A model generated the notes under the pieces. That model ran no database searches and had not been told where the DNA came from. It saw only the letters and a program-made list of their open reading frames with translations. Positions 1 through 59,868 of a stretch of 59,868 nt of DNA are shown here, piece after piece. Origin of the DNA: Armatimonadota bacterium. Its GTDB lineage: Bacteria; Armatimonadota; SYMT01. The position numbers were made by a program, and so were the translations under genes. Each line of letters starts with the position of its first letter. The first letter of the stretch is position 1. The stretch covers positions 1-59,868 of the forward strand of contig JBKBRF010000042.1 in NCBI GenBank assembly GCA_046292385.1. The letters are read 5' to 3'.

Positions 1-748
1 AGCGGATCGTGGGCCTGCAGGTAGCGCATCCCCGGCCTCCTTCGCGCAAGCGAGCGATGCGGCAAAACCTTCCTGCGCCACCAGCGGCGTAACTTTACAG
101 CGTGTGACACAAGCTCCCGCACTCCAGGGCCTTCGGCCTGCGTGGACGTAGGACCCTCGTTCTCAGGCGGTCGGGTGCACCAGATCGAGAGACGCCCCTG
201 CCTCGCCGTCCTTGCGGCTCAGGGCTGCCCAAAATGCATCGCACCCCCGCCCTGTCCCGCTCCACGCCATACCCTTCCTCTCCTTGGGGCACCAAGCGAC
301 CAATCGCCGGGAGGCCGAGTTCCCGAGCCGTTGCCCCTCGCGCGAAGACCCGCCAGGGCTGCGCCCAAGAGGGGCCTTGGGTTTCACGCGAAGACACGCC
401 GACCCGAGGGGCGTTCTTGCGGTAGGAGCCCGCACATTCAGGGGGTAATTGTTCGGGTTATCGGGCGCTAATTAATCGTGGATACGAGGCCCTATTCTCT
501 AATTAATTAAGTGAAAGCCTCTCGACCAAATAACCACGAGATCGAGAGAGTATCGCGCAAATAATCGTCAGGGGGGCGTTTGAAATGAAATGGTTTCGGT
601 ATATTCAACCGGCGCTGCGAGAGAGATCCCGGAGCGCCGGGAGAATGCCGAGATCGATCAGGCGAACGCGCTAGTTCCGGCTTCTTCCTGAGCTCGGTTC
701 ACTCAGGACAATTGGGGACGGGATCCCCACCGCTCGGAGACTAAAGAA

Positions 749-2011
749 ATGCTAAAGAAACTGCTCGCGGTAGCAGCCGTGAACGCGATTGTCTTGTTCG
801 GAGGTGTGCAGCCCGCGTATGCCGGTGGGCTGTTCGTGACGGGTCACGATCCCGACTATCATTCCAACCCGAACGGCCCGGATCCTATTGCTGCCCGGGG
901 TATTCTCAACGTGGCGGTGGACTACGTAACGGAGGGCAAGCCGAATCCGCGCATCCTGGTAGTGACCAGTCGCATCAATCCTGGTGGCAATCAGAAGGAT
1001 ACGGTGCTCGGGATCACCGCTGCCGGCTTCACCGGGTTCGACGTGGCTTCCGCGGGAGGCCAAGAGGGGACACTGGACGTCGCTAACGTCAACTTCTACA
1101 ACTACGATGCGATCATCGTGGGCTCCGACGTTGGCGGCTGGCTGAGGCAGGAAGAGGTAGATCTCCTCGTCGCGCGGAAGTTCGAGCTGGAAACATACGT
1201 GGATGCCGGTGGCGGTCTGGTCGTGCTGAACGAGAGCGGTAATCGCGGAGATGTAGGGACTGCGTATCAAGGAGTGCAGTACAATCGTTACGGTTTCGTG
1301 CCGCTCGTCATCTCCGAGGCCATTTCTCATCACCAACACGAGGGTGAGTTCCAGGTGACCCCTGCAGGTGCCGCGATCGGATTGACGAACGCGATGGTTA
1401 ACGGCAACTGGGCGCACAGCTACTTCGTGAGCTTTGGAGTGGAGTGGTCCGTCGCTGACATGGATCCGCATGGTCGAGCAACCACGCTGATTGCCCGTCG
1501 GGTGCCGCGGCAGGAGATCGACGAGCCTCCGACCATCGAAGTTTCCGGCTGCGATCTGATGATCTGGCCGCCGAACCACAAGATGGTTACGCTGCCGTTC
1601 AACGTGACGGTCACCGACGACAACGATCCGAACCCGCAGGTCGAGATCCTGGTGTTCAGCGACGAGGACGACTTCGCCGGCAACAACGACAATTTCGGGC
1701 CGGACGCCGAGCCGGGGCACCGGTTCACTCCGGACCAGCTGCCGCTGAAGCTGCGGGCGGAGCGCGACGCGCATGGCGACGGCCGGGTTTACCTGGTAGT
1801 GGTAGTGGCGACCGACGGCGCCGGAAACGTGGCGACCCACGGCTGCACCTACTATGTGCCGAAGAGCCAGAGTGCTGCGGACATCGCGAGGGTGAAGGCC
1901 CAGGCCGAGGCCGCGCACCACTACGTGGAAGACCACGGGTCGGTGCCTCCGGGCTTTGTCCCGGTGGGTGAGCCGGTGTCCGACTCCGGTAAGGGCAAGG
2001 GCAAGAAGTAG
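749..2011 (+). CDS. Secreted protein (Sec signal), N-terminal alpha/beta domain, C-terminal WPPNHKM-type Ig-like domain, basic GKGKGKK tail
   Basis: 420-aa ORF with signal peptide ending AYA-G; motifs IWPPNHKMV, LRAERD and GDGRVY; followed by a strong hairpin. Confidence 0.8.
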   Translation: MLKKLLAVAAVNAIVLFGGVQPAYAGGLFVTGHDPDYHSNPNGPDPIAARGILNVAVDYVTEGKPNPRILVVTSRINPGGNQKDTVLGITAAGFTGFDVASAGGQEGTLDVANVNFYNYDAIIVGSDVGGWLRQEEVDLLVARKFELETYVDAGGGLVVLNESGNRGDVGTAYQGVQYNRYGFVPLVISEAISHHQHEGEFQVTPAGAAIGLTNAMVNGNWAHSYFVSFGVEWSVADMDPHGRATTLIARRVPRQEIDEPPTIEVSGCDLMIWPPNHKMVTLPFNVTVTDDNDPNPQVEILVFSDEDDFAGNNDNFGPDAEPGHRFTPDQLPLKLRAERDAHGDGRVYLVVVVATDGAGNVATHGCTYYVPKSQSAADIARVKAQAEAAHHYVEDHGSVPPGFVPVGEPVSDSGKGKGKK

Positions 2012-2050
2012 CGCCCAACTGGGAGGCGGAACAATCGCCTGACGGAGATC

Positions 2051-2090
2051 ACCGGGGGATGGATCTTTCCGATCCGTCCCCCGGTTCTGT
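2051..2090 (+). terminator. Intrinsic terminator-like hairpin
   Basis: accgggggatggatc-tttcc-gatccgtcccccggt (15-bp stem, one G-U pair) then tctgt, 40 nt after the stop codon. Confidence 0.7.
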
Positions 2091-2341
2091 CTGCCGATCA
2101 GGTAAGCGGAGCCGTCACCGTTCTCCCGGAATACTCCCGCAAGCGGATGAGTTTCCAGGTGGGACGCGAGTTCGGGGATCAGGCGGCGAGCCGCTAGCGG
2201 GCAGCGGAGCACGCGCTGAAGACACTGCCAATGGCCGTCTCAGAAGTCAGGCCCAACTGGAGCGGCGTGCGCGGCAAGCGGCAGGATCTCCCGCTCCGGC
2301 GGTTCGACTTTTCGCACTCCGTCCTCGGCACTCCGCCCTTC

Positions 2342-5074
2342 TTACGCAGGTTTGGAGACCGGCTTCAGCGTCAGGCTCGCCGGCTCCGCGGTAAGGCGGA
2401 TCGTGTTGGCACCCGCGTCTTGCCGGTAGTCGCCCTCCAGCGCGTAGGCGGGCTTCTCCGGAGCGGTCGTCTCCCAGCGGAGGCGGGCTCGCGGGGTCCC
2501 GGGAGAGGCGGGGGTGAGGGTGACGCGGACCGCCCGCGTCTTCGGGTGGTAGGCGACCGTCTCGAAAGTGCCGGCGTCGAGCGTCAGGAAGAGGCCTGCG
2601 GGGGCGAGATAGACGCGTTTCCGGAACGAGTCCTGCGGCCGGACGGTGATCCAGCCGCGCTTCCGGGAGAGCTCGCCGCCGAACGCCTGCCAGCCGAAGT
2701 CTCTCGTCTCGACGACGTAAGTCCCGATGTTGAACGAGTGGCCGAAGAAGTTGGGGCCGTAGTCGCCGGAGTAGGCGTCCCACTTCAGCGTCGAGGGAAA
2801 CGAGTGGAACGCGGCGGAGGCGAATCCGTCCCGATCGATGTTGGAGAGGGCGCCCATCGTGCCGCCGTAGCCGACCCGCAGCAGGTAGAGGTCGTCCGGA
2901 TGCTGCCGGTACTCCGTGAGCAGCGGGATGGCATTGAGGCCGGAGCCGTAGTGGTGGAGCTGCCGCTCGATCCGGCTCAGCTTTCCGCCGTAGAGAAAGT
3001 CCCAGTAGCGGCGGGCGTTGCCGTTGTAGCCCCAGTGCGGGACCGTCGGATCGTAGGCGAGGATCGAGTTGAGCGTCACCTGCGCCTTCTCCTCGTATCC
3101 GAACCGCTTGCACCAGGCATAGACCTCTTCCTGGCCGGTGGAGTCCCACGCCATCTCGCTCCCGAACGGGTACGGCTCCACCTTCCAGCGGTCGGCGCGC
3201 TCCCGCATGCGCGCCTCGATCAGCGCGGCCTGCTCCGTCCAGCCCTCCCGCTTCAGATCGTCCAGCAGCGCGGTGAAGACGCTCCCGTCCATCAGCCCCA
3301 GGCGCCAGTAGCCGACCCGGTCCCGGCCCCGCGCGTCGCGGCTGGTCAGGAGCTCGGTGGTGCGGTAGGCCTGGTTCAGGTACCACTCCCACGGGCTCTG
3401 GGTCAGCTCGGGGTGGTTGCGGGCGACCCGGTAGAGCGACCAGTACGCCGCCACCACGTGCGGATAGTTGTAGCCGCGGCCGATGTCGTCGGTCGCCTGC
3501 TTGCTCCAGGAAGTCCAGCTTTCCCAGTTGAGCTTCGGATCGTAGGGGAAGTCGGGCAGGATCTTGGGGTCGTAGAAGAAGACGCTCTTCCGCACCCCAT
3601 AGGCTTTCGGGCCGTCCTTGAACTGCAGGTTGCCCCAGAGCACCCGCTGCACGAACGACTCGAGCTTCGCCACCTCCTCGCGGTCCGGCCGGCCGAACTG
3701 TTTCATCGCCAGCGCCAGCCAGTTGCCGGAGCCGCCCTCGTCCCCCAGGCCGGCGATCCAGACGCGCGAGTCCTGCCGGACCTGCCGGTCCGCTTCGCGG
3801 TCGTAGGAGATCGCCGAGGGCGCGCGGCCGAACGGGTCGCTCTCGTCGGTGAACCACGCCCTGGTGGTGAGGAAGCGGCCAAGGTCGGCCACCGCCTCGG
3901 CGGACGGCTTGATCACGTAGTAGCTCACCACCTGCCGGGTGCCGTCGCCGTACGTCACCGTGAGCCGCGCGCGGCCCCAGTGGCGGCCCCGGAGCGTGTA
4001 GCCTTTCCAGCCGTTCCGGCCCTCCCGGTTGGGGCTCCACTCCAGCGCGCCGGCCGGCTCCACCGCCAGGCTGCGGACCGCCTTCCCGTACTTCAGGAAC
4101 AGGCGCCCCTGCTGGTCCATCGGCAGCACGTAGCCGGAAAGCCCTACCGCGACCGGCCGCCCCAGGCTAACGAGCGTCTCCTCGATCTGCCGGATGCCCG
4201 GCGCAGGGGTGAGTTGGACCCCGTAGGCGCGCGTCTCGCCCGGCTTCAGCACCGCCGCGGTGGGCTCCACCCACTGTTCCACGCCCTTCCACTCGTTGTC
4301 CGCGAAGGCGCGGGTGTGGACGGTCCACTCCATCATCCCCTCGAACACCTGGTTCGGCCGCATCGGCTCGTTCACCAGCCGCCACGCCTCCAGCGGCGTC
4401 GTGCCGACCGGCGTGACGACCAGCGTGGGGCCGACCCCATCCAGCCGCGTCACGCGCAGGAAGCCGGCGTCTCCGCCGATGTATGGGTCGGTAAAGGAGC
4501 ACTTCGCGTGCGCCTCTTCCAGGCGGCGATCGGTGATGATGTTGTTGAACGGCATCGGCAGGCCGAGCGCCCCGATCTCTACCGGCGCGTCGCCCGGGTT
4601 GGAGACGCGGAACGTGAGCCGCAGCCGCCCCTTCACGTTCTCCCAGGAGCGGACCACCTTCAGCGGCGTCCCGGCCGGCAGCGTGCCGGCGAGGTCGTCG
4701 GTCACCGCCGCGGGCGTGGCGCTTAGCCGCGCGACCGGACGGCGGCGCGCGTAGGTGGAGAAGCTCTTCCACTCACTCTCCCCGGCCCGCCGCGCGCGGA
4801 AGCTAAGATCGCCCAGGTGCACGGAGCCGTCGCCGGAGCGCACCGCCAGGCGGTCCGCCGGGAGAAAGTCGAACCCGCCGCCGCCCTCCGGGAGCAGGCT
4901 GACCGCGACGCCCGCCTCGTTTCCGAGGACCAGGGTGTAGTCCGGCGTCTCCAGCGTGTGGGTGCCCCGCTCCAGCCCGAGCGTGGCGGGCGGCGCCGGT
5001 CGTTCCCGCCGCTGCGCGGAGGCGGAGCCCAGCGCCAGGAGCGAGACGGACAGGATCAGGAGAGAGTTCTTCAT
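2342..5074 (-). CDS. Secreted DUF5695-family putative glycoside hydrolase
   Basis: 910 aa with signal peptide; motifs GSEMAWDSTGQE, HWGYNGNARRYWDF, ERQLHHYGSGLN and GDYGPNFFGH, recalled as typical of DUF5695. Confidence 0.75.
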   Translation of the reverse strand: MKNSLLILSVSLLALGSASAQRRERPAPPATLGLERGTHTLETPDYTLVLGNEAGVAVSLLPEGGGGFDFLPADRLAVRSGDGSVHLGDLSFRARRAGESEWKSFSTYARRRPVARLSATPAAVTDDLAGTLPAGTPLKVVRSWENVKGRLRLTFRVSNPGDAPVEIGALGLPMPFNNIITDRRLEEAHAKCSFTDPYIGGDAGFLRVTRLDGVGPTLVVTPVGTTPLEAWRLVNEPMRPNQVFEGMMEWTVHTRAFADNEWKGVEQWVEPTAAVLKPGETRAYGVQLTPAPGIRQIEETLVSLGRPVAVGLSGYVLPMDQQGRLFLKYGKAVRSLAVEPAGALEWSPNREGRNGWKGYTLRGRHWGRARLTVTYGDGTRQVVSYYVIKPSAEAVADLGRFLTTRAWFTDESDPFGRAPSAISYDREADRQVRQDSRVWIAGLGDEGGSGNWLALAMKQFGRPDREEVAKLESFVQRVLWGNLQFKDGPKAYGVRKSVFFYDPKILPDFPYDPKLNWESWTSWSKQATDDIGRGYNYPHVVAAYWSLYRVARNHPELTQSPWEWYLNQAYRTTELLTSRDARGRDRVGYWRLGLMDGSVFTALLDDLKREGWTEQAALIEARMRERADRWKVEPYPFGSEMAWDSTGQEEVYAWCKRFGYEEKAQVTLNSILAYDPTVPHWGYNGNARRYWDFLYGGKLSRIERQLHHYGSGLNAIPLLTEYRQHPDDLYLLRVGYGGTMGALSNIDRDGFASAAFHSFPSTLKWDAYSGDYGPNFFGHSFNIGTYVVETRDFGWQAFGGELSRKRGWITVRPQDSFRKRVYLAPAGLFLTLDAGTFETVAYHPKTRAVRVTLTPASPGTPRARLRWETTAPEKPAYALEGDYRQDAGANTIRLTAEPASLTLKPVSKPA

Positions 5075-5243
5075 CGCGGCGGCTCCGTGGTCGTGACGCG
5101 CCTCAGAGTTCGGCCGGGCTCCGGCGCGAGTCCTGCGGCGCGCGCCCCGTTCGGTTCAACCGGCCGGCGGGGGATGATAGAGTATGCTGGCACCGGCTCC
5201 AGAGAGCCCGTGCCTCTCAAGTCCCGCCCGCAGGAGGAGCGCG

Positions 5244-6338
5244 ATGAACCGGACGCCTCTCGCCTCGCTGCACGAAGCGCGCGGCGCGCAGTGGATGGAG
5301 CACCAGGGTTGGGAGATTCCCGCCTACTACTCCTCCGTTCAGGAGGAGTACGAAGCGCTGCAGGAAGGCGTGGCGCTGGTCGACTTCTCGTTCCGGGGCA
5401 AGCTGCGGGTCACCGGCCGCGACCGCCGCACCTGGCTGCATGGGCAGGTGACGCAGGACGTGAACGGCCTGCCGGACGGCCACGGCGCCTACGCCGCGGT
5501 GCTGAGCCCGAAAGGGCGGATGGTGAGTGACCTCCGCCTCTTCGCCCTGCCGGACGCGCTGCTGGCCGACTTCCCCGCCGAGCCGGCGGAGCCGCTGATC
5601 CCGTACCTGGACCGCTACCTGATCATGGAGCGCGCGGAGATCGAGGACCTCACCGCTTCCCACGCGCTGCTCTCTCTCCAGGGCCCGCAGGCCTGCTGCG
5701 CCGTGATCTCGGTGGTCGGCGACGAAGTAGCGGAGCTGCGTCCGTGGGAGATGAAGGAGATCACTTACCGGGACGAGCCGCTCTACGTCAACCGCGTGAG
5801 CCACTGCGGGGAGGACGCGTTCGATCTCTGGGTGCCCGCCCATGGCGCGCCCTCGCTCTGGGCGGCGCTCTCCACCCGGCGGCCGGACTACGCCGTCTTC
5901 TCGGTAGGGTGGGAAGCGATCAACATCCGCCGCACGGAAGCGGGTCTCCCCTGGTGGGGCGCGGAGCTGGACGGCTCGACCGTGCCGCCGGAGGCGCGCC
6001 TGGAGCACGCGGTCAGCTACGAGAAGGGCTGCTACGTCGGCCAGGAGATCATCGCCCGGATCCACGCGCGGGGACACGTGAACAACCTGCTCGCCGGCTT
6101 CCACGTGGAGGGCGCGCTGCCCGAGCGCGGCGCCGAGATCCGGGCGGAGGGTAAGCCGGTTGGGCGGGTCACCACCGCGCTCCACTCGCTGCGCCTCGAC
6201 CGCCCCATCGCGCTCGGCTACCTTCGCCGGGAGCATCAGGAGACGGGCACCCGGCTCACCGTCGATACGCCGCAGGGTCCCTCTACCCTGGTGGTCACCA
6301 GCCTTCCGTTCGTCCCGCACGACTATCCTACGCCATAG
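5244..6338 (+). CDS. ygfZ: Folate-binding YgfZ/GcvT-family aminomethyltransferase-like protein
   Basis: KGCYVGQE motif; GcvT-like N-terminus (RTPL..LH); AGGAGG Shine-Dalgarno before ATG 5244. Confidence 0.85.
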   Translation: MNRTPLASLHEARGAQWMEHQGWEIPAYYSSVQEEYEALQEGVALVDFSFRGKLRVTGRDRRTWLHGQVTQDVNGLPDGHGAYAAVLSPKGRMVSDLRLFALPDALLADFPAEPAEPLIPYLDRYLIMERAEIEDLTASHALLSLQGPQACCAVISVVGDEVAELRPWEMKEITYRDEPLYVNRVSHCGEDAFDLWVPAHGAPSLWAALSTRRPDYAVFSVGWEAINIRRTEAGLPWWGAELDGSTVPPEARLEHAVSYEKGCYVGQEIIARIHARGHVNNLLAGFHVEGALPERGAEIRAEGKPVGRVTTALHSLRLDRPIALGYLRREHQETGTRLTVDTPQGPSTLVVTSLPFVPHDYPTP

Positions 6339-6342
6339 AGAG

Positions 6343-6423
6343 TTGCAGGTTGGCAGGTTCGCAGGTTCCGAGCCTCCGCCTGCCGGTAAGGCTGACCTGC
6401 AACCTGTAATCCTGCAACCTGCT
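6343..6423. repeat. Inverted array of short GCAGGTT/AACCTGC repeats forming a stem-loop
   Basis: ttgcaggttggcaggttcgcaggtt ... acctgcaacctgtaatcctgcaacctgc. Confidence 0.65.
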
Positions 6424-6460
6424 ACCCCCTGAACGCCGCGTGAAGAGAAGCTAACTGGGA

Positions 6461-7654
6461 ATGGATCGGCGCGTCCTCGGTACGATATTCCTCACGATCT
6501 TCCTCGACCTGGTCGGGTTCGGAATCGTGCTGCCGCTGCTGCCGCGGTTCGCCGCGGCGCACGGGGCGTCCGAGTGGCAGATCGGGCTGCTGATGGCGAC
6601 CTACTCGCTGGCGCAGTTCGTCTTCGCGCCGTTCTGGGGAGGGCTCTCGGACCGGGTGGGACGCCGTCCGGTGCTGCTCTTCAGCATCGGCGGGTCGGTG
6701 ATTTCCTACGTCCTCTTCACCTTTGCCTCCACGCTGGAGGTGCTCTTCATCTCCCGCGCCATCGCCGGGGCGATGGCGGCGAACATCGCCACCGCGCAGG
6801 CCTACGTGGCGGACACCACCGCGCCGGAGGACCGGGCGAAGGGGATGGGGATCGTCGGCGCCGCCTTCGGACTCGGCTTCGTCTTCGGTCCCGCGATCGC
6901 CGGCATCACCGCTCACCTGGCGGGAGAGATCGACGCCGACCCGCAGATCGCGGTGGGCCTGGTGGCGGCGGCGTTCTCGCTGCTCGACCTCTGCCTGGCC
7001 GGGGCGCTGCTGCGCGAGTCGCTGCCCCGCAGCCGCCGCGGGATTGCGTCTGCCGGGCCGCAGCCGCCGCGCCTGGCGCGCATGGCCGCCGCGCTGACCG
7101 CTCCGGGCACCGGGATCCCGATCCTGCTCTTCCTCCTCACCACGCTGGCGTGGAGCCAGCTCGAGCCGACCCTCGCCCGGCTCGCGCAGGAGCGGTTCGC
7201 CTTCAACGAAGCCCGCACCGGCTACGTCTTCGCCTACCTGGGCCTGGTGGTGGCGGTAGTGCAGGGCGGAGTCACCGGCCGCCTCGCCCAGCGGGTGGGA
7301 GAGCGCCCGCTGATCGTCCTCGGCACGGTGCTGTTGGGGGTGGGGCTCCTACTGCTGGCGAGCGTGGGGTCGGTCGCCGGACTGCACTGGGCGCTCCTGG
7401 CGGTGGGGCTGGGGCAGGCGTTGAATGCGCCGGGCATCCACGCGCTCATCTCCCGCGCGGCCGCTGCCACGGAGCAGGGCAGCACCTTCGGGGTGACCCA
7501 GGGCTTCTCCAGCCTGGCGCGCTTGGCGGGGCCGATCGCCGGCGGCTGGCTCTTCGGGCTGCGGCACGAGTATCCGTTCTGGTTCGGGGCGCTCCTGATG
7601 CTCCTGGGAGCGCTCCTCGCGATCGCCCTGCTGCGCGGCTCCGCCCGCGATTAG
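6461..7654 (+). CDS. MFS transporter (TetA/DHA1-like)
   Basis: Motif A GGLSDRVGRRPV, motif C GFVFGPAIAG, about 12 hydrophobic segments. Confidence 0.9.
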   Translation: MDRRVLGTIFLTIFLDLVGFGIVLPLLPRFAAAHGASEWQIGLLMATYSLAQFVFAPFWGGLSDRVGRRPVLLFSIGGSVISYVLFTFASTLEVLFISRAIAGAMAANIATAQAYVADTTAPEDRAKGMGIVGAAFGLGFVFGPAIAGITAHLAGEIDADPQIAVGLVAAAFSLLDLCLAGALLRESLPRSRRGIASAGPQPPRLARMAAALTAPGTGIPILLFLLTTLAWSQLEPTLARLAQERFAFNEARTGYVFAYLGLVVAVVQGGVTGRLAQRVGERPLIVLGTVLLGVGLLLLASVGSVAGLHWALLAVGLGQALNAPGIHALISRAAAATEQGSTFGVTQGFSSLARLAGPIAGGWLFGLRHEYPFWFGALLMLLGALLAIALLRGSARD

Positions 7655-7767
7655 CGCGAGCGACCACCGGGTAACACCCGGCAAAGGCAGCCGGCCGGGA
7701 GCCGGCGGGCCGTTGCCGAACGAGTGACCCGGCGCTCCCCGAGAGTGCCGCCCGGAGGGAGCCAGAG

Positions 7768-8136
7768 ATGCAGAGCGCCGCCCGCGGCAGGTATGCTGCC
7801 GCCCGCCCCCGAGTTTGGTCGGCTGCCGCCGCCCCCGGCCTGCCGGTCTGCGCCGAGGCGATGGTCCTGTTCGCCATCTGCGCTCTCGACATGCTCAGCT
7901 CCGCCTGGCTCTTTCACCACGGCCTCGCGACGGAGGCGAACCCGCTGCTCCGCCCCGCCGCCGAGGCGGGCCTGCTGCCGTTCATGCTGGCGAAGTCGGC
8001 GTCGTTCATCCCCGCCCTGGTCATCCTGGAGGCGCTGCGCCGCCGCCATCAGCAGTTCGTGGTGCGCCTGCTGCGGATCGCGATCGTCGCCTACGTGGGG
8101 ATCTACGGTACGCTGACGCTGGGGCAGATGCTCTAG
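7768..8136 (+). CDS. Small membrane protein, DUF5658-like
   Basis: LD...T-E-A-N-P motif and three hydrophobic segments; start uncertain (7768 or 7861). Confidence 0.6.
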   Translation: MQSAARGRYAAARPRVWSAAAAPGLPVCAEAMVLFAICALDMLSSAWLFHHGLATEANPLLRPAAEAGLLPFMLAKSASFIPALVILEALRRRHQQFVVRLLRIAIVAYVGIYGTLTLGQML

Positions 8137-8140
8137 TAGT

Positions 8141-8369
8141 GCGTATCGCGTATTGCGTAGCGGAGCGCCTGTCCCTCTTTCCAACGCGTCGTGCCGGGCG
8201 AAGGCTGAAGGGAGCTCTGCTTCCGGACACGTTGTGCGGGTGAAAGGCTGAAGGGAGCTCCGCTTCCCGACACGTCGTGCGGGCGAAAGGCTGAAAAGCG
8301 CTCCGCCCGGCACGACATCCTGGAAAGAGCTCCAAGCCCGTCGCTACGCAATACGCGCTACGCAATACG
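8141..8369. repeat. REP/MITE-like element: 7-mer-based inverted ends with three ~43-bp internal direct repeats
   Basis: gcgtatcgcgtattgcgtagcg ... cgctacgcaatacgcgctacgcaatacg; internal gtcgtgc(c)gggcgaa(a)ggctgaa(gggagctc) three times. Confidence 0.7.
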
Positions 8370-8421
8370 ATAGACTCACCCTACGGTGGTAGCTCCCCTG
8401 TTCGGTGCGCCGGGTTCCCTG

Positions 8422-9078
8422 ATGTCCTTCGCGAGCGTCCGCGCCGTCCTGTTCGACCTGGACGGGACGCTGGTCCACACCCATATCGACTTCCCCGCGA
8501 TGAAGCGGACGGTGCTGGAGCTGGTTTCCGGGCACGGGCTGGACCCCGCCCCGTACGCGGAGCTCGACGTGCTCTCGGCGATTCAGGCGGCCTGCGCCGC
8601 GCTGGAGCGGCCGGAGCCGTTCCGGTCCGGGGCGGAGGCGGCGCTGGAGGAGATCGAGCTGGCGGCGTGCGAGGGAGCGTACGCGGCGGAAGGCGCGGCG
8701 GAGACGCTCGATTGGCTCCGGTCGCGCGGGATCGGGGTCGGGATCGTCACGCGGAACAGCCGGAAAGCGGTGGAGCGCGTGCTTGCCGGGCTGCCGCTGC
8801 CGTATGAAGTACTGCTGACCCGCGCCGATACGCCCCGCGTGAAGCCGGACCCGGCCCACCTGCTGCTGGCGCTGGAGCGGCTCGGTGCCGAGCCGGACCG
8901 CGCGGTGATGGTCGGCGACCACCGCATGGACGTGACCGGCGGAAAGAGCGCCGGGATGCGGACGCTCGGAATCCTCACCCCGGGGCGCCCGGCGGACTAC
9001 TTCGACCCGGTGGCGCCGGACGGTGTCATCCGCAGGCTGGCGGAGCTGCGTTCTTGGATCTATCCGTCGTCATCGTAA
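8422..9078 (+). CDS. HAD-family hydrolase (phosphoglycolate phosphatase-like)
   Basis: FDLDGTL, VTRN, KPDP and MVGD motifs. Confidence 0.9.
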   Translation: MSFASVRAVLFDLDGTLVHTHIDFPAMKRTVLELVSGHGLDPAPYAELDVLSAIQAACAALERPEPFRSGAEAALEEIELAACEGAYAAEGAAETLDWLRSRGIGVGIVTRNSRKAVERVLAGLPLPYEVLLTRADTPRVKPDPAHLLLALERLGAEPDRAVMVGDHRMDVTGGKSAGMRTLGILTPGRPADYFDPVAPDGVIRRLAELRSWIYPSSS

Positions 9079-9947
9079 ACTGGAACACCCGGGAGCTGCT
9101 GCGGGACTGCCTCGCCTCGCTGTGGGCGGCGCGGCCGCACTCCGGGCTCGAGACCGAAGTGATCGTGGTCGACAACGCCTCCGCGGACGGGAGCGCCGCG
9201 ATGGTGGCGAGCGAGTTTCCGGAAGTCCGGCTGATCGCGAACACGGAGAACCGGAACTACGCGGCGGGGAACAACCAGGGGCTGGCGCTCGCTTCCGGGC
9301 GGGCGGTGCTGCTGCTCAACCCGGATACGGTGGTGCCGCCGGAAGCCCTGCCGTCGCTGGTGCGGGACCTGGCGGAACACCCCGGCGCCGGCGCCGTTTC
9401 CCCCGCGCTGGTCTACCCGGACGGCCGCATCCAGCCTTCCGTGCGCGGCTTTCCGTCCCCGGCGGCGCTGGTCGGCGAGCTGACCGGCCTGGCGCGCCTC
9501 TTTCCCGGGTCGGCGCTCGGCGCCTACCGGGTCGGCGACCTGCCGCCCGACCGCGCCACGTCGGTCGACCAGCCGATGGCCTCCGCCTTCATGCTCCGCC
9601 GGGAGGCGCTGGACCAGGTCGGGTTCTTCGACGAGCAGTTCCCGCTCTTCTTCAACGACGTCGATCTCTGCTACCGGCTGAAGCAGGCGGGCTGGGAGAT
9701 CCTGTACGATCCGCGGGTGCGGGTGGTGCACGTGGGGGGCGCCAGCACGCGGCAGGTGCGCCCGCAGGCGATCCGGATGTCGCACGAGGGATTGAAGCGC
9801 TTTTACGCGACTCACTATCGCCGCCGACTGCCGCTGCCGCTGTACAGGCTGCTGGTGGGAATGATCGATCTATCGGGTCGCCTCCGCGCCGCGCTGGCGG
9901 AGCGCCGCCAGGCGAGCGGCGGGGGCGGAAGCTCAACAGGAAGCTGA
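9054..9947 (+). CDS. Glycosyltransferase family 2 (WbbL-like)
   Basis: LSVVIVNWN, VVDNASADGS, LLLNPD and FDEQF...NDVDLC motifs; TTG start overlapping the HAD gene. Confidence 0.9.
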   Translation: MDLSVVIVNWNTRELLRDCLASLWAARPHSGLETEVIVVDNASADGSAAMVASEFPEVRLIANTENRNYAAGNNQGLALASGRAVLLLNPDTVVPPEALPSLVRDLAEHPGAGAVSPALVYPDGRIQPSVRGFPSPAALVGELTGLARLFPGSALGAYRVGDLPPDRATSVDQPMASAFMLRREALDQVGFFDEQFPLFFNDVDLCYRLKQAGWEILYDPRVRVVHVGGASTRQVRPQAIRMSHEGLKRFYATHYRRRLPLPLYRLLVGMIDLSGRLRAALAERRQASGGGGSSTGS

Positions 9948-9952
9948 AACGC

Positions 9953-10408
9953 ATGAAAGTGAACGAGGAAGAGCGCGCACTGCTGCTGGCGGAGGTGACG
10001 CAGGCGCTGGACCAGATCCGCTCTCCGGAGCTGCGGGTGGCGTACGGAGAGCTGCTGACGGCGCTGGACCAGAAGCAAGACATTCCGGAAGAGCTGTACG
10101 AGCCGCTGCAGAACCTGCTGGCGGTGGGGCTGGAGAGCGGCCGCATCCGCGCGGTCCACACCGCGCACGGGGAGATGGCGGCGCAGCGCGTCTATCACCG
10201 CACTCCCGCCGGGCGCGGCGTGCGGGAATCGACGGAGGCAGTCAACGCCGCACTCCAGGCGCTGAAGGGGCAGGCGGTCGACGAGATCAGCGTCTCCCCC
10301 GGCGGCCCGGGCACCTACGTGCTGACCGTAGCCACGGACGAAGGGAAGCTGCTGATCAAGCTGAGCCGGCACGGCGCGCACCTCCAGAGCATGGAGGTCG
10401 GCGGCTAA
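9953..10408 (+). CDS. Hypothetical protein (151 aa)
   Basis: ATG 5 nt after the GT2 stop; protein-like composition from MKVNEEE onward. Confidence 0.7.
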   Translation: MKVNEEERALLLAEVTQALDQIRSPELRVAYGELLTALDQKQDIPEELYEPLQNLLAVGLESGRIRAVHTAHGEMAAQRVYHRTPAGRGVRESTEAVNAALQALKGQAVDEISVSPGGPGTYVLTVATDEGKLLIKLSRHGAHLQSMEVGG

Positions 10409-10433
10409 CCCGACCCACGGAGAGACCTTCGGG

Positions 10434-10512
10434 GACGGAGAGACGGAGAGACGGAGAGACGGAGAGACGGAGAGACGGAGAGACGGAGAGACGGAGAGAC
10501 GGAGAGACGGAG
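10434..10512. repeat. 8-bp tandem repeat (GACGGAGA) x ~10
   Basis: Nine perfect units plus one partial, read directly. Confidence 0.95.
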
Positions 10513-10535
10513 CGCGGCGGGCATGGCGGGGGCGG

Positions 10536-10840
10536 CGCCCCGGAGGGGCGCGAGACGATAGCCGGGGTGCAAGCGCAGCGCAGCCCCCGGATTCATGCGG
10601 GCCCGATACACCCGCCCTGGAGGGGCGGGAGAACTCCGCGTGTCCGGGAGACGCTGCGGTGCGGAGTGAACTCCGCGGACTGGCTCCGCCGGAGGTCAAC
10701 CTCCGGCGATCCGTCCCTCACGGCGCCCTGGAGGGGCGGGAGGGCTAAAGCGGTGCGGAGTGAACTCCGCGGATTGGCTTCGCCGGAGGTCAACCTCCGG
10801 CGATCTAGCTCTCTCTGCACTCCGGAGGGCGGGAGGGCTT
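10536..10840. repeat. Cluster of REP-like palindromic repeats, including a ~95-bp direct duplication
   Basis: gcggtgcggagtgaactccgcgga.tggct.cgccggaggtcaacctccggcgat twice; cgccc(t/c)ggaggggcg three times plus a degenerate copy. Confidence 0.75.
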
Positions 10841-10963
10841 CCCGGGAGCGACGCCCGGGCATCGACCTACCGGGCGAGGACGTGCCGGAATGGCGTAGGT
10901 CGCCAGCGAGCAGGAGCAAGAGTAGGAGCAGGAGCAGGGTCCCCCATCCGCGGAGGGTTCGGA

Positions 10964-11049
10964 CTTTAGCCCCCCGTTCGGGGGGTGAACCTTTAGCCCC
11001 CCGTTCGGGGGGTAAACCTTCTGCCTTTAGCCTTTAGAGGCCTTTAGAG
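10964..11049. repeat. 27-bp direct repeat x2 with a GC hairpin, plus CTTTAG repeats
   Basis: ctttagccccccgttcggggggt(g/a)aac twice, then ctttagcctttagaggcctttagag. Confidence 0.7.
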
Positions 11050-11060
11050 AGGGAGCTTCC

Positions 11061-11849
11061 ATGCCCCGCGGTCCCAAGATCAACGGTTATACCCTCCTGG
11101 CCTGGGCGACGCTGCTCGGCTTCGCGCTCCTGATCGTGCCGCGTCTCGCGCGCATCCTGGGGGGCGGCGGCGCCCGGCTGGTCGGCATTGCGGTGCTGAT
11201 GCTCGCGGTCTGGGTGGCCCTGGCCCGGTCCGGCCTGCTCCCCGGCTGCATCCGGGAGCGGGACGGCCTCTCCGAGGAGGAGGAGGCGCGCCTGGAGCGG
11301 CTGGACGAGCTGCACGAGGAAGCGGACCAGATGGAGCTGACCCTGAAGGATCTGCGCGACCTGAGCCTGTCCGAGTCGGACCAGATCCGGGCACGGTGGG
11401 CGGCGCTCGATCTGGAGGAGGCGCTGGAGCGGAACCGCCAGGCGGTGGCGGAGGAGCGGGCGGCGCTGCTCCGGATCGACGCGGTCCGCTGGGCCGATCG
11501 GCTGGAGGTGTTCCTCTCCCGCACGCCGGACGTAGCGAAGGCGCGCGCCTGGCTCGACCGCATCCCCGGCCTTCAGCGCGAGGGCGACGAGATCCTCGCC
11601 CGGCTCTCCGCGGAGCCGGAGGTCGCCGAGACCGCCGCAGGACGGGAGACGCGCGAGACGGTGACGGCGGTGCTGGCGGAGCTTTCGTCGTTCCGCGCCG
11701 ACCTTCTGGCGCGCCTGGCGCGGCACCTGAGCGCTACCGCGAGCGAGGCGCCGGCGCTGGAGATCGAGACCGCCTCCGAGCGCCTGCGGGAGCTGGTCGC
11801 CCGCACGCAGGCGCGCCAGGAGGTCGGTGCCTGGCTCAAGAACGGCTGA
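11061..11849 (+). CDS. Hypothetical membrane protein (2 TM plus coiled coil)
   Basis: Two N-terminal hydrophobic helices and an E/R/L-rich helical body; GGAG before ATG. Confidence 0.7.
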   Translation: MPRGPKINGYTLLAWATLLGFALLIVPRLARILGGGGARLVGIAVLMLAVWVALARSGLLPGCIRERDGLSEEEEARLERLDELHEEADQMELTLKDLRDLSLSESDQIRARWAALDLEEALERNRQAVAEERAALLRIDAVRWADRLEVFLSRTPDVAKARAWLDRIPGLQREGDEILARLSAEPEVAETAAGRETRETVTAVLAELSSFRADLLARLARHLSATASEAPALEIETASERLRELVARTQARQEVGAWLKNG

Positions 11850-11865
11850 GCGGCTTCCGGCGTGA

Positions 11866-13536
11866 TTACGGGGCGACGCGGGCGGAGCTGCGGAGCTTCA
11901 CGTCACTGCGCAGCCAGGCCTGGTCGAACGCCTGGCGTACTTCGTCCGCGGCCTCGTTCTTTCCCTGCGCCCGCAGGCTCTGCTCCAGGCCGAAGAGCGA
12001 CCACCCGTTGGCCGGATTCTCCTTCAGATCCTGACGGTAGACCGCCTCCGCTTCCGCGGCGCGCCCGCTCTCCAGCAGGGCGGCTCCCAGGGAGTGCCGG
12101 ACCGGGTAGTACCAGTAGGGCGGCTCCATGTAAGGGAGCCGGTCCTGAAGCTCCACCGCCTGCGTGAGCTGCCGCACCCGCTCGTCGTGCTGGCCGCGCA
12201 TGCCGGCCAGCTCTCCGTCCAGGATCCCGTGCGCGATCCGGAGCTGTGTGTAGCCGAAGAAGCCGGGCTGCTCGAGCGCCTTCGCCGCGTCGCCGTCCAC
12301 GATCTGCGCCAGTCGCGCCGCCTCTCGCTCCGCCTCCGGGCGCTGGCCGAGGCCCACTCGCGCCAGGCCCCGGGCGTAGTGGGAGATGCCGCGGAGGAAC
12401 AGGTCCCTCGGCTCCGGCTGCGGCTCCTTCAGCACGTCGTTCCAGCGGTTGAAGCGGACCAGCGCGAAGAGGACCATCGGGTGCAGGCGGCCGGCTTCCA
12501 CGTGCGCCGGGGTGACCCGGGAGGCGAGCTCGCGGGTGTGGCGGAGGCAGTCTGCCGAACGGCCCTCCATCATCGTGGAGTAGGAGAAGAAGTGCTGGTT
12601 GTGCGGGTAGTAGACCAGCGGGTAGTAGCCCTGCGCGCGGCACTGGGCCAGGTATGACTCGTCCGCCTTGATGGCGCGCTCATTCGCCAGTGAGGCTTCG
12701 TGGTAGAGGCCGACGCGCAGGTAGATGTGCGCCGGCATGTGGACCAGGTGCCCCGCCCCCGGCGCGAAGTCGAGGAGGAGATCCGCCGCGGGCAGGGCGC
12801 GCTTCGGATCGGGTCCCGCCTCCACCGCGTGGATGTAGAAGTGGTTGGCGCCCGGGTGCCGCGGATCGACGGCGCGGACCCGCTCCAGCACCGTGAGGAT
12901 CTCTGCCGTCTCCGGCTTTGGCTTCTTGTCCGGCGTCCAGTAGTCCCACGGCATCGTATCCATCACCGCTTCCGCGAAGAGCACGGAGGCGTCGAGGTCT
13001 TCCGGGTAGCGCCGCGCCACCTCGCGCATCGCCTCCGCGTAAGCGCGGTCGAGCGCGCTCCGGTCCGCCACCGGCTCCGGCCGGTACCGCTTCGAGAGCG
13101 CCTCGATGTAGGCGCGCTCCCGCTCCGAGGCGCGGGGCATCCGCTCCCGGGCCTTCTGGAGGTCGTTCCACGCGTCGGCGACGTGCTCGTCCGGCATCGG
13201 CTGATTGATGTTCGGCCCCCGCGCGATCGCCATGCCCCAGTAGGCCATGGCACAGCTGGGGTCGAGCCGCGCGGCTTCCCGGAAGGAGCGGATCGCCTCC
13301 TTGTGGTTGAAGCCGTACATCAGGATGAGACCCTGGTCGAAGTAGCGCTGCGCCTGCGCGGAGCGCGTGGTGACCGGGTGCTTCAGGTCGCCCAGGTCAG
13401 CGAAGAGCGGCGCCCCCTCTCCGGGCGGGCGCGCGGCGGCCCGAGGCGGAGGGGCGGCTCCCTGGGAGCAGGCGACCTGCTGGACCGGGGCGGCGCCCAG
13501 CGCCAGCAGGAGGAGGACGGTAGGTACGACTTTCAT
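11866..13536 (-). CDS. Secreted TPR-repeat protein
   Basis: Signal peptide; AQRYFDQGL...GFNH, HPGANHFYIH, GHLVHMPAHIY and NGWSLFGL motifs. Confidence 0.85.
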   Translation of the reverse strand: MKVVPTVLLLLALGAAPVQQVACSQGAAPPPRAAARPPGEGAPLFADLGDLKHPVTTRSAQAQRYFDQGLILMYGFNHKEAIRSFREAARLDPSCAMAYWGMAIARGPNINQPMPDEHVADAWNDLQKARERMPRASERERAYIEALSKRYRPEPVADRSALDRAYAEAMREVARRYPEDLDASVLFAEAVMDTMPWDYWTPDKKPKPETAEILTVLERVRAVDPRHPGANHFYIHAVEAGPDPKRALPAADLLLDFAPGAGHLVHMPAHIYLRVGLYHEASLANERAIKADESYLAQCRAQGYYPLVYYPHNQHFFSYSTMMEGRSADCLRHTRELASRVTPAHVEAGRLHPMVLFALVRFNRWNDVLKEPQPEPRDLFLRGISHYARGLARVGLGQRPEAEREAARLAQIVDGDAAKALEQPGFFGYTQLRIAHGILDGELAGMRGQHDERVRQLTQAVELQDRLPYMEPPYWYYPVRHSLGAALLESGRAAEAEAVYRQDLKENPANGWSLFGLEQSLRAQGKNEAADEVRQAFDQAWLRSDVKLRSSARVAP

Positions 13537-13790
13537 CTCGGCTTCTCGTTTCCGCTCGCGGGCCCATCGGGAGGATTCTAGCCGTGCCGGAGTGTTCTAA
13601 CACCCTGAAGTGTAGTGCATCCAGCTTGTGGGGCTGGAGAGCGGCCGGATGCCGGACAGCCGGGCCGCCGGCGAAGCGGAGGCTCCACCCCGTCCCGCCG
13701 CACCCGGCGGGTGCCCAAATCTGAGATTTGCGGCCTCCCGGGCGGGTACCCTCAACGTGCGAACCGATTCAGGTGACCGGAGGGCGCTGG

Positions 13791-15203
13791 ATGGCACTCT
13801 TGAAACCGGACCCGACCTTCTATCCTTCACCCCGGCTGGCGATGGAGGCGCCGCCGGAGAAGCTGGCGTTCGTGGCGGGCTTGAACCCGGGAGCCCTGGC
13901 GGACGGCGCGCAGGACGATCGCCCCGACGCACTGCTGGTGGTCGACGTCGATCCCGCCTCGCCGACGTTCGGGCAGCGGGTGGGGCAGGTGGAGATGCCG
14001 AACCTTCGCGACGAGCTGCACCACTTCGGCTGGAATGCCTGCAGCTCGGCGCTCTGTCCCTACGCGCCGCATCCCCACGTCGAGCGGCGGTATCTGCTCG
14101 TCCCCGGCATCCGCTCCTCCCGGCTCCATATCATCGACACCAAGCCCGACCCGCGCCGGCCGCAGATCGTGAAGGTGATCGAGCCGGAGGAGGTGATGGC
14201 GCGCACCGGCTACTCCCGGCTGCACACGATCCACTGCGGACCGGAGGGGATCTACATCAGCGCGCTGGGAAGCACGGACGGCAACGGGCCCGGCGGCATC
14301 TTCCTGCTGGACCACTTCACCTTCGAAGTGCTCGGCCGGTGGGAGCTGGACCGGGGTCCCCAGTACCTCTCGTACGACTTCTGGTGGAATCTGGCGCAGG
14401 ACTGGCTGGTGACCAGCGAGTGGGGCACGCCGCGGATGATCGAGGACGGCCTGCTGCCGGAGCTGCTGGTGAAGGGCGAATACGGCCGTTACATCCACCT
14501 CTGGGATCTCAAGAAGCGCCGCCACGTGCAGGCGCTCGACCTGGGCGCGGAGCAGCAGCTCGCGCTGGAGCTCCGCCCCGCGCACGATCCGACCCGGAGC
14601 TACGGCTTCGTCAACGCGGCGATCTCGCTGAAGGATCTCTCCGCTTCGGTCTGGCTGTGGCACCGGGACGGCGGCGGCTGGGCGATCCGCAAGGTGATCG
14701 AGATCCCGGCGGAGCCGGCCGACCCGGACGCGCTCCCGCCGATCCTGAAAGACTTCAAGGCGGTGCCGCCGCTGGTGGGCGACATCGACCTCTCCCTGGA
14801 CGACCGGTTCCTCTACGTCTCCTGCTGGGGCACCGGAGAGCTGCAGCAGTACGACGTCTCCGACCCGTTCAACCCGAGGCAGACCGGCTCGGTGCGCATC
14901 GGCGGGATCGTCCGGGGCACGCCGCATCCGAGCCAGCCGGAGAAGCGGCTCACCGGGGGGCCGCAGATGGTGGAGGTGAGCCGGGACGGCCGGCGGGTCT
15001 ACTTCACCAACTCGCTCTACTGGGCGTGGGACCGCCAGTTCTACCACGGCGGGCTGGAGAGCTGGATGGTGAAGTGCGATGCGGGGCCGAACGGCGGGCT
15101 GGAGCTGGACCCGCGGTTCTTCTTGCAGGGAGACGAGTACCGGATGCACCAGATTCGCCTCGAAGGCGGGGATGCCTCGTCCGACTCCTACTGCTATCCG
15201 TAG
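13791..15203 (+). CDS. Selenium-binding protein SBP56 / methanethiol oxidase-like (cytoplasmic type)
   Basis: DELHHFGWNACSS, YDFWW, TSEWG, GGPQM, DRQFY and GGDASSD motifs; no signal peptide. Confidence 0.9.
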   Translation: MALLKPDPTFYPSPRLAMEAPPEKLAFVAGLNPGALADGAQDDRPDALLVVDVDPASPTFGQRVGQVEMPNLRDELHHFGWNACSSALCPYAPHPHVERRYLLVPGIRSSRLHIIDTKPDPRRPQIVKVIEPEEVMARTGYSRLHTIHCGPEGIYISALGSTDGNGPGGIFLLDHFTFEVLGRWELDRGPQYLSYDFWWNLAQDWLVTSEWGTPRMIEDGLLPELLVKGEYGRYIHLWDLKKRRHVQALDLGAEQQLALELRPAHDPTRSYGFVNAAISLKDLSASVWLWHRDGGGWAIRKVIEIPAEPADPDALPPILKDFKAVPPLVGDIDLSLDDRFLYVSCWGTGELQQYDVSDPFNPRQTGSVRIGGIVRGTPHPSQPEKRLTGGPQMVEVSRDGRRVYFTNSLYWAWDRQFYHGGLESWMVKCDAGPNGGLELDPRFFLQGDEYRMHQIRLEGGDASSDSYCYP

Positions 15204-15224
15204 CGCTCGAGCGAGGGAGCCGTC

Positions 15225-15890
15225 ATGCTGCTCGACGCCGCGACCTGGCCGTGGCTGGCGCTGATCCTGCTCGGCGCTTACCACGGCCTCAATCCGGGGA
15301 TGGGCTGGCTCTTCGCGGTGGCCCTGGGGCTGCAGGAGGGAAAGCGCAACGCCGTGCTGCGCGCGCTTCCGCCGATCGCCCTGGGGCACGCCCTCTCCGT
15401 GGCGGTGGTCGCGGGCCTGTTCCTGCTGCTCCGGGCCGCCGTGCCGCCCCTGGCGCTCAAGATCGGCGCGGCGGCGCTGCTGTGCGGCTTTGGAATCTAC
15501 CGCCTGGTCCGCTCCCGCCACCCGTCGTGGGTCGGGATGCGGGTCGGCTTCCGGGACCTGGTGCTCTGGTCGTTCGTGATGGCCTCCGCGCACGGAGCCG
15601 GGCTGATGCTGCTGCCGGTGTTCCTGGGGAGAGGCGGGGCCCGTCACGAGCACCCGCACGCCGGGCACGCGGGACACGCGGGGCACCTCTCTTCCACCTG
15701 GGATACTCCCGGGGAGTGGCTGGCGGCGGTGGGGGTGCACACCGCCGCGCACCTGGTGGTGGCCGGGTTGATCGCGCTGCTGGTCTACGAGAAGCTGGGG
15801 GTGGCGATCCTGCGCCGGGCCTGGCTCAATCTTGACCTGCTCTGGTGCCTGGTCCTGATCGCCTCCGGCATCCTGGTGCTGGTCACGTAG
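15225..15890 (+). CDS. Membrane protein with a His-rich loop, probably co-transcribed with SBP56
   Basis: HGLNPGMGWLFAVA, GHALS, AHGAGLM and RHEHPHAGHAGHAGH; about 6 TM. Confidence 0.8.
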   Translation: MLLDAATWPWLALILLGAYHGLNPGMGWLFAVALGLQEGKRNAVLRALPPIALGHALSVAVVAGLFLLLRAAVPPLALKIGAAALLCGFGIYRLVRSRHPSWVGMRVGFRDLVLWSFVMASAHGAGLMLLPVFLGRGGARHEHPHAGHAGHAGHLSSTWDTPGEWLAAVGVHTAAHLVVAGLIALLVYEKLGVAILRRAWLNLDLLWCLVLIASGILVLVT

Positions 15891-15906
15891 CCGCGGCGGC
15901 CGCGGC

Positions 15907-17178
15907 TCAGCGGAAGCGGGGGAAGAGGTCCTTGGAGGGCCATTCCGTCACGTCGGCGGCGGCGCGGTGGAGGGCGCCGTCGATGGCGCTGTCCGGCAGC
16001 TTCTCGTCCCGGGAGCGCAGGTTGAAGAGCGCGGCCCAGGTGAGGCCGTCCCAGCGCCGCACCAGGAGCGTGTTGGTGCCGGGCAGGCTGCCCATGTGCC
16101 AGTAGTTGGCGCGGCCGCTCTTCTCACCGTCCAGGCCGACCGGGCGCACCGACCATCCGCAGCCGTAATAGGTATCGGTCGGGCTTCCGTCCTCTTTCCG
16201 CCAGACCGGCGCGGCGGGACGGGCGTACATCTCCCGGATCGTCGTGGAGCTCAGCACGCGGCTGGGGCGGCGGCCGTCGACCCCTTCCATGAAGCGGACC
16301 AGGTCGACCGCGGAGGCGATCCAGCCGCCGTGGGAGTCCATCGCCTCCAGGTAGAAGCCGCCGTAGGGCCAGTCCACCGCTCCCTGCACGTCCGGGAAAA
16401 CGCTGCGGAACTTCTCCCCGTCCGGCATGTAGTAGCGCACTTCGCCCGGGGCCCGGCCCCGCTCCCGGGTGGCGCCGATCCGCATGCGGGTGATGCCGAG
16501 CGGCGCGAGCACCTCCCGGCGCACGTACTCCTCGTACGACATCCGGGTCACCGCCTCCACCACCCGTCCCAGCACGCAGTAGCCGAAGTTGGAGTAGGCG
16601 TAGCGCGTGCCCGGGTCGAAGTCGAGCGGCTGGCCGAGCATGTAGCGGATCACCGCGTCCGCGCCGGCGGGGGCCTCCACGCCGACCTCCCGTGCGATCT
16701 GGAGCGCCCGGAACATCGGGTCGTAGCTCTTATCCCGGTCCCAGCCGCCGGTGTGGTGGAGCAGCTGACGTACCGTGACGGAGCGCACGCGGGGATCGGC
16801 CGACTTCCCCTTCGGCACCACGGCGGGAAGACGGACGAGGTCGAAGGCGCGGGTGTCGAGGTTCAGGCGCCCCTCGCCGACCAGCTTCATCACGGCGGCG
16901 CCGGTCACCGGCTTGGAGATGCTGGCGATGCGGAAGAGCGAGTCCGGCTGCACCGGCTCCCGCTTCTCCCGGTCCGCCCAGCCGTATCCCCGGGCGTAGA
17001 CCAGGCGGCCGTCTTTCACCACCGCCAGGGAGCCGCCGGGGACGCCGCGCTCCTGCATGAAGCGCTCCATCTCGCGGTCGAAGCTCGCCAGCGGGTGGTC
17101 TTCCGCCCGCGCGCCGCGCGCCGCGCCGACCAGCGCCGCTCCCGCTCCGAAGATCAGCTCCCGCCGCGTCCCCCGCAT
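15907..17178 (-). CDS. Tat-exported serine hydrolase (beta-lactamase class C / AmpC-like family)
   Basis: TRRELI Tat motif; ASISK (SxxK), YSN and HMG motifs. Confidence 0.88.
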   Translation of the reverse strand: MRGTRRELIFGAGAALVGAARGARAEDHPLASFDREMERFMQERGVPGGSLAVVKDGRLVYARGYGWADREKREPVQPDSLFRIASISKPVTGAAVMKLVGEGRLNLDTRAFDLVRLPAVVPKGKSADPRVRSVTVRQLLHHTGGWDRDKSYDPMFRALQIAREVGVEAPAGADAVIRYMLGQPLDFDPGTRYAYSNFGYCVLGRVVEAVTRMSYEEYVRREVLAPLGITRMRIGATRERGRAPGEVRYYMPDGEKFRSVFPDVQGAVDWPYGGFYLEAMDSHGGWIASAVDLVRFMEGVDGRRPSRVLSSTTIREMYARPAAPVWRKEDGSPTDTYYGCGWSVRPVGLDGEKSGRANYWHMGSLPGTNTLLVRRWDGLTWAALFNLRSRDEKLPDSAIDGALHRAAADVTEWPSKDLFPRFR

Positions 17179-17269
17179 CCCCTCGCCCTCCGCCCGGTCC
17201 CGTGCTCCAGGGAGAGTTGCGTGGGCGCCGGCCGGAGTCCTGCCGCCGGCGCTCCTGAACGACCGGAGT

Positions 17270-17941
17270 CTAATCCTCGGTGGGAGCGATCATGCGCCGC
17301 AGGTTCCGGAGCGCGTGGCGCAGGAGCGAGCGAGCGGTGGCCGGGCGGATCTGCAGCGTGTCCGCGATCTCGTTGAAGCTGCGAGATTCGTAGTAGCGCC
17401 AGAACACCACCTGCCGCTGCCGCGGCGGGAGACGTGCGAGGGCGGCGGGGACGGAGCACAGCACCGAGTCGAGCAGCAGCTTGTGGTCCCAGGCGTGGGT
17501 CAGGTCGAGCGCGGTTTCCGGGAGCTCGGTGTCCCCATCCACCAGGAGCTCGCGCTGCTTGTTGCGCCACTGTCTGCGGGAGTAGGTGTAGACCGAAGCG
17601 GAGAGCGTGCGGACGAGATAGAGGCGCCGCGGAACGCCTCGCGCCGGATCGTAGGCGTCGTACAGCTCACAGAAGCGGCAGTAGATCTCTCCCACGAGGT
17701 CCTCACGGGCGTCCCGGTTATCGCCGTACTGCCGGAGCAGGCGGCGCACCAGCGGCTGAAACTCGGCGTAAAGCGCTTCCCGCTCGGCGGACGGGCCGGA
17801 GGGGCCGGGTGGTACTGCGCCGCGCGCCCAGAGGGCCGCGCCGGAGCCGTGCGGGCGGTGCGGCCCGGCCGCCGGGACGGGGCTCCTCCCTCGCGCGGTC
17901 GAGACGAGTGACCGATCCAACTGGCAGGAAAGCTCCGGCAT
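17270..17941 (-). CDS. Sigma-70 family (ECF-like) RNA polymerase sigma factor
   Basis: Region 2 (EDLVGE...YDPARGVP) and region 4 HTH (LPPRQRQV...SFNEIADTL...TARSLL); true start probably downstream of 17941. Confidence 0.85.
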   Translation of the reverse strand: MPELSCQLDRSLVSTARGRSPVPAAGPHRPHGSGAALWARGAVPPGPSGPSAEREALYAEFQPLVRRLLRQYGDNRDAREDLVGEIYCRFCELYDAYDPARGVPRRLYLVRTLSASVYTYSRRQWRNKQRELLVDGDTELPETALDLTHAWDHKLLLDSVLCSVPAALARLPPRQRQVVFWRYYESRSFNEIADTLQIRPATARSLLRHALRNLRRMIAPTED

Positions 17942-18477
17942 GTCTCGTGGTGGAGAGCGGCTGCTGCGACAGCATCGGTGCTGCCGAACAGCGGAGGTCG
18001 GGGGCGCGCCCTCGCGCGGCGGAGCGGAAGTGTGACCCGGTCGTGGACCCGCTCGCTGCCGGGCCGCTGCTCCCTCGCGTGGGCGGTTTCCGCAGGATCT
18101 CGCTCAGGATGCTCGTCGAGCCGGCGCAAGAAACCTTTTTTGTTTCTCCAGCCCGGCGAGAGCGGCTCGCCGGGCTGTCGCTCCCTCGCCAGGCTCCAGC
18201 ATCGTGCCGGAGCGGAGCCCTTCGCTGCGCTGCAGCTCTTACCGCGGGGTTGAGGCTGGACGGTCCCCACCTCGCGTGAGGTGGCAGGACCGGTTTTCGA
18301 TGCCGGGGGTCGGCGCTTAGCTCTTTGCGCGTTTCGGGATCGAGCGGCACCTCGCTACTGCAAAGGTCGCGACACGGGTGCTCGATCACCATGGCTTCAT
18401 TCCCAGGCACGTCAGAGAGGCGAGTCCACCTCTCGCAGCGAACTGAAACCCGGAGTTGGATACTTTTTCCCAGGCGG

Positions 18478-18744
18478 ATGCAGCGAGTGCGAACTATCTC
18501 TCCTCGCGTCGCGATCTTCGGGGCCTACCTCGCGACGCTCGGGATCGTGGCCGCGGCCGTCTACGCCGCGGCGCATCGGCAGTGGTGGCCGCTCGCGGCG
18601 CTGGCTGCCGGCGGCGTGGGCTTCATCGCGGGCCTCGTCTGCGGCTTGCGTCTCGGACTAGCGGCGGAGGAGCCCCCGCAGGCAGACCGCGCGGCTTATT
18701 CCAGCGACACACCAGTGGAGCATCAGCCGTTAGAGCGCCGCTGA
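18478..18744 (+). CDS. Small membrane protein (2 TM)
   Basis: 88-aa ORF with two hydrophobic helices. Confidence 0.5.
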   Translation: MQRVRTISPRVAIFGAYLATLGIVAAAVYAAAHRQWWPLAALAAGGVGFIAGLVCGLRLGLAAEEPPQADRAAYSSDTPVEHQPLERR

Positions 18745-18851
18745 ACACCCGGTCTCGTGTGTCTCCCTCTCCACGGAGCCCTGCTCGCGGTCCTCGCGCC
18801 CCCACCTCCGCCGCCGAAACAGGTACCTTCGTCCCCCTGCCTCGTAGCAAG

Positions 18852-18880
18852 GGAACTTTCAGAGCGTCCTTCCCGTCAAA
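18852..18880 (+). promoter_or_regulatory. ECF (sigmaE-type) promoter
   Basis: GGAACTT-N16-GTCAAA, matching the classical sigmaE consensus, upstream of the first beta-helix gene. Confidence 0.65.
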
Positions 18881-19140
18881 GCTGAAGTCGCCAACTCGCA
18901 GGCGGAGGCAGCTCCTGCGTGCGAGGACCCCGGGCTCTGCAGGCACGCGCGCCCATTGCGTGTCACTTCCGTCGGCGCTCTTACCCGGCGCGGGAAGCAT
19001 CCCACGGCGCCACACCCGGTTCGACCCGGGCAGGCTCGAAACTCTTCGGGCTCCTGCCTCTCCGGCCGCGCGGCTAGTTCCGCGCCTGCCGGGGGAGATT
19101 GCTGCATCTCTTATATTCTCCGGGTTAGAGGAAGTGACTG

Positions 19141-21756
19141 ATGTACTCAGGAGCGCGCCGTGCCTGGACTATCTTGCTGCCGGGCGCGGCACAGTGGGCG
19201 CAGAGAGCACCCCGCAGCTTCGGCCGCGGAATGATGGTGCTCCTGGTCGGAGTGGTAATGACGGGTGCCGCCGCGACCGGCGCCAACCTGCTCCCCAACA
19301 GTGAGGAGCTGGAGACCTGGGAGGCGCGCGACGGGGCCGCCGTGGCCCCGAACGTAACCGCGGCGCCGGACGGCAACGTGACCGCGGACCGTATTCAAGA
19401 CGGCCCCTCCGGATACCCGTACGTCGGCCTGAGCGTAAGCGCCCAGGCGGCGGGGGGCCACGTCTTCTCGTGCTATCTGAAGGCGGGCGAGCAGAACCAG
19501 GTTACGCTGCGGCTGCACAACCTGGACACGAAGCTCGACCTGGCCCGGACTACTTTCAACCTTTCCAGTGGCTGGCAGCGCTTTGCAGTCTCGGGAAGCG
19601 GCGTTTCCGTGGGAGATCGGCTCCGCGTCTTTCTCTATCCCGGAAAACTCGGATCGGGCTCCGGCGGCGTCTTCGCCTGGGGCGCGCAGCTCGAGGCGGG
19701 CACTTCGCCCGGCGCCTACCAGAAGACCCCGGCCGGCGGCGAGACCCCCGGCGATACCACCCCGCCCGCCGCGCCGAGTGGCCTGACCGCCACCTGGACC
19801 GGTACCGTAGTCCAGCTCACGTGGAACGCGAATACCGAAACCGACCTCGCCGGCTACCACGTAGAGCGGGGCGTCAACTCCACCACTGCCTTCTCGCCGG
19901 TCGCCACGCCTGTCCAGCCCGCATACCAGGATGGCAGCGTGCTCCCCGCGAGCACGTATTCCTACCGGGTGCAGGCGGTCGACGCCGCCGGGAATGTGAG
20001 CGGGTCGTCTTCCCTGGTGAGCGTGACCATTCCCGGTTCCACCCTCCTCGACACCACCCCGCCCGCGGTGCCGAGCGGTCTGACGGCGAGCTGGACCGGC
20101 TCCGCGGTGGCGCTCAAGTGGACCGCCAACTCCGAGAGTGATCTCGCCGGTTACCGCCTGGAGCGCGGCACTAGCGCTACTTCGCTCTCACCGCTCGCGA
20201 GCCCGAGCACGCCCGCCTACCAGGACGGCAGCGTGTCGGCGGGCGCGACCTACTACTACCGGGTGAAGGCGGTCGATAAGAGCGGCAACGTGAGCGGCGC
20301 TTCCGCCGCGGTGAGCGTCAGCGTGCCCGCCTCCCCGCCCCCGCCGACCAGCGGCAGCCACTTCTACGTGGCGCCGAACGGCAGCTCCAGCGGGGACGGC
20401 AGCCTGGCGCGGCCGTGGGACCTCAAGACCGCCTTCGCGCCCGCCTCCGCCATCAAGCCCGGCAGCACCGTCTGGCTCCGCGGCGGCCGCTACGGCACCG
20501 GCGGCTCCACCGTCTTCGAATGCCGCCTGGCCGGCACCGCTTCCGCCCCGATCATCGTGCGGCAGTATCCGCGCGAGCGCGCCACCGTGGACGGCGGCAT
20601 TTACGCCAAGCGTGGTTACGTCTGGTTCTGGGGCTTCGAGATCACCAACACCAGCCTGGAGCGCAATACGACGGAGAGCTACCGGCCGATCGGGCTGCGG
20701 ATGGATGCGGACGGGCAGAAGGCGATCAACCTGGTGATCAACAACACCGGGCGCACGGCGCTGAGCTTTCACAAGGACGTGGAGGTCTACGGCTGCCTGA
20801 TGTGGGGCAACGGCCACTACGATCCGAGCAAAGAGGGCATGATCCGGGGTGGGGCGGTCTACGGCAACGTGCCGAGCTCCGATCCGAACGTCACCCGGTA
20901 CATCCGGGACATCATCGCCTTCCGAAACTTCCGCTCCGGCATCAAGATCTACAGCGAGACGGCGGACCGGTATGTCAACGGCTTCCACCTCGAAGGGAAC
21001 CTCTGCTTCGACGCGCACATCGACAACCTTCACGTGACGAGCCGCGCCAACCCGGTCCAGCGGCTGCGGGTCCTGCGGAACTACACCTACGATGAGAGGA
21101 ACCAGGAAGGCTCCGGCAACCGGTTCGGCTACGAGACCGGCTACAACGAAGACGCGATCATCAGCGGCAACCGCTTCGTGACCGGAACGCTCAACGTCGG
21201 CGCGCTGCGGATCAAGAACTGGCGCTCGCTGCAGTTCACCGACAACCACGTGATCAGCCCCAACGAGGTGGCGGGGTGGGAGCAGGACTTCAGCCCGCTC
21301 TCGCTGCTCTGGGACCGCAACCGCTACTTCGGCGGCGACAGCACGCCTTTCTTGATGAATGGCAGCTCGCGGGACTTCCCCGGCTGGCAGTCGCTGGCCC
21401 GGGTCGATGCGAACAGCCGGCACGACCGCTCGCATCCGACCGGGACGGAGGTCTTCGTGCGGCCGAACCTGTATGAAGCAGGGCGAGGGCACGTAGCGGT
21501 CTACAACTGGAGCCGGCAGGCGACGGTGGAGGTCGACGTGTCCGGCCTGGGACTGAAGCCGGGGCAGAGCTTCGAGGTACTGGACGCGCAGAACTACTTC
21601 GGCGCGCCGGTGGCCACGGGGGTGTTCGACGGCAGCAAGATCACGCTGCCGCTGGAGCTGACGGAGACGACGCCGATCTGGGGGACGATCACTCACATCG
21701 GTCTTCGCCATACCAGCTCGGAGTTCAACGCCTTCGTAGTGCGTCCGCTCCCGTAG
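19141..21756 (+). CDS. Secreted protein: CBM/head-spike-like domain + 2x FN3 + right-handed beta-helix (pectin-lyase-like), paralogue 1
   Basis: Hydrophobic signal; two DTTPPAxPSGL...YxYRVxAVDxxGN FN3 repeats; FYVAPNG...GDGSLARPW...PGSTVWLRGGRY beta-helix cap; Asn-rich repeats. Confidence 0.85.
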   Translation: MYSGARRAWTILLPGAAQWAQRAPRSFGRGMMVLLVGVVMTGAAATGANLLPNSEELETWEARDGAAVAPNVTAAPDGNVTADRIQDGPSGYPYVGLSVSAQAAGGHVFSCYLKAGEQNQVTLRLHNLDTKLDLARTTFNLSSGWQRFAVSGSGVSVGDRLRVFLYPGKLGSGSGGVFAWGAQLEAGTSPGAYQKTPAGGETPGDTTPPAAPSGLTATWTGTVVQLTWNANTETDLAGYHVERGVNSTTAFSPVATPVQPAYQDGSVLPASTYSYRVQAVDAAGNVSGSSSLVSVTIPGSTLLDTTPPAVPSGLTASWTGSAVALKWTANSESDLAGYRLERGTSATSLSPLASPSTPAYQDGSVSAGATYYYRVKAVDKSGNVSGASAAVSVSVPASPPPPTSGSHFYVAPNGSSSGDGSLARPWDLKTAFAPASAIKPGSTVWLRGGRYGTGGSTVFECRLAGTASAPIIVRQYPRERATVDGGIYAKRGYVWFWGFEITNTSLERNTTESYRPIGLRMDADGQKAINLVINNTGRTALSFHKDVEVYGCLMWGNGHYDPSKEGMIRGGAVYGNVPSSDPNVTRYIRDIIAFRNFRSGIKIYSETADRYVNGFHLEGNLCFDAHIDNLHVTSRANPVQRLRVLRNYTYDERNQEGSGNRFGYETGYNEDAIISGNRFVTGTLNVGALRIKNWRSLQFTDNHVISPNEVAGWEQDFSPLSLLWDRNRYFGGDSTPFLMNGSSRDFPGWQSLARVDANSRHDRSHPTGTEVFVRPNLYEAGRGHVAVYNWSRQATVEVDVSGLGLKPGQSFEVLDAQNYFGAPVATGVFDGSKITLPLELTETTPIWGTITHIGLRHTSSEFNAFVVRPLP

Positions 21757-21788
21757 CCGGAGCTACAACCGCATAGAGACGAGCAGTG

Positions 21789-21822
21789 AGGCTGGCGGCA
21801 TTCTGATGTCGCCAGCCTTTCG
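21789..21822 (+). terminator. Terminator-like hairpin
   Basis: aggctggcggcat-tctg-atgtcgccagcct-ttc. Confidence 0.65.
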
Positions 21823-22347
21823 CGCGAGTCCGGCCTGCCGTGGTGACAACCCGGCAGAATCCGACCGGACGGTCCACGCCCGGCCCATCTCCTATCGCTC
21901 GTTTCGCGTTCTCCCGAACGGAAGCCGGCCCTCGGGGCTTTCAACCTTTCGGTGGACTCTCCGGCTGCCGCCCACCGCGGCCCCAGCAGGTTGCCCCGAC
22001 CGCTGCCCGGAGCCAGGTCCAGGCCATCTCGTCGCCTCGCCGCCGCTTCAGGCGGGTCGGGGACCGGGTGCGGATCCGGTCGTTCCCCTGGCTACCTGGC
22101 TCTCATCTGCGGGAAGCCGCGCATTCGGCAGAGTGGCGCCACCCGTCCCCGCGCCCCCCGCTCGCGGAGACTGTCCCACGGGTTACGATCCCCAACAAAA
22201 GGCTGACCCCCTGTTGTCGTCCGTACGAATGATCTGCAGAGCAGCTGCACCCGCCACCATCAAGCCAACCGCCGGGCGCGGCTCTAAGTCGGGCTGCGCG
22301 CCTCCGCGGAAGTCAATGAGCCAAATAAGCCAAAGGAAAGATGACCA

Positions 22348-24984
22348 ATGAAGATGGGAACACACCCGGTGTGGCCCACGCTCTCTCGCGGAGCGGACGA
22401 CCGAACGTCCCGGCCCGCCGGTGGCCTGGGCCGCCGCACCCCTCGCGGGGGCGCGTATGCCCTGATGCTGGTGGTAGTCGGCGGACTCATGACCGGCGCT
22501 GCCGCGACCGGCGCCAACCTGATCCCGAACAGTGACCAGTTGGAGACCTGGGAGGCGCGCGACGGCGCGGCGGTGACCCCCAATACTACGGCGGCCCCAG
22601 ACGGCAGCACGGTCGCGGATCGGGTGCAGGACGGCTCCTCCGGATACCCCTATATCGGCCTGAACGTGAATGCGCAAGCGGCGGGGAGCCACGTTTTCTC
22701 GTGTTATTTCAAGGCCAGTGAGCAGAAGCAGGTGGTGCTGCGGCTGCACAACCTGAACACGAAGCAGGACCTGGCCCGGACTACCTTCACGCTTTCGAGC
22801 GGGTGGCAGCGCTTCGCCATCACGGGCAGCGCCGTCTCCGCGGGAGACCGGCTGCGCGCCTACATCTATCCCGGCAGCCTGGGCGGGGGCTCCGGGGGCG
22901 TCTTCGCCTGGGGCGCGCAGCTCGAACAGGGCACCACTCCGGGGGCGTACCAGAAGACCCCCGCCGGCGGCGGGACCCCCGGCGATACTACCCCGCCCGC
23001 GGCCCCTACCGGCCTGACGGCGAGCTGGACCGGCTCCGCGGTGGCGCTCAAGTGGACCGCCAACTCCGAGGCGGATCTCGCCGGCTACCGCGTGGAGCGC
23101 GGGACCAGCTCCACTTCCCTGTCGCAGATCGCCAGCCCCAGCGCGGCGGCCTACCAGGACAGCAGCGTCTCGGCCGGCGCCACCTACTACTACCGGATAA
23201 AGGCGGTCGACGCTGCGGGTAACGTGAGCGGGGCCTCCGCCACGGTGAGCGTGACCGTTCCGGGCTCCACGCCGAGCGACACCACTCCGCCCGCGGCCCC
23301 CACCGGCCTGACGGCGAGCTGGACCGGCTCCGCGGTGGCGCTCAAGTGGACCGCCAACACGGAGAGTGACCTCGCCGGCTACCGCCTGGAGCGTGGGACC
23401 AGCGCTACTTCGCTCTCACCGCTCGCGAGCCCAAGCACGCCCGCCTACCAGGACGGCAGCGTCTCGGCGGGCGCGACCTACTACTACCGGGTGAAGGCGG
23501 TCGATAAGAGCGGCAACGTGAGCGGCGCTTCCGCCGCGGTGAGCGTGAGCGTGCCCGCCTCCCCGCCGCCGCCGACCAGCGGCAGCCACTTCTACGTGGC
23601 ACCGAACGGCAGCTCCAGCGGCGACGGCAGCCTGGCGCGGCCGTGGGATATCAAGACCGCCTTCGCGCCCGCCTCCGCCATCAAGCCCGGCAGCACCGTC
23701 TGGCTCCGCGGCGGTCGCTACGGCACCGGCGGCTCTACGGTGATCGACTGCCGCCTGGCCGGCACCGCCTCCGCCCCGATCATCGTGCGCCAGTATCCGC
23801 GCGAGCGGGCGACGCTCGACGGCGGGCTCTTTGCCCGCGGGGCGTACGTCTGGTTCTGGGGCTTTGAGATCACCAACACCAGCCTGGAGCGCAACACCAC
23901 GGAGAGCTACCGTCCGATCGGCCTGAAGATGGAAGCGGACGGGCAGAAGGCGATCAACCTGGTGATCAACAACACCGGGCGCACGGCGCTGAGCTTCCAC
24001 AAGGACGTGGAGGTCTACGGCTGCCTGATGTGGGGCAACGGCCACTACGATCCGAGTAAGGGCGGGATGATCCGGGGCGGAGCGGTTTACGCCAACGTAC
24101 CCAACTCCAATCCGAGCGTGACGCGGTACATCCGGGACATCATCGCCTTCCGGAACTTCCGCTCCGGGGTGAAGGTGTACAGCGAGTGGACCGATCGGTT
24201 CGTCAACGGCTTCCACGTGGAAGGGAACATCTGCTTCGACGCGCACATCGACAACATCCACGCCTCCAGCCGGGCCACTCCGATCCGGAACCTGAAGGTG
24301 CTGCGGAACTACACCTACGACGCGCGAGACCAGGAAGGCTCGTGCAACCGGTTCGGCTACGAGACCGGCTACAACGAGGACGCGATCATCAGCGGCAACC
24401 GCTTCGTGACCGGGACCCTCGGCTTCGGGGCGCTGCGGGTGAAGAACTGGAAGTCGCTGCAGTTCACCGATAACCAGGTGATCAGCTCGAACCGGCTCGC
24501 CGGCTGGGAACAGGACTTTACGCCGCTCTCCGCCGTGTGGGACCGCAACAGCTACTTCGGCGGCAGCAGCAGTCCGTTCCTGGCGAACGGCTCGTACCGG
24601 AGCTTCTCCGGGTGGCAGTCGCTGATGCGGGTGGACGGCAGCAGCCGTCATCAGAGCTCCTACCCGACCGGGATGGAAGTGTTCGTGCGGCCGAACCTGT
24701 ACGAGCCGGGGCGAGGGCACGTGGCGGTCTACAACTGGAGCCGGCAGTCGACCGTAGAGGTCGACGTGTCCGGCCTGGGGCTGAAGCCGGGGCAGAGCTT
24801 CGAGGTGCTGGACGCGCAGAACTACTACGGCGCGCCGGTGGCCACGGGGGTGTTCGACGGCAGCAAGATCACGCTGCCGCTGGAGCTGACGGAGACGACG
24901 CCGATCTGGGGGACGATCAATCACATCGATCTCCGCCACACCAGCTCGGAGTTCAACGCCTTCGTCGTCCGCCCCATCCAGTAA
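22348..24984 (+). CDS. Secreted CBM-like + 2x FN3 + beta-helix protein, paralogue 2
   Basis: Same architecture; highly similar to 19141-21756. Confidence 0.85.
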   Translation: MKMGTHPVWPTLSRGADDRTSRPAGGLGRRTPRGGAYALMLVVVGGLMTGAAATGANLIPNSDQLETWEARDGAAVTPNTTAAPDGSTVADRVQDGSSGYPYIGLNVNAQAAGSHVFSCYFKASEQKQVVLRLHNLNTKQDLARTTFTLSSGWQRFAITGSAVSAGDRLRAYIYPGSLGGGSGGVFAWGAQLEQGTTPGAYQKTPAGGGTPGDTTPPAAPTGLTASWTGSAVALKWTANSEADLAGYRVERGTSSTSLSQIASPSAAAYQDSSVSAGATYYYRIKAVDAAGNVSGASATVSVTVPGSTPSDTTPPAAPTGLTASWTGSAVALKWTANTESDLAGYRLERGTSATSLSPLASPSTPAYQDGSVSAGATYYYRVKAVDKSGNVSGASAAVSVSVPASPPPPTSGSHFYVAPNGSSSGDGSLARPWDIKTAFAPASAIKPGSTVWLRGGRYGTGGSTVIDCRLAGTASAPIIVRQYPRERATLDGGLFARGAYVWFWGFEITNTSLERNTTESYRPIGLKMEADGQKAINLVINNTGRTALSFHKDVEVYGCLMWGNGHYDPSKGGMIRGGAVYANVPNSNPSVTRYIRDIIAFRNFRSGVKVYSEWTDRFVNGFHVEGNICFDAHIDNIHASSRATPIRNLKVLRNYTYDARDQEGSCNRFGYETGYNEDAIISGNRFVTGTLGFGALRVKNWKSLQFTDNQVISSNRLAGWEQDFTPLSAVWDRNSYFGGSSSPFLANGSYRSFSGWQSLMRVDGSSRHQSSYPTGMEVFVRPNLYEPGRGHVAVYNWSRQSTVEVDVSGLGLKPGQSFEVLDAQNYYGAPVATGVFDGSKITLPLELTETTPIWGTINHIDLRHTSSEFNAFVVRPIQ

Positions 24985-25013
24985 GCCTCACGCGCTGCGC
25001 CTTTGCGGCGCAC

Positions 25014-25080
25014 GGCGGGCTGGCGGCAAGAGCTGTCGCCAGTCCGCTCCCCTCCAGCCCGAACAGGCGGGCTGGAGGGC
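25014..25080 (+). terminator. Two consecutive hairpins after paralogue 2
   Basis: gcgggctggcggca-agagc-tgtcgccagtccgc and ccctccagccc...gggctggaggg. Confidence 0.55.
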
Positions 25081-25177
25081 CTGCCCAGATGACGCCGAGG
25101 TAGCGTCCCTATTGCCGAACCGGAGCCCGCTCGCCGCCGCTGCTGAGCAAGAAAAAGAGTTTCTTGTCGATAGCAAG

Positions 25178-25206
25178 GGAACATTCGTCAGATCCGGTCG
25201 GTCCAT
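25178..25206 (+). promoter_or_regulatory. Second ECF-type promoter
   Basis: GGAACAT-N16-GTCCAT, preceded by the same TAGCAAG as the 18852 site. Confidence 0.5.
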
Positions 25207-25683
25207 GACCCAGGTAACACCCTCTAGTTGGCTTGCTACGGCCCGGCCCGGCATCTGCACTCAGCTCTGCCGGGCCATTGAGGATCGGGGCGAGCCCACT
25301 GCCGAGGGGATCACCGATTGGCAGCGACGCACCCACGGGTGACCTGGCTGCCCCGGGCTCTCCAGGAGCCCGGCAGACGCCGCCTCCGCCGGCCTCCCGG
25401 CTGCGCGGAAGTGGCTAAAGAGCGCCGGCGTAGCTCCGCACTCCGAACTGCGGCATCAGCTCGATCTCAGCGAGCCGGAACATTCCGGCACCGTTGAGCC
25501 TGGCACGCATAACCCAGGAGCGAGCTCTACTCCGGTCTTGCACATCCAGAGGATGACCCCACGGGGCTTCCGCACCAAATCCGCGGATCGTCGGCACAAA
25601 CCCGATCAACGCCATTCGCTCGGCGAGGCTCAGATCGGCCGGACGCACCCGTGGAAGTCAACGAGCCAAGGGAAAGGCAAACA

Positions 25684-28323
25684 ATGGAAAAGGGAACGCG
25701 CTCAGCGTGGCCCACGCTCTGTCGTAGAGCGAGTGACAGCACACCCAGGCCCTCCTCCGCGAGAGCCAGTTACCCCCGTCGTTCCGGCGGGTATGCCCTG
25801 ATGCTGGTGGTGGTCGGCGCGCTCATGACGGGCGCCGCCGCGACCGGCGCCAATCTGATCCCGAACAGCGAGGCGCTGGAGACCTGGGAAGCCCGTGACG
25901 GCGCGACGGTGGCGCCGAACGTGACCGCCGCGCCGAACGGCACCCCCAGCGCTGAGAAGGTCAACGACAACCCCGCTTCGGGCTACCCCTACATCGCCGT
26001 CAACACCCGGGCGGAGTCGGACGGCAGTTACGTCTTCTCGTGCTACGTGAAGGCGGGCGAGCAGCGCCAGGTGACGCTGCGCCTGCACAACCTGGAGACG
26101 AAGCAGGACCTGGCGCGGACGACGTTCGACCTCTCGGACTCCTGGCAGCGGCTGTCGATCAGCGGCGGCTCCGCGGGGACCGGAGATCGACTGCGGGCCT
26201 ACATCTACCCCGGAAAGGTGGGGAGAGGCTCCGGGGGCGTCTTCGCCTGGGGCGCCCAGCTCGAGGGCGGCACTTCGCCCGGCGCCTATCAGAAGACCCC
26301 CGCCGGCGGCGAGACCCCCGGCGACACCACCCCGCCCGCCGCGCCGAGCGGCCTGACGGCGAGCTGGACCGGCTCCGCGGTGGCGCTCAAGTGGACCGCC
26401 AACTCCGAGGCGGATCTCGCCGGCTACCGCGTGGAGCGCGGGACCAGCTCCACTTCGCTCTCGCAGATCGCCAGCCCCAGCGCGGCGGCCTACCAGGACA
26501 GCAGCGTCTCGGCCGGCGCCACCTACTACTACCGGATAAAGGCGGTCGACGCTGCGGGTAACGTGAGCGGGGCCTCCGCCACGGTGAGCGTGACCGTTCC
26601 GGGCTCCACGCCGAGCGACACCACTCCGCCCGCGGCCCCCACCGGCCTGACGGCGAGCTGGACCGGCTCCGCGGTGGCGCTCAAGTGGACCGCCAACACG
26701 GAGAGTGACCTCGCCGGCTACCGCCTGGAGCGTGGGACCAGCGCTACTTCGCTCTCACCGCTCGCGAGCCCAAGCACGCCCGCCTACCAGGACGGCAGCG
26801 TCTCGGCGGGCGCGACCTACTACTACCGGGTGAAGGCGGTCGATAAGAGCGGCAACGTGAGCGGCGCTTCCGCCGCGGTGAGCGTGAGCGTGCCCGCCTC
26901 CCCGCCGCCGCCGACCAGCGGCAGCCACTTCTACGTGGCACCGAACGGCAGCTCCAGCGGCGACGGCAGCCTGGCGCGGCCGTGGGATATCAAGACCGCC
27001 TTCGCGCCCGCCTCCGCCATCAAGCCCGGCAGCACCGTCTGGCTCCGCGGCGGTCGCTACGGCACCGGCGGCTCTACGGTGATCGACTGCCGCCTGGCCG
27101 GCACCGCCTCCGCCCCGATCATCGTGCGCCAGTATCCGCGCGAGCGGGCGACGCTCGACGGCGGGCTCTTTGCCCGCGGGGCGTACGTCTGGTTCTGGGG
27201 CTTTGAGATCACCAACACCAGCCTGGAGCGCAACACGACGGAGAGCTACCGGCCGATCGGCCTGAAGATGGAAGCGGACGGGCAGAAGGCGATCAACCTG
27301 GTGATCAACAACACCGGGCGCACGGCGCTTAGCTTCCACAAGGACGTGGAGGTCTACGGTTGTCTCATGTGGGGCAACGGCCACTACGATCCGAGCAAGG
27401 GCGGGATGATCCGGGGCGGGGCGGTTTACGCCAACGTGCCCAACTCCGACCCGAGCGTGACGCGGTACATCCGGGATATCATCGCCTTCCGGAACTTCCG
27501 CTCCGGAGTGAAGGTGTACAGTGAGTGGAGCGACCGGTTCGTCAACGGCTTCCACATCGAGGGGAACATCTGCTTCGACGCGCACATCGACAACATCCAC
27601 GCGACGAGCCGCCAGAACCCGATGAAGAACCTGAAGGTGCTGCGGAACTACACCTACGATCAGCGAGACCGCGAGGGCTCCGGCAACCGGTTCGGCTACG
27701 AGACCGGCTACAACGAAGACGCGATCATCAGCGGGAACTACTTCGTGACCGGCACCCTCGGCTTCGGGGCGCTGCGGCTCAAGAACTGGCGGTCGCTGCA
27801 GTTCACCGACAACCAGGTGATCAGCTCGCGGAACCTGATGTACTGGGAGCAGGACTTCAGCCCGCTCTCGCTGCTCTGGGACCGCAACCGCTACTTCGGC
27901 GGCGGTAGTGCGCCTTTCTCGATGAATGGCAGCTCGCGGGACTTCCCCGGCTGGCAGTCGCTGGCCCGGGTCGATGCGAACAGCCGGCACGACCGCTCGC
28001 ATCCGACCGGGACGGAGGTCTTCGTGCGGCCGAACCTGTATGAAGCAGGGCGAGGGCACGTAGCGGTCTACAACTGGAGCCGGCAGTCGACCGTAGAGGT
28101 CGACGTGTCCGGCCTGGGACTGAAGCCGGGGCAGAGCTTCGAGGTGCTGGACGCGCAGAACTACTACGGCGCGCCGGTGGCCACGGGGGTGTTCGACGGC
28201 AGCAAGATCACGCTGCCGCTGGAGCTGACGGAGACGACGCCGATCTGGGGGACGATCAATCACATCGATCTCCGCCACACCAGCTCGGAGTTCAACGCCT
28301 TCGTCGTCCGCCCCATCCAGTAG
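25684..28323 (+). CDS. Secreted CBM-like + 2x FN3 + beta-helix protein, paralogue 3
   Basis: Same architecture; ATG 25684 chosen because it aligns with the paralogue 2 start. Confidence 0.85.
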   Translation: MEKGTRSAWPTLCRRASDSTPRPSSARASYPRRSGGYALMLVVVGALMTGAAATGANLIPNSEALETWEARDGATVAPNVTAAPNGTPSAEKVNDNPASGYPYIAVNTRAESDGSYVFSCYVKAGEQRQVTLRLHNLETKQDLARTTFDLSDSWQRLSISGGSAGTGDRLRAYIYPGKVGRGSGGVFAWGAQLEGGTSPGAYQKTPAGGETPGDTTPPAAPSGLTASWTGSAVALKWTANSEADLAGYRVERGTSSTSLSQIASPSAAAYQDSSVSAGATYYYRIKAVDAAGNVSGASATVSVTVPGSTPSDTTPPAAPTGLTASWTGSAVALKWTANTESDLAGYRLERGTSATSLSPLASPSTPAYQDGSVSAGATYYYRVKAVDKSGNVSGASAAVSVSVPASPPPPTSGSHFYVAPNGSSSGDGSLARPWDIKTAFAPASAIKPGSTVWLRGGRYGTGGSTVIDCRLAGTASAPIIVRQYPRERATLDGGLFARGAYVWFWGFEITNTSLERNTTESYRPIGLKMEADGQKAINLVINNTGRTALSFHKDVEVYGCLMWGNGHYDPSKGGMIRGGAVYANVPNSDPSVTRYIRDIIAFRNFRSGVKVYSEWSDRFVNGFHIEGNICFDAHIDNIHATSRQNPMKNLKVLRNYTYDQRDREGSGNRFGYETGYNEDAIISGNYFVTGTLGFGALRLKNWRSLQFTDNQVISSRNLMYWEQDFSPLSLLWDRNRYFGGGSAPFSMNGSSRDFPGWQSLARVDANSRHDRSHPTGTEVFVRPNLYEAGRGHVAVYNWSRQSTVEVDVSGLGLKPGQSFEVLDAQNYYGAPVATGVFDGSKITLPLELTETTPIWGTINHIDLRHTSSEFNAFVVRPIQ

Positions 28324-28353
28324 GGCTGAACCAACTCCTCCTGGAGGGCAATC

Positions 28354-28391
28354 GCGGGTCCGGCGGCATCCTTGCCGCCGGACCCGTCCTT
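28354..28391 (+). terminator. Intergenic hairpin
   Basis: cgggtccggcggca-tcct-tgccgccggacccg (14-bp perfect stem). Confidence 0.6.
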
Positions 28392-28430
28392 ATTACTAGC
28401 CCGGATTACCCCATCCCAGGAGGCCTTGCC

Positions 28431-30026
28431 ATGTCGTCCCCCGGAGAGAGCGTTTCCGCCCGTCGACTCCAGCTCATGGTCCGAGCGATGCTGGGAGTCG
28501 CGCTGGCCCTGGGAGCCGGCCTGGCCTTCCCGGGAAGTGGCGCCCGCACGCAGCCGGCGGTCCCCGGAGGCGCTCCGGTCCCGCTTCTCCCCAAAGGGGG
28601 CAAGGAGTTCTACGTGGCGCCGAACGGCAGCTCCAGCGGCGACGGCAGCCTCGCGCGGCCGTGGGACATTAAGACTGCCTTCGCGCCCGCCTCCGCCATC
28701 AAGCCCGGCAGCACCGTCTGGCTTCGCGGCGGCCGCTACGGCACCGGCGGCTCTACGGTGATCGACTGCCGCCTGGCCGGCACCGCCTCCGCCCCGATCA
28801 TCGTGCGCCAGTATCCGCGCGAGCGGGCGACGCTCGACGGCGGGCTCTTTGCCCGCGGGGCGTACGTCTGGTTCTGGGGCTTTGAGATCACCAACACCAG
28901 CCTGGAGCGCAACACCACGGAGAGCTACCGTCCGATCGGCCTGAAGATGGAAGCGGACGGGCAGAAGGCGATCAACCTGGTGATCAACAACACCGGGCGC
29001 ACGGCGCTGAGCTTCCACAAGGACGTGGAGGTCTACGGCTGCCTGATGTGGGGCAACGGCCACTACGATCCGAGTAAGGGCGGGATGATCCGGGGCGGAG
29101 CGGTTTACGCCAACGTACCCAACTCCAATCCGAGCGTGACGCGGTACATCCGGGACATCATCGCCTTCCGGAACTTCCGCTCCGGAGTGAAGGTGTACAG
29201 CGAGTGGACCGATCGGTTCGTCAACGGCTTCCACGTGGAAGGGAACATCTGCTTCGACGCGCACATCGACAACCTCCACGCGACGAGCCGAGAGAACCCG
29301 ATCCGGAACCTGAAGGTGCTGCGGAACTACACCTACGACGTGCGGGAGCAGGAAGGCTCGTGCAACCGGTTCGGGTTCGAGACCGGGAGCAACGAAGACG
29401 CGGTCATCAGCGGGAACTACTTCGTGACCGGCACCCTCGGATTTGGAGCGGTGCGGGTGAAGAACTGGAAATCGCTGCAGTTTACGGAGAACCGGGTGCT
29501 CAGCCCCAACCGGCTGGTCGGCTGGGAGCAGGATTTCCCCGCTAGCACACTGCGCTGGGACCGGAACCACTACTTCGGCGGCAATGATAGCCCGTTTATG
29601 GTGAACGGCGCGTACCGGGACTTCTCCGGGTGGACGTCCCTCCATCCCGTGGACGCCGGCAGCCAATTCCAGGCGAGCTATCCGAGCGGGACGGAGGTCT
29701 TCGTGCGGCCGAACCTGTATGAGCCGGGACGGGGACACGTGGCGGTCTACAACTGGAGCCGGCAGGCGACGGTGGAGGTCGACGTGTCCGGCCTGGGACT
29801 GAAGCCGGGCCAGAGCTTCGAGGTGCTGGACGCCCAGAGCTACTACGGCGCGCCGGTGGCGACGGGGGTCTTCGACGGCAGCAAAGTCAAGCTTCCCACG
29901 CGGCTCACGGCGGCGGCGCCGATTCCCGGCAAGCTCCGCCACATGAGCGCGGAGCACACGGGGCCGGAGTTCAACGCGTTCGTGGTGCGCCCGCTTCAGG
30001 CTTCGGACGGCAAAGAGTCGGATTGA
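28431..30026 (+). CDS. Secreted beta-helix protein, paralogue 4 (beta-helix only, no CBM-like or FN3 domains)
   Basis: AGGAGG Shine-Dalgarno; signal and Pro-rich linker lead straight into FYVAPNG. Confidence 0.85.
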   Translation: MSSPGESVSARRLQLMVRAMLGVALALGAGLAFPGSGARTQPAVPGGAPVPLLPKGGKEFYVAPNGSSSGDGSLARPWDIKTAFAPASAIKPGSTVWLRGGRYGTGGSTVIDCRLAGTASAPIIVRQYPRERATLDGGLFARGAYVWFWGFEITNTSLERNTTESYRPIGLKMEADGQKAINLVINNTGRTALSFHKDVEVYGCLMWGNGHYDPSKGGMIRGGAVYANVPNSNPSVTRYIRDIIAFRNFRSGVKVYSEWTDRFVNGFHVEGNICFDAHIDNLHATSRENPIRNLKVLRNYTYDVREQEGSCNRFGFETGSNEDAVISGNYFVTGTLGFGAVRVKNWKSLQFTENRVLSPNRLVGWEQDFPASTLRWDRNHYFGGNDSPFMVNGAYRDFSGWTSLHPVDAGSQFQASYPSGTEVFVRPNLYEPGRGHVAVYNWSRQATVEVDVSGLGLKPGQSFEVLDAQSYYGAPVATGVFDGSKVKLPTRLTAAAPIPGKLRHMSAEHTGPEFNAFVVRPLQASDGKESD

Positions 30027-31270
30027 GCTTGCGGCGGCTGCGGCGGGCCGCAGAGGCTCCGCAGCTTCGCCTCCAGCCGCGTGGCCCAGTGCGAGCGGGA
30101 ATAGTGCTCTTCCACGTACTGCCGGCCCAGCCGGCCCATCTCCCGTCGTTTCTCCGGATCGCGATAGAGGGTGAGAATCGCCTCCGCGATCCCCTCCGCG
30201 TCACCCGGCGGAACCACGAGACCCCCTCGCGACTCCTGCAGGATGCGGGCGCTCTCTCCGCTCAGGGCGCCGACGACGGCGCGCTCACAGGCGAGATACT
30301 CGAAGACCTTGACCGAGACGACCTTCTTGGGGTACGGCTCCGGCCGTACCGCGGCGAAGCAGAGATCTGCCCGCGCGAGCAGGTACGGAACGTCGGCCAC
30401 GCTGCGCTCGCCGCCGAAGAGCACGTTGTCGAGCCCGGATTGCCGGACTTCTTCCTCCAGCGCCTCCTTCCGGGCCCCGTTCCCGAGGATGAAGAAGAGG
30501 ATCTCCTTCTCGTGCCGCAGCTTCCGGGCCGCTTCCAGGAAGGCCTCCAGCCCATGCTTGATGCCGAGCAGCCCCGAATAGACCACGACGAAGCGGTCGC
30601 CGAACGGGTACTCCTCCGCCACCGGGTTCCGGCGCGGCTGCGGGGAGAAGGTCTCCAGATCGGCTCCGTTCGGAAGCAGGAAGGCGCGCTCGGCCGGGAC
30701 GCCCCGCTCGATGACGGTCTCGACGATCGAGGGGGTGGTGCCGCAGACGCAGTCGGCGCGCCGGTAGACGGCGCGTTCCAGGGTGCGGATGAGCCGGACC
30801 GGCAGCGAGGTCTCACTCGCTCCGCCGTAGGTAATCAGCTCATCCGGCCAGAGGTCGCGGGCGTCGAAGACCAGCTTCGCTCGCCAGAGGCGGGCCAGGG
30901 CCAGCGCCGCCGCCGCGGGAAAGAGCGGTGGGGAGGTAACGAGGATCAGGTCGGCCCGTCCCGCCCGGAGCCCGCTGTGCAGCACCGCCGGGATGAAGCT
31001 GAGGTAGCTGCGGAGCTGCGACCATTGAGAGCGGTTGCGGGGCGCGGTGTAGTAGGCAGTCCGAAGCACGAGCGCTCCGTCCCGCTCCTCCCGAGCGGTG
31101 CGCTTCCGCTGGTACTGTGGAAAGACTACGCCCGCCGGATAGTTCGGCATGCCGGTGGCGACCCGGACTTCGTGACCCGCCGCGACCAACTGCCGGACGA
31201 TCGGGTACATGCGATTGGCGGCCGCACCCATCTCGGGCGGATAGATTTGCGAGATGATGAGAATGCGCAT
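29996..31270 (-). CDS. Glycosyltransferase family 4 (WbuB-like)
   Basis: MRILIISQIYPPE, DARDLWPD, LPNGAD and KVFEYLA motifs. Confidence 0.9.
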   Translation of the reverse strand: MRILIISQIYPPEMGAAANRMYPIVRQLVAAGHEVRVATGMPNYPAGVVFPQYQRKRTAREERDGALVLRTAYYTAPRNRSQWSQLRSYLSFIPAVLHSGLRAGRADLILVTSPPLFPAAAALALARLWRAKLVFDARDLWPDELITYGGASETSLPVRLIRTLERAVYRRADCVCGTTPSIVETVIERGVPAERAFLLPNGADLETFSPQPRRNPVAEEYPFGDRFVVVYSGLLGIKHGLEAFLEAARKLRHEKEILFFILGNGARKEALEEEVRQSGLDNVLFGGERSVADVPYLLARADLCFAAVRPEPYPKKVVSVKVFEYLACERAVVGALSGESARILQESRGGLVVPPGDAEGIAEAILTLYRDPEKRREMGRLGRQYVEEHYSRSHWATRLEAKLRSLCGPPQPPQAQSDSLPSEA

Positions 31271-31278
31271 CGGAGCTC

Positions 31279-32562
31279 CTACGCTTCGGGTTTGCGGTCC
31301 GAGATCGGCAGCCGGTGGCTGCCGGAGCGCTGGCTGGCGGAATGCTCGCCCGGGCGGTGCGTCTTCCGGGGCTGATCGACTAGATCCCGCAGCCCTTCTA
31401 GCCATTCACCCAGCGCCGGCCACGGGTCGTCCCTTCGCCACATCTCCAGGCGCGTTCCCGCCGGCTGCCGGCCGAAGATCTCCCGGAACCCCTCGATCCG
31501 CGTCGGATAGGGGCCGGTAAAGCCGGCCGGGGGCCCGGTGAGGATACAGAGGAGCCGTTTCATGTCGCCCCACAGCCAGCGGAGGATGACCCCGTCCTCG
31601 TACGCCGCGGGCTCGCCCGGGCTCTCTCCTCGCAGGACGGCTACCCACTGCGCTGGAAAGTCGACCCCGGAGTCGACGGCGAGCTGCAGGGAGGTCCAGA
31701 ACCGGCCGTTCACCTCCATCAGGCACGGCGGCTGGACGCCGTCGTCCCGGAACTCCACCATGGCCGGGCCGTGCCAGCTCAGCGCGGAGAGGAGCCGCTG
31801 CGCCGGCTCGCGGAGGCGAGGGTCCAGCACGATCGACCGCCGAAGACTGCTCCCGGAGCCGGTGGGCCGCGTATCTCGGAGGCGTTGATGGGCGAACCAC
31901 GCCACGACGCGGCCCTGGTCGCAGAGCGCGAAGACTCCCTTGCCGTCTCCAGGAACGTACTGCTGGAGCAGCGGCCAGCACTCGCCCTGCACCCGGGAGA
32001 GGACCGCCGCCTCCAACTGCTCCCGGCTGCTGGGATAGGCACAGCTCCGGTTGGGGGCGAAGGCAGCGCCGTCCCAGGCGTGGCTGAACCGGGGCTTCAC
32101 CACGCAGGGGAAGCCGAGCTGCTCCACCGCGGCATGCGCTTCGGCGAGGGAGGTGGGAGCGACCGTCAGCGGAGCGCGGACCTCACACTGCGCCGCCGCC
32201 TCGAAGGTGAGGGCCTTGTCGAAGGCGCGCTGCAGCATCTCCGGCGGTCCGCAGCCCACCCGGATCCCGGCCGCCTCCCAGGCGTCGCGCTCCAGGTTGC
32301 AGAGGACGCAGGCTCGCTCGGTGAGCGGCAGGACGATCTGCGCTCCCCAGCCTCGCGCCCAGAAGCGCAGGGCGGAGAACGACTGCACCGTCTCACCACT
32401 TAGCAGGAAGGCGTCGCGACAGTAGCGGGACCAGGCGGCCAGCGGCCGCCAGCGGGTGCTGGCGACCAGCATCGGGAACCCGGCGCGCCCGAGGGAGCGG
32501 ACGCACGCGAGGGCGTGGTTCGTGTGGCCGTCCAGGACCAGGATTGGTTTCTCATTCCTCAT
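31279..32562 (-). CDS. ATP-grasp protein (carboxylate-amine ligase)
   Basis: GFPCVVKP, LLQQYVPG, AMVEFR and LMEVNGRFW motifs. Confidence 0.88.
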   Translation of the reverse strand: MRNEKPILVLDGHTNHALACVRSLGRAGFPMLVASTRWRPLAAWSRYCRDAFLLSGETVQSFSALRFWARGWGAQIVLPLTERACVLCNLERDAWEAAGIRVGCGPPEMLQRAFDKALTFEAAAQCEVRAPLTVAPTSLAEAHAAVEQLGFPCVVKPRFSHAWDGAAFAPNRSCAYPSSREQLEAAVLSRVQGECWPLLQQYVPGDGKGVFALCDQGRVVAWFAHQRLRDTRPTGSGSSLRRSIVLDPRLREPAQRLLSALSWHGPAMVEFRDDGVQPPCLMEVNGRFWTSLQLAVDSGVDFPAQWVAVLRGESPGEPAAYEDGVILRWLWGDMKRLLCILTGPPAGFTGPYPTRIEGFREIFGRQPAGTRLEMWRRDDPWPALGEWLEGLRDLVDQPRKTHRPGEHSASQRSGSHRLPISDRKPEA

Positions 32563-33464
32563 ACGGCGCGCTTAGCCTTTCGCAGCCGGTCGGTCAGACG
32601 GAGCGGCCCGAACGAGCCGAGCGCCTTCGCCCGGAGCATCTCGGGACTGTCGAGGGCGAACACCTCCAGTCGCGGCAGGCGGTACGGGTCGCTGTCCCGT
32701 CTCGCGAGATCGAGATCGGTGGTCACCGCCATCTCGAACCCGGCGCCGCGCACCGCGGCCACGTAGTCGTCGGAGACGTAGCCGTGACGCGAGCTGCCAT
32801 ACGGGTAGGCGTAGGCGTTCACCTCACCGAACCGCGCCGTCAGGATCTCCCGGGATCGCTCGACCTCCTCGACCAGCTCTTCCCGGGTACACTCCGGTCC
32901 TTTCAGGTGCCGATGGGAGTGGGCGCCGATCGTGATCAGGCCAGACGCGACGCACTGCTCCACCTCGTCCCAGGTCATCGGCCGCCAGGCGTCCGCCGGC
33001 GTGCGGTGCCGGTTCTTCCGCGCCCAGGCATCGAACGAAAACGGAGCGGAGCTGCCGATGGCGTCGGTCACCAGGAAAAGTGTCGCCGGCATCTGGTAAC
33101 GCCGGAGGATCGGCAGCGCGTGGCTGAAAAAGTTGACGTAGCCGTCATCGAAGGTCAGGCTGACGAGCGGTTTTCGGCTGCTGCGCCGCCCGGCGCAGCG
33201 CGGCGGCACCTCCCTCAGGGGCACCACCTCCGCCTCCGCTGCGAGGCCGGCGATCTGACGCTCGAAGATGGCGGGCGTGACGTTCCGGTCGTCCGTACCC
33301 GGGTCAACGAATTCCAGCGGGGCAATGCGGTGGTAGTAGAAGATGCACGCCTCCTGCGCGGCGCCGAGGCGGGGGTCGCCGGGTCTTGCGAGCCGGCTGA
33401 TCGCCAGGCTCGCCTGGCCCGCAGTGTGCTTCAGGGCCCGTTTGAGCAGTACGGGACCAATCAT
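32559..33464 (-). CDS. Polysaccharide deacetylase (CE4)
   Basis: YHRI, LTFDDG, GAHSHRH, AYPYG and LPR motifs. Confidence 0.9.
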   Translation of the reverse strand: MIGPVLLKRALKHTAGQASLAISRLARPGDPRLGAAQEACIFYYHRIAPLEFVDPGTDDRNVTPAIFERQIAGLAAEAEVVPLREVPPRCAGRRSSRKPLVSLTFDDGYVNFFSHALPILRRYQMPATLFLVTDAIGSSAPFSFDAWARKNRHRTPADAWRPMTWDEVEQCVASGLITIGAHSHRHLKGPECTREELVEEVERSREILTARFGEVNAYAYPYGSSRHGYVSDDYVAAVRGAGFEMAVTTDLDLARRDSDPYRLPRLEVFALDSPEMLRAKALGSFGPLRLTDRLRKAKRAV

Positions 33465-33501
33465 CGCCGTCTCTCCGGATGAATTGCCGCCCTCGGCGGG
33501 A

Positions 33502-34941
33502 TCAGTGGCTCACTGTTGGCTGCCCGCCTACAGCTTCGGGCCGCGCGTGGGTCCGCTCCTCGGGGGAGAGCAGACAGATCACAGGCTGGAACTTCCCATT
33601 CGGTCCGCGGGGAATGTCCGCCATCTCCTCCAGGCTGACCGCCACCTCCCCGACCCTTGCTTGCAGCCGCTCGACCAGCGTCCGCGCGGACGCGTCGTCG
33701 AAGCCGTCGGCCGGAACGTACCGGACGCGGATCCGGTCCAGGCTCTCCTGGATGATCTGGCTCTGACGGAGCGGTAGGCCGTAGAAGACCGGATTGAGCC
33801 AGAACACCTTTCGGCCGTCGCGAGTGATCAGCAGGTCGCTGTTGCGCCCCTCGATGCGCCCGAAGAGCGGCAGGCCGCGGCCGCAGGCGCAGGGGGGTCC
33901 GGGCTCGACCGGATGGCCCCGGTCCCCGATCCGGTAGCGGATCAGCGGCATGTCCGCGTTGAGCAGACCGGTCCCGACCAGGTCGCCGCTCTCTCCGGGC
34001 GGAGCCGGAGCCACGCCCTCCAGCCGCTCCACCCAGCCGACTTCGGGCCACTGGTGCAGGTGTCCCGCTTCGCACTCGCTCGCGGCCGCCGTCAGCTCCC
34101 CCATGCCGTAGGTCTCGCACACCCGGCACTGGAACGCCTCGGAGATCACCCGCCGCTGCTCCTCGGAGAGCGGCTCGGCGTTGGTGATGGCGACCGTCAT
34201 CCGCAGGTCACGCCGTCCCAACCGCAGCACCTCGAGCGCGAGCGCGTGCAAGGATGAGGTGTAGCCGTAGAAGTGGCTGATCCGGTACCGGACCAGCGCC
34301 TCCAGGTAGAACGGGATAAGGTCCGGGGCCAGGTGGAAGGTGGACATGTAGAGCTGTCCCAGCGACGCGTTCCAGACCCAGAACGGCGGCTTTCGCTGGG
34401 CCAGCGGCACCACCATTTGGCCACCGAGCATGGCGTACCGGTCTCCCCGGCGGGCCCCATGCCAGCCGCGAGCTCGCGCCGCGGAGAGGGCGTAGAGTGC
34501 CCGCACCGTCTCCCGGCTCCGCCAGAGATGGATCGGCTTTCCGGTCGTCCCGCTGGTCTGCAGGTGGAACATCCGGCCGCGATCGCAGTCGTCCGCCACG
34601 AACGCCTCCGGCCGCTCGCGCAGGGCCTCCTTCTCCAGCACCGGCCAGTTCTCCAGCGCCTCCCAGGACGACCGGTCCCCGTGAGCGCGCCTCCGGGTCC
34701 ACTGCTCGCGGTAATACGGCACCCGGGTCGCGGCGCGGTGCAGCACGTACGCCAGCCGCTCCTCCCGCCAGGCGTGCCACTGCTCCTCGCTCCACCGCTC
34801 GCGCTCGTGCGCTTCTTCCACCAGGCGGTCCGAGTCGTGGCCGTAGCGCCAGGAGCGCAGGTAGGCTCCGCGCACGCTGGCGGCGGTCGAGCGCGCCCAC
34901 GGAGGCAGACTGTTGTAGACCTGGAACAGCCAACTGCTCAT
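33502..34941 (-). CDS. CapK / phenylacetate-CoA ligase family adenylate-forming enzyme
   Basis: TSGTTG, ETYGMGE, MPLIRYRIGD and IEGR motifs; start MSSWLF overlaps the upstream stop. Confidence 0.88.
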   Translation of the reverse strand: MSSWLFQVYNSLPPWARSTAASVRGAYLRSWRYGHDSDRLVEEAHERERWSEEQWHAWREERLAYVLHRAATRVPYYREQWTRRRAHGDRSSWEALENWPVLEKEALRERPEAFVADDCDRGRMFHLQTSGTTGKPIHLWRSRETVRALYALSAARARGWHGARRGDRYAMLGGQMVVPLAQRKPPFWVWNASLGQLYMSTFHLAPDLIPFYLEALVRYRISHFYGYTSSLHALALEVLRLGRRDLRMTVAITNAEPLSEEQRRVISEAFQCRVCETYGMGELTAAASECEAGHLHQWPEVGWVERLEGVAPAPPGESGDLVGTGLLNADMPLIRYRIGDRGHPVEPGPPCACGRGLPLFGRIEGRNSDLLITRDGRKVFWLNPVFYGLPLRQSQIIQESLDRIRVRYVPADGFDDASARTLVERLQARVGEVAVSLEEMADIPRGPNGKFQPVICLLSPEERTHARPEAVGGQPTVSH

Positions 34942-36104
34942 GCTTCTCTCCTGGAGTGTCCACTGCCGCCGGGCCCGGGCTCTCCGCCACGGGCCGGAAC
35001 TGCCCCGGCAGACGCTGCCGCCGCGGAGCGAGCCAGCGGATCGGCCCCACTGGCGGGCCGTGCCGGTCGCAGCCGCCGCGTGACCCGCCCACCCCGGCGG
35101 AGGAGCGCCGCCAGCCCGAGCGCCGGCACCAGCGAGAGGCGGGCAAAGCCGGCCCCGTCTCCCCCACGGATCGCCGCCCCCAGCCGGGCTGCGTAGAGCG
35201 GCACCACCAGGCGTCGTACCGGCAGCGAAAAGCCGTCCCGCGCGAAGCTCGGCCACCGCCAGCGATCGTGATCCAGGCGCGGCGCCACGTCGGGCGGCAG
35301 GAGCGGCCGGTCGAAGAGGCGCTGGTGGACCTGCTCCGCGTATCCCGCACAGCAGGAGAGTGCCGTCAGGATACCGAGACGCCGCGCGGCACCGAGGAGA
35401 TAGTCCCAATCGAGATTCCGCTCCCGCAGGACGTCGACGGCGCTCACGAGGTCGGAGAGCCGGACCGACGAGCGGACCCAGACCAGCCCCAGCGCCTGGA
35501 GCAGGAGCTGGTCTTCTCGCGACGGCACCCAGAAGCGAGCGCCCGCGAGGCTCACCTGGCGGCGGTTCCGCGTCACCTGAGCGGCGTACGCAGCGCACTC
35601 CCCCGCCACGCCCAGGCGTCCGTGAAAGATCTCCAGCGGAGTGGGGCAGGCCGCCAGCTCATAGGTGGCCGAGCCGGCGACGGCATGGGCAAAGCCGCGC
35701 GTCTCTTTCCGGAAGCCGAGCTCTCGCTCGAGATGGCGGTCGATGGTGCGGGACCGGCTGCCGACCAGCAGATCGATATCGCCGCCCATGTCGGGGTAGT
35801 GCTTGAACGACTTGAGAAACACACACGCTACGTCGCGCTCCGCGCAGACTCGCTGGATCTGCCGGATCGCCTGGACCGCCGCCTGCACCCGCCGCCGCTC
35901 CTGCCCGGCGGCCTCGCTCACCGCCGGGGCGAGCGGGATGCCGCGCGCGGCGAGCTGCTCGGCGACGCGTAGAAACACGTGACCGGCCTGCGCCACCTTG
36001 CAGAGCCGCTCCTGGTCCTGCACTTCCGGTGGATCCGGAGTGAACGCCGGATCCAGCAGGAGCCGGAGAGCCAGGTGTGCCGATGCTACCGTGTGAGAGC
36101 TCAT
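34938..36104 (-). CDS. Nucleotidyltransferase family protein (NTP_transf_5-like)
   Basis: FLKS...GGDIDLLV, LEIFH, PSREDQLL and LSD...LDWD motifs. Confidence 0.75.
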   Translation of the reverse strand: MSSHTVASAHLALRLLLDPAFTPDPPEVQDQERLCKVAQAGHVFLRVAEQLAARGIPLAPAVSEAAGQERRRVQAAVQAIRQIQRVCAERDVACVFLKSFKHYPDMGGDIDLLVGSRSRTIDRHLERELGFRKETRGFAHAVAGSATYELAACPTPLEIFHGRLGVAGECAAYAAQVTRNRRQVSLAGARFWVPSREDQLLLQALGLVWVRSSVRLSDLVSAVDVLRERNLDWDYLLGAARRLGILTALSCCAGYAEQVHQRLFDRPLLPPDVAPRLDHDRWRWPSFARDGFSLPVRRLVVPLYAARLGAAIRGGDGAGFARLSLVPALGLAALLRRGGRVTRRLRPARPASGADPLARSAAAASAGAVPARGGEPGPGGSGHSRREA

Positions 36105-36772
36105 CCGGCTCTCCTCTCGACCACCAGCTCCTGAAGCTGCGAGATCGATGCCTTCAGGTCCTCATTGGTGAGGATCACGGCCCGGTCCACCCAGCCGAAG
36201 ACGCAGCGATACGCAGCCTGGCGGCGGCGCAGGTTGTCCAGGTCGAACTCACCCTTTCGGGCAAAGGCGTCGCGTGGATCGGCGTCGACGAAAACCGGCA
36301 CATCCGGAGTCGGTACCACCTTCAAGAACCACCGGGCGTAGGTCCAGCGGTGGCCGTCCGCCAGGTCGACCAGGCGATCGTAGAAGTACCGGTCCATGAT
36401 CAGGACCCGCTTCTGTACCCGCTCGATCGAGTAACGGTGGTAGTAGAAGACGAGCAGGTCCAGCAGGTCTACCCAGCGCCGGAGCGACTTGTTCCACACC
36501 ACTTTGCTGACGACGTTCCGGCCGATCGGCCTGGGAGCGGTCGATCGCCGCTCGGGGGTGCGCTCATTCGAGCTCGCCGAGCCGCGCGGACGGAACGCGC
36601 GAGAAAGGCGTTTCGCGCGGTCGCGGAGAGCGCGAATGCTCGCATAGAGACCGATATCCTCGTTCATGTGAAACACGGTGACGCGCTGATTCTGTGCTTC
36701 GAGGGCGGACTTGAGCGCTTCGATCAGGGTTGACTTTCCGGCTCCGTCCACTCCGGAAAACGTAATCATCAT
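36101..36772 (-). CDS. Thymidylate-kinase-like P-loop kinase
   Basis: ITFSGVDGAGKST, MDRYFYD, PTPD and ARKGE motifs. Confidence 0.8.
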   Translation of the reverse strand: MMITFSGVDGAGKSTLIEALKSALEAQNQRVTVFHMNEDIGLYASIRALRDRAKRLSRAFRPRGSASSNERTPERRSTAPRPIGRNVVSKVVWNKSLRRWVDLLDLLVFYYHRYSIERVQKRVLIMDRYFYDRLVDLADGHRWTYARWFLKVVPTPDVPVFVDADPRDAFARKGEFDLDNLRRRQAAYRCVFGWVDRAVILTNEDLKASISQLQELVVERRAG

Positions 36773-36880
36773 CGCGATACACCTCAGGGCTAACCCGCAG
36801 CGCTCGTCGCTGCGGGGGGAAGCACTGGAGAGTCAAAGAAAGCTCGATGGGAAACTCGTTCGCGGGCGTCCTTCACGCGT

Positions 36881-38413
36881 CTACCACTGCTGAACGTAGA
36901 GGGTTCGGTAGCGATCCTTGGCCTGCTCGACGGCCCACGGGTACGCATATCTGAAGAGATTCAGCCGGTACTCCGGGCCTTCCAGATGCGACAGCAGCTG
37001 CGCCGCGCGCGGACGCAGACTCTTCGGCGCGGACCGGGCGATCTTGCGCGCCACCCTCATGCCGGTCCGGTACGGCGCATACATGCGCGCCAGCAGATCT
37101 CCGGAGAGATGGGTGGGGACCCGCCGCCTGGCGGCAAGGGCGTCCGAGTGCAGTCGCAGCCAGTCGCGATAGTCGCTCTGACCCCGCTCCGAAAGGCGGC
37201 TGTCTCCCGTTCCCAGCAAGACGGACGCGGCCTTTTTGGAGACGCCGAACAGCTCTCTCGGCACGCCGGCTTCTTCGACGATGCGCCGGCAGATCGGACG
37301 GCTGTAGTCGCCCGGAACATCCCAGCTCCGCATCTCGGGCGCGTGACTGATCTCGTTGACTTTGCGGATCTCCCGGACCCCCATGAACGGCACCGGAAAG
37401 TGAATGAAGCCGGCCCACAAGCGGTACTCGGTGAGTGAAAGTCCGGATTGGTCCGCGCGTACGATGTAGGAATCGAGGCACGGCACTTGTTTGCCCCACA
37501 TCTTGTCGCCGTGGAAGCCGGTCAGGAGGACCCGGCCGTGCAGCAGTGACTCGGCCCCCGTGAAGTAGACATCCTCGCCCTTGGCGTCCGCAGCGAGAAA
37601 TGGAATTTCCGCCAGCCGGCTCTGCCTCCACGAGTGGCGGGGGATCAGGGTCAGATCGACGCCGAGGATCTCCGCGATGCGAGCGCCGTCATCGGCGGCG
37701 CCCCCTCTCGCTTCGCTGAACGAGATCACCTCCCGAAGCCCGTGCTCTCGGGCGAGAGCGGTCACGGTGGAGGAGTCGTATCCGGACGAAAGCGTGCCGA
37801 GGAGACCGTAGGGGAAGCGGCGCGCCGGGTCCGCCGCGTTCTCCAGGATCTTCCCCAGGGCACGGTCCAGGAAGCTTCGATACCGCTCGAACGACCCGAA
37901 GTCCCGCGGCGGAGTGGGTTTCTCGACCTCGTGCAGCGTGAAGCCGTCCCAGGCGAGATTGTGAAAGTAGGTGAGTTGGATCGTTCCCCGGGCTGCTTCC
38001 AGATGGCGCTGGTACTGGACGAGGCCGCTCACGATCGAGCCGAAGAACTCCGGGTAGCCGGGATAGGTGGGATCCAGCGGGATCTCCGTCACCGCCAGCA
38101 GGCAGACCAGCGAGTTCGAGACCCAGACCTGGTCTCCGCGCTCCAGCGACTGCAGGCGGTCGACGGTGGCCCCGGAAGAGACGAACGTCACCTGCGAGTC
38201 GCGAATGCAGCCTCCGGAGCCGAAGACCAGGTCGGTCCGGTCGAGCTTCCCGTCGCCGAAGTCGCCGTCCCAGATCCCCTCGCAGAACCAGTGCTCCTGG
38301 ACCTCGACGCGCGGCCCATGCAGCACCGTGACGGTACGATCATCCTGCCTGCAGCACGCCAGCCAGACGAGGGGCGGCCATTCATCGATGAGGCAGTAGC
38401 GAAAGCGCATCAT
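36881..38413 (-). CDS. Asparagine-synthetase-like PP-loop protein lacking the N-terminal Cys
   Basis: TLSSGYDSS (PP-loop) and LLTGFHGD, resembling the AsnB synthetase domain. Confidence 0.55.
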   Translation of the reverse strand: MMRFRYCLIDEWPPLVWLACCRQDDRTVTVLHGPRVEVQEHWFCEGIWDGDFGDGKLDRTDLVFGSGGCIRDSQVTFVSSGATVDRLQSLERGDQVWVSNSLVCLLAVTEIPLDPTYPGYPEFFGSIVSGLVQYQRHLEAARGTIQLTYFHNLAWDGFTLHEVEKPTPPRDFGSFERYRSFLDRALGKILENAADPARRFPYGLLGTLSSGYDSSTVTALAREHGLREVISFSEARGGAADDGARIAEILGVDLTLIPRHSWRQSRLAEIPFLAADAKGEDVYFTGAESLLHGRVLLTGFHGDKMWGKQVPCLDSYIVRADQSGLSLTEYRLWAGFIHFPVPFMGVREIRKVNEISHAPEMRSWDVPGDYSRPICRRIVEEAGVPRELFGVSKKAASVLLGTGDSRLSERGQSDYRDWLRLHSDALAARRRVPTHLSGDLLARMYAPYRTGMRVARKIARSAPKSLRPRAAQLLSHLEGPEYRLNLFRYAYPWAVEQAKDRYRTLYVQQW

Positions 38414-38446
38414 GGTAGTGCTCGGGAGTAAGCAGGCGGAGAGCGG

Positions 38447-39679
38447 TTAGTGGGCGATACGGGTCGTCGATTTCAAACGCTCCGCCAGGGTGCGGCCGTT
38501 TCTCCAGAGATCGAACCGCTGCTCGGCGCGCCCGCGCGCCGCTTGCGCGAACTCCCGCCGGAGTGAGGCGTCCGCGAGCAGCGTCTCGATCTTTTCCGAA
38601 AGCTCGTGAACGTCCTTAGGGGTGACGAGAAAGCCGCAGCGACCGCTGTCCAGCAGTTCGGCGATCCCCGCCACGTCCGAGGCGATCACCGGGGTCCCCA
38701 GCGCAACCGCCTCTTTGATCACATTCGGTACCCCGTCCCCGAGCTCGCTGGAAGGGTGCACCAGGAGCGTGGCCTTCTCCATCGCCCGGCGTACTTCGCG
38801 GAAGGGCTGCCAGCCGTGAAACTTCACCTGGCGCTTGATCCCGAGGCTGGAAGCGAGCGCTTTTAACGCCGGGGCGTCCTCTCCGTCGCCGATAAACTCC
38901 AGCTCGAATTCGATCTTCCGGCTCTTCAGTTCTCCGGCAGCTTTCAGCAGAATATCGAAGCCTTTCCACTTGGAAAGACGTCCCACGGCGAGGATCTTGT
39001 TGCGCTCTCTTCCGTCCGGAGTGAACGGGAATTCGGCGAAATCGAGTCCATGTGCGCAGACATGTACTTTCCCGGAGATCGCCTGCCAGATGTCGGCGTA
39101 GTTGCTCTGGAGAAACCCGATATTGAAGTCGCAGCAGGTGACGATATTGTCTGCATAGAGGAGCTTCTCACGAAGATAGGCGCCGCCTTTGTAAAGATCC
39201 GTCCCGGCGTGAACCCAGATGGAAAACGGCTTTTCCGGGGCTGTAAGACGGTGGAACAAATAGGCGCAGGTAGCCGCGTAGTTCCCCCAATAGCCGAGCA
39301 CATGATCGTATCGGCCGCCGTATTCCTTCGCCCAGGTCCACGCTTTGGGAAGGATGTAGGAGCTCTTGGCGAAGGAGTCCAACCCGAAGCGGGCGGCGGA
39401 GGCGAGAATAGCCTCGCTATCCTTGAGGAACCGGCCGGCGCTTCGCAGTGGGAGCGGGCGCGGAACCAGGCACTTTCCCAGGCTCAGGTGGTGAACCTTC
39501 TTGCGAGGGAATGCGGATTCGTCGAGGATTTCCGGGACATATCGCCACAGCTCCGGGTCGAGCGGGTAGATCGGGAAGATGTCGACCTCCACTCCGGCCT
39601 CCAGTAAGGCCCGCATGTCGCGTGCAAAGAAAGTGCTGACCCGGGCCGGGAAAACATTGGTAAAGACTGCAAGGCGCAT
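38447..39679 (-). CDS. Glycosyltransferase family 4 (WcaL-like)
   Basis: VGRLSKWKG and DGVPNVIKEA motifs; start MRLAVFTN. Confidence 0.88.
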   Translation of the reverse strand: MRLAVFTNVFPARVSTFFARDMRALLEAGVEVDIFPIYPLDPELWRYVPEILDESAFPRKKVHHLSLGKCLVPRPLPLRSAGRFLKDSEAILASAARFGLDSFAKSSYILPKAWTWAKEYGGRYDHVLGYWGNYAATCAYLFHRLTAPEKPFSIWVHAGTDLYKGGAYLREKLLYADNIVTCCDFNIGFLQSNYADIWQAISGKVHVCAHGLDFAEFPFTPDGRERNKILAVGRLSKWKGFDILLKAAGELKSRKIEFELEFIGDGEDAPALKALASSLGIKRQVKFHGWQPFREVRRAMEKATLLVHPSSELGDGVPNVIKEAVALGTPVIASDVAGIAELLDSGRCGFLVTPKDVHELSEKIETLLADASLRREFAQAARGRAEQRFDLWRNGRTLAERLKSTTRIAH

Positions 39680-39743
39680 GGTATATCCCCATCCGATCGG
39701 TCGTGGAGACGGATCGGTATCGTGGTGAGTCGACGGGAGAATC

Positions 39744-41144
39744 TCAGAGAGCGGTGGGACCGGGATCATCCGGAGGCGGAGGCACGGCGCGGGCTTTCAG
39801 CCAGTGGATGCGCGGCGTCAGCGTGCTCTCCAATAGAGGGCCAACGCCGCTCGCCATGGCGTAGGCCATCACGAGCCAGTGGAGCTTGTTGTAGATCCAG
39901 ACGCCGCTCATGTTCGCGATGAAGACGGTAATGGTCATTGCGAGCGGGAGCATACCGTAACTCCCGCGGCGAGACCTCCAGGCAGCGGCCAGGCACAGCC
40001 CGGAGCCGAGCAAGAAAGGTACTGCGCCGAGCAGCCCGGTTGCCACGAGCACGAAGAGCACGGCATTGTGCGCGTTCTTCGTCTCCTCTTCGGGATGCTG
40101 CAGGCGCCGGCCGAGCTCGTAGTTGCAGGTCACCGGCCCCCAGCCGATCAGCGGGCGCTCGGTGACCATCTGCCAGGCGGTCGGGTAGATCAGCTCCCGG
40201 CGCGCCATCTCGCCGGAGGCGAGAGTCTCTTCGAACCGCGCGCGGGTGACCTCGGAGCGGGAGGCGAGCCAGACGAAGAAGCTCATCCCGACGAGGACGA
40301 CCGCCAGCATTCGGACACGGGTGCGGGCATCTCCAGCGCTCAGCGCGAGGACCAGGAGCCCCGCCGCCAGCGCGAGCAGCCCGCCCCGAGAGCCGGTGTT
40401 GACGAGGGAGACCCCCATCAGCACGAAGCCGATCAGGGCTGCGCAGCGGAGGAAGGAGGACGCCTGCCGGAGCGCGTAGCCGAAGCTGGTCAGGGTGAGG
40501 AGCCCGAGGGCGAGGATCCGCGCCATGGTGTTCGGATGGAGCCCCAGCGCGGTGAGGCGGCCCGACCCGCTGGTGAGCCCGCCGGTGACGATCTCCACTC
40601 CCTGAATCACCACCAGGAGAGTGCAGGCGGCGGCGAAGAGGAGCAGTGCGGTCCGGGCGATCCGCTCCCGGCGCATCAGGTTGAACGCCACCCAGCAGAG
40701 GAGCGTGAGCTGGACGTGGACCACCGAGAGGCGGATGATCTCGCCGCGGAGCTCCCGGGGCTGCAGGGCGCCTAGAACGAGGCTGACGTAGAGGTACGCC
40801 GCGAAGAACCAGAAGGCGGCCGGCGGCTTGCGGAAGCACTCCCGCGGCTGCAGCAGCGTCGCCAGGAACAGGAGGCCGATCCCCAGCATCGTGGGCTCCA
40901 GCCCGCCGGGAAGCAGCACCGCTTCGAACGGAAGCAAGAAGATGAAGAGGTAGAACGCCAGCGGGATCAGCGGGTTGAGCGGTGCCGCGCGGCACTCCGT
41001 TTGGGGAGGCGTGAGGTACGGCAGCGGCCTGGCTGCGGCACGCCCGGGTGAGGCAGGCCCCGGGCGCGGCGGCACTCGGAGCGGCCGGGCCGGTATGACG
41101 CTCGATCCGGTACTATGGTGATCCCGTGCAGTCGGTGGTACCAT
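39744..41144 (-). CDS. wzy: O-antigen ligase / Wzy polymerase family membrane protein
   Basis: HPN, TGSRGG, RPLIGWG and AHN motifs; about 10-12 TM; start uncertain. Confidence 0.75.
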   Translation of the reverse strand: MVPPTARDHHSTGSSVIPARPLRVPPRPGPASPGRAAARPLPYLTPPQTECRAAPLNPLIPLAFYLFIFLLPFEAVLLPGGLEPTMLGIGLLFLATLLQPRECFRKPPAAFWFFAAYLYVSLVLGALQPRELRGEIIRLSVVHVQLTLLCWVAFNLMRRERIARTALLLFAAACTLLVVIQGVEIVTGGLTSGSGRLTALGLHPNTMARILALGLLTLTSFGYALRQASSFLRCAALIGFVLMGVSLVNTGSRGGLLALAAGLLVLALSAGDARTRVRMLAVVLVGMSFFVWLASRSEVTRARFEETLASGEMARRELIYPTAWQMVTERPLIGWGPVTCNYELGRRLQHPEEETKNAHNAVLFVLVATGLLGAVPFLLGSGLCLAAAWRSRRGSYGMLPLAMTITVFIANMSGVWIYNKLHWLVMAYAMASGVGPLLESTLTPRIHWLKARAVPPPPDDPGPTAL

Positions 41145-41257
41145 CTGGGGCTCGCGCTCTCTGGCAGTGCGTTGGAGTTAGATGCTTCTGGTGAGCGGTG
41201 CGCTGGGGGGAGCCGGGCGGCGACTTGCAGGTGCCGCCGCCCGGCTCCCGGTGTCTC

Positions 41258-43240
41258 TCACTGCGGCTTCTTCTGGTAGAGCCCGGGGGTGGAGCCGCGC
41301 TCGAGCTGGGCGCCCCAGGCGAGAGCCGAGCCGCCCTCCCGCTTGTACTGGCCCGGGTACAGGTAGATCCGCAGCTTGTGCCCGGCCGTGACCTCGCCGA
41401 TGGCAGCCGCAATTCGCTGCCACGCAGCGGAGAGGGTGAAGGGTGTCTCGACGAGCCGCACCTTCGTGTTCAGGTTGTCGATGCGGACGGTGGCGAGGCT
41501 CAGGGTGCCGGCCTGCAGGTAGCAGGAGAAGACGTACGGCCCGGTTTCGGGGACCGTCACGTCGGTGTAGACCGCGGGATAGCCGCTGGCGGCCGGGGCG
41601 TCGTCGACTCGATCGGCGGTCTGCGCGCCGTTCGGGTCGACTGCGGCGTCGGCCGTGACCACGCATCCCTCACGGGTCGTCCACCGGTCGAACTGCTCAC
41701 TGAAAGCGAGCAGGTTCTCTCCGGGGACGACGTCCGGCGTCGTGGCGCTCGCGACGTTGGAGTAGTCGGAGTAGAGGTCTCCCGCGAAGGCGCGCACCCG
41801 GTAGTAGAAGGTGGTGCTCGCGGCGCCCGGATCGTCCACAAAGCTGGTGCTGTCCGGTCCCGCTACGCCGACGACGCTGAACTGCGTGCCGTCGGTCGAG
41901 CGCTCGATCTCCACGCCTTCCTCGTTGTTCGCGTGGTCGGTCCAGGCGAGATTGATGCGCGTGGTGACCGTCGCGGTCGCTGCCAGGTCCGACGGCGCGG
42001 CCGGCGGGACGTGAATCTTCGCCGAGGCGGTGTTAGACGGCGCGGAGAGCTGATCGCCCTTGAAGGCGCGCACCACGTAGGCGTAGGTCACCCCGGCCGT
42101 CACCGCCGTGTCCTGGTAGGCGGTGGTGTTCGCCGGGAGCGCCGGCAGCGCGGTGAAGCTGCCGCCGTCGGCGGAGCGCTGGACGATGAAGCCGTCCTCG
42201 TCGACCGAGTTGTCGGACCAGCCCAGGTCGATCCGCGACTCCGACGCCACCGTCGCGCTCAGGCTTCCAGGCGCCGGCAGAGCCGACTCCGCCCACAGCG
42301 TAAAGCTGTCGATCAGCTCGCCGGTGCGGGTGAAGAACTCGAAGGTGATACGATCCGCCGCCGCGGTCACCCGCTGGGCTCCATAGTCCGCGCCGTAGCG
42401 GACCAGGCTCCCTGCGGCGGGAGTCAGGCCGTCGAAGTTACCCCGGCTTCGCCCGCCCAGCCCGTTGATGACGTAGGTCAGCCCGTCGACCAGCAGGCGC
42501 TCGTAGATGTGGTGCTGTCCGGACAGCACTGCGTCGGCGCCCCACTCCTTGAACGGCCAGCGCAGCGTCGAGTACCCTCCCCGGGTTCCGTAGGGTGGGT
42601 GATGGATGACGACGAGCTTCCAGGGCGCGGTGGAGGCGGCCAGCCGTGCCTGGAGCCATTTGGCCTGTACGGAGGTGCTCTTGATGCCGTCCGGCTCGTG
42701 CTTCTCGCTGTTCAGCATGAAGAAGTGCACGGGACCCCAGGTGAAGTCGTAGTAGCGCTCGTTGTTCGGCAGCGTGAAGTAGTCGAGGTAGGCGGTATAC
42801 CCCGTGGAGGAGTGCCAGTCCTTGTCCGCCAGCGCGGGAAAGAACCGGTTCGTCTCCGCGCCCGCACCGTAGCTGCCCCGGTAGGGATGGATGTACTCCT
42901 GGTAGTACTGCCCGACGTTCTTGTCGATCGTCTGCGCGGCGCCATTCGAGTAGGTCTTGTCGCCGTAGTTGTTGTCGCCCAGCGTGGCGATGAGCTCCGG
43001 GCTCCAGCTCTTCACCAGGCTCGCCACATCCCGCTCGGCGGTACCGCTCCAACCGTAGTCCCCGATGATGGCGAAGAGGCACTCGCTCGCCTGCGCCGCC
43101 GCAGGCCGGGCGCTCTGAAGCTCTACCAGCGAGAGGCCGGCCGCGGTGATCAGGCTGGTCCGTATGAGGTCACGCCGGTTTAGCGAAAGGTGCTCCCGCG
43201 GGGGGGCAGCCGGCCGGGACTGGTGCTTGCGATTCATCAT
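41258..43240 (-). CDS. Tat-exported metallophosphoesterase (PAP-like, altered motifs) + 2x FN3 + CBM-like domain, paralogue A
   Basis: NRRDLI Tat motif; GDYG, GDNNY, HHPPY; FN3 repeats; C-terminal NLLAFSE...WGAQLERG. Confidence 0.85.
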   Translation of the reverse strand: MMNRKHQSRPAAPPREHLSLNRRDLIRTSLITAAGLSLVELQSARPAAAQASECLFAIIGDYGWSGTAERDVASLVKSWSPELIATLGDNNYGDKTYSNGAAQTIDKNVGQYYQEYIHPYRGSYGAGAETNRFFPALADKDWHSSTGYTAYLDYFTLPNNERYYDFTWGPVHFFMLNSEKHEPDGIKSTSVQAKWLQARLAASTAPWKLVVIHHPPYGTRGGYSTLRWPFKEWGADAVLSGQHHIYERLLVDGLTYVINGLGGRSRGNFDGLTPAAGSLVRYGADYGAQRVTAAADRITFEFFTRTGELIDSFTLWAESALPAPGSLSATVASESRIDLGWSDNSVDEDGFIVQRSADGGSFTALPALPANTTAYQDTAVTAGVTYAYVVRAFKGDQLSAPSNTASAKIHVPPAAPSDLAATATVTTRINLAWTDHANNEEGVEIERSTDGTQFSVVGVAGPDSTSFVDDPGAASTTFYYRVRAFAGDLYSDYSNVASATTPDVVPGENLLAFSEQFDRWTTREGCVVTADAAVDPNGAQTADRVDDAPAASGYPAVYTDVTVPETGPYVFSCYLQAGTLSLATVRIDNLNTKVRLVETPFTLSAAWQRIAAAIGEVTAGHKLRIYLYPGQYKREGGSALAWGAQLERGSTPGLYQKKPQ

Positions 43241-43270
43241 TCAGCGTCCTTCTCTGCAGAGAGAGCGGTC

Positions 43271-43313
43271 CGTGTCTCACCGCCGGCGAGCGTTCTGCCG
43301 GCGGTGAGACACG
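43271..43313. terminator. 17-bp perfect hairpin between phosphoesterase paralogues
   Basis: cgtgtctcaccgccggc-gagcgttct-gccggcggtgagacacg. Confidence 0.65.
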
Positions 43314-43321
43314 AACGGCGG

Positions 43322-45529
43322 TTAAGCGGGCTTCTTCCGGTACGGTCCCGGGACGGAGCCGCGCTCGAGCTGCGCGCCCCAGGCCAGGATCGAGCCGCCG
43401 TCCCGCTTGTACTGGCCGGGATAGAGGAAGATCCGCAGCTTGTGTCCCGCCGGCACGTCAGCCAGGACGGCAGAGAAGCGCTGCCACGAGCCGGAGAGGG
43501 TGAAGGGCGCCTCCACCAGTCGCACCTTCGTGTTCAGGTTGTCGATGCGGACGGTGGCCAGGCTCAGCGAGACGGCCTGCAGGTAGCAGGAGAAGACGTA
43601 CGGCCCGCTCTCGGGGACCATCACGTCGGTGTAGACCGCGGGAAAGCCGGTCGTGGAGAGAGAGTCGTCGAGCCGGTCCGCCGTCACCCCGCCGTTCGGA
43701 TCGGCGCCGGCGTTGGCGGTCACCGCGCAGGCGTTCTGGACCGCCCACCGGTCAAGCTGCTCGCTGTACGCCAGCAGGTTCTCGTTGGCCGGAGTCCCGG
43801 GCGTGGTAACCTGCGCCACGTTCGAGTAGTCGGAGTAGCGGTCTCCCACGAACGCGCGGACCCGGTAGAAGAAGGTGGCGCCTTCGACCTCCGGATCGTC
43901 CGTGAAGCCGGTGCTGTTCGGACCGGCGAGGCCGACCACGCTGAAGCGAGTCCCGTCCGCGGACCGCTCGATCTCGACTCCCTCTTCGCCGTCCGCGCGG
44001 TCGGTCCAGGAGAGCCGGATCGCCGTGGAAGTCTCCGGTGAGCCGCCGTTCGCGCTCTCGATCGAAAGGCCGAAAAGCACCGCGTCGCCGTAGATGCGGG
44101 CGATTTGCAGATCCAGCGCCCCGTCCTGTACGGAGACTCGGAAGGGCCCGTACTTCCGCCAGCTTCCGAGCGGGAGGGTGCCGATCCCGCTCGCCAGGGT
44201 CGCTCCCTCGCCGGTCGCGGTCATGCTCCGGTAATTGGGCCGCCAGTTCTCGATCATCCAGAGGCAGACGTCGTACTCGCCGTTCGCCAGCGCCTGGCGC
44301 ACCTGGAAGGCGCCCGGCTTCCAGATACAGCTCTCCAGCATCGTGCGAGTATCGGCGTCGGCCGTCGGTGAGAGCTCGAAGGTGTAGCTCCCGCTCCAGC
44401 TATCGGCCCCGGTGACGGAGAGCCCCTGGCCCAGCGCGTCGGCGTGGGAGAGCCACTGCCTTCCTTCGATGGTAACCGCCGGTCCGTTCAGGTTGATGCC
44501 GCGGAAGTAGCCGGAGGCCGGTGCCGCCGGCGCGGCCTCCAGGTTGGCGGGCGCCGGCAGCGCCGCCTCTTTCCAGAGGGTGAAGCTATCGATCAGCTCG
44601 CCGGCGCGGGTGAAGAACTCGAACGTGATCCGGTCGCTCGCCGCGGTGACGCGCTGCGCCCCGTAGTCCGCCCCGTACCGGACGAGACTCCCCTCCGCCG
44701 GATCGAGCCCTACGAAGTCGCCGCGGCTCCGGCCTCCGAGGCCGTTGATGACGTAGGTGAGCCCGTCGACCAGCAGGCGCTCGTAGACGTGGTGCTGTCC
44801 GGAGAGCACCACGTCGGCGCCCCACTCCTTGAACGGCCACTGCAGTCGCACAAAGCCGCCGCGGGTGGCGTAGGGCGGGTGATGGAGCACGACGATCTTC
44901 CAGGGGGCGGTGGAGGCGGCGAGCCGGGACTGCAGCCAGGCGGACTGCACGGACGGATGCCGGGATCCGTCGGGGTCATGGAGCTCGCTGTTCACCATGA
45001 AGAAGTGAACCGGACCCCAGGTGAAGTCGTAGTAGCGCTCGTTGTGGGGCAGGGTGAAGTAGTCGAGGTACGCCTGGTAGCCGATCGCGGCGTTCCAGTC
45101 CTTGTCCGCCAGGGCCGGGAAGAAGCGGTTCGTCTCCGCGCCCGTCCCGTAGCTGCCCAGGTACGGGTGGATGAACTCGTGGTAGTACTGCCCGATATTC
45201 TTGTCGATCGTCTCGACCGAGGCGGTCTCGTAGACGGTGTCCCCGTAGTTGTTGTCCCCCGTGGTGACGATGAACTCCGGGCTCCAGCTCTTCACCAGGT
45301 TCGCCACGTCGCGCTCGGCGGTACCGCTCCAGCCGTAGTCCCCGATGATGGCGAAGTGACACTCGCTCGCCTGCGCGTGTGCCGGGCGGGCGCTCTGCAG
45401 GTCTACCAGCGAAAGGCTGGCTACGGTGAACAGGCCGGTCCGAATCAACTCGCGCCGGCTCATACCAGGATGCGGACACGTTTCGTCCGCCTGGGGGGCA
45501 AGGTTCTGGAAATCGCGTTCGGATTGCAT
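43322..45529 (-). CDS. Tat-exported metallophosphoesterase + FN3 split by a malectin-like insert + CBM-like domain, paralogue B
   Basis: SRRELI Tat motif; same motifs as paralogue A; extra ~160-aa insert GINLNG...GALDL. Confidence 0.85.
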   Translation of the reverse strand: MQSERDFQNLAPQADETCPHPGMSRRELIRTGLFTVASLSLVDLQSARPAHAQASECHFAIIGDYGWSGTAERDVANLVKSWSPEFIVTTGDNNYGDTVYETASVETIDKNIGQYYHEFIHPYLGSYGTGAETNRFFPALADKDWNAAIGYQAYLDYFTLPHNERYYDFTWGPVHFFMVNSELHDPDGSRHPSVQSAWLQSRLAASTAPWKIVVLHHPPYATRGGFVRLQWPFKEWGADVVLSGQHHVYERLLVDGLTYVINGLGGRSRGDFVGLDPAEGSLVRYGADYGAQRVTAASDRITFEFFTRAGELIDSFTLWKEAALPAPANLEAAPAAPASGYFRGINLNGPAVTIEGRQWLSHADALGQGLSVTGADSWSGSYTFELSPTADADTRTMLESCIWKPGAFQVRQALANGEYDVCLWMIENWRPNYRSMTATGEGATLASGIGTLPLGSWRKYGPFRVSVQDGALDLQIARIYGDAVLFGLSIESANGGSPETSTAIRLSWTDRADGEEGVEIERSADGTRFSVVGLAGPNSTGFTDDPEVEGATFFYRVRAFVGDRYSDYSNVAQVTTPGTPANENLLAYSEQLDRWAVQNACAVTANAGADPNGGVTADRLDDSLSTTGFPAVYTDVMVPESGPYVFSCYLQAVSLSLATVRIDNLNTKVRLVEAPFTLSGSWQRFSAVLADVPAGHKLRIFLYPGQYKRDGGSILAWGAQLERGSVPGPYRKKPA

Positions 45530-45554
45530 GTCTTCTCCTCCTGGCTGATGAGCT

Positions 45555-47321
45555 TCAGCGGTTCACGAGCCGCCGGCGAGGGCGCAGCGGCATGCGCCGG
45601 CGCGGCGGGCTGGACAGGCTTCTGAGGTAAGGCCCGGCGGTGGAGCCGCGCTCGAGCTGCGCGCCCCAGGCGAGGACCGACCCTCCCTCCCGCCGGTACT
45701 GGCCGGGATAGAGGTAGATCCGCACCTTGTGTCCCGCCGTGATCTCTCCGAGCGGGACGGTGAATCGCTCCCAGGATCCGGTGGGGAGCGTGAGGGGAGC
45801 CTCGACCAGCCGCAGCTTCGTGATCAGGTTGTCGATCCGGACGGTCGCCTGTCGGAGCGATTCCGCCTGGAAGTAGCAGGAGAAGACATAGGGTCCGGTT
45901 GTCGGGACCGTGACGTCCGCGTAGATGGCGGGATAGCCGGCCGTGGAGGGGGAGTCGTCGATCCGGTCCGCGGTCATCGTCAGGTTCGGAGCGGCCGCGA
46001 CGTTCGGGACGACCGTGCAGCCCTCCCGCATCACCCACCGCTCGAACTGCTCGCTGTTGGCGAGCAGGTTGGTGCCGCCCGTGGAAGCCGGTGTCGTGGC
46101 GCTCGCCACGTTGGAGTACTGGGAGTAGCGAGTGCCGGCGGCGGCGCGGACCCGGTAGTAGAAGGTCGTGGCCGGGGTCCCGGTCTCGTCCGCGAAACTG
46201 GTGCTGTTCGCCCCCAGGACCGCGATCAAAGAGAAGCTTGCCCCATCCCGGGAGCGCTCCAGCTCGAACGTCTCTTCGCCGCTCGTCTGGTCGACCCAGG
46301 TGAGATTGATGAGGGTGCCGGCCGTCGGGCTCGCCTGCAGTTGGGTGGGCGCCGCCAGGGGGAGCTCGCCCCAGAGGGTGAAGCTGTCGACCAGTTGTCC
46401 GGCGCGGCTGAAGAACTCGAAGGTGATCCGATCGCTGGCCGCGGTGACGCGCTGCGCCCCGTAGTCCGCCCCGTACCGGACGAGACTCCCCGCTGCCGGC
46501 TGCAGGCCGTCGAAGTTGCCCCGGCTGCGGCCGCCGAGCCCGTTGATGACGTAGGTCAGTCCTCCGACCTCCAGCCGCTCGTAGACGTGGTGCTGGCCGG
46601 AGATGACGGCGTGGGCGCCCCACTCCTTGAACGGCCACTGCATCCGCGCCAGCCCTCCCCGCGTCGCGTACGGAGGGTTGTGGCAGACCACGATCTTCCA
46701 GGGAGCGGTGGAAGCGGCGAGCTGGCGCTGCAGCCAGGCGGACTGGACCGAGGGATGCTTCGCTCCATCCGGCTCGTGCTTCTCGCTGTTCAGGATGAAG
46801 AAGTGGACCGGACCCCAGACGAAGTCGTAGTAGCGCTCGTTGTGGGGCAGGGTGAAGTAATCCAGGTGGGCCTGGTAGCCGAGGGTGGGGTGCCACTCCT
46901 TATCGGCAACCGCGGGGAAGAACCGGTTCGTGTCGGCCCCCGCGCCGTAGCTTCCCCGGTACGGGTGAATGTACTCGTGGTAGTACTGGCCGACGTTCTT
47001 GTCGATCGTCTCGACCGAGCCATTCGCGTAGACAGCGTCCCCGTAGTTGTTGTCCCCCGCGGTGACGATGAGCTCCGGGCTCCAGCTCTTCACCAGGTTC
47101 GCCACGTCGCGCTCGGCGGTGCCGCTCCAGCCGTAATCACCGATGATGGCGAAGAGGCACTCGCCGGCCTGGGCCCAGCCGGGTCGAGCGTGCCGGAGAT
47201 CGGCGAGCGAGAGCGCCGCCGCGGTGAACAGGCCGGTGCGAATCACTTCACGGCGGCTGACTCCCGAGGACGGCAGCAACTGCTGGACCTGGTTGTGTAG
47301 AGCGGATCTCTTCATCTCCAT
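45555..47321 (-). CDS. Tat-exported metallophosphoesterase + FN3 + CBM-like domain, paralogue C
   Basis: SRREVI Tat motif; same motifs as paralogue A. Confidence 0.85.
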   Translation of the reverse strand: MEMKRSALHNQVQQLLPSSGVSRREVIRTGLFTAAALSLADLRHARPGWAQAGECLFAIIGDYGWSGTAERDVANLVKSWSPELIVTAGDNNYGDAVYANGSVETIDKNVGQYYHEYIHPYRGSYGAGADTNRFFPAVADKEWHPTLGYQAHLDYFTLPHNERYYDFVWGPVHFFILNSEKHEPDGAKHPSVQSAWLQRQLAASTAPWKIVVCHNPPYATRGGLARMQWPFKEWGAHAVISGQHHVYERLEVGGLTYVINGLGGRSRGNFDGLQPAAGSLVRYGADYGAQRVTAASDRITFEFFSRAGQLVDSFTLWGELPLAAPTQLQASPTAGTLINLTWVDQTSGEETFELERSRDGASFSLIAVLGANSTSFADETGTPATTFYYRVRAAAGTRYSQYSNVASATTPASTGGTNLLANSEQFERWVMREGCTVVPNVAAAPNLTMTADRIDDSPSTAGYPAIYADVTVPTTGPYVFSCYFQAESLRQATVRIDNLITKLRLVEAPLTLPTGSWERFTVPLGEITAGHKVRIYLYPGQYRREGGSVLAWGAQLERGSTAGPYLRSLSSPPRRRMPLRPRRRLVNR

Positions 47322-47386
47322 CCCTCCGCGCCCGGCCGGTGGAGCGAACTACTCCCGGACCAGGCGACGTGTAGCAAGACCAGCGA

Positions 47387-49006
47387 TTAGCCCGGCGGCG
47401 CGAGGCCGGCACGGACCCGGGTAAGCTTCCAGGCCCGTTGAAGGAGACTGTCGCGCAGCCCGGAGGGGAGGCCCAGCAGCGGCGCCGCCAGCAGGACCAC
47501 GGCGAAGGTCGCTCCGGCGCCGAGGCCCCAGACCAGCCAATTGACAACCAGCAACTGCTGGCCGAAGTACCAGCCTCCGGCATAGAAGCAGGCGGCGATC
47601 AGGAGCGGCCGGAGCACTCCGCCCGGGTTGAGGCGGTGCGCGCACCCGAGACTCCGGTGCACCACGACGGGGTAGGTGAACGTCAGGACCAGCCGCCCCA
47701 GCAGCATGGCGAGGCAGAGCCCCGCAATGCCGAGGCGCGGCACCAGCAGCAGTGCCAGTACCAGCGACGCGGCTACCCCGGCGGCGCCCAGCAGCACCTT
47801 GGCGCGGAGCTGGAGCGTTAGATCGATGACGTAGGTGTCGTTCCGGATAAAGGTCAACTGCGCCATCATCAGCACGATGAGCAGGTTGACCCAGGAGCCG
47901 GCGTAGTGGGCCGGCCCGACCCAGAGGGAGAGGAACGACCGGTTCCAGAGGAGGATCGTGAAGCCGGCGGCGGTGACGATCGTCCAGGAGATCGCGAGCA
48001 TCTCGCTCCGCACCACCGTGACGGCCGCGTGCTCCTTTCGGCCGACCAGGCCGCCCAGCCCGGGGGCCGCGGCGCCCACCATCAGCGTGAGCACGTCGAC
48101 CACCATCGTCGCGGCGTAGCCGCTCACCACGTAGGTGGTCACGCTGGCCGCCGTCGTGAGGGCTCCCAGCAGCACGACGTCGCTGGCGAGCAGCAGTTTG
48201 TTTACCAGCGTCCAGCAGAAGTACCAGCTGCTGAAGCCGAGGAAGCTCCGGATCTCCGCCCCGTCGGGACGCTCCACGCCGAACCAGGGCACGTACCGCC
48301 GGACGAGCTGCCAGAACACCCCTGCCGTGAGCGCGGTCACGAGCAGCTGAACCGCCACCACCCCGAGCAGCCCGAGGCCGAGATAGACGGCTCCGACCGT
48401 GAGCACACCGCCCAGGACGATGAGGATGGAGCGGATGCCCATCCGCTTGTAGCCGAGGTTCATCCCGCGCAGGGTGGCCTCCGGCACGGCCGCCAGGCCA
48501 CCGAACAGGAAGTCGAGCACCAGGAGGGCACAGGCGATCCGGATGACCGGGTGCAGAGATCCGGCCCCTTTCGCCAGCGACGGCGCCAGCCACACCAGCA
48601 GGGCCCCCACGGCCAGGGTGACCGGTAGGAAGAGGAGCCACACGCCGACCGCGCTGCCGATCTGCCGCCGCTTCTGCTCCGGATTGTCGAGGCTCTGCTG
48701 GTTCGCGATCAGCCACTTCAGCGCCTGCGTGGGCCGTCCGTCCGCCGCGGCCATGTAGCTGACCAGCTTGTTGAGCACCTGCCACGCGCCGAAGAGCGAC
48801 GAGCCGAGGCCGGCCACCAGGATCGGGGTGACGATCAGCCCTACCAGGCCGCGACAGCCGTAGTCGAGCAGCGCCGACGCGGCATTCAGCCCCGCCACCC
48901 GGGTCCGGGCGCGCTCCACGACGGGAAGCTCCGGCGCCGGCGCCGCGGCTGCCTCCGCTTCTGTCGCCGGACGGTGCTCGACCGGTTTTTCCTGCAGCGC
49001 CGGCAT
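47387..49006 (-). CDS. wzx: Polysaccharide flippase (Wzx/MOP family)
   Basis: TPILVAGLGSSLFGAW and ASDVVLLG motifs; about 12-14 TM; ATG 49006 overlaps the upstream TGA. Confidence 0.8.
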   Translation of the reverse strand: MPALQEKPVEHRPATEAEAAAAPAPELPVVERARTRVAGLNAASALLDYGCRGLVGLIVTPILVAGLGSSLFGAWQVLNKLVSYMAAADGRPTQALKWLIANQQSLDNPEQKRRQIGSAVGVWLLFLPVTLAVGALLVWLAPSLAKGAGSLHPVIRIACALLVLDFLFGGLAAVPEATLRGMNLGYKRMGIRSILIVLGGVLTVGAVYLGLGLLGVVAVQLLVTALTAGVFWQLVRRYVPWFGVERPDGAEIRSFLGFSSWYFCWTLVNKLLLASDVVLLGALTTAASVTTYVVSGYAATMVVDVLTLMVGAAAPGLGGLVGRKEHAAVTVVRSEMLAISWTIVTAAGFTILLWNRSFLSLWVGPAHYAGSWVNLLIVLMMAQLTFIRNDTYVIDLTLQLRAKVLLGAAGVAASLVLALLLVPRLGIAGLCLAMLLGRLVLTFTYPVVVHRSLGCAHRLNPGGVLRPLLIAACFYAGGWYFGQQLLVVNWLVWGLGAGATFAVVLLAAPLLGLPSGLRDSLLQRAWKLTRVRAGLAPPG

Positions 49007-49638
49007 CAGCGAGACCCTCCCTCGGACGGCAGCAGGCTCAGCACCTGGTCCGCAAGCTGCTCCGGAGTGGCAGACCCGGAGTCGAGGCGAAGCAGCGGCG
49101 TGCCGCAGCGCCGGCGCAGCTCGCGCGCGACGATCTCGTAGGCGTTCCGGTACCGCGCCAGGAACTTGCCCAGCTCCGCGTCCGAGGCGTCTTTCAAGGC
49201 GTGGGCTTTGCCGCGGCTTCGAATGCGCTCCATCAGGATCGAGTCCGGCGCATCCAGCCAGAGCAGGAAGTCGACCGAGCCGGCCCAGGCGTGGAGCGCC
49301 CTCCGGGCGAGCAGACCGGAGAGTGCCGGCCCGGAGGACCGGCCTCGCACCAGCTGGCGGGTGAGCCGGAACACCGGCCCCTCGTCCAGCAGCACGGCGC
49401 GGCACTCTTCCAGGCCCGGCAGGGCGCGCAGGATGCTCCGCGGCCGCGTCAGCGAGGGCAGCGCCCGCAGGAAGCCGCGCACCGCCAGCGGGCCGTGCTG
49501 CTGCAGCTCCACGCGCAGGCTCCCGATGGAGCGATCGCGCTGACCGACAGCGGCCATGAGCGTGCTCTTGCCCGCTCCGGCAGGCCCGATCAGCTCCAGC
49601 ACCAGGAACCGGCGCTCGATGGTAGACAGGGGTGGCAT
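49006..49638 (-). CDS. P-loop NMP-kinase-like protein
   Basis: ELIGPAGAGKST, LLDEGP and WLDAP...ERIRSR motifs. Confidence 0.75.
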   Translation of the reverse strand: MPPLSTIERRFLVLELIGPAGAGKSTLMAAVGQRDRSIGSLRVELQQHGPLAVRGFLRALPSLTRPRSILRALPGLEECRAVLLDEGPVFRLTRQLVRGRSSGPALSGLLARRALHAWAGSVDFLLWLDAPDSILMERIRSRGKAHALKDASDAELGKFLARYRNAYEIVARELRRRCGTPLLRLDSGSATPEQLADQVLSLLPSEGGSR

Positions 49639-49644
49639 CGGTCG

Positions 49645-51207
49645 TTAGATCCTCGCCCAGAGCAGACCCTTGAGCTCCGTCAGCACTTCTTCCGCGCTCC
49701 GGCTCGTGTCGATCCGCGGCACTCCCAGGCCTTCCCAGTCGATCGACCGGAACTCCCGGGAGCGGCTGCGAACCTGCTCCGGATCCTCCTGCGGCTTCCG
49801 CGCTACGGCGGTCTCCGGATCTACGGTCAGGGCGATCACCACCTCGGGCGCCAGCATCCGCGCGTAGTAACTCCGCTCGCGATCCGCGAGCCAGCCGGCC
49901 AGCCGGCCCCCGGCACGGCCGTTGAGAAACCGGGCGATCTTCGGACCGTCCATCTGCTTGATCTGGGGGCAGGGAAACCGGTCGCAGATCACGAGCCCTC
50001 CCGCCGTCGCGAAGCGGCGGGCCTCCGTGTAGAGACGGACCCGGTCTCGCGCGACGCAGACGTACCGCAGCATCTGCAGGTAGTCCCCGGCACCGAGCCC
50101 GCCGGTATCCGCCGGAGCGGCGGGCTTCCGCTCGTTGAGGAGCCGCGTGCCGCGGGCGAGCAGCGCGACCACCTGCGTGGAGAGCGAGCGCGGCGGCTTG
50201 CCGAGGTGGATGCGGCGCGTGGCCACTGTCTTCGAGATCCACCGGTGAAGCCCGTCCGCCGCGGAAGTCTTGCCGGCGCCGTCCCCTCCCAGCAGGGCCA
50301 CCATGGCGCCGCCGTTGGACAGCAGCTTCCGGGTGCCGCGCCGCGGCAGTCGGTTCCGCGCGAGCTTCTGCAGGCGGCGGCCGAACCGCACCAGGGAGTC
50401 GAGAAGGAGCGGCTGACGCGCGTGAGCCTGGAGGCGCCGGATCAGCCGCTGCCGGATCGCCAGCCGGGCCCAATTGGAGCACCGGGGATGCAGCGAGTCG
50501 ACGCACTCGCGGAAGAGCTCGGGCCCCACGCCGGGGAGGTGGCGATCCAGCAGCCGGAGGACCTGGTCCGGGTCCGCCCGCTCCGCGAGCCACAGATACT
50601 CCTGATAGACGGAGGCGGAGAGACCCCCCTTGCGGCTCCAGAGCTCGACTGCCGAGTACTTGAGCACCATCCGCACGACGTAGAGGATCAGCTCCAGCTC
50701 CGGGGCGGGGAGACAGAGCAGCCCGTGGGGCCGCGCCGACGCGACGAACGCCTCCTCCAGCGGCACGTGGAAGTTCTTGGAGAGGTCGTGCCCTACCACC
50801 AGCTGCGAGTGAGCGTGCACGTGCACGAACTGGTCCGTGGCGACGTCGAGCCCGTAGTAGTGCTGAATACCGGGCACCAGCGCTCCCGGTGAGACGACCT
50901 GCCTGAAGCCGAGCTCTGAAAGCAGAGCCGTGAAGCGCAGCCAATCGGACCGGCCCACCAGCAGGTCGAGATCCCCCTCACCGCCGGCCCAGCGCTGGGC
51001 CCGCCAGTTGCTCTTCCAATGGCAATAGCGGATCTCACGGCTCTCCAACTGCTGGCAGAGCTGCCGGATCAGCGGGGAGACCAATCCTCCGGAAGCCGGC
51101 TCGGCGCTCGAGCGGGCGATCCCGCCCGTCTCAATTCCGAGCGGGCTTCCGTCAGTCATCGCGAGGGTCGAGCAAGCTGCAGACGATCTGTTATCAAGCG
51201 GGGCCAT
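49645..51207 (-). CDS. Fusion of a nucleotidyltransferase-like domain and a thymidylate-kinase-like domain
   Basis: N-terminal YCHWKSN...GDLDLLV...HVHAH; C-terminal LLGGDGAGKTS and ICDRFP. Confidence 0.75.
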   Translation of the reverse strand: MAPLDNRSSAACSTLAMTDGSPLGIETGGIARSSAEPASGGLVSPLIRQLCQQLESREIRYCHWKSNWRAQRWAGGEGDLDLLVGRSDWLRFTALLSELGFRQVVSPGALVPGIQHYYGLDVATDQFVHVHAHSQLVVGHDLSKNFHVPLEEAFVASARPHGLLCLPAPELELILYVVRMVLKYSAVELWSRKGGLSASVYQEYLWLAERADPDQVLRLLDRHLPGVGPELFRECVDSLHPRCSNWARLAIRQRLIRRLQAHARQPLLLDSLVRFGRRLQKLARNRLPRRGTRKLLSNGGAMVALLGGDGAGKTSAADGLHRWISKTVATRRIHLGKPPRSLSTQVVALLARGTRLLNERKPAAPADTGGLGAGDYLQMLRYVCVARDRVRLYTEARRFATAGGLVICDRFPCPQIKQMDGPKIARFLNGRAGGRLAGWLADRERSYYARMLAPEVVIALTVDPETAVARKPQEDPEQVRSRSREFRSIDWEGLGVPRIDTSRSAEEVLTELKGLLWARI

Positions 51208-51254
51208 TGCGGCTCGTTCTCCTGAGGGTCACAGAGAGCGGTGAGAAGGGCACG

Positions 51255-52703
51255 CTAGAAGAGGCCGAAGAGACCGCCGACGAACGGCAGCGCGCGCAGG
51301 TAGTCGGTGGTGGTCGGCTTCCGATCGTTCAGGTTCTTGGCAGGGAGAAACAGCACGTCCCCGCTCTGGAGCCGGTAGTTCTGCTTGTGAGACTCGTTTT
51401 TCAGGACCGCCTTCAGGTCGACCGACCGCGTGGGCTGGCCGCGGCGGATCAACTGGGCCCCCTTGAGGTCGACCTTGCTGTCGTCCAGCGCGGCGAGCGT
51501 CTCGGTCTGGCCGGCAGTGAAGAACTCCTGGATCGTCTGGCCCTCGGCCAGCGGACGCGGGCCGGGCACGGGGACGGCCCCGATCAGGAAGACCGCGTCG
51601 GCCTGGCGCGGCACGTGCACGGAGTCGCCGGGCGCGAGCAGGACCTTGCCGGCGGCACCGTCCTCGCGCAGAGCGACCAGGTCGACCGTACGCGGGGCGA
51701 CGCCCGGCCGCTTCAACTCGATCCGGCGCACGTCGGCCATGAGCGTGAGCTTGCCGGCGGCGACGATCAGGTCGTCCAGCGTCATCTCCGGCTTGTATGG
51801 ATAGGAAGCGGGGTTGAGCACTTCGCCCGCGATCCAGATGAAGCCGGTGCGGTACTTGAGCGCCACGTGTACCGCGTCCCCATCCCGGAGCACGGGGTTG
51901 TGGGCCAGATCGGCCAGCCGCTCGAGATCGGACAGATCCACGACAGTCCGGGTCAGGTCGGCGTGCGTGATCGTGACGCTCGCCAGATCCGCGTCCGGGA
52001 GGGCTCCGCCGGCCAGTCCGAGCGCTTGATGCGCGCGCAGCCCGCGCTCCCCCTCGGTGAGCGGACCCGGCTTCTGCACGGCTCCGGTGACGGTGATGCG
52101 CAGCGTCGCCTGCAGCGGCACTTCGATCGAGTCGCCGTCTTCCAGCAGCAGGTTCCGCCGATCGTCTTCCACACTGCCGGCCTCGACCAGGTCGATGACC
52201 TTACGGGAGAGATCTTTGCGCAGCACCGAAACGCGGCTGAGGTCAGCCGTGGGGAGCGGTCCGCCGGCCAGGTCGAGCGCTTTCCGCAGGCGGAGCCCGG
52301 TCTCCAGCGGGAGCGGGCCCGGCTTCTGGACTCCTCCGCTCACGGTGATCTGCGGGAGGAGAGGCGGCCGCCCGAGCTTGACGACGGCGACGGAGACGCG
52401 CGGGCGCTTCAAGACCTTTTCCAGCTCCCGGGTGATGTGCTTCTCCAGCTCGGAGACCGTCATCCCCACCACCCGCGTCTGGCCGAGGTTCTTCAGCTGT
52501 ACGGTCCCGTCCGGAAGCACCGTACCTGTGCTGCCGTATTCCGTCCGCGGCAAGACCGAGACCGCGATCTCATCCCCGGGCTGAAGCCGGTACTGCTCGG
52601 AGGCCCGAGCCGGGTCCTCCGCGCGCGCGGGCAGCACGGGCAGCACGGGCAGCACGGCCGCGACGAAGAGGGTGAGAATAGAGATCAGTTTTTGGGGCGT
52701 CAT
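51255..52703 (-). CDS. wza: Polysaccharide export protein (Poly_export + multiple SLBB), Wza-like
   Basis: YRLQPGD...VLPDGTVQL...GMTVSEL; four SLBB repeats (GxVxxPG...LxxGD); signal peptide. Confidence 0.85.
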   Translation of the reverse strand: MTPQKLISILTLFVAAVLPVLPVLPARAEDPARASEQYRLQPGDEIAVSVLPRTEYGSTGTVLPDGTVQLKNLGQTRVVGMTVSELEKHITRELEKVLKRPRVSVAVVKLGRPPLLPQITVSGGVQKPGPLPLETGLRLRKALDLAGGPLPTADLSRVSVLRKDLSRKVIDLVEAGSVEDDRRNLLLEDGDSIEVPLQATLRITVTGAVQKPGPLTEGERGLRAHQALGLAGGALPDADLASVTITHADLTRTVVDLSDLERLADLAHNPVLRDGDAVHVALKYRTGFIWIAGEVLNPASYPYKPEMTLDDLIVAAGKLTLMADVRRIELKRPGVAPRTVDLVALREDGAAGKVLLAPGDSVHVPRQADAVFLIGAVPVPGPRPLAEGQTIQEFFTAGQTETLAALDDSKVDLKGAQLIRRGQPTRSVDLKAVLKNESHKQNYRLQSGDVLFLPAKNLNDRKPTTTDYLRALPFVGGLFGLF

Positions 52704-52743
52704 GGAAGTCGCTCCTCAAGACATCTGCCGAAGCGTCTGCCGT

Positions 52744-54912
52744 TCACCAGGTGGTCGGAAGCTGCTGCGCCGGCACTTCCTGCTCCGGCTCGCGCGGGGC
52801 GAGCTCGGCACGGAGGCTCTGCGCGCCTCCACCGCCGCCGCGCTCCGATCGGCCGTAGTAGGCGCTGTAGTGCGGGCCGCGCCCGCCTCGAACGCCGTTC
52901 AGGATGGCGCCCAGCACCGTCGCGCCGGAGGCGTTCAGGATCTCGCGAGCCCGAGCCAGGTCGGCACGCCGGCTGCGCGCTGCCCCGGTCACGAGGACGA
53001 CCCCGCTCATGCGGCCGGCGAGGATCAGCGGATCGGCCACCGGGAGGCAGGCCGGCGTGTCGACCAGCGTGATGCTGGCGATCTCATCGAGCTGGGCAAG
53101 CACCCGGTCCAGCGCCGGCCCGGAGAGCAGCTCCGCCGGATCGGCGGCGGCATGCCCGGCGGTGAGGATGGAGAGGTGAGGAACGCCGCTCGGCCGGAGC
53201 AGGTCCCGAGGCTCCAGAGACTCGTCCTGAAGCAGCTCCGCGAGCCCGGGCCCCAGCGGTAGTCCGAACACCTCATGCACCCGGGAGCGCCGCAGGTCGG
53301 CGTCGACCAGCACCACCGGCTTGCCGTCGCTCGCGAGGGAAGCGGCGAGGTTCACGCTGGTAGTGGTCTTGCCTTCGCCGGGACACGGGCTGGTGATCTG
53401 CAGCCGCCGGCTGCTCAGCCCCGCGTGGGAGAAGCTGATCCAGGAGCGGATCATGCGGTAGGCGTGGTCCAGCTCGGAGCCGGCCGGAAGCGCCGGCAGG
53501 AGCGGGGCTCGCGAGAGCGGTACCTGCCCCAGCGCGGGCAGGGCGGTGGCCGACTCCATCTCGAGCGAGGAGTGGACGCGGTCGTCGAGATGCTCCCGCA
53601 GGTAGCCGGCGCCGATCCCCAGCACCAGGGCGAGGCTCGCGGAGATCACCAGCAGCAGCGGCTTGTTCGGCCAGATCGGCGCAGACGGCACCGCGGCCGC
53701 GCTGATGACGTGCGCCGCATACGGCTGGGCCACGCGCCGGATCTCCAGCTCCTGCAGACGCTCGGAGAGGAGGGCGAACCGCGACTCCGCCGCCTCCCGC
53801 TCCTTCGCCAGGATGTCGGCCTGGAGCTGGAGACTGCCGATCTCCTCTCCGCGCCCTCCCTCCTTGCGAACCTCGGAGACGGCGGCGTTGAACGCCGCCT
53901 CCCGCTCGATGCGGGCCAGCTCCAGCTCGTTCAGCCGGGTCTCCAGCGCCGTCCTCACCGGATTGGGCGCGAAGGTGCGGGCCACCACCGCCTCCGGCTC
54001 CCGCTCGAGCTGGCGCCGGTAGCTCTGAATCTGCTCCGTGACCGCCTGCACCTCCGGACTGCTCTCCTGGAAATCCCGGAGGAGCTGCAGACGCTCCACC
54101 TGAAGCTCCCCGAGCTTCTGCAGCAGGAGTGCCCGCTGGGGGTTGGCCTGCTGATGCGCTCGCGACGCGTCGAGCGGCTCCGCGGCCAGGCGGCGCCGGA
54201 GCTTGTTCAGCTCCGCTGTGACGCTCTGCAGCGCCGCTCGGCTTGTGGAGAGGCGGGTCCGGGCCTCGACCCGCTGCTGGGCGCGCGGTCCTTGCTCCGC
54301 CGTGAGCCTCTCGAGCGGATGCACCTGCCGGAAGCCCCGCAGCCGCCCGCGGGCTCGCTGCACCTGCCTCGCGGCCTCGGTCCGCTCCTTCTGAACGAAC
54401 GCCAGCGCCGCCTCGATGCTCTCGCCCTGGAGCCTGGCCATCCGCTCCAGGTGGCGCCGCGCGATCTCGTTGGCCAGCTTTGCGGCCTGGCGCGGAGAGC
54501 GCCCCTCCACCGCGATCGCCATCACGTCGGCGCCATCCTCCGCCTCCACCTCCACCGAAGGCTCCGGGGTCCCGTCGTTGAGGTCGAATCCGGCGGCCAG
54601 CATCGACTGCCGCAGGAAACCGGGGTCCGAGATCGCCTCCGCCTGGGCCGCCACGCTCGGCGGCCGCGCCGGCGCCAGCAGCACCTCGAGCGGGTTCCCC
54701 GTGAGGCCGGAGAGGTCCCGGTTCTTCGGACTGGGAGGAACCGGGACCGTCAGGCGAACGGAGGCGCGATAGACCGGGGCGCTCGACAGCGTGACCGCCA
54801 GGCCGAGCGAAAAGACCGCCAGAAAGACCAGGAGCACGGTTACTCGCCGCCGGATCAGAACCTCCAGATGGGGGGTAGGGCCGGCCACCGCGCTAACAGG
54901 AACAGGTTCCAT
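52744..54912 (-). CDS. wzc: Polysaccharide co-polymerase / BY-kinase (Wzc/GumC)
   Basis: Two TM flanking a coiled coil; GEGKTT, VDADLRR and VDTP motifs; C-terminal YSAYY. Confidence 0.88.
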   Translation of the reverse strand: MEPVPVSAVAGPTPHLEVLIRRRVTVLLVFLAVFSLGLAVTLSSAPVYRASVRLTVPVPPSPKNRDLSGLTGNPLEVLLAPARPPSVAAQAEAISDPGFLRQSMLAAGFDLNDGTPEPSVEVEAEDGADVMAIAVEGRSPRQAAKLANEIARRHLERMARLQGESIEAALAFVQKERTEAARQVQRARGRLRGFRQVHPLERLTAEQGPRAQQRVEARTRLSTSRAALQSVTAELNKLRRRLAAEPLDASRAHQQANPQRALLLQKLGELQVERLQLLRDFQESSPEVQAVTEQIQSYRRQLEREPEAVVARTFAPNPVRTALETRLNELELARIEREAAFNAAVSEVRKEGGRGEEIGSLQLQADILAKEREAAESRFALLSERLQELEIRRVAQPYAAHVISAAAVPSAPIWPNKPLLLVISASLALVLGIGAGYLREHLDDRVHSSLEMESATALPALGQVPLSRAPLLPALPAGSELDHAYRMIRSWISFSHAGLSSRRLQITSPCPGEGKTTTSVNLAASLASDGKPVVLVDADLRRSRVHEVFGLPLGPGLAELLQDESLEPRDLLRPSGVPHLSILTAGHAAADPAELLSGPALDRVLAQLDEIASITLVDTPACLPVADPLILAGRMSGVVLVTGAARSRRADLARAREILNASGATVLGAILNGVRGGRGPHYSAYYGRSERGGGGGAQSLRAELAPREPEQEVPAQQLPTTW

Positions 54913-54991
54913 AAATTGCACCAGCCTCCGATGAAACGGCACATCAGAGGCAGAAGATAATGAGCGGGTGATAGATGCCGCAGCGAGGCGG

Positions 54992-55801
54992 CTAACACGC
55001 CCCGTCGCGCTTCAGAACCGCGAGGGCGGTGAGGAGTAAAAGCTTGAAGTCGAGATAGAAGCTCCGGTTCTCGATGTAGAACATGTCCATCGCGACGCGC
55101 TCAGAGTAATCGACCTCACTGCGGCCGGACGTCTGCCAGACTCCGCCCAGCCCGGGGAGAACCGACAGCAAGCGGTCCGCATAGGGGCCGTACTTCTCGA
55201 GCTCGTTCTGAACGATCGGACGTGGCCCGATGAGGCTCATGTCTCCGGCCATTACGTTGAAGAACTGCGGCAGCTCATCCAGGCTGGTCCGGCGAAGAAA
55301 ACGCCCGATAGGCGTAATGCGCGGATCATCCTTGATCTTGAAATTAGCCTGGAATTCCTGGAACAGCTTCGGGTTGCTTCGGAGGACTTCATCCGCATTC
55401 GCGACCATGGTCCGAAACTTCAGGCACCAGAACTCCCGTCCGCCGCGGCCCAGGCGGCGCTGCTTGTAAAGAATAGGGCCGGGCCCGGAAGCACGGATCA
55501 ACATGGCGATCGTGATCAGCAGCGGCAGGATTGCCACGATAGCTGCGAAGGCGATGAACAGATCGAAAGTCCGCTTCATCCTGTCGTAGTGACGGTTTAC
55601 CGGTCCTCGACGTACCAACGTGCCGAACTTCTGGGTGGGCAAAGCCACCCGCTCTACTCTCGAGTACTCCGCGCGCTCCTGATCAGAACGAGGCCGGGTT
55701 GAGCTGACACTTCGGCATTCGGAGTCGGTAAGCACTGGAGACCTCCTGCGGCGCGTCCGGTTGGTTCGTGGCAAGGGTGAATAGCCTTTGCCCGAGGGCA
55801 A
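54992..55801 (-). CDS. Priming sugar transferase (Bac_transf; WbaP/ExoY-like, short form)
   Basis: KRTFD, KFRTM, DPRIT, SLDELPQ and MSLIGPRP motifs; start uncertain. Confidence 0.92.
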   Translation of the reverse strand: MPSGKGYSPLPRTNRTRRRRSPVLTDSECRSVSSTRPRSDQERAEYSRVERVALPTQKFGTLVRRGPVNRHYDRMKRTFDLFIAFAAIVAILPLLITIAMLIRASGPGPILYKQRRLGRGGREFWCLKFRTMVANADEVLRSNPKLFQEFQANFKIKDDPRITPIGRFLRRTSLDELPQFFNVMAGDMSLIGPRPIVQNELEKYGPYADRLLSVLPGLGGVWQTSGRSEVDYSERVAMDMFYIENRSFYLDFKLLLLTALAVLKRDGAC

Positions 55802-56625
55802 TTATCATGGCTAGTCACCGCAGGCTCTCCGAGGATACCACCTGCCCAGGAAGGTGAAACAACGATTAAATCTCTCTTCAAGCTCCAGATTCGAATCAGG
55901 GAATACCGATGCCGCCTGCAGTAGTGATCAGAAATCGACGCAGAAAAACGCTGGAACTCTCAAGTCAGTTTCGGCCTGAGAGCTGGCGTAGAGAGCACGA
56001 TGCTCTGGTAGTTAATTGATCAAGCAGCGCGATGATTCTGTATAAAGGAGTGATGCCGAGTCTCTGGGAGAATCTGCTCCGATTCCCCACGGGATCCGCT
56101 AATGGATTCCCCCGCGGCAGCAGTAATTGCCGCATGCGAATGAGGATATCGAGCCGATAATCGGGACCTCACCTCACATTCATCGGGCCGGGCCAGCTCC
56201 TGGTCAACTCCAGCGCACGGCCTGGAGATGTCTCACCTCGTGGGAGATGTCCTGGCCGGTGCTGGGGCTCCACAGGTACAAGTGCGAGGGCCGGCGCCCC
56301 ACGTGCAAGCGGACGCGGGCTCCGCCGGGATTGACACCGATTTGTCATCTCGCCCGCCGCAATTCCGTGCGTCAGCGCTTCGCTTGCCGGGTATCCGTAC
56401 CGTGAGGCGCCTCTGGAACCTCCACGACCAGCCCGCCGGCTCTCTCCACTCGGTGCGAAGTCCGGCGGTCGCAGCGGAGGCGAGTCCGCATCATCCCACT
56501 GCAGACCCGGCCTCTCTGGAGGCGCGCTCCGAACCGGCCAGAGCATGGATTCCATCCTCGGCCGGCGGCGGTGATGGGCACTGGCGAGGTATGTCGCCAG
56601 CTCCCCAACTCAGGAGATCCCCGCA

Positions 56626-57090
56626 ATGGTACCAAGAGCGAGAGAAGACGGTTTGATCGTCCGCGAGATGTCAGATGAGGTGCTCGTGTATGACACGGAG
56701 CGCCATCTTTCTCACTGCCTCAACCGCAGTGCTGCGCTGGTGTGGCGCAGCTGTGATGGAAAGCGGGGGGTGGATGAGATTACCGCACGGTTAGGGGAAG
56801 ACCTGGCGGTTCCGGCAACCGAGGAGATGGTCTGGTTAGCGCTCGAGAGCCTGGAGAAGGCGCACCTGCTCCAGGACCGCGTGGTCCGGCCCGAGGGGGC
56901 GGCGCGGTACTCCCGTCGTGAGGTGGCCCGGATGACGGGAAGGGTCGGCATGGTGGCGGCACTCCTTCCGGTCGCGGCCAGCATTGTCGCTCCCACCAAA
57001 GCGCAGGCCGCGTCGGGATCCAACGGTAAGAAGAAGGGCCACACCGACAAGGGCAAGAGCGACGGCAAGGGCAAGGGTCCTAAGAAGTAG
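56626..57090 (+). CDS. PqqD/RRE-family protein fused to a Tat-like leader and a Lys/Gly-rich C-terminal peptide
   Basis: EVLVYD...HCLNRSAALVWRSCDG...V..ALESLEKAHLL winged helix, then SRREV...APTKAQA-ASGSNGKKKGHTDKGKSDGKGKGPKK; AGGAG Shine-Dalgarno. Confidence 0.8.
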   Translation: MVPRAREDGLIVREMSDEVLVYDTERHLSHCLNRSAALVWRSCDGKRGVDEITARLGEDLAVPATEEMVWLALESLEKAHLLQDRVVRPEGAARYSRREVARMTGRVGMVAALLPVAASIVAPTKAQAASGSNGKKKGHTDKGKSDGKGKGPKK

Positions 57091-57133
57091 GGGGCCTGGC
57101 GGCAAAGCCCGGGCCGAGCTAGGAGTGACACCC

Positions 57134-58018
57134 ATGGAGATTCGGGCTTTGCCGTCCCGCCCGCCGACCCCCCGCGCTCTGGCGCCCAGCTCGCACCCTC
57201 GCTGGCAGGGCTGCATTGGGTTCGTCAGCTATGGCGTGCGGATTGCGATCCGCTCCGACGATTCGGAGTTCCTGGACCGGCTGGTAGACCTGCTCCCTCC
57301 CGGACACGAGCGGTGCTCCGCTGCCCGGGTGGACCGCCTCTATTCCGTCACCCGCTCCCGTTGGGCGCCGTGCAGCCGCGCCCCGCAGTCGGTCGAAGGT
57401 CGAACGCGCGCGTACCGCGTCTACGCCGGCTCCAGGCCCCTGGTGCGGTCCACCAACCGGGACCTCGCGCTGGAGGTGCTGGGCTCGGATATTCAGCTCA
57501 CCGTGGCGGACCTGGCTCGCGAGCGGCTGTTCGTGCATGCGGGGGTGGTTGCCTGGCGTGGGCGGGCGATCCTCATTCCCGGGCGAAGCTTCACCGGCAA
57601 GACGAGTCTGGTGGCGGCACTCCTCCGGGCCGGCGCCGTCTATTATTCCGATGAATACGCGGTGTTCGACGGGGACGGCTACGTGCATCCCTATCCGCGC
57701 CCGCTGTCGCTGCGGGTGGCGACGTCGGAGGTTCGGACCCGGTGTCCGGCCGAGTCGCTCGGCGCCGGCACGGGTGACGCACCCCTGCCGGTGGGACTGG
57801 TGGTGGTGACCCGGTATCGGCCCGGCGCTCGCTGGAGCCCGCGTCCTCTTACGGCCGGCCGCGCGGCCCTGGCCCTGCTGGCGAACACCGTGTCGGTCCG
57901 GCGGCAGCCGGAGTTCGCGCTGGCGACCCTGGAGCGAGCCGTCTCCCAGGCCCGGGCACTCCGCGGACCTCGTCCCGAGGCCGAAGAGATCGTCACCACT
58001 CTGCTCGGTCTTGAATAG
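57134..58018 (+). CDS. HPr-kinase-like P-loop kinase (RiPP-associated type)
   Basis: FVHAGVV, GRSFTGKTS, YSDEY and PYPRPL motifs; AGGAG Shine-Dalgarno at 57121. Confidence 0.8.
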   Translation: MEIRALPSRPPTPRALAPSSHPRWQGCIGFVSYGVRIAIRSDDSEFLDRLVDLLPPGHERCSAARVDRLYSVTRSRWAPCSRAPQSVEGRTRAYRVYAGSRPLVRSTNRDLALEVLGSDIQLTVADLARERLFVHAGVVAWRGRAILIPGRSFTGKTSLVAALLRAGAVYYSDEYAVFDGDGYVHPYPRPLSLRVATSEVRTRCPAESLGAGTGDAPLPVGLVVVTRYRPGARWSPRPLTAGRAALALLANTVSVRRQPEFALATLERAVSQARALRGPRPEAEEIVTTLLGLE

Positions 58019-58030
58019 GGATGGGGCGGC

Positions 58031-59134
58031 ATGTCCTGGCATTCCGGAACTCTGGATCGGCGCGGAGAGCAGATAGGTGAGCTCCTGCGAGGCACCTGGC
58101 GCGCGGATCCACCGCCGCCCGCGGTCTCTCCGACGGGCCTGGCCGAGCTCGCGCCGCTGCTCCTCGACACCGCCGCCTCGAGCTTGGCGTGGTGGCGGAT
58201 CCGCGGCTCGGAGCTGGCGGGCTCCGACGCGGGTCAGGCGCTCCGCGAGGGCTATCTTTTCCACACCCTCCAGGCAGCGGTCCTGGAGCATCAACTGGCG
58301 GACACGCTGCGGCGGCTGCGGGCCGCGGGAGTGGAGCCGCTCCTGATCAAGGGGTGGGCCGTGGCGCAGCTCTATCCGGAGGCGGGACTGCGCCCCTACC
58401 GCGATCTGGACCTCTGCGTGCGCCCGGAGGACTACTCCCGGGCCATGGAGGCCCTCGAGCCGCTCGACGCCGCGGGTTATCCGCTGGAAGTCAAGTCGCT
58501 CTGCCCCGATCTCGAGGGGACTCCAGTGGACGAGCTTCTATCCCGCTCGGGGACCATGGCTCTGGCTTCGAGCCCGATCCGGTGTCCCGGTCCGGAGGAT
58601 CACCTGCGCCTCCTCTCCGTCCACATGTTCCGTCACGGCCTGACGCGCCCCGTCTGGTTGTGCGATGTCGCCGCTCTCGTGGAGGCGTTTGGCGGAGAGC
58701 TGGACTGGGATTACTGCCTCCGCGAGGACTATCCCGGCCACTGCGTGGGAGCGGCCGTGGGCCTGGCGGAGCAGCTCCTCGGCGCCGAGCTTCCCGCGCC
58801 TGCCGCCGCCGCGGGTGCCTGCCGCCTGCCGCCCTGGCTCGTTCCGGCGGTGCGGCGTCAATGGGGCAGCCCCGTCGCCGAGCGCCGGTCGCTTCGAGCC
58901 TGGCGTAGTCCGCGCGGCCTCTTGAGCGAGCTCCGTCAGCGGTGGCCGAACCCGGTCAGTGCGACGGTCCGCTGCGGTCGGCACTTCGACGCGTCCCCGC
59001 GCCTGCCCCTCCAGCTTGCCCACTACCTCCGCCTGGGAAGCCGCTCTCTCAAGGCGCTGGCAGAGCGGCCTCCCGGCAGCTCGGACGCCGCCCCGACGAG
59101 CGCCGCGGAGCCGGAGCCGCCCCGCCGCGAGTGA
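58031..59134 (+). CDS. Nucleotidyltransferase family protein (NTP_transf_5-like)
   Basis: LLIKG...LYP...LRPYRDLDL, PEDHL...H..RH and WLCD...LDWD motifs. Confidence 0.82.
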   Translation: MSWHSGTLDRRGEQIGELLRGTWRADPPPPAVSPTGLAELAPLLLDTAASSLAWWRIRGSELAGSDAGQALREGYLFHTLQAAVLEHQLADTLRRLRAAGVEPLLIKGWAVAQLYPEAGLRPYRDLDLCVRPEDYSRAMEALEPLDAAGYPLEVKSLCPDLEGTPVDELLSRSGTMALASSPIRCPGPEDHLRLLSVHMFRHGLTRPVWLCDVAALVEAFGGELDWDYCLREDYPGHCVGAAVGLAEQLLGAELPAPAAAAGACRLPPWLVPAVRRQWGSPVAERRSLRAWRSPRGLLSELRQRWPNPVSATVRCGRHFDASPRLPLQLAHYLRLGSRSLKALAERPPGSSDAAPTSAAEPEPPRRE

Positions 59135-59318
59135 CGAGGTCCGGACCGGAGGTGCCCCGGATGTGAGCGGCCTGAACGGGCTGCTCGCGCGCAGCCCGGC
59201 AGGCGATCCTTCTGTGCAGGCCCCGTCCGAGGCCGCACGGAGGCCCTACGGCCGGCCGAGCCCTCCGCCGCGGCTGCGCCCGGGCCCGCGTCGGGCCCGA
59301 TGGGGGAGAACCTCGCTG

Positions 59319-59702
59319 ATGCCTCCGCCGCATGTCGCCACCGTCCTGATCGTCGAAGACGATGGGACCACCCGGCTCGTGCTGCGGCATATCGTGGCGG
59401 CGGCCGGCTGCGTAGCCGAGACGGCAGCCGACGGCGTCGAGGCACTGGAGTGGCTCTCGTCTCACTCGCCGCCCCAGCTCATCCTCCTCGATCTCGTGCT
59501 GCCGCGTCTCGGCGGCGAGCAGATGCTGCGGCGGATCGCGCGACAGCCGCCGCTGTCGCGCGTCCCCGTGGTCGTGCTCACCGGGGGTGCGCAGGGAGCT
59601 GCGGTGGCCACGCACCCGCAGGTACGGGCGGTCCTTTCCAAACCGTTCGTTCCGGAGCAGATCCGGACGATCATTCAGGAGCTGACGAAGGACTACGGAT
59701 AG
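59319..59702 (+). CDS. Single-domain response regulator (CheY-like)
   Basis: LIVEDD, LLDLVLP, VLTG and KPF motifs. Confidence 0.88.
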   Translation: MPPPHVATVLIVEDDGTTRLVLRHIVAAAGCVAETAADGVEALEWLSSHSPPQLILLDLVLPRLGGEQMLRRIARQPPLSRVPVVVLTGGAQGAAVATHPQVRAVLSKPFVPEQIRTIIQELTKDYG

Positions 59703-59748
59703 GGAGCCGCGTTCGGACTGCCGCGGGCCCGGGCCGGGTGGAGCCTTA

Positions 59749-59868
59749 GAGGGTGTACGGTAGTCGGTCATACAGTTAGCCGGTTGAGCATCAGCCGGCT
59801 CATCGCCAGCAGGATCTTCGCCTCCGTGGTTTCCGGTAGATAGTCGTACTCGCGGGCGAGCCCTCTCC
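59749..59868 (-). mobile_element. Right end of an IS5-family (IS1031-like) element with a partial transposase (stop at 59768-59770)
   Basis: Minus strand reads RGLAREYDYLPETTEAKILLAMSRLMLNRLTV*, typical of the IS5 C-terminus; candidate TIR GAGGGTGTACGGTAG next to TTA. Confidence 0.75.

Follow-up and report, generated by a model that had tools for sequence, protein, structure and literature searches.

A GTA spike-fibre-family module shared by beta-helix and phosphoesterase-fold proteins at an EPS locus of an Armatimonadota bacterium

The joining of a CBM-like domain through FN3 domains to an enzyme fold at an EPS locus is already a familiar design. PL9 lyases have an acidic calcium site and a catalytic lysine, and purple-acid-phosphatase-like metallophosphoesterases (PF00149) carry the motifs DxG, GDxxY, GNH[DE], H and GHxH. 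The NF048003 family (GTA_spike_fiber) is very large, yet beyond one GTA fibre it has almost no functional data. In the binding assay reported for the RcGTA head spike, tagged Rcc01080 (residue 11 onward) showed 100% binding to capsulated cells compared with ~4% for a capsule-less mutant (PMC10218006); the accessible part of that paper does not map the capsule-binding part within the construct, and places the rcc01080 gene beside the capsule genes rcc01081–01086. The Rcc01080 domain is not resolved in cryo-EM. Beta-helix lyases at EPS loci are also described, for example RbmB of Vibrio cholerae (accessible part of PMC11637428).

We analysed a window of 59,868 nucleotides (contig JBKBRF010000042.1, assembly GCA_046292385.1). 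An initial annotation had proposed that six secreted enzymes of two unrelated classes in a capsule locus share one phage head-spike-like module, noting that the RcGTA head spike binds capsular polysaccharide. The features are listed below (BH, beta-helix; PE, phosphoesterase-fold).

17270..17941, minus: ECF-type sigma factor, divergent from BH1
19141..21756, plus: BH1; signal peptide, module, two FN3 domains, Pel9A-like beta-helix and C-terminal beta domain (fold from paralogue BH4)
19285-19728, plus: module copy 1 (BH1); NF048003, 81.5 bits against a cut-off of 36; CBM-like beta-sandwich
22348..24984, plus: BH2; architecture as BH1
22516-22959, plus: module copy 2 (BH2); NF048003, 84.7 bits
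25651..28323, plus: BH3; architecture as BH1; the true start may be further downstream
25852-26298, plus: module copy 3 (BH3); weak CBM_4_9 match (E 4e-4)
28354-28387: terminator-like hairpin after BH3
28431..30026, plus: BH4; beta-helix paralogue without module or FN3 (PF22842); converges on the EPS operon end
29996..41144, minus: distal EPS genes (GT4, ATP-grasp, polysaccharide deacetylase, AMP-binding ligase, NTP_transf_5, thymidylate-kinase-like, weakly matched Asn-synthase-like, GT4, Wzy_C/O-antigen-ligase-like protein)
41258..43240, minus: PE1; twin-arginine-type signal, metallophosphoesterase fold with ADKD/GQHH site, two FN3 domains, module
41267-41716, minus: module copy 4 (PE1); AlphaFold2 model, pLDDT 91.4
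43322..45529, minus: PE2; as PE1, plus an inserted second accessory module, M2
43331-43780, minus: module copy 5 (PE2); NF048003
44045..44518, minus: M2 in PE2; ~155 aa, no Pfam match
45555..47321, minus: PE3; twin-arginine-type signal, ADKE/GQHH phosphoesterase fold, FN3, module
45618-46070, minus: module copy 6 (PE3); NF048003
47387..55801, minus: proximal EPS genes, including kinase-like genes
47387-49006, minus: Wzx-like flippase
51255-52703, minus: Wza
52744-54942, minus: Wzc
54992-55801, minus: priming sugar transferase

One module on two protein classes

The locus is of the Wzx/Wzy-dependent EPS type: it encodes a priming transferase, Wzc, Wza, Wzx, glycosyltransferases and a polymerase-like membrane protein, the last assigned from a family match (Wzy_C/O-antigen ligase). 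Within the operon, PE1–3 occupy the interval from wzx to the wzy-like gene. Homologues of the ECF-type sigma factor flank a second EPS locus here, on contig C9, and the EPS locus of genome G005; no sigma-70-like promoters were found.

The six copies of the module (148–151 aa) align with 40 invariant columns and are 70–78% identical among the BH proteins, 65–73% among the PE proteins and 40–47% between the classes (BLASTP among seven proteins, E 1e-32 to 1e-39). As proposed, the module occupies opposite termini, directly after the signal peptide in BH1–3 and at the C-terminus in PE1–3, always adjoining an FN3 domain; BH4 and the fourth paralogue in G005 lack it. A profile of the six copies searched against 61,497 stop-to-stop ORFs of the genome found those six alone (next match E 0.11), placing the module at one of five wzc-bearing loci and nowhere else. 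The same search found no copy in the canonical PE paralogues on contigs C1 and C18 or in any other FN3 protein of the genome, and rules out a generic CBM scattered genome-wide. The module and its host domains are under purifying selection, with within-class dN/dS of 0.21–0.42 for the module, 0.18–0.19 for the PE domain and 0.23–0.32 for the BH domain.

Contigs of two soil studies, P2 and P3, span the FN3–module junction of PE2 (X2 record 15 and X3 record 23, the latter with 44 differences), and X1, possibly the source sample itself, spans the junctions of PE1 and BH3; the module junctions are therefore not an assembly artefact. A prophage remnant is ruled out by the lack of virion genes in the window and by intact frames under purifying selection.

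The genome shuffles a second module as well. Six proteins spread over five contigs, non-EPS sites included, carry 15 copies of M2, with beta-helix, GDSL, apiosidase-like and PE domains as partners, and the copy in PE2 is 72% identical to those at the C9 EPS locus. Confinement of the module to a single locus is also expected from local shuffling and tandem duplication. Phylogeny suggests that the six copies reflect about one cross-class shuffle plus tandem duplication. Within the BH catalytic regions, blocks are 97–100% identical between copies, which may indicate gene conversion or local chimerism.

Family, fold and relatives of the module

The proposed link to the head-spike family is confirmed. 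All six copies score 62–85 bits against NF048003 (curated cut-off 36), which is also above cut-off in all four full-length proteins scanned, and RcGTA Rcc01080 matches in sequence over residues 87–256 (E 1.1e-7). An AlphaFold2 model of the PE1 copy has a CBM-type beta-sandwich fold, and its closest match is residues 203–388 of phage Pa193 gp46 (Z 17.1, rmsd 2.2, 145 aligned), also a weak sequence match (E 0.03), ahead of CBM4-2 (Z 13.8) and then CBM61, CBM16 and CBM22. The module is homologous by profile, sequence and fold to phage and GTA fibres (Rcc01080, the RcapMu58 tail protein and the baseplate domain of Pa193 gp46 and E217 gp45); the accessible part of the E217 paper gives the matching gp45 domain no function. 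It differs from these in being compact (~150 compared with ~170 aa) and in context, being found within signal-peptide cellular proteins, FN3-joined to enzyme-fold domains, with EPS genes and not virion genes as neighbours. With the CBM4/16/22/61 domains of secreted CAZymes it shares the beta-sandwich (Z 12–13.8), FN3 linkers and, judged by position, the role, since the BH homologue P0282 (41% identical) has CBM_4_9 at the N-terminal site taken by the module in BH1–3; but structural identity is 9–14%, and one of the six copies matches CBM_4_9 (PF02018) at all, its 21.2 bits falling below the gathering score of 25.9. Elsewhere in the genome there are three ordinary CBM_4_9 matches. From its model and family, the module is probably a non-catalytic, CBM-like glycan-binding domain.

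At predicted ligand-face positions, chosen after alignment from strand alternation and CBM topology and not from coordinates, BH and PE copies are 37% identical (43% overall), compared with 15% (36% overall) against other cellular copies and 10% (28% overall) against viral copies. R78, K85, R116, Y/F118 and Y120 on this face are common to all six. The predicted face thus appears to be kept between the two classes and changed in other lineages.

At E ≤1e-3, NF048003 comprises 14,819 clusters. The copies fused to enzyme folds group in a single small clade, made up of this genome, one family relative and a few metagenome proteins, and almost every other relative resembles a virion protein. Of 513 candidate IMG/VR stretches, 373 were confirmed as relatives; 13 relatives are annotated phage records, and 30 of the 32 nearest non-cellular proteins match PHROG 5939 ‘tail protein’. 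A viral origin is favoured by the best trees (the one with 100 rows being a quick version), in which the cellular clade is nested inside viral sequences; the viral rows group together in 0% of 200 bootstrap trees. Viral monophyly is nevertheless compatible with the data in an AU test (p = 0.452), and the family grades into cellular CBM_4_9: NF048003 matches occur in 6 of 14 control genomes and above cut-off in 15 of 41 genomes of a phylum sample, and the top Atlas match is a CBM_4_9 cluster (56% of members). The family and fold agree with a phage-related module, as the annotation had proposed; the virus-to-cell direction is weakened. The C-terminal ‘QLExG..P..Y’ tail was rejected as a virus-only mark; similar tails occur in cellular CBM-like domains of the phylum.

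It is very improbable that the module is an anti-phage decoy, that is, a captured receptor-binding domain masking the capsule sites used by phages bearing the same domain, with the attached domains editing those sites. Its nearest relatives are virion proteins, as such a decoy would have; but no viral relative is close (≤36% identity in IMG/VR), the predicted ligand face is strongly unlike that of viral copies, the window has no annotated prophage genes and the GC content of the copies is ameliorated (GC3 0.83–0.93).

The link to EPS loci is looser in relatives. A search of 401 genomes gave weak matches in five other genomes (≤62 bits), with G000 and G005 matching by construction; a pattern survey of named genomes yielded one positive among 82 candidates, a virion-like gene with multiple repeats from a Balneolaceae genome, and is weak because the search pattern is narrow. 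The cellular copies L054/L055 lie beside a PMT-type glycosyltransferase and a UDP-glucose dehydrogenase, and the G005 cluster is 6 kb from a sugar transferase and 21–25 kb from the Wzx/Wzy-type locus of that genome, hence outside it. A generic accessory domain is a possible, if doubtful, explanation: an interchangeable beta-sandwich add-on (like CBM_4_9, malectin, dockerin, SLH or M2) that binds an environmental glycan or is a mere spacer, placed on both classes by recombination of neighbouring FN3 genes and carrying no shared EPS address. The behaviour of M2, the overlap with CBM_4_9 and the position of the G005 cluster fit this explanation, as do the many swapped accessory domains of the BH family. 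It does not account well for the absence of the module from canonical PE paralogues and other FN3 proteins, for a predicted ligand face kept across classes and changed between lineages, or for all three readable cellular contexts being near glycan-synthesis genes.

The attached domains

The beta-helix proteins share a right-handed, Pel9A-like beta-helix (PF22842 precomputed match and fold searches) and a signal peptide with EPS-locus lyases, and differ in comprising four tandem paralogues and in bearing a phage-family tag. For BH4, Pel9A gives Z 26.0 (rmsd 3.7, 315 aligned) and RbmB Z 23.2; 1ru4 is top in both BH fold searches, tied with other beta-helices, and the closest structures are lyases, epimerases and hydrolases. 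Comparison of 73 BH homologues, made independently of any residue-level Pel9A alignment, shows no conserved Asp cluster of the kind expected of the PL9 calcium site; the candidate catalytic lysine K196 is 56% conserved.

PE1–3 belong to the same fold family and retain DxG, GDxxY and two of the motif histidines, the leading one of HH and the final one of GHxH. All first-metal ligands (D, D, Y, H) are present, but in all three GNHD is replaced by ADK[DE] and GHxH by GQHH; the genome also encodes canonical paralogues, and in these the motifs are unchanged. The changes affect two second-metal ligands and the catalytic His, a combination seen in 2 of 122 other domains (Asn is kept in 114, His in 115). 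All three have a 5-residue insertion after GDNNY and conserved arginines added near the site (TRGG, GRSRG). The variant is a clade (SH-aLRT 99), and two ADK/GQxH phosphoesterases elsewhere, P0386 and P0387, lack the module. No solved structure matching the PE domain by sequence was found, and no description of the variant appeared in the literature found, mostly open-access papers. In CthPnkp, changing His376 to Gln had the same effect as changing it to alanine, and Asn263 could not be dispensed with (accessible part of PMC2190708); if, as we infer, the PE His-to-Gln change is equivalent, the domains may be inactive or of changed chemistry. That all six are enzymes is not established, given the altered PE sites and the absence of a conserved PL9 catalytic set among the BH homologues compared; the signal peptides agree with secretion.

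These sites raise the quite unlikely prospect of a matrix scaffold, with PE domains as phosphate-binding pseudo-enzymes, lectin-like beta-helices, and two polymer-binding ends joined by FN3 that cross-link or anchor EPS. The altered metal site, the loss of activity in CthPnkp, the added arginines and the missing acidic cluster are in line with it, and the non-catalytic RbmA, RbmC and Bap1 encoded beside the Vibrio vps genes are a precedent (accessible part of PMC11637428). Several features are at odds with it: Asp and Gln could still ligate a harder metal beside the intact first-metal site, swapped ligands are tolerated in the superfamily and make specificity narrower, the variant is a clade with twin-arginine-type signals and dN/dS ~0.19, and the nearest BH structures are enzymes.

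A possible EPS tag and what it would mean

Our preferred reading, held tentatively at a little under even confidence, is that a CBM-like tag holds polymer-processing proteins on the cell’s own anionic EPS. In an ancestor of this bacterial family, the NF048003 module would have become fixed as an accessory part of exported proteins with FN3 linkers. In the present genome, about one cross-class shuffle would then have given it to two genes of a single Wzx/Wzy locus, one for a Pel9A-like beta-helix protein and one for a variant phosphoesterase, both of which would later have triplicated. Once exported by Sec or Tat, the module would bind the locus polysaccharide through its predicted Arg/Lys/Tyr face, suited to an anionic polymer. 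Beta-helix domains thereby held on the chain would cleave or trim it, as EPS-locus lyases do, and the rewired phosphoesterase domains, held likewise, would act on or merely bind phosphate substituents, the presence of which is suggested by the kinase and nucleotidyltransferase genes of the locus.

A bolder version, which we consider unlikely, is that a phage receptor-binding domain was domesticated once in this bacterial family as a reprogrammable EPS address tag. Lineage by lineage, its ligand face would be adapted to the local polymer, and the tag would recruit whichever processing proteins the locus needs: in this genome a Pel9A-like helix together with a phosphoesterase of new Asp/Lys/Gln chemistry, and in relatives an unrelated beta-helix class. 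The annotation had suggested that the system could be undescribed. This holds for the domain on cellular enzymes, which, like the family name, is absent from the literature found (mostly open-access papers), but not for beta-helix lyases at EPS loci.

The single-copy cellular versions of the module lie beside genes for the probable ligand, and glycan binding by the family is therefore directly testable. The ADK/GQHH clade would represent a new metal site or, alternatively, a pseudo-enzyme that has been conserved. If the viral origin is true, a virion adhesion domain was turned into a tool of the host envelope; if the domesticated tag is also true, the usual route, by which CBMs pass to phages, would be turned round, and the metallophosphoesterases would gain an undescribed chemistry that acts on capsule phosphate groups.

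A head-spike-fibre module on two protein classes

A module of 148–151 aa is common to three beta-helix proteins (BH1–BH3) and three proteins of metallophosphoesterase fold (PE1–PE3); it is N-terminal in the former, C-terminal in the latter and always adjoined by FN3 domains. The copies are 65–78% identical within each class and 40–47% identical between classes, which confirms the claim of the initial annotation that two unrelated classes share a real domain. BH4 consists of the beta-helix alone, and contigs from two soil studies span the FN3–module junction of PE2. The six copies are the sole matches among the 61,497 ORFs of the 7.0-Mb genome (next E = 0.11), and the module is thus not scattered genome-wide.

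The module is a member of the phage head-spike-fibre family, a link that the initial annotation had proposed and that held on searching. All six copies exceed the cut-off of NF048003 (NCBIfam GTA_spike_fiber) and match PHROG 5939 (‘tail protein’), and the top sequence match among solved structures is Rcc01080, the RcGTA head spike fibre (E = 1.1 × 10−7), whose own domain of this type was not resolved structurally (PMC7296036). The predicted model is a beta-sandwich (pLDDT 91.4); compared with 48,161 chains, it is closest in fold to Pa193 gp46 (Z = 17.1), with CBM4-2 (Z = 13.8) and CBM61/16/22 ranking below. With Foldseek, the leading PDB matches are CBMs and the leading BFVD matches are proteins of uncultured phages; a Pfam profile search did not reach CBM_4_9. 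Tagged Rcc01080 is reported to bind capsulated cells, and its gene to adjoin capsule genes (PMC10218006).

Distribution and origin of the module

The module profile recovers 14,819 clusters at E values up to 1e-3, the best 150 of which include two from the window, three cellular FN3 fusions (P0003, P0004 and P0005) and, beyond a gap between 120 and 80 bits per domain, mostly multi-repeat proteins. PHROG 5939 is matched by 30 of the 32 nearest non-cellular proteins, often far beyond the module, although these matches are partly circular because the module itself sits in that profile. In IMG/VR, 373 of 513 candidates were confirmed, with identity to the module of at most 36% among the 79 loci listed, and the family occurs in 13 records of annotated phages. 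NF048003 scores above its cut-off in 15 of the 41 genomes sampled from the phylum, as well as in 3 of 14 controls.

Enzyme-type Pfam domains among the 120 longer homologues listed occur on the PEs of the window, P0005, P0156 and one PF09206 protein, and only L054 and L055, among 159 metagenome and viral loci, combine module, FN3 and beta-helix. The module was found in none of 119 BH homologues (all of 828 aa or less, thus below the size of BH1–BH3-type fusions) and none of 117 PE homologues. In G005, a genome of the same family, three genes encoding beta-helices of another, unrelated class (pectate-lyase-3-type) carry four copies (C4:426254–439916; L022:6254–19916); these tandem genes and a fourth without module parallel BH1–BH3 plus BH4. 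A literature search with thin coverage of subscription papers found no head-spike-fibre domain on cellular exported enzyme folds.

The 15 cellular copies form one clade (support 99/92). The six window copies nest within it, the BH triplet cleanly separated from the PE triplet, so approximately one cross-class event, followed by duplication, would account for them. The initial annotation had the cell co-opting a phage-related module: the relationship stands, and the direction is less firm. With 11 cellular CBM-like outgroups the cellular clade falls among viral rows, but forcing the viral rows together costs just 1.7 log units (AU test, P = 0.452). We regard a viral source as the better conjecture. 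That the module serves as a phage decoy seems very improbable.

The beta-helix and phosphoesterase-fold partners

The BH domain is modelled as a Pel9A-like beta-helix (pLDDT 96.4), with Pel9A (Z = 26.0) tied with an alginate epimerase/lyase and BT_1002, and RbmB at Z = 23.2. Across 73 homologues we found no conserved acidic cluster, and a candidate lysine is 56% conserved. BH1–BH4 (19141–30026, forward strand) are mosaic, some 300-nt blocks being 100% identical between BH2 and BH3 and others 97% identical between BH1 and BH3, a pattern suggesting gene conversion.

The reading of PE1–PE3 as phosphoesterases is borne out by the fold but not by the active site, where, as the initial annotation overlooked, GNHD is replaced by ADK[DE] and GHxH by GQHH; the genome's three other paralogues, which carry no module, retain canonical motifs. 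Both changes recur in 2 of 122 other domains, those of P0386 and P0387, which cluster with PE1–PE3 (SH-aLRT 99, in a quick tree of 60 rows, about one third of the remaining homologues). Because both lack the module, the site rewiring is older than the module fusion. The rewired clade shares ADK[DE], GQxH and a five-residue insertion after GDNNY, and is under purifying selection (dN/dS ~0.19 for the PE domain); its sister group of ~41 domains has GNRD instead of GNHD. The same literature search found no ADK/GQHH clade. In CthPnkp, whose residues we infer to be equivalent to those altered, Asn263 is reported to be essential and H376Q inactive; the same paper reports that ligand swaps can narrow specificity (PMC2190708). 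This leaves two readings of the PEs: pseudo-enzymes that have been conserved, or enzymes whose second metal site has changed. BH and PE proteins could instead be non-catalytic matrix cross-linkers, which we consider improbable.

The polysaccharide locus and a putative address tag

The window spans an entire contig, in which the module genes and a second accessory module, M2, are arranged as follows.

19141–30026, forward strand: tandem array of BH1–BH4, converging on the end of the EPS operon
EPS operon, reverse strand, proximal part: priming sugar transferase, Wzc, Wza, kinase-like genes, Wzx-like flippase
EPS operon, reverse strand, after the flippase: PE3–PE2–PE1 (41258–47321), then a Wzy_C-family gene
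EPS operon, reverse strand, thereafter: GT4s, nucleotidyltransferase, kinase, AMP-ligase, deacetylase, ATP-grasp gene
44045–44518, reverse strand: M2, ~155 aa, inserted in PE2, no Pfam match
Elsewhere in the genome (G000), M2: C9:110914–118551, C17:117114–120281, C19:24960–28700, C43:33405–36575

By-eye reading of the N-termini gives twin-arginine-type signals in PE1–PE3 and Sec-type in BH1–BH4. The genome encodes TatC, an Omp85 protein, five wzc homologues and six secretin matches; the proteins are likely to reach the periplasm and may go beyond it. Several kinase-like genes and NTP_transf_5 nucleotidyltransferases of the EPS locus (34938–36772, 49006–51207 and 58031–59134) hint at a phosphate-substituted polymer. 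An ECF sigma factor (17270–17941, reverse strand) has relatives at C9:131321–132025, C9:136711–137424 and G005 ~C4:490600–491100; in this genome and in G005 alike, these factors border EPS loci, of which they are possible regulators. A 910-aa DUF5695 protein (2342–5074, reverse strand) is unrelated to the module finding.

The proposed association of module and EPS loci holds in part. PE1–PE3 sit inside the operon, the module marks this locus only, L054 and L055 have a PMT-type glycosyltransferase and a UDP-glucose dehydrogenase as neighbours, and P0282, a 41%-identical BH homologue, carries CBM_4_9 in the equivalent slot. Against this, the G005 cluster is 6 kb from a sugar transferase but 21–25 kb from its own EPS locus. 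Also in favour, on a predicted concave face, with positions assigned once the alignment had been inspected, by strand alternation and CBM topology, R78, K85, R116, Y/F118 and Y120 are kept in all six copies (position 118 is Glu in other lineages); face identity is 37% between BH and PE copies, compared with 15% for other cellular and 10% for viral copies.

This genome swaps modules habitually, which counts against an EPS-specific link: M2 has 15 copies in six proteins with differing catalytic domains, spread over five contigs. Two of these proteins belong to the C9 EPS locus, and in others M2 is accompanied by GDSL or apiosidase-like domains. The module might accordingly be a generic accessory domain, which we think less likely. 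Most likely it is a putative CBM-like tag for the locus’s own polysaccharide. The overall design is already known. We tentatively propose that exported BH and PE proteins would dock through the module on anionic EPS, that the beta-helices would cut or trim this polymer in the way that RbmB acts on VPS (PMC11637428), and that the PE domains would act on, or hold, the phosphate groups that the kinase and nucleotidyltransferase genes suggest.

Follow-up and report, generated by a model that had tools for sequence, protein, structure and literature searches.

In the window (the whole stretch of DNA that was analysed, 59,868 nucleotides of an Armatimonadota genome), we found a three-gene cassette whose first gene encodes an RRE fold followed by a leader specific to its own family, and the gene types to which genes 2 and 3 belong, an HprK-related kinase and a nucleotidyltransferase, travel along with it. 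By analogy with the LPP systems of Bacillota (PMC13381572), the balance of probability tips slightly towards a lasso-free cassette for peptide tagging of the LPP kind. The recognition domain and the precursor would form one chain, which would be phosphorylated near Ser130, with release through Tat and the activity of a housekeeping signal peptidase.

The cassette and the domains of its proteins

The cassette lies on the + strand and consists of gene 1, the RRE-leader-passenger fusion (56626..57090, 154 aa), gene 2, an HprK-related P-loop kinase (57134..58018, 294 aa, starting at the ATG behind an AGGAG site), and gene 3, an NTP_transf_5 nucleotidyltransferase (58031..59134, 367 aa). Genes 1 and 2 are separated by 43 nt, genes 2 and 3 by 12 nt. 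All reading frames were found where the sequence-only reading had placed them, divergent from a Wzy-type exopolysaccharide (EPS) operon (WbaP/Wzc/Wza/Wzy) on the - strand, with a gap of at least 824 nt between the two. No sigma-70 promoter match was found at the cassette, and the one terminator-like site is at chance level. Within the EPS operon lie another NTP_transf_5 gene and an ORF with weak similarity to Asn synthase (36881-38413, below the Pfam cut-off and 18 kb from the cassette), on both of which the earlier reading was silent.

Residues 1-88 of gene 1 (56626..56889) match the Pfam PqqD family (PF05402) with 28.2 bits (cut-off 23.4) and were modelled by AlphaFold2 with a pLDDT above 90. 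A fold search with this part of the model retrieved the lasso B1 structures 5v1v_A (Z 9.5, rmsd 2.3, 86 aligned residues) and 6jx3_B (Z 9.3); the B1-type RRE of lasso systems is thus present, as a fused rather than a discrete domain. It is followed by the twin-arginine-like motif S96-R97-R98-E99-V100 (56911..56925), whose arginine pair is conserved in the family, by a hydrophobic stretch (best 12-residue Kyte-Doolittle mean 2.46, starting at residue 110) and by a leader motif running from P115 to P123 and including Ser119 (56968..56994; P-x-V/I-x-S-I-x-A-P in the family), a candidate RRE-docking strand. A putative signal-peptidase-I-like site, A126-Q127-A128 (57001..57009), precedes the passenger (57010..57087), a Cys-free Lys/Gly-rich tail of 26 aa with a net charge of +7, in which Ser130 (57013..57015) occupies position +2. 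The tail has 9 Lys, 7 Gly, 3 Ser and 1 Thr. The twin-arginine-like motif, the hydrophobic stretch, the AQA site and the composition of the tail agree with the earlier description.

The features expected of a Tat substrate, namely an S/T-R-R-x-hydrophobic motif, an h-region and an AxA site, are present in gene 1, and the genome encodes TatC and several signal peptidase I genes. The motif is internal, beginning at residue 96, and its third hydrophobic position is Ala; non-canonical Tat-like signals of the type S-R-R-E-V/L are common in this genome, and two lie within the window. A Tat signal placed internally, after a soluble folded domain, is unusual. In an actinobacterial Rieske protein a twin-arginine motif is reported to work away from the N-terminus (PMC3471235), although there it follows Sec-inserted membrane segments, whereas in gene 1 it follows the soluble RRE domain. 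No lipobox Cys follows the leader of gene 1, and a strict lipobox occurs in 4 of 272 relatives. When a leader-only profile was run against the genome, gene 1 scored 46 bits, a lone paralogue on contig C27 37 bits and the next match 14 bits, which is also the highest score reached by ordinary Tat signals.

An AlphaFold2 model computed from a 149-sequence alignment places a strand at residues 117-121, right behind the motif Pro, with a pLDDT there of about 65-72; in the model from a 43-sequence alignment the strand is absent. The predicted strand is consistent, with moderate confidence, with self-docking of the leader, the RRE sheet being its sole evident partner.

Gene 2 has an intact P-loop, is the sole member of its kinase subfamily in the genome and deviates from the consensus at 4 of 68 conserved columns (median of the others, 5). 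Its best NCBIfam match, a weak one, is the kinase model TIGR04352 (HprK-related kinase A; 58 bits against a cut-off of 200, with relatives at 59 and 71 bits) of HPr-rel-A, to our knowledge an uncharacterised three-gene cassette that also includes a PqqD-family chaperone, TIGR04353. The latter model matched 28 of 43 gene-1 relatives at E values up to 0.05 and left gene 1 itself unmatched, the C27 paralogue scoring 18 bits against a cut-off of 35; it differs from the gene-1 family in that its 74 positions include neither leader nor passenger. Gene 3 scored 97.7 bits on NTP_transf_5 and keeps the invariant G108, D125, D127 and D190. Lys155 replaces a His that is present in all 44 other rows, and the protein deviates at 7 of 55 conserved columns (median of the others, 2), as many as do 6 of the 44 others; a paralogue on contig C3 retains the consensus where gene 3 deviates. 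Profile searches returned no relative of solved structure for either the kinase or the transferase.

Conserved leader and variable passengers in the gene-1 family

A word-index search gave 240 gene-1 relatives among 333 candidates, 120 of them listed. A profile of RRE plus leader, built from 34 rows, matched 1,555 clusters (50% identity) at E<=1e-30 and 5,928 at E<=1e-10, of which the best 150 were inspected; the weaker matches may include plain RREs. In GTDB, 383 of 424 candidate stretches were confirmed as relatives and the best 78 loci were kept, which belong mostly to Acidobacteriota and Gemmatimonadota, and also to Armatimonadota and others. Conservation was determined on 360 pooled sequences, reduced by gap and 80%-identity filters to 274 (272 with the second Pro), the window's own protein included.

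In these 274 sequences R97 is invariant (100%) and R98 nearly so (99%, with Lys in 1%), and in gene-1 numbering P115 is conserved in 97%, Ser/Thr at 119 in 97% and P123 in 99%. Around the putative cleavage site, 88% have Ala at -1 and 84% have Ala or Val at -3; in the passenger, the residue at +2 is Ser/Thr in 88%, and beyond +3 the sequence is hypervariable. The expectation of a conserved RRE and leader with a hypervariable tail was thus borne out.

The passengers vary in length between 6 and about 260 aa and include Gly-rich, His/Asp-rich and collagen-like sequences as well as whole domains. At least 4 Cys, nearly always in even number, are present in 256 of 272, and some of these Cys-rich passengers weakly match small disulfide-knot families of Pfam; 9 relatives, the window's copy among them, have no Cys. 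Likewise, 10 of 11 complete copies from 7 related genomes are Cys-rich. The last residue, Lys in gene 1, is Ser in 15 of 272. Since so many passengers are Cys-rich and variable, the Lys/Gly tail is to be regarded as a local variant, the conserved unit being the RRE, the leader and the Ser/Thr at +2. The cationic core, which the sequence-only reading had tentatively linked to the anionic EPS, is not supported as the point of the system or as a function of the family: a net charge of +7 or more was found in only 10 of 272 passengers, and 158 of 272 lie between -1 and +1. Cys-free tails rich in Gly/His/Arg occur beside a kinase at two other loci, L208, with the full trio, and L222, and the passenger of the C27 paralogue has a Lys/Gly-rich start.

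Several origins of the tail were considered. No short overlapping frame on the + strand yields a frameshifted Cys-rich tail in gene 1, and descent from the tail of P0113 by loss of Cys was discarded, the alignment score of 41 being reached by 26 of 300 shuffles (not significant). A tree of 59 RRE-leader rows has 7 of 56 inner branches supported and does not place the copies on this contig and on C27 relative to each other. A word search for longer fused forms gave one match among 1,511 candidates, a result of little weight, and a degenerate pattern for the tail junction matched nothing in metagenome contigs.

The coding differences listed in four sequencing runs of related strains were all synonymous (10/10, against a random expectation of 27%), including the six listed in gene 1 (6/6); a further 21 rows with less support are left out of this count. 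An RNA-library contig covering 56421-57187 shows 30 listed differences ahead of gene 1, while the RRE part has 5 and the leader and tail have none. That this contig does not cover genes 2 and 3 carries no weight. No difference was listed for the passenger in a strain about 95% alike. As judged from these substitutions, the pattern shows a constrained gene-1 protein in the related strain, the RNA-library contig not being proof of transcription. The window's copy thus appears to be under purifying selection, yet it deviates at some conserved sites: at the second position after the motif Pro (P+2), where 260 of 264 relatives have Val/Ile, gene 1 has Ala, and is alone in this (1/264).

Relation to lasso and LPP systems and the candidate phosphosite

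The cassette had been called lasso-like after paeninodin/pseudomycoidin-type clusters, with which it shares the B1-type RRE fold, an HPr kinase homologue and a nucleotidyltransferase; it differs from them in having no B2 protease, no cyclase, no ring-forming core and no C-terminal Ser (PMC8498205). With neither cyclase nor C-terminal Ser, the label does not fit, and the linear LPP family is the closer model. According to the LPP study (PMC13381572), on which the whole of this comparison draws, the LPP leader has a Pro at -13, and the stretch from -12 to -7 continues the sheet of the RRE. Binding to the RRE is driven, as it is for lasso leaders, by a Tyr or Trp at P-3. The phosphate sits on the core, where Ser+3 is a proven phosphosite carrying up to four phosphates; the S3T variant was not modified by the kinase LppK, the transferase LppN was without activity, and the authors call the biological roles unknown.

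The two systems have in common an RRE, an HprK-like kinase and an NTP transferase without a cyclase, in capsule or EPS loci, and also a conserved leader with a variable C-terminus, cleavage of the signal-peptidase-I type (putative for gene 1) and a Pro-to-Ser spacing of 15. They differ in that the gene-1 family fuses the RRE to the precursor and that its leader has a twin-arginine motif, a hydrophobic stretch and AxA, without the aromatic residue at P-3 (Tyr/Trp in 0 of 264 relatives). Furthermore, LPP clusters have a dedicated SipW-like peptidase and an MsbA-like ABC transporter, which gene-1 loci do not; in the present genome TIGR02228 gave no match over its cut-off. The site is often Thr in the gene-1 family, the passengers are mostly Cys-rich and the phyla are other ones. 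The enzyme set is already known from paeninodin-type lassos and LPP, and leader motif, peptidase and exporter set the cassette apart from both; the contribution of this locus lies in a Cys-free passenger that is under selection and in the prediction of a site at Pro+15. In the literature searched, which included main-text passages of RRE-Finder, no account turned up of an RRE that is fused to a Tat-like leader of its own.

The residue 15 positions after the motif Pro is Ser/Thr in 232 of 264 relatives (Ser 147, Thr 85), as compared to 10 to 25 of 264 at four neighbouring offsets; as a crude control, Ser/Thr was found at +2 in 11 of 72 ordinary Tat-like signals of the genome. In gene 1 the 15 residues from P115 to S130 match the distance from Pro-13 to Ser+3 in LPP, and we infer from this analogy that Ser130 is the best candidate phosphosite. 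The presence of Ser/Thr at Pro+15 did not differ with that of the kinase (46/51 loci with, 13/15 without; two loci without the motif were dropped), and in 19 of 51 kinase-adjacent copies the residue is Thr.

A second candidate residue, Ser119 at P+4, gives rise to an alternative that we consider rather unlikely: the kinase would phosphorylate Ser119 in the RRE-bound leader strand, freeing the signal to Tat, while the RRE would serve as a proofreading chaperone in cis and the passenger would be exported without modification. Ser119 does lie within the predicted strand, and P+4 is more strictly Ser (228 Ser and 28 Thr of 264; Ser in 46 of 51 kinase-adjacent copies) than Pro+15, as would suit a Ser-only kinase like LppK. 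Such an export switch, however, leaves both the 88% Ser/Thr at +2 and the nucleotidyltransferase unexplained, and it is the core that bears the phosphate in LPP.

Gene neighbourhood, alternatives and proposed mechanism

Among the best 78 loci, 53 have the kinase, 57 the nucleotidyltransferase and 47 both; because kinase and nucleotidyltransferase flank gene-1 relatives in these 47, the association of the three gene types is more than chance. With at least 3 kb available on each side, both enzymes were found at 40 of 57 loci. A B2-like gene was found in none of the 78 with one B2 query, in keeping with the claim of an RRE fusion, kinase and nucleotidyltransferase set that lacks this protease. 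A signal peptidase profile matched at 0/78 loci, ABC motifs were seen at 3/78, an Asn-synthase-like match in 3, a C25 peptidase in 25 and EPS genes in 31. Core EPS genes were present at 21 of 40 loci with at least 8 kb on each side, as compared to 3.6% of 2,697 equal windows of the present genome, a contrast that is rough because the loci are related to each other and the control is another genome; within this limit, the expected co-occurrence of gene-1 relatives with EPS loci was found. In the reverse direction, 80 metagenome loci were fetched starting from the kinase, and of the 53 informative ones (at least 500 nt downstream) 29 have the fusion gene directly behind the kinase, 32 have it somewhere in the locus and 21 lack it.

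These last loci, together with the 15 of 57 long loci without a kinase, speak for gene 1 being a plain Tat-exported small protein while the enzymes act elsewhere in EPS biosynthesis. The same alternative could take the form of a relaxed remnant with a functionless passenger, given that the window's copy has lost all Cys, has Ala at P+2, is accompanied by a deviant gene 3 and is arranged as fusion, kinase, transferase, unlike the family, in which the kinase is upstream of the fusion at 47/47 loci and the order is kinase, fusion, transferase at 45/47. Nevertheless, a plain Tat substrate requires neither an RRE nor a leader so conserved that its profile separates gene 1 and the C27 paralogue from ordinary signals, the coding differences are synonymous, and the Cys-free tails of L208 and L222 stand beside a kinase. 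For these reasons we judge a bystander or remnant to be improbable, to about the same degree as the export switch.

Less probable still is that the Arg pair serves as an enzyme-recognition element rather than as a Tat signal, the leader being cut by another protease, such as a nearby PorU-like C25 peptidase, which could couple the peptide to a surface glycan. The C25 genes near the fusion, seen in 25 of the best 78 loci, are PorU-like at 270 bits, below the cut-off of 420, and TIGR01409 matches 5 of 43 family members, weakly. Against this, 53 of the 78 loci show no C25 gene, and the family conserves, in the manner of a Tat signal, the Arg pair, the hydrophobic stretch, a Pro at -6 and the AxA site. 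A C25 search of the present genome gave no match; its control likewise matched nowhere.

The B2 family (PF13471) was found at two places in the genome, on contigs C3 and C2, so that the window has no B2 protease, as had been noted. Contig C3 carries a complete lasso cluster (B1, B2, cyclase, a precursor-like ORF and its own kinase) adjoining another EPS locus, with the gene-3 paralogue (39% identity) about 9 kb from the lasso genes, but it is very improbable that genes 2 and 3 are its stray tailoring enzymes, since its kinase resembles gene 2 over only 51 aa around the P-loop (31%) and gene-2 relatives adjoin fusion genes, not B2 genes. The sequence-only reading had held that a complete lasso cluster supplying a separate precursor for these enzymes would speak against it; the C3 cluster is self-contained, and having its own precursor and a distant kinase, it does not do so.

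Returning to the LPP-like tagging cassette, the leader motif P115-P123 is predicted to fold back onto the sheet of the RRE, in the way seen for leaders on lasso B1 and LppB. If the kinase works like LppK, it would (poly)phosphorylate the Ser/Thr at +2, which is Ser130 in gene 1, and this phosphate may in turn be decorated by the nucleotidyltransferase. The twin-arginine signal would direct export of the passenger by Tat, and cleavage after Ala128 would fall to a housekeeping signal peptidase I, the two replacing the dedicated peptidase and ABC exporter of LPP. The passenger would be an exchangeable cargo, usually a disulfide-rich peptide and in gene 1 the short tail rich in Lys and Gly. What results is probably a peptide that bears the tag, sits at the cell surface or in the matrix and has a link to the assembly of exopolysaccharide; this link is the weakest step of the proposal.

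We counted in favour of this mechanism the linkage of the trio, the reverse test from the kinase, the Ser/Thr at Pro+15 and its equal spacing in LPP, the strand at 117-121, the 78 loci with no signal peptidase and few ABC motifs, TatC and signal peptidase I in the genome, the range of cargo and the synonymous differences. Counted against it were Thr at the site, Ser119 as the stricter Ser candidate, the missing P-3 aromatic, the 43-sequence model without the strand and the moderate pLDDT of the deeper one, as well as Ala at P+2, the deviant gene 3, the 21 of 53 kinase loci without a fusion, the inactivity of LppN and the internal Tat signal.

A more general possibility, which we hold to be somewhat unlikely, is an export-and-tag module in which the RRE would grip its own Tat signal in cis, present the +2 residue to kinase and nucleotidyltransferase, and release whatever cargo it carries, be it a peptide of 6 residues or a domain of 260, bearing an activated phospho-Ser/Thr handle that links it to exopolysaccharide. 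A cargo-tolerant export-and-phosphorylation tag of this kind could also serve as a tool. For the role of sets of RRE, HprK-like kinase and nucleotidyltransferase in capsule loci, the gene-1 family offers recognition domain, leader and cargo on one small soluble chain and a sharp site prediction (Ser130, with Ser119 as its rival), which reduces the question to a three-gene expression experiment, and the Cys-free tail sidesteps disulfide complications in mass spectrometry. If the export-and-tag module were true, it would bring together RiPP enzymology, Tat proofreading and protein-glycan anchoring, and the Cys-free copy would be its minimal natural substrate.

Genes around the cassette in the window and in related loci

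On the - strand of the window, the EPS operon includes additional genes at 34938-38413 and 49645-51207. One of these is thymidylate-kinase-like and another is a second, distant member of NTP_transf_5; there are also two ORFs, one weakly Asn-synthase-like and one of 520 aa whose C-terminal part is thymidylate-kinase-like. Three metallophosphoesterase genes also lie in tandem inside the operon (41258-47321, - strand); their products carry C-terminal carbohydrate-binding-like domains, two of the three were picked up as Tat-like, and a speculative role for these enzymes would be to dephosphorylate exported products. To their left, three fn3-domain genes (~880 aa) are arranged in tandem on the + strand (19141-28323). 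Behind gene 3 lies a single-domain response regulator (59319-59702, + strand), which was not seen in the set of + strand genes that recur around the cassette.

Several neighbours of the cassette recur in the 78 GTDB loci around gene-1 relatives (L015-L092). Large PorU-like C25 peptidases occur in 25 loci and TPR + CBM_4_9 proteins in 17; 12 loci encode a small secreted protein (~220 aa), 10 an unnamed ~434-aa protein and 8 a CxxCxxCC/FliB-like protein, the latter often immediately behind the fusion gene. Kinases of the gene-2 subfamily were also found without a fusion gene, in the metagenomic loci L164, L180, L199, L209, L215, L216 and L226, where the kinase is preceded by a ~645-aa ORF that we take to resemble an S9 peptidase.

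Related genes elsewhere in the genome

A lone gene-1 paralogue (46% over 130 aa) is located at G000:C27:52432-53088 (L013:5433-6089), and neither a kinase nor a transferase lies close to it. The passenger of this paralogue has a Lys/Gly-rich beginning, followed by a brief hydrophobic segment, a run of Arg and four Cys residues, and the protein could be a second substrate for gene 2. Contig C3 (L011) contains a gene-3 paralogue that retains the family consensus (129785-131131) and a complete lasso cluster (G000:C3:138913-142743), made up of B1, B2, a cyclase, a kinase of its own and a precursor-like ORF without a C-terminal Ser; a second Wzc locus adjoins this cluster. At G000:C21:97047-100255 (L014), a short peptide ORF precedes an RRE-M50 protease-HlyD fusion; this is a separate RiPP-like system.

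Mobility of the passenger

In locus L020, the C-terminus of a secreted protein (10778-11542) is a copy of the Cys-rich passenger of the neighbouring fusion (26 of 45 residues identical). The adjacent paralogue of this protein ends instead in a segment which we presume to be a PEP-CTERM-like sorting segment, for which NCBIfam gave no match. The passenger behaves as a mobile module.
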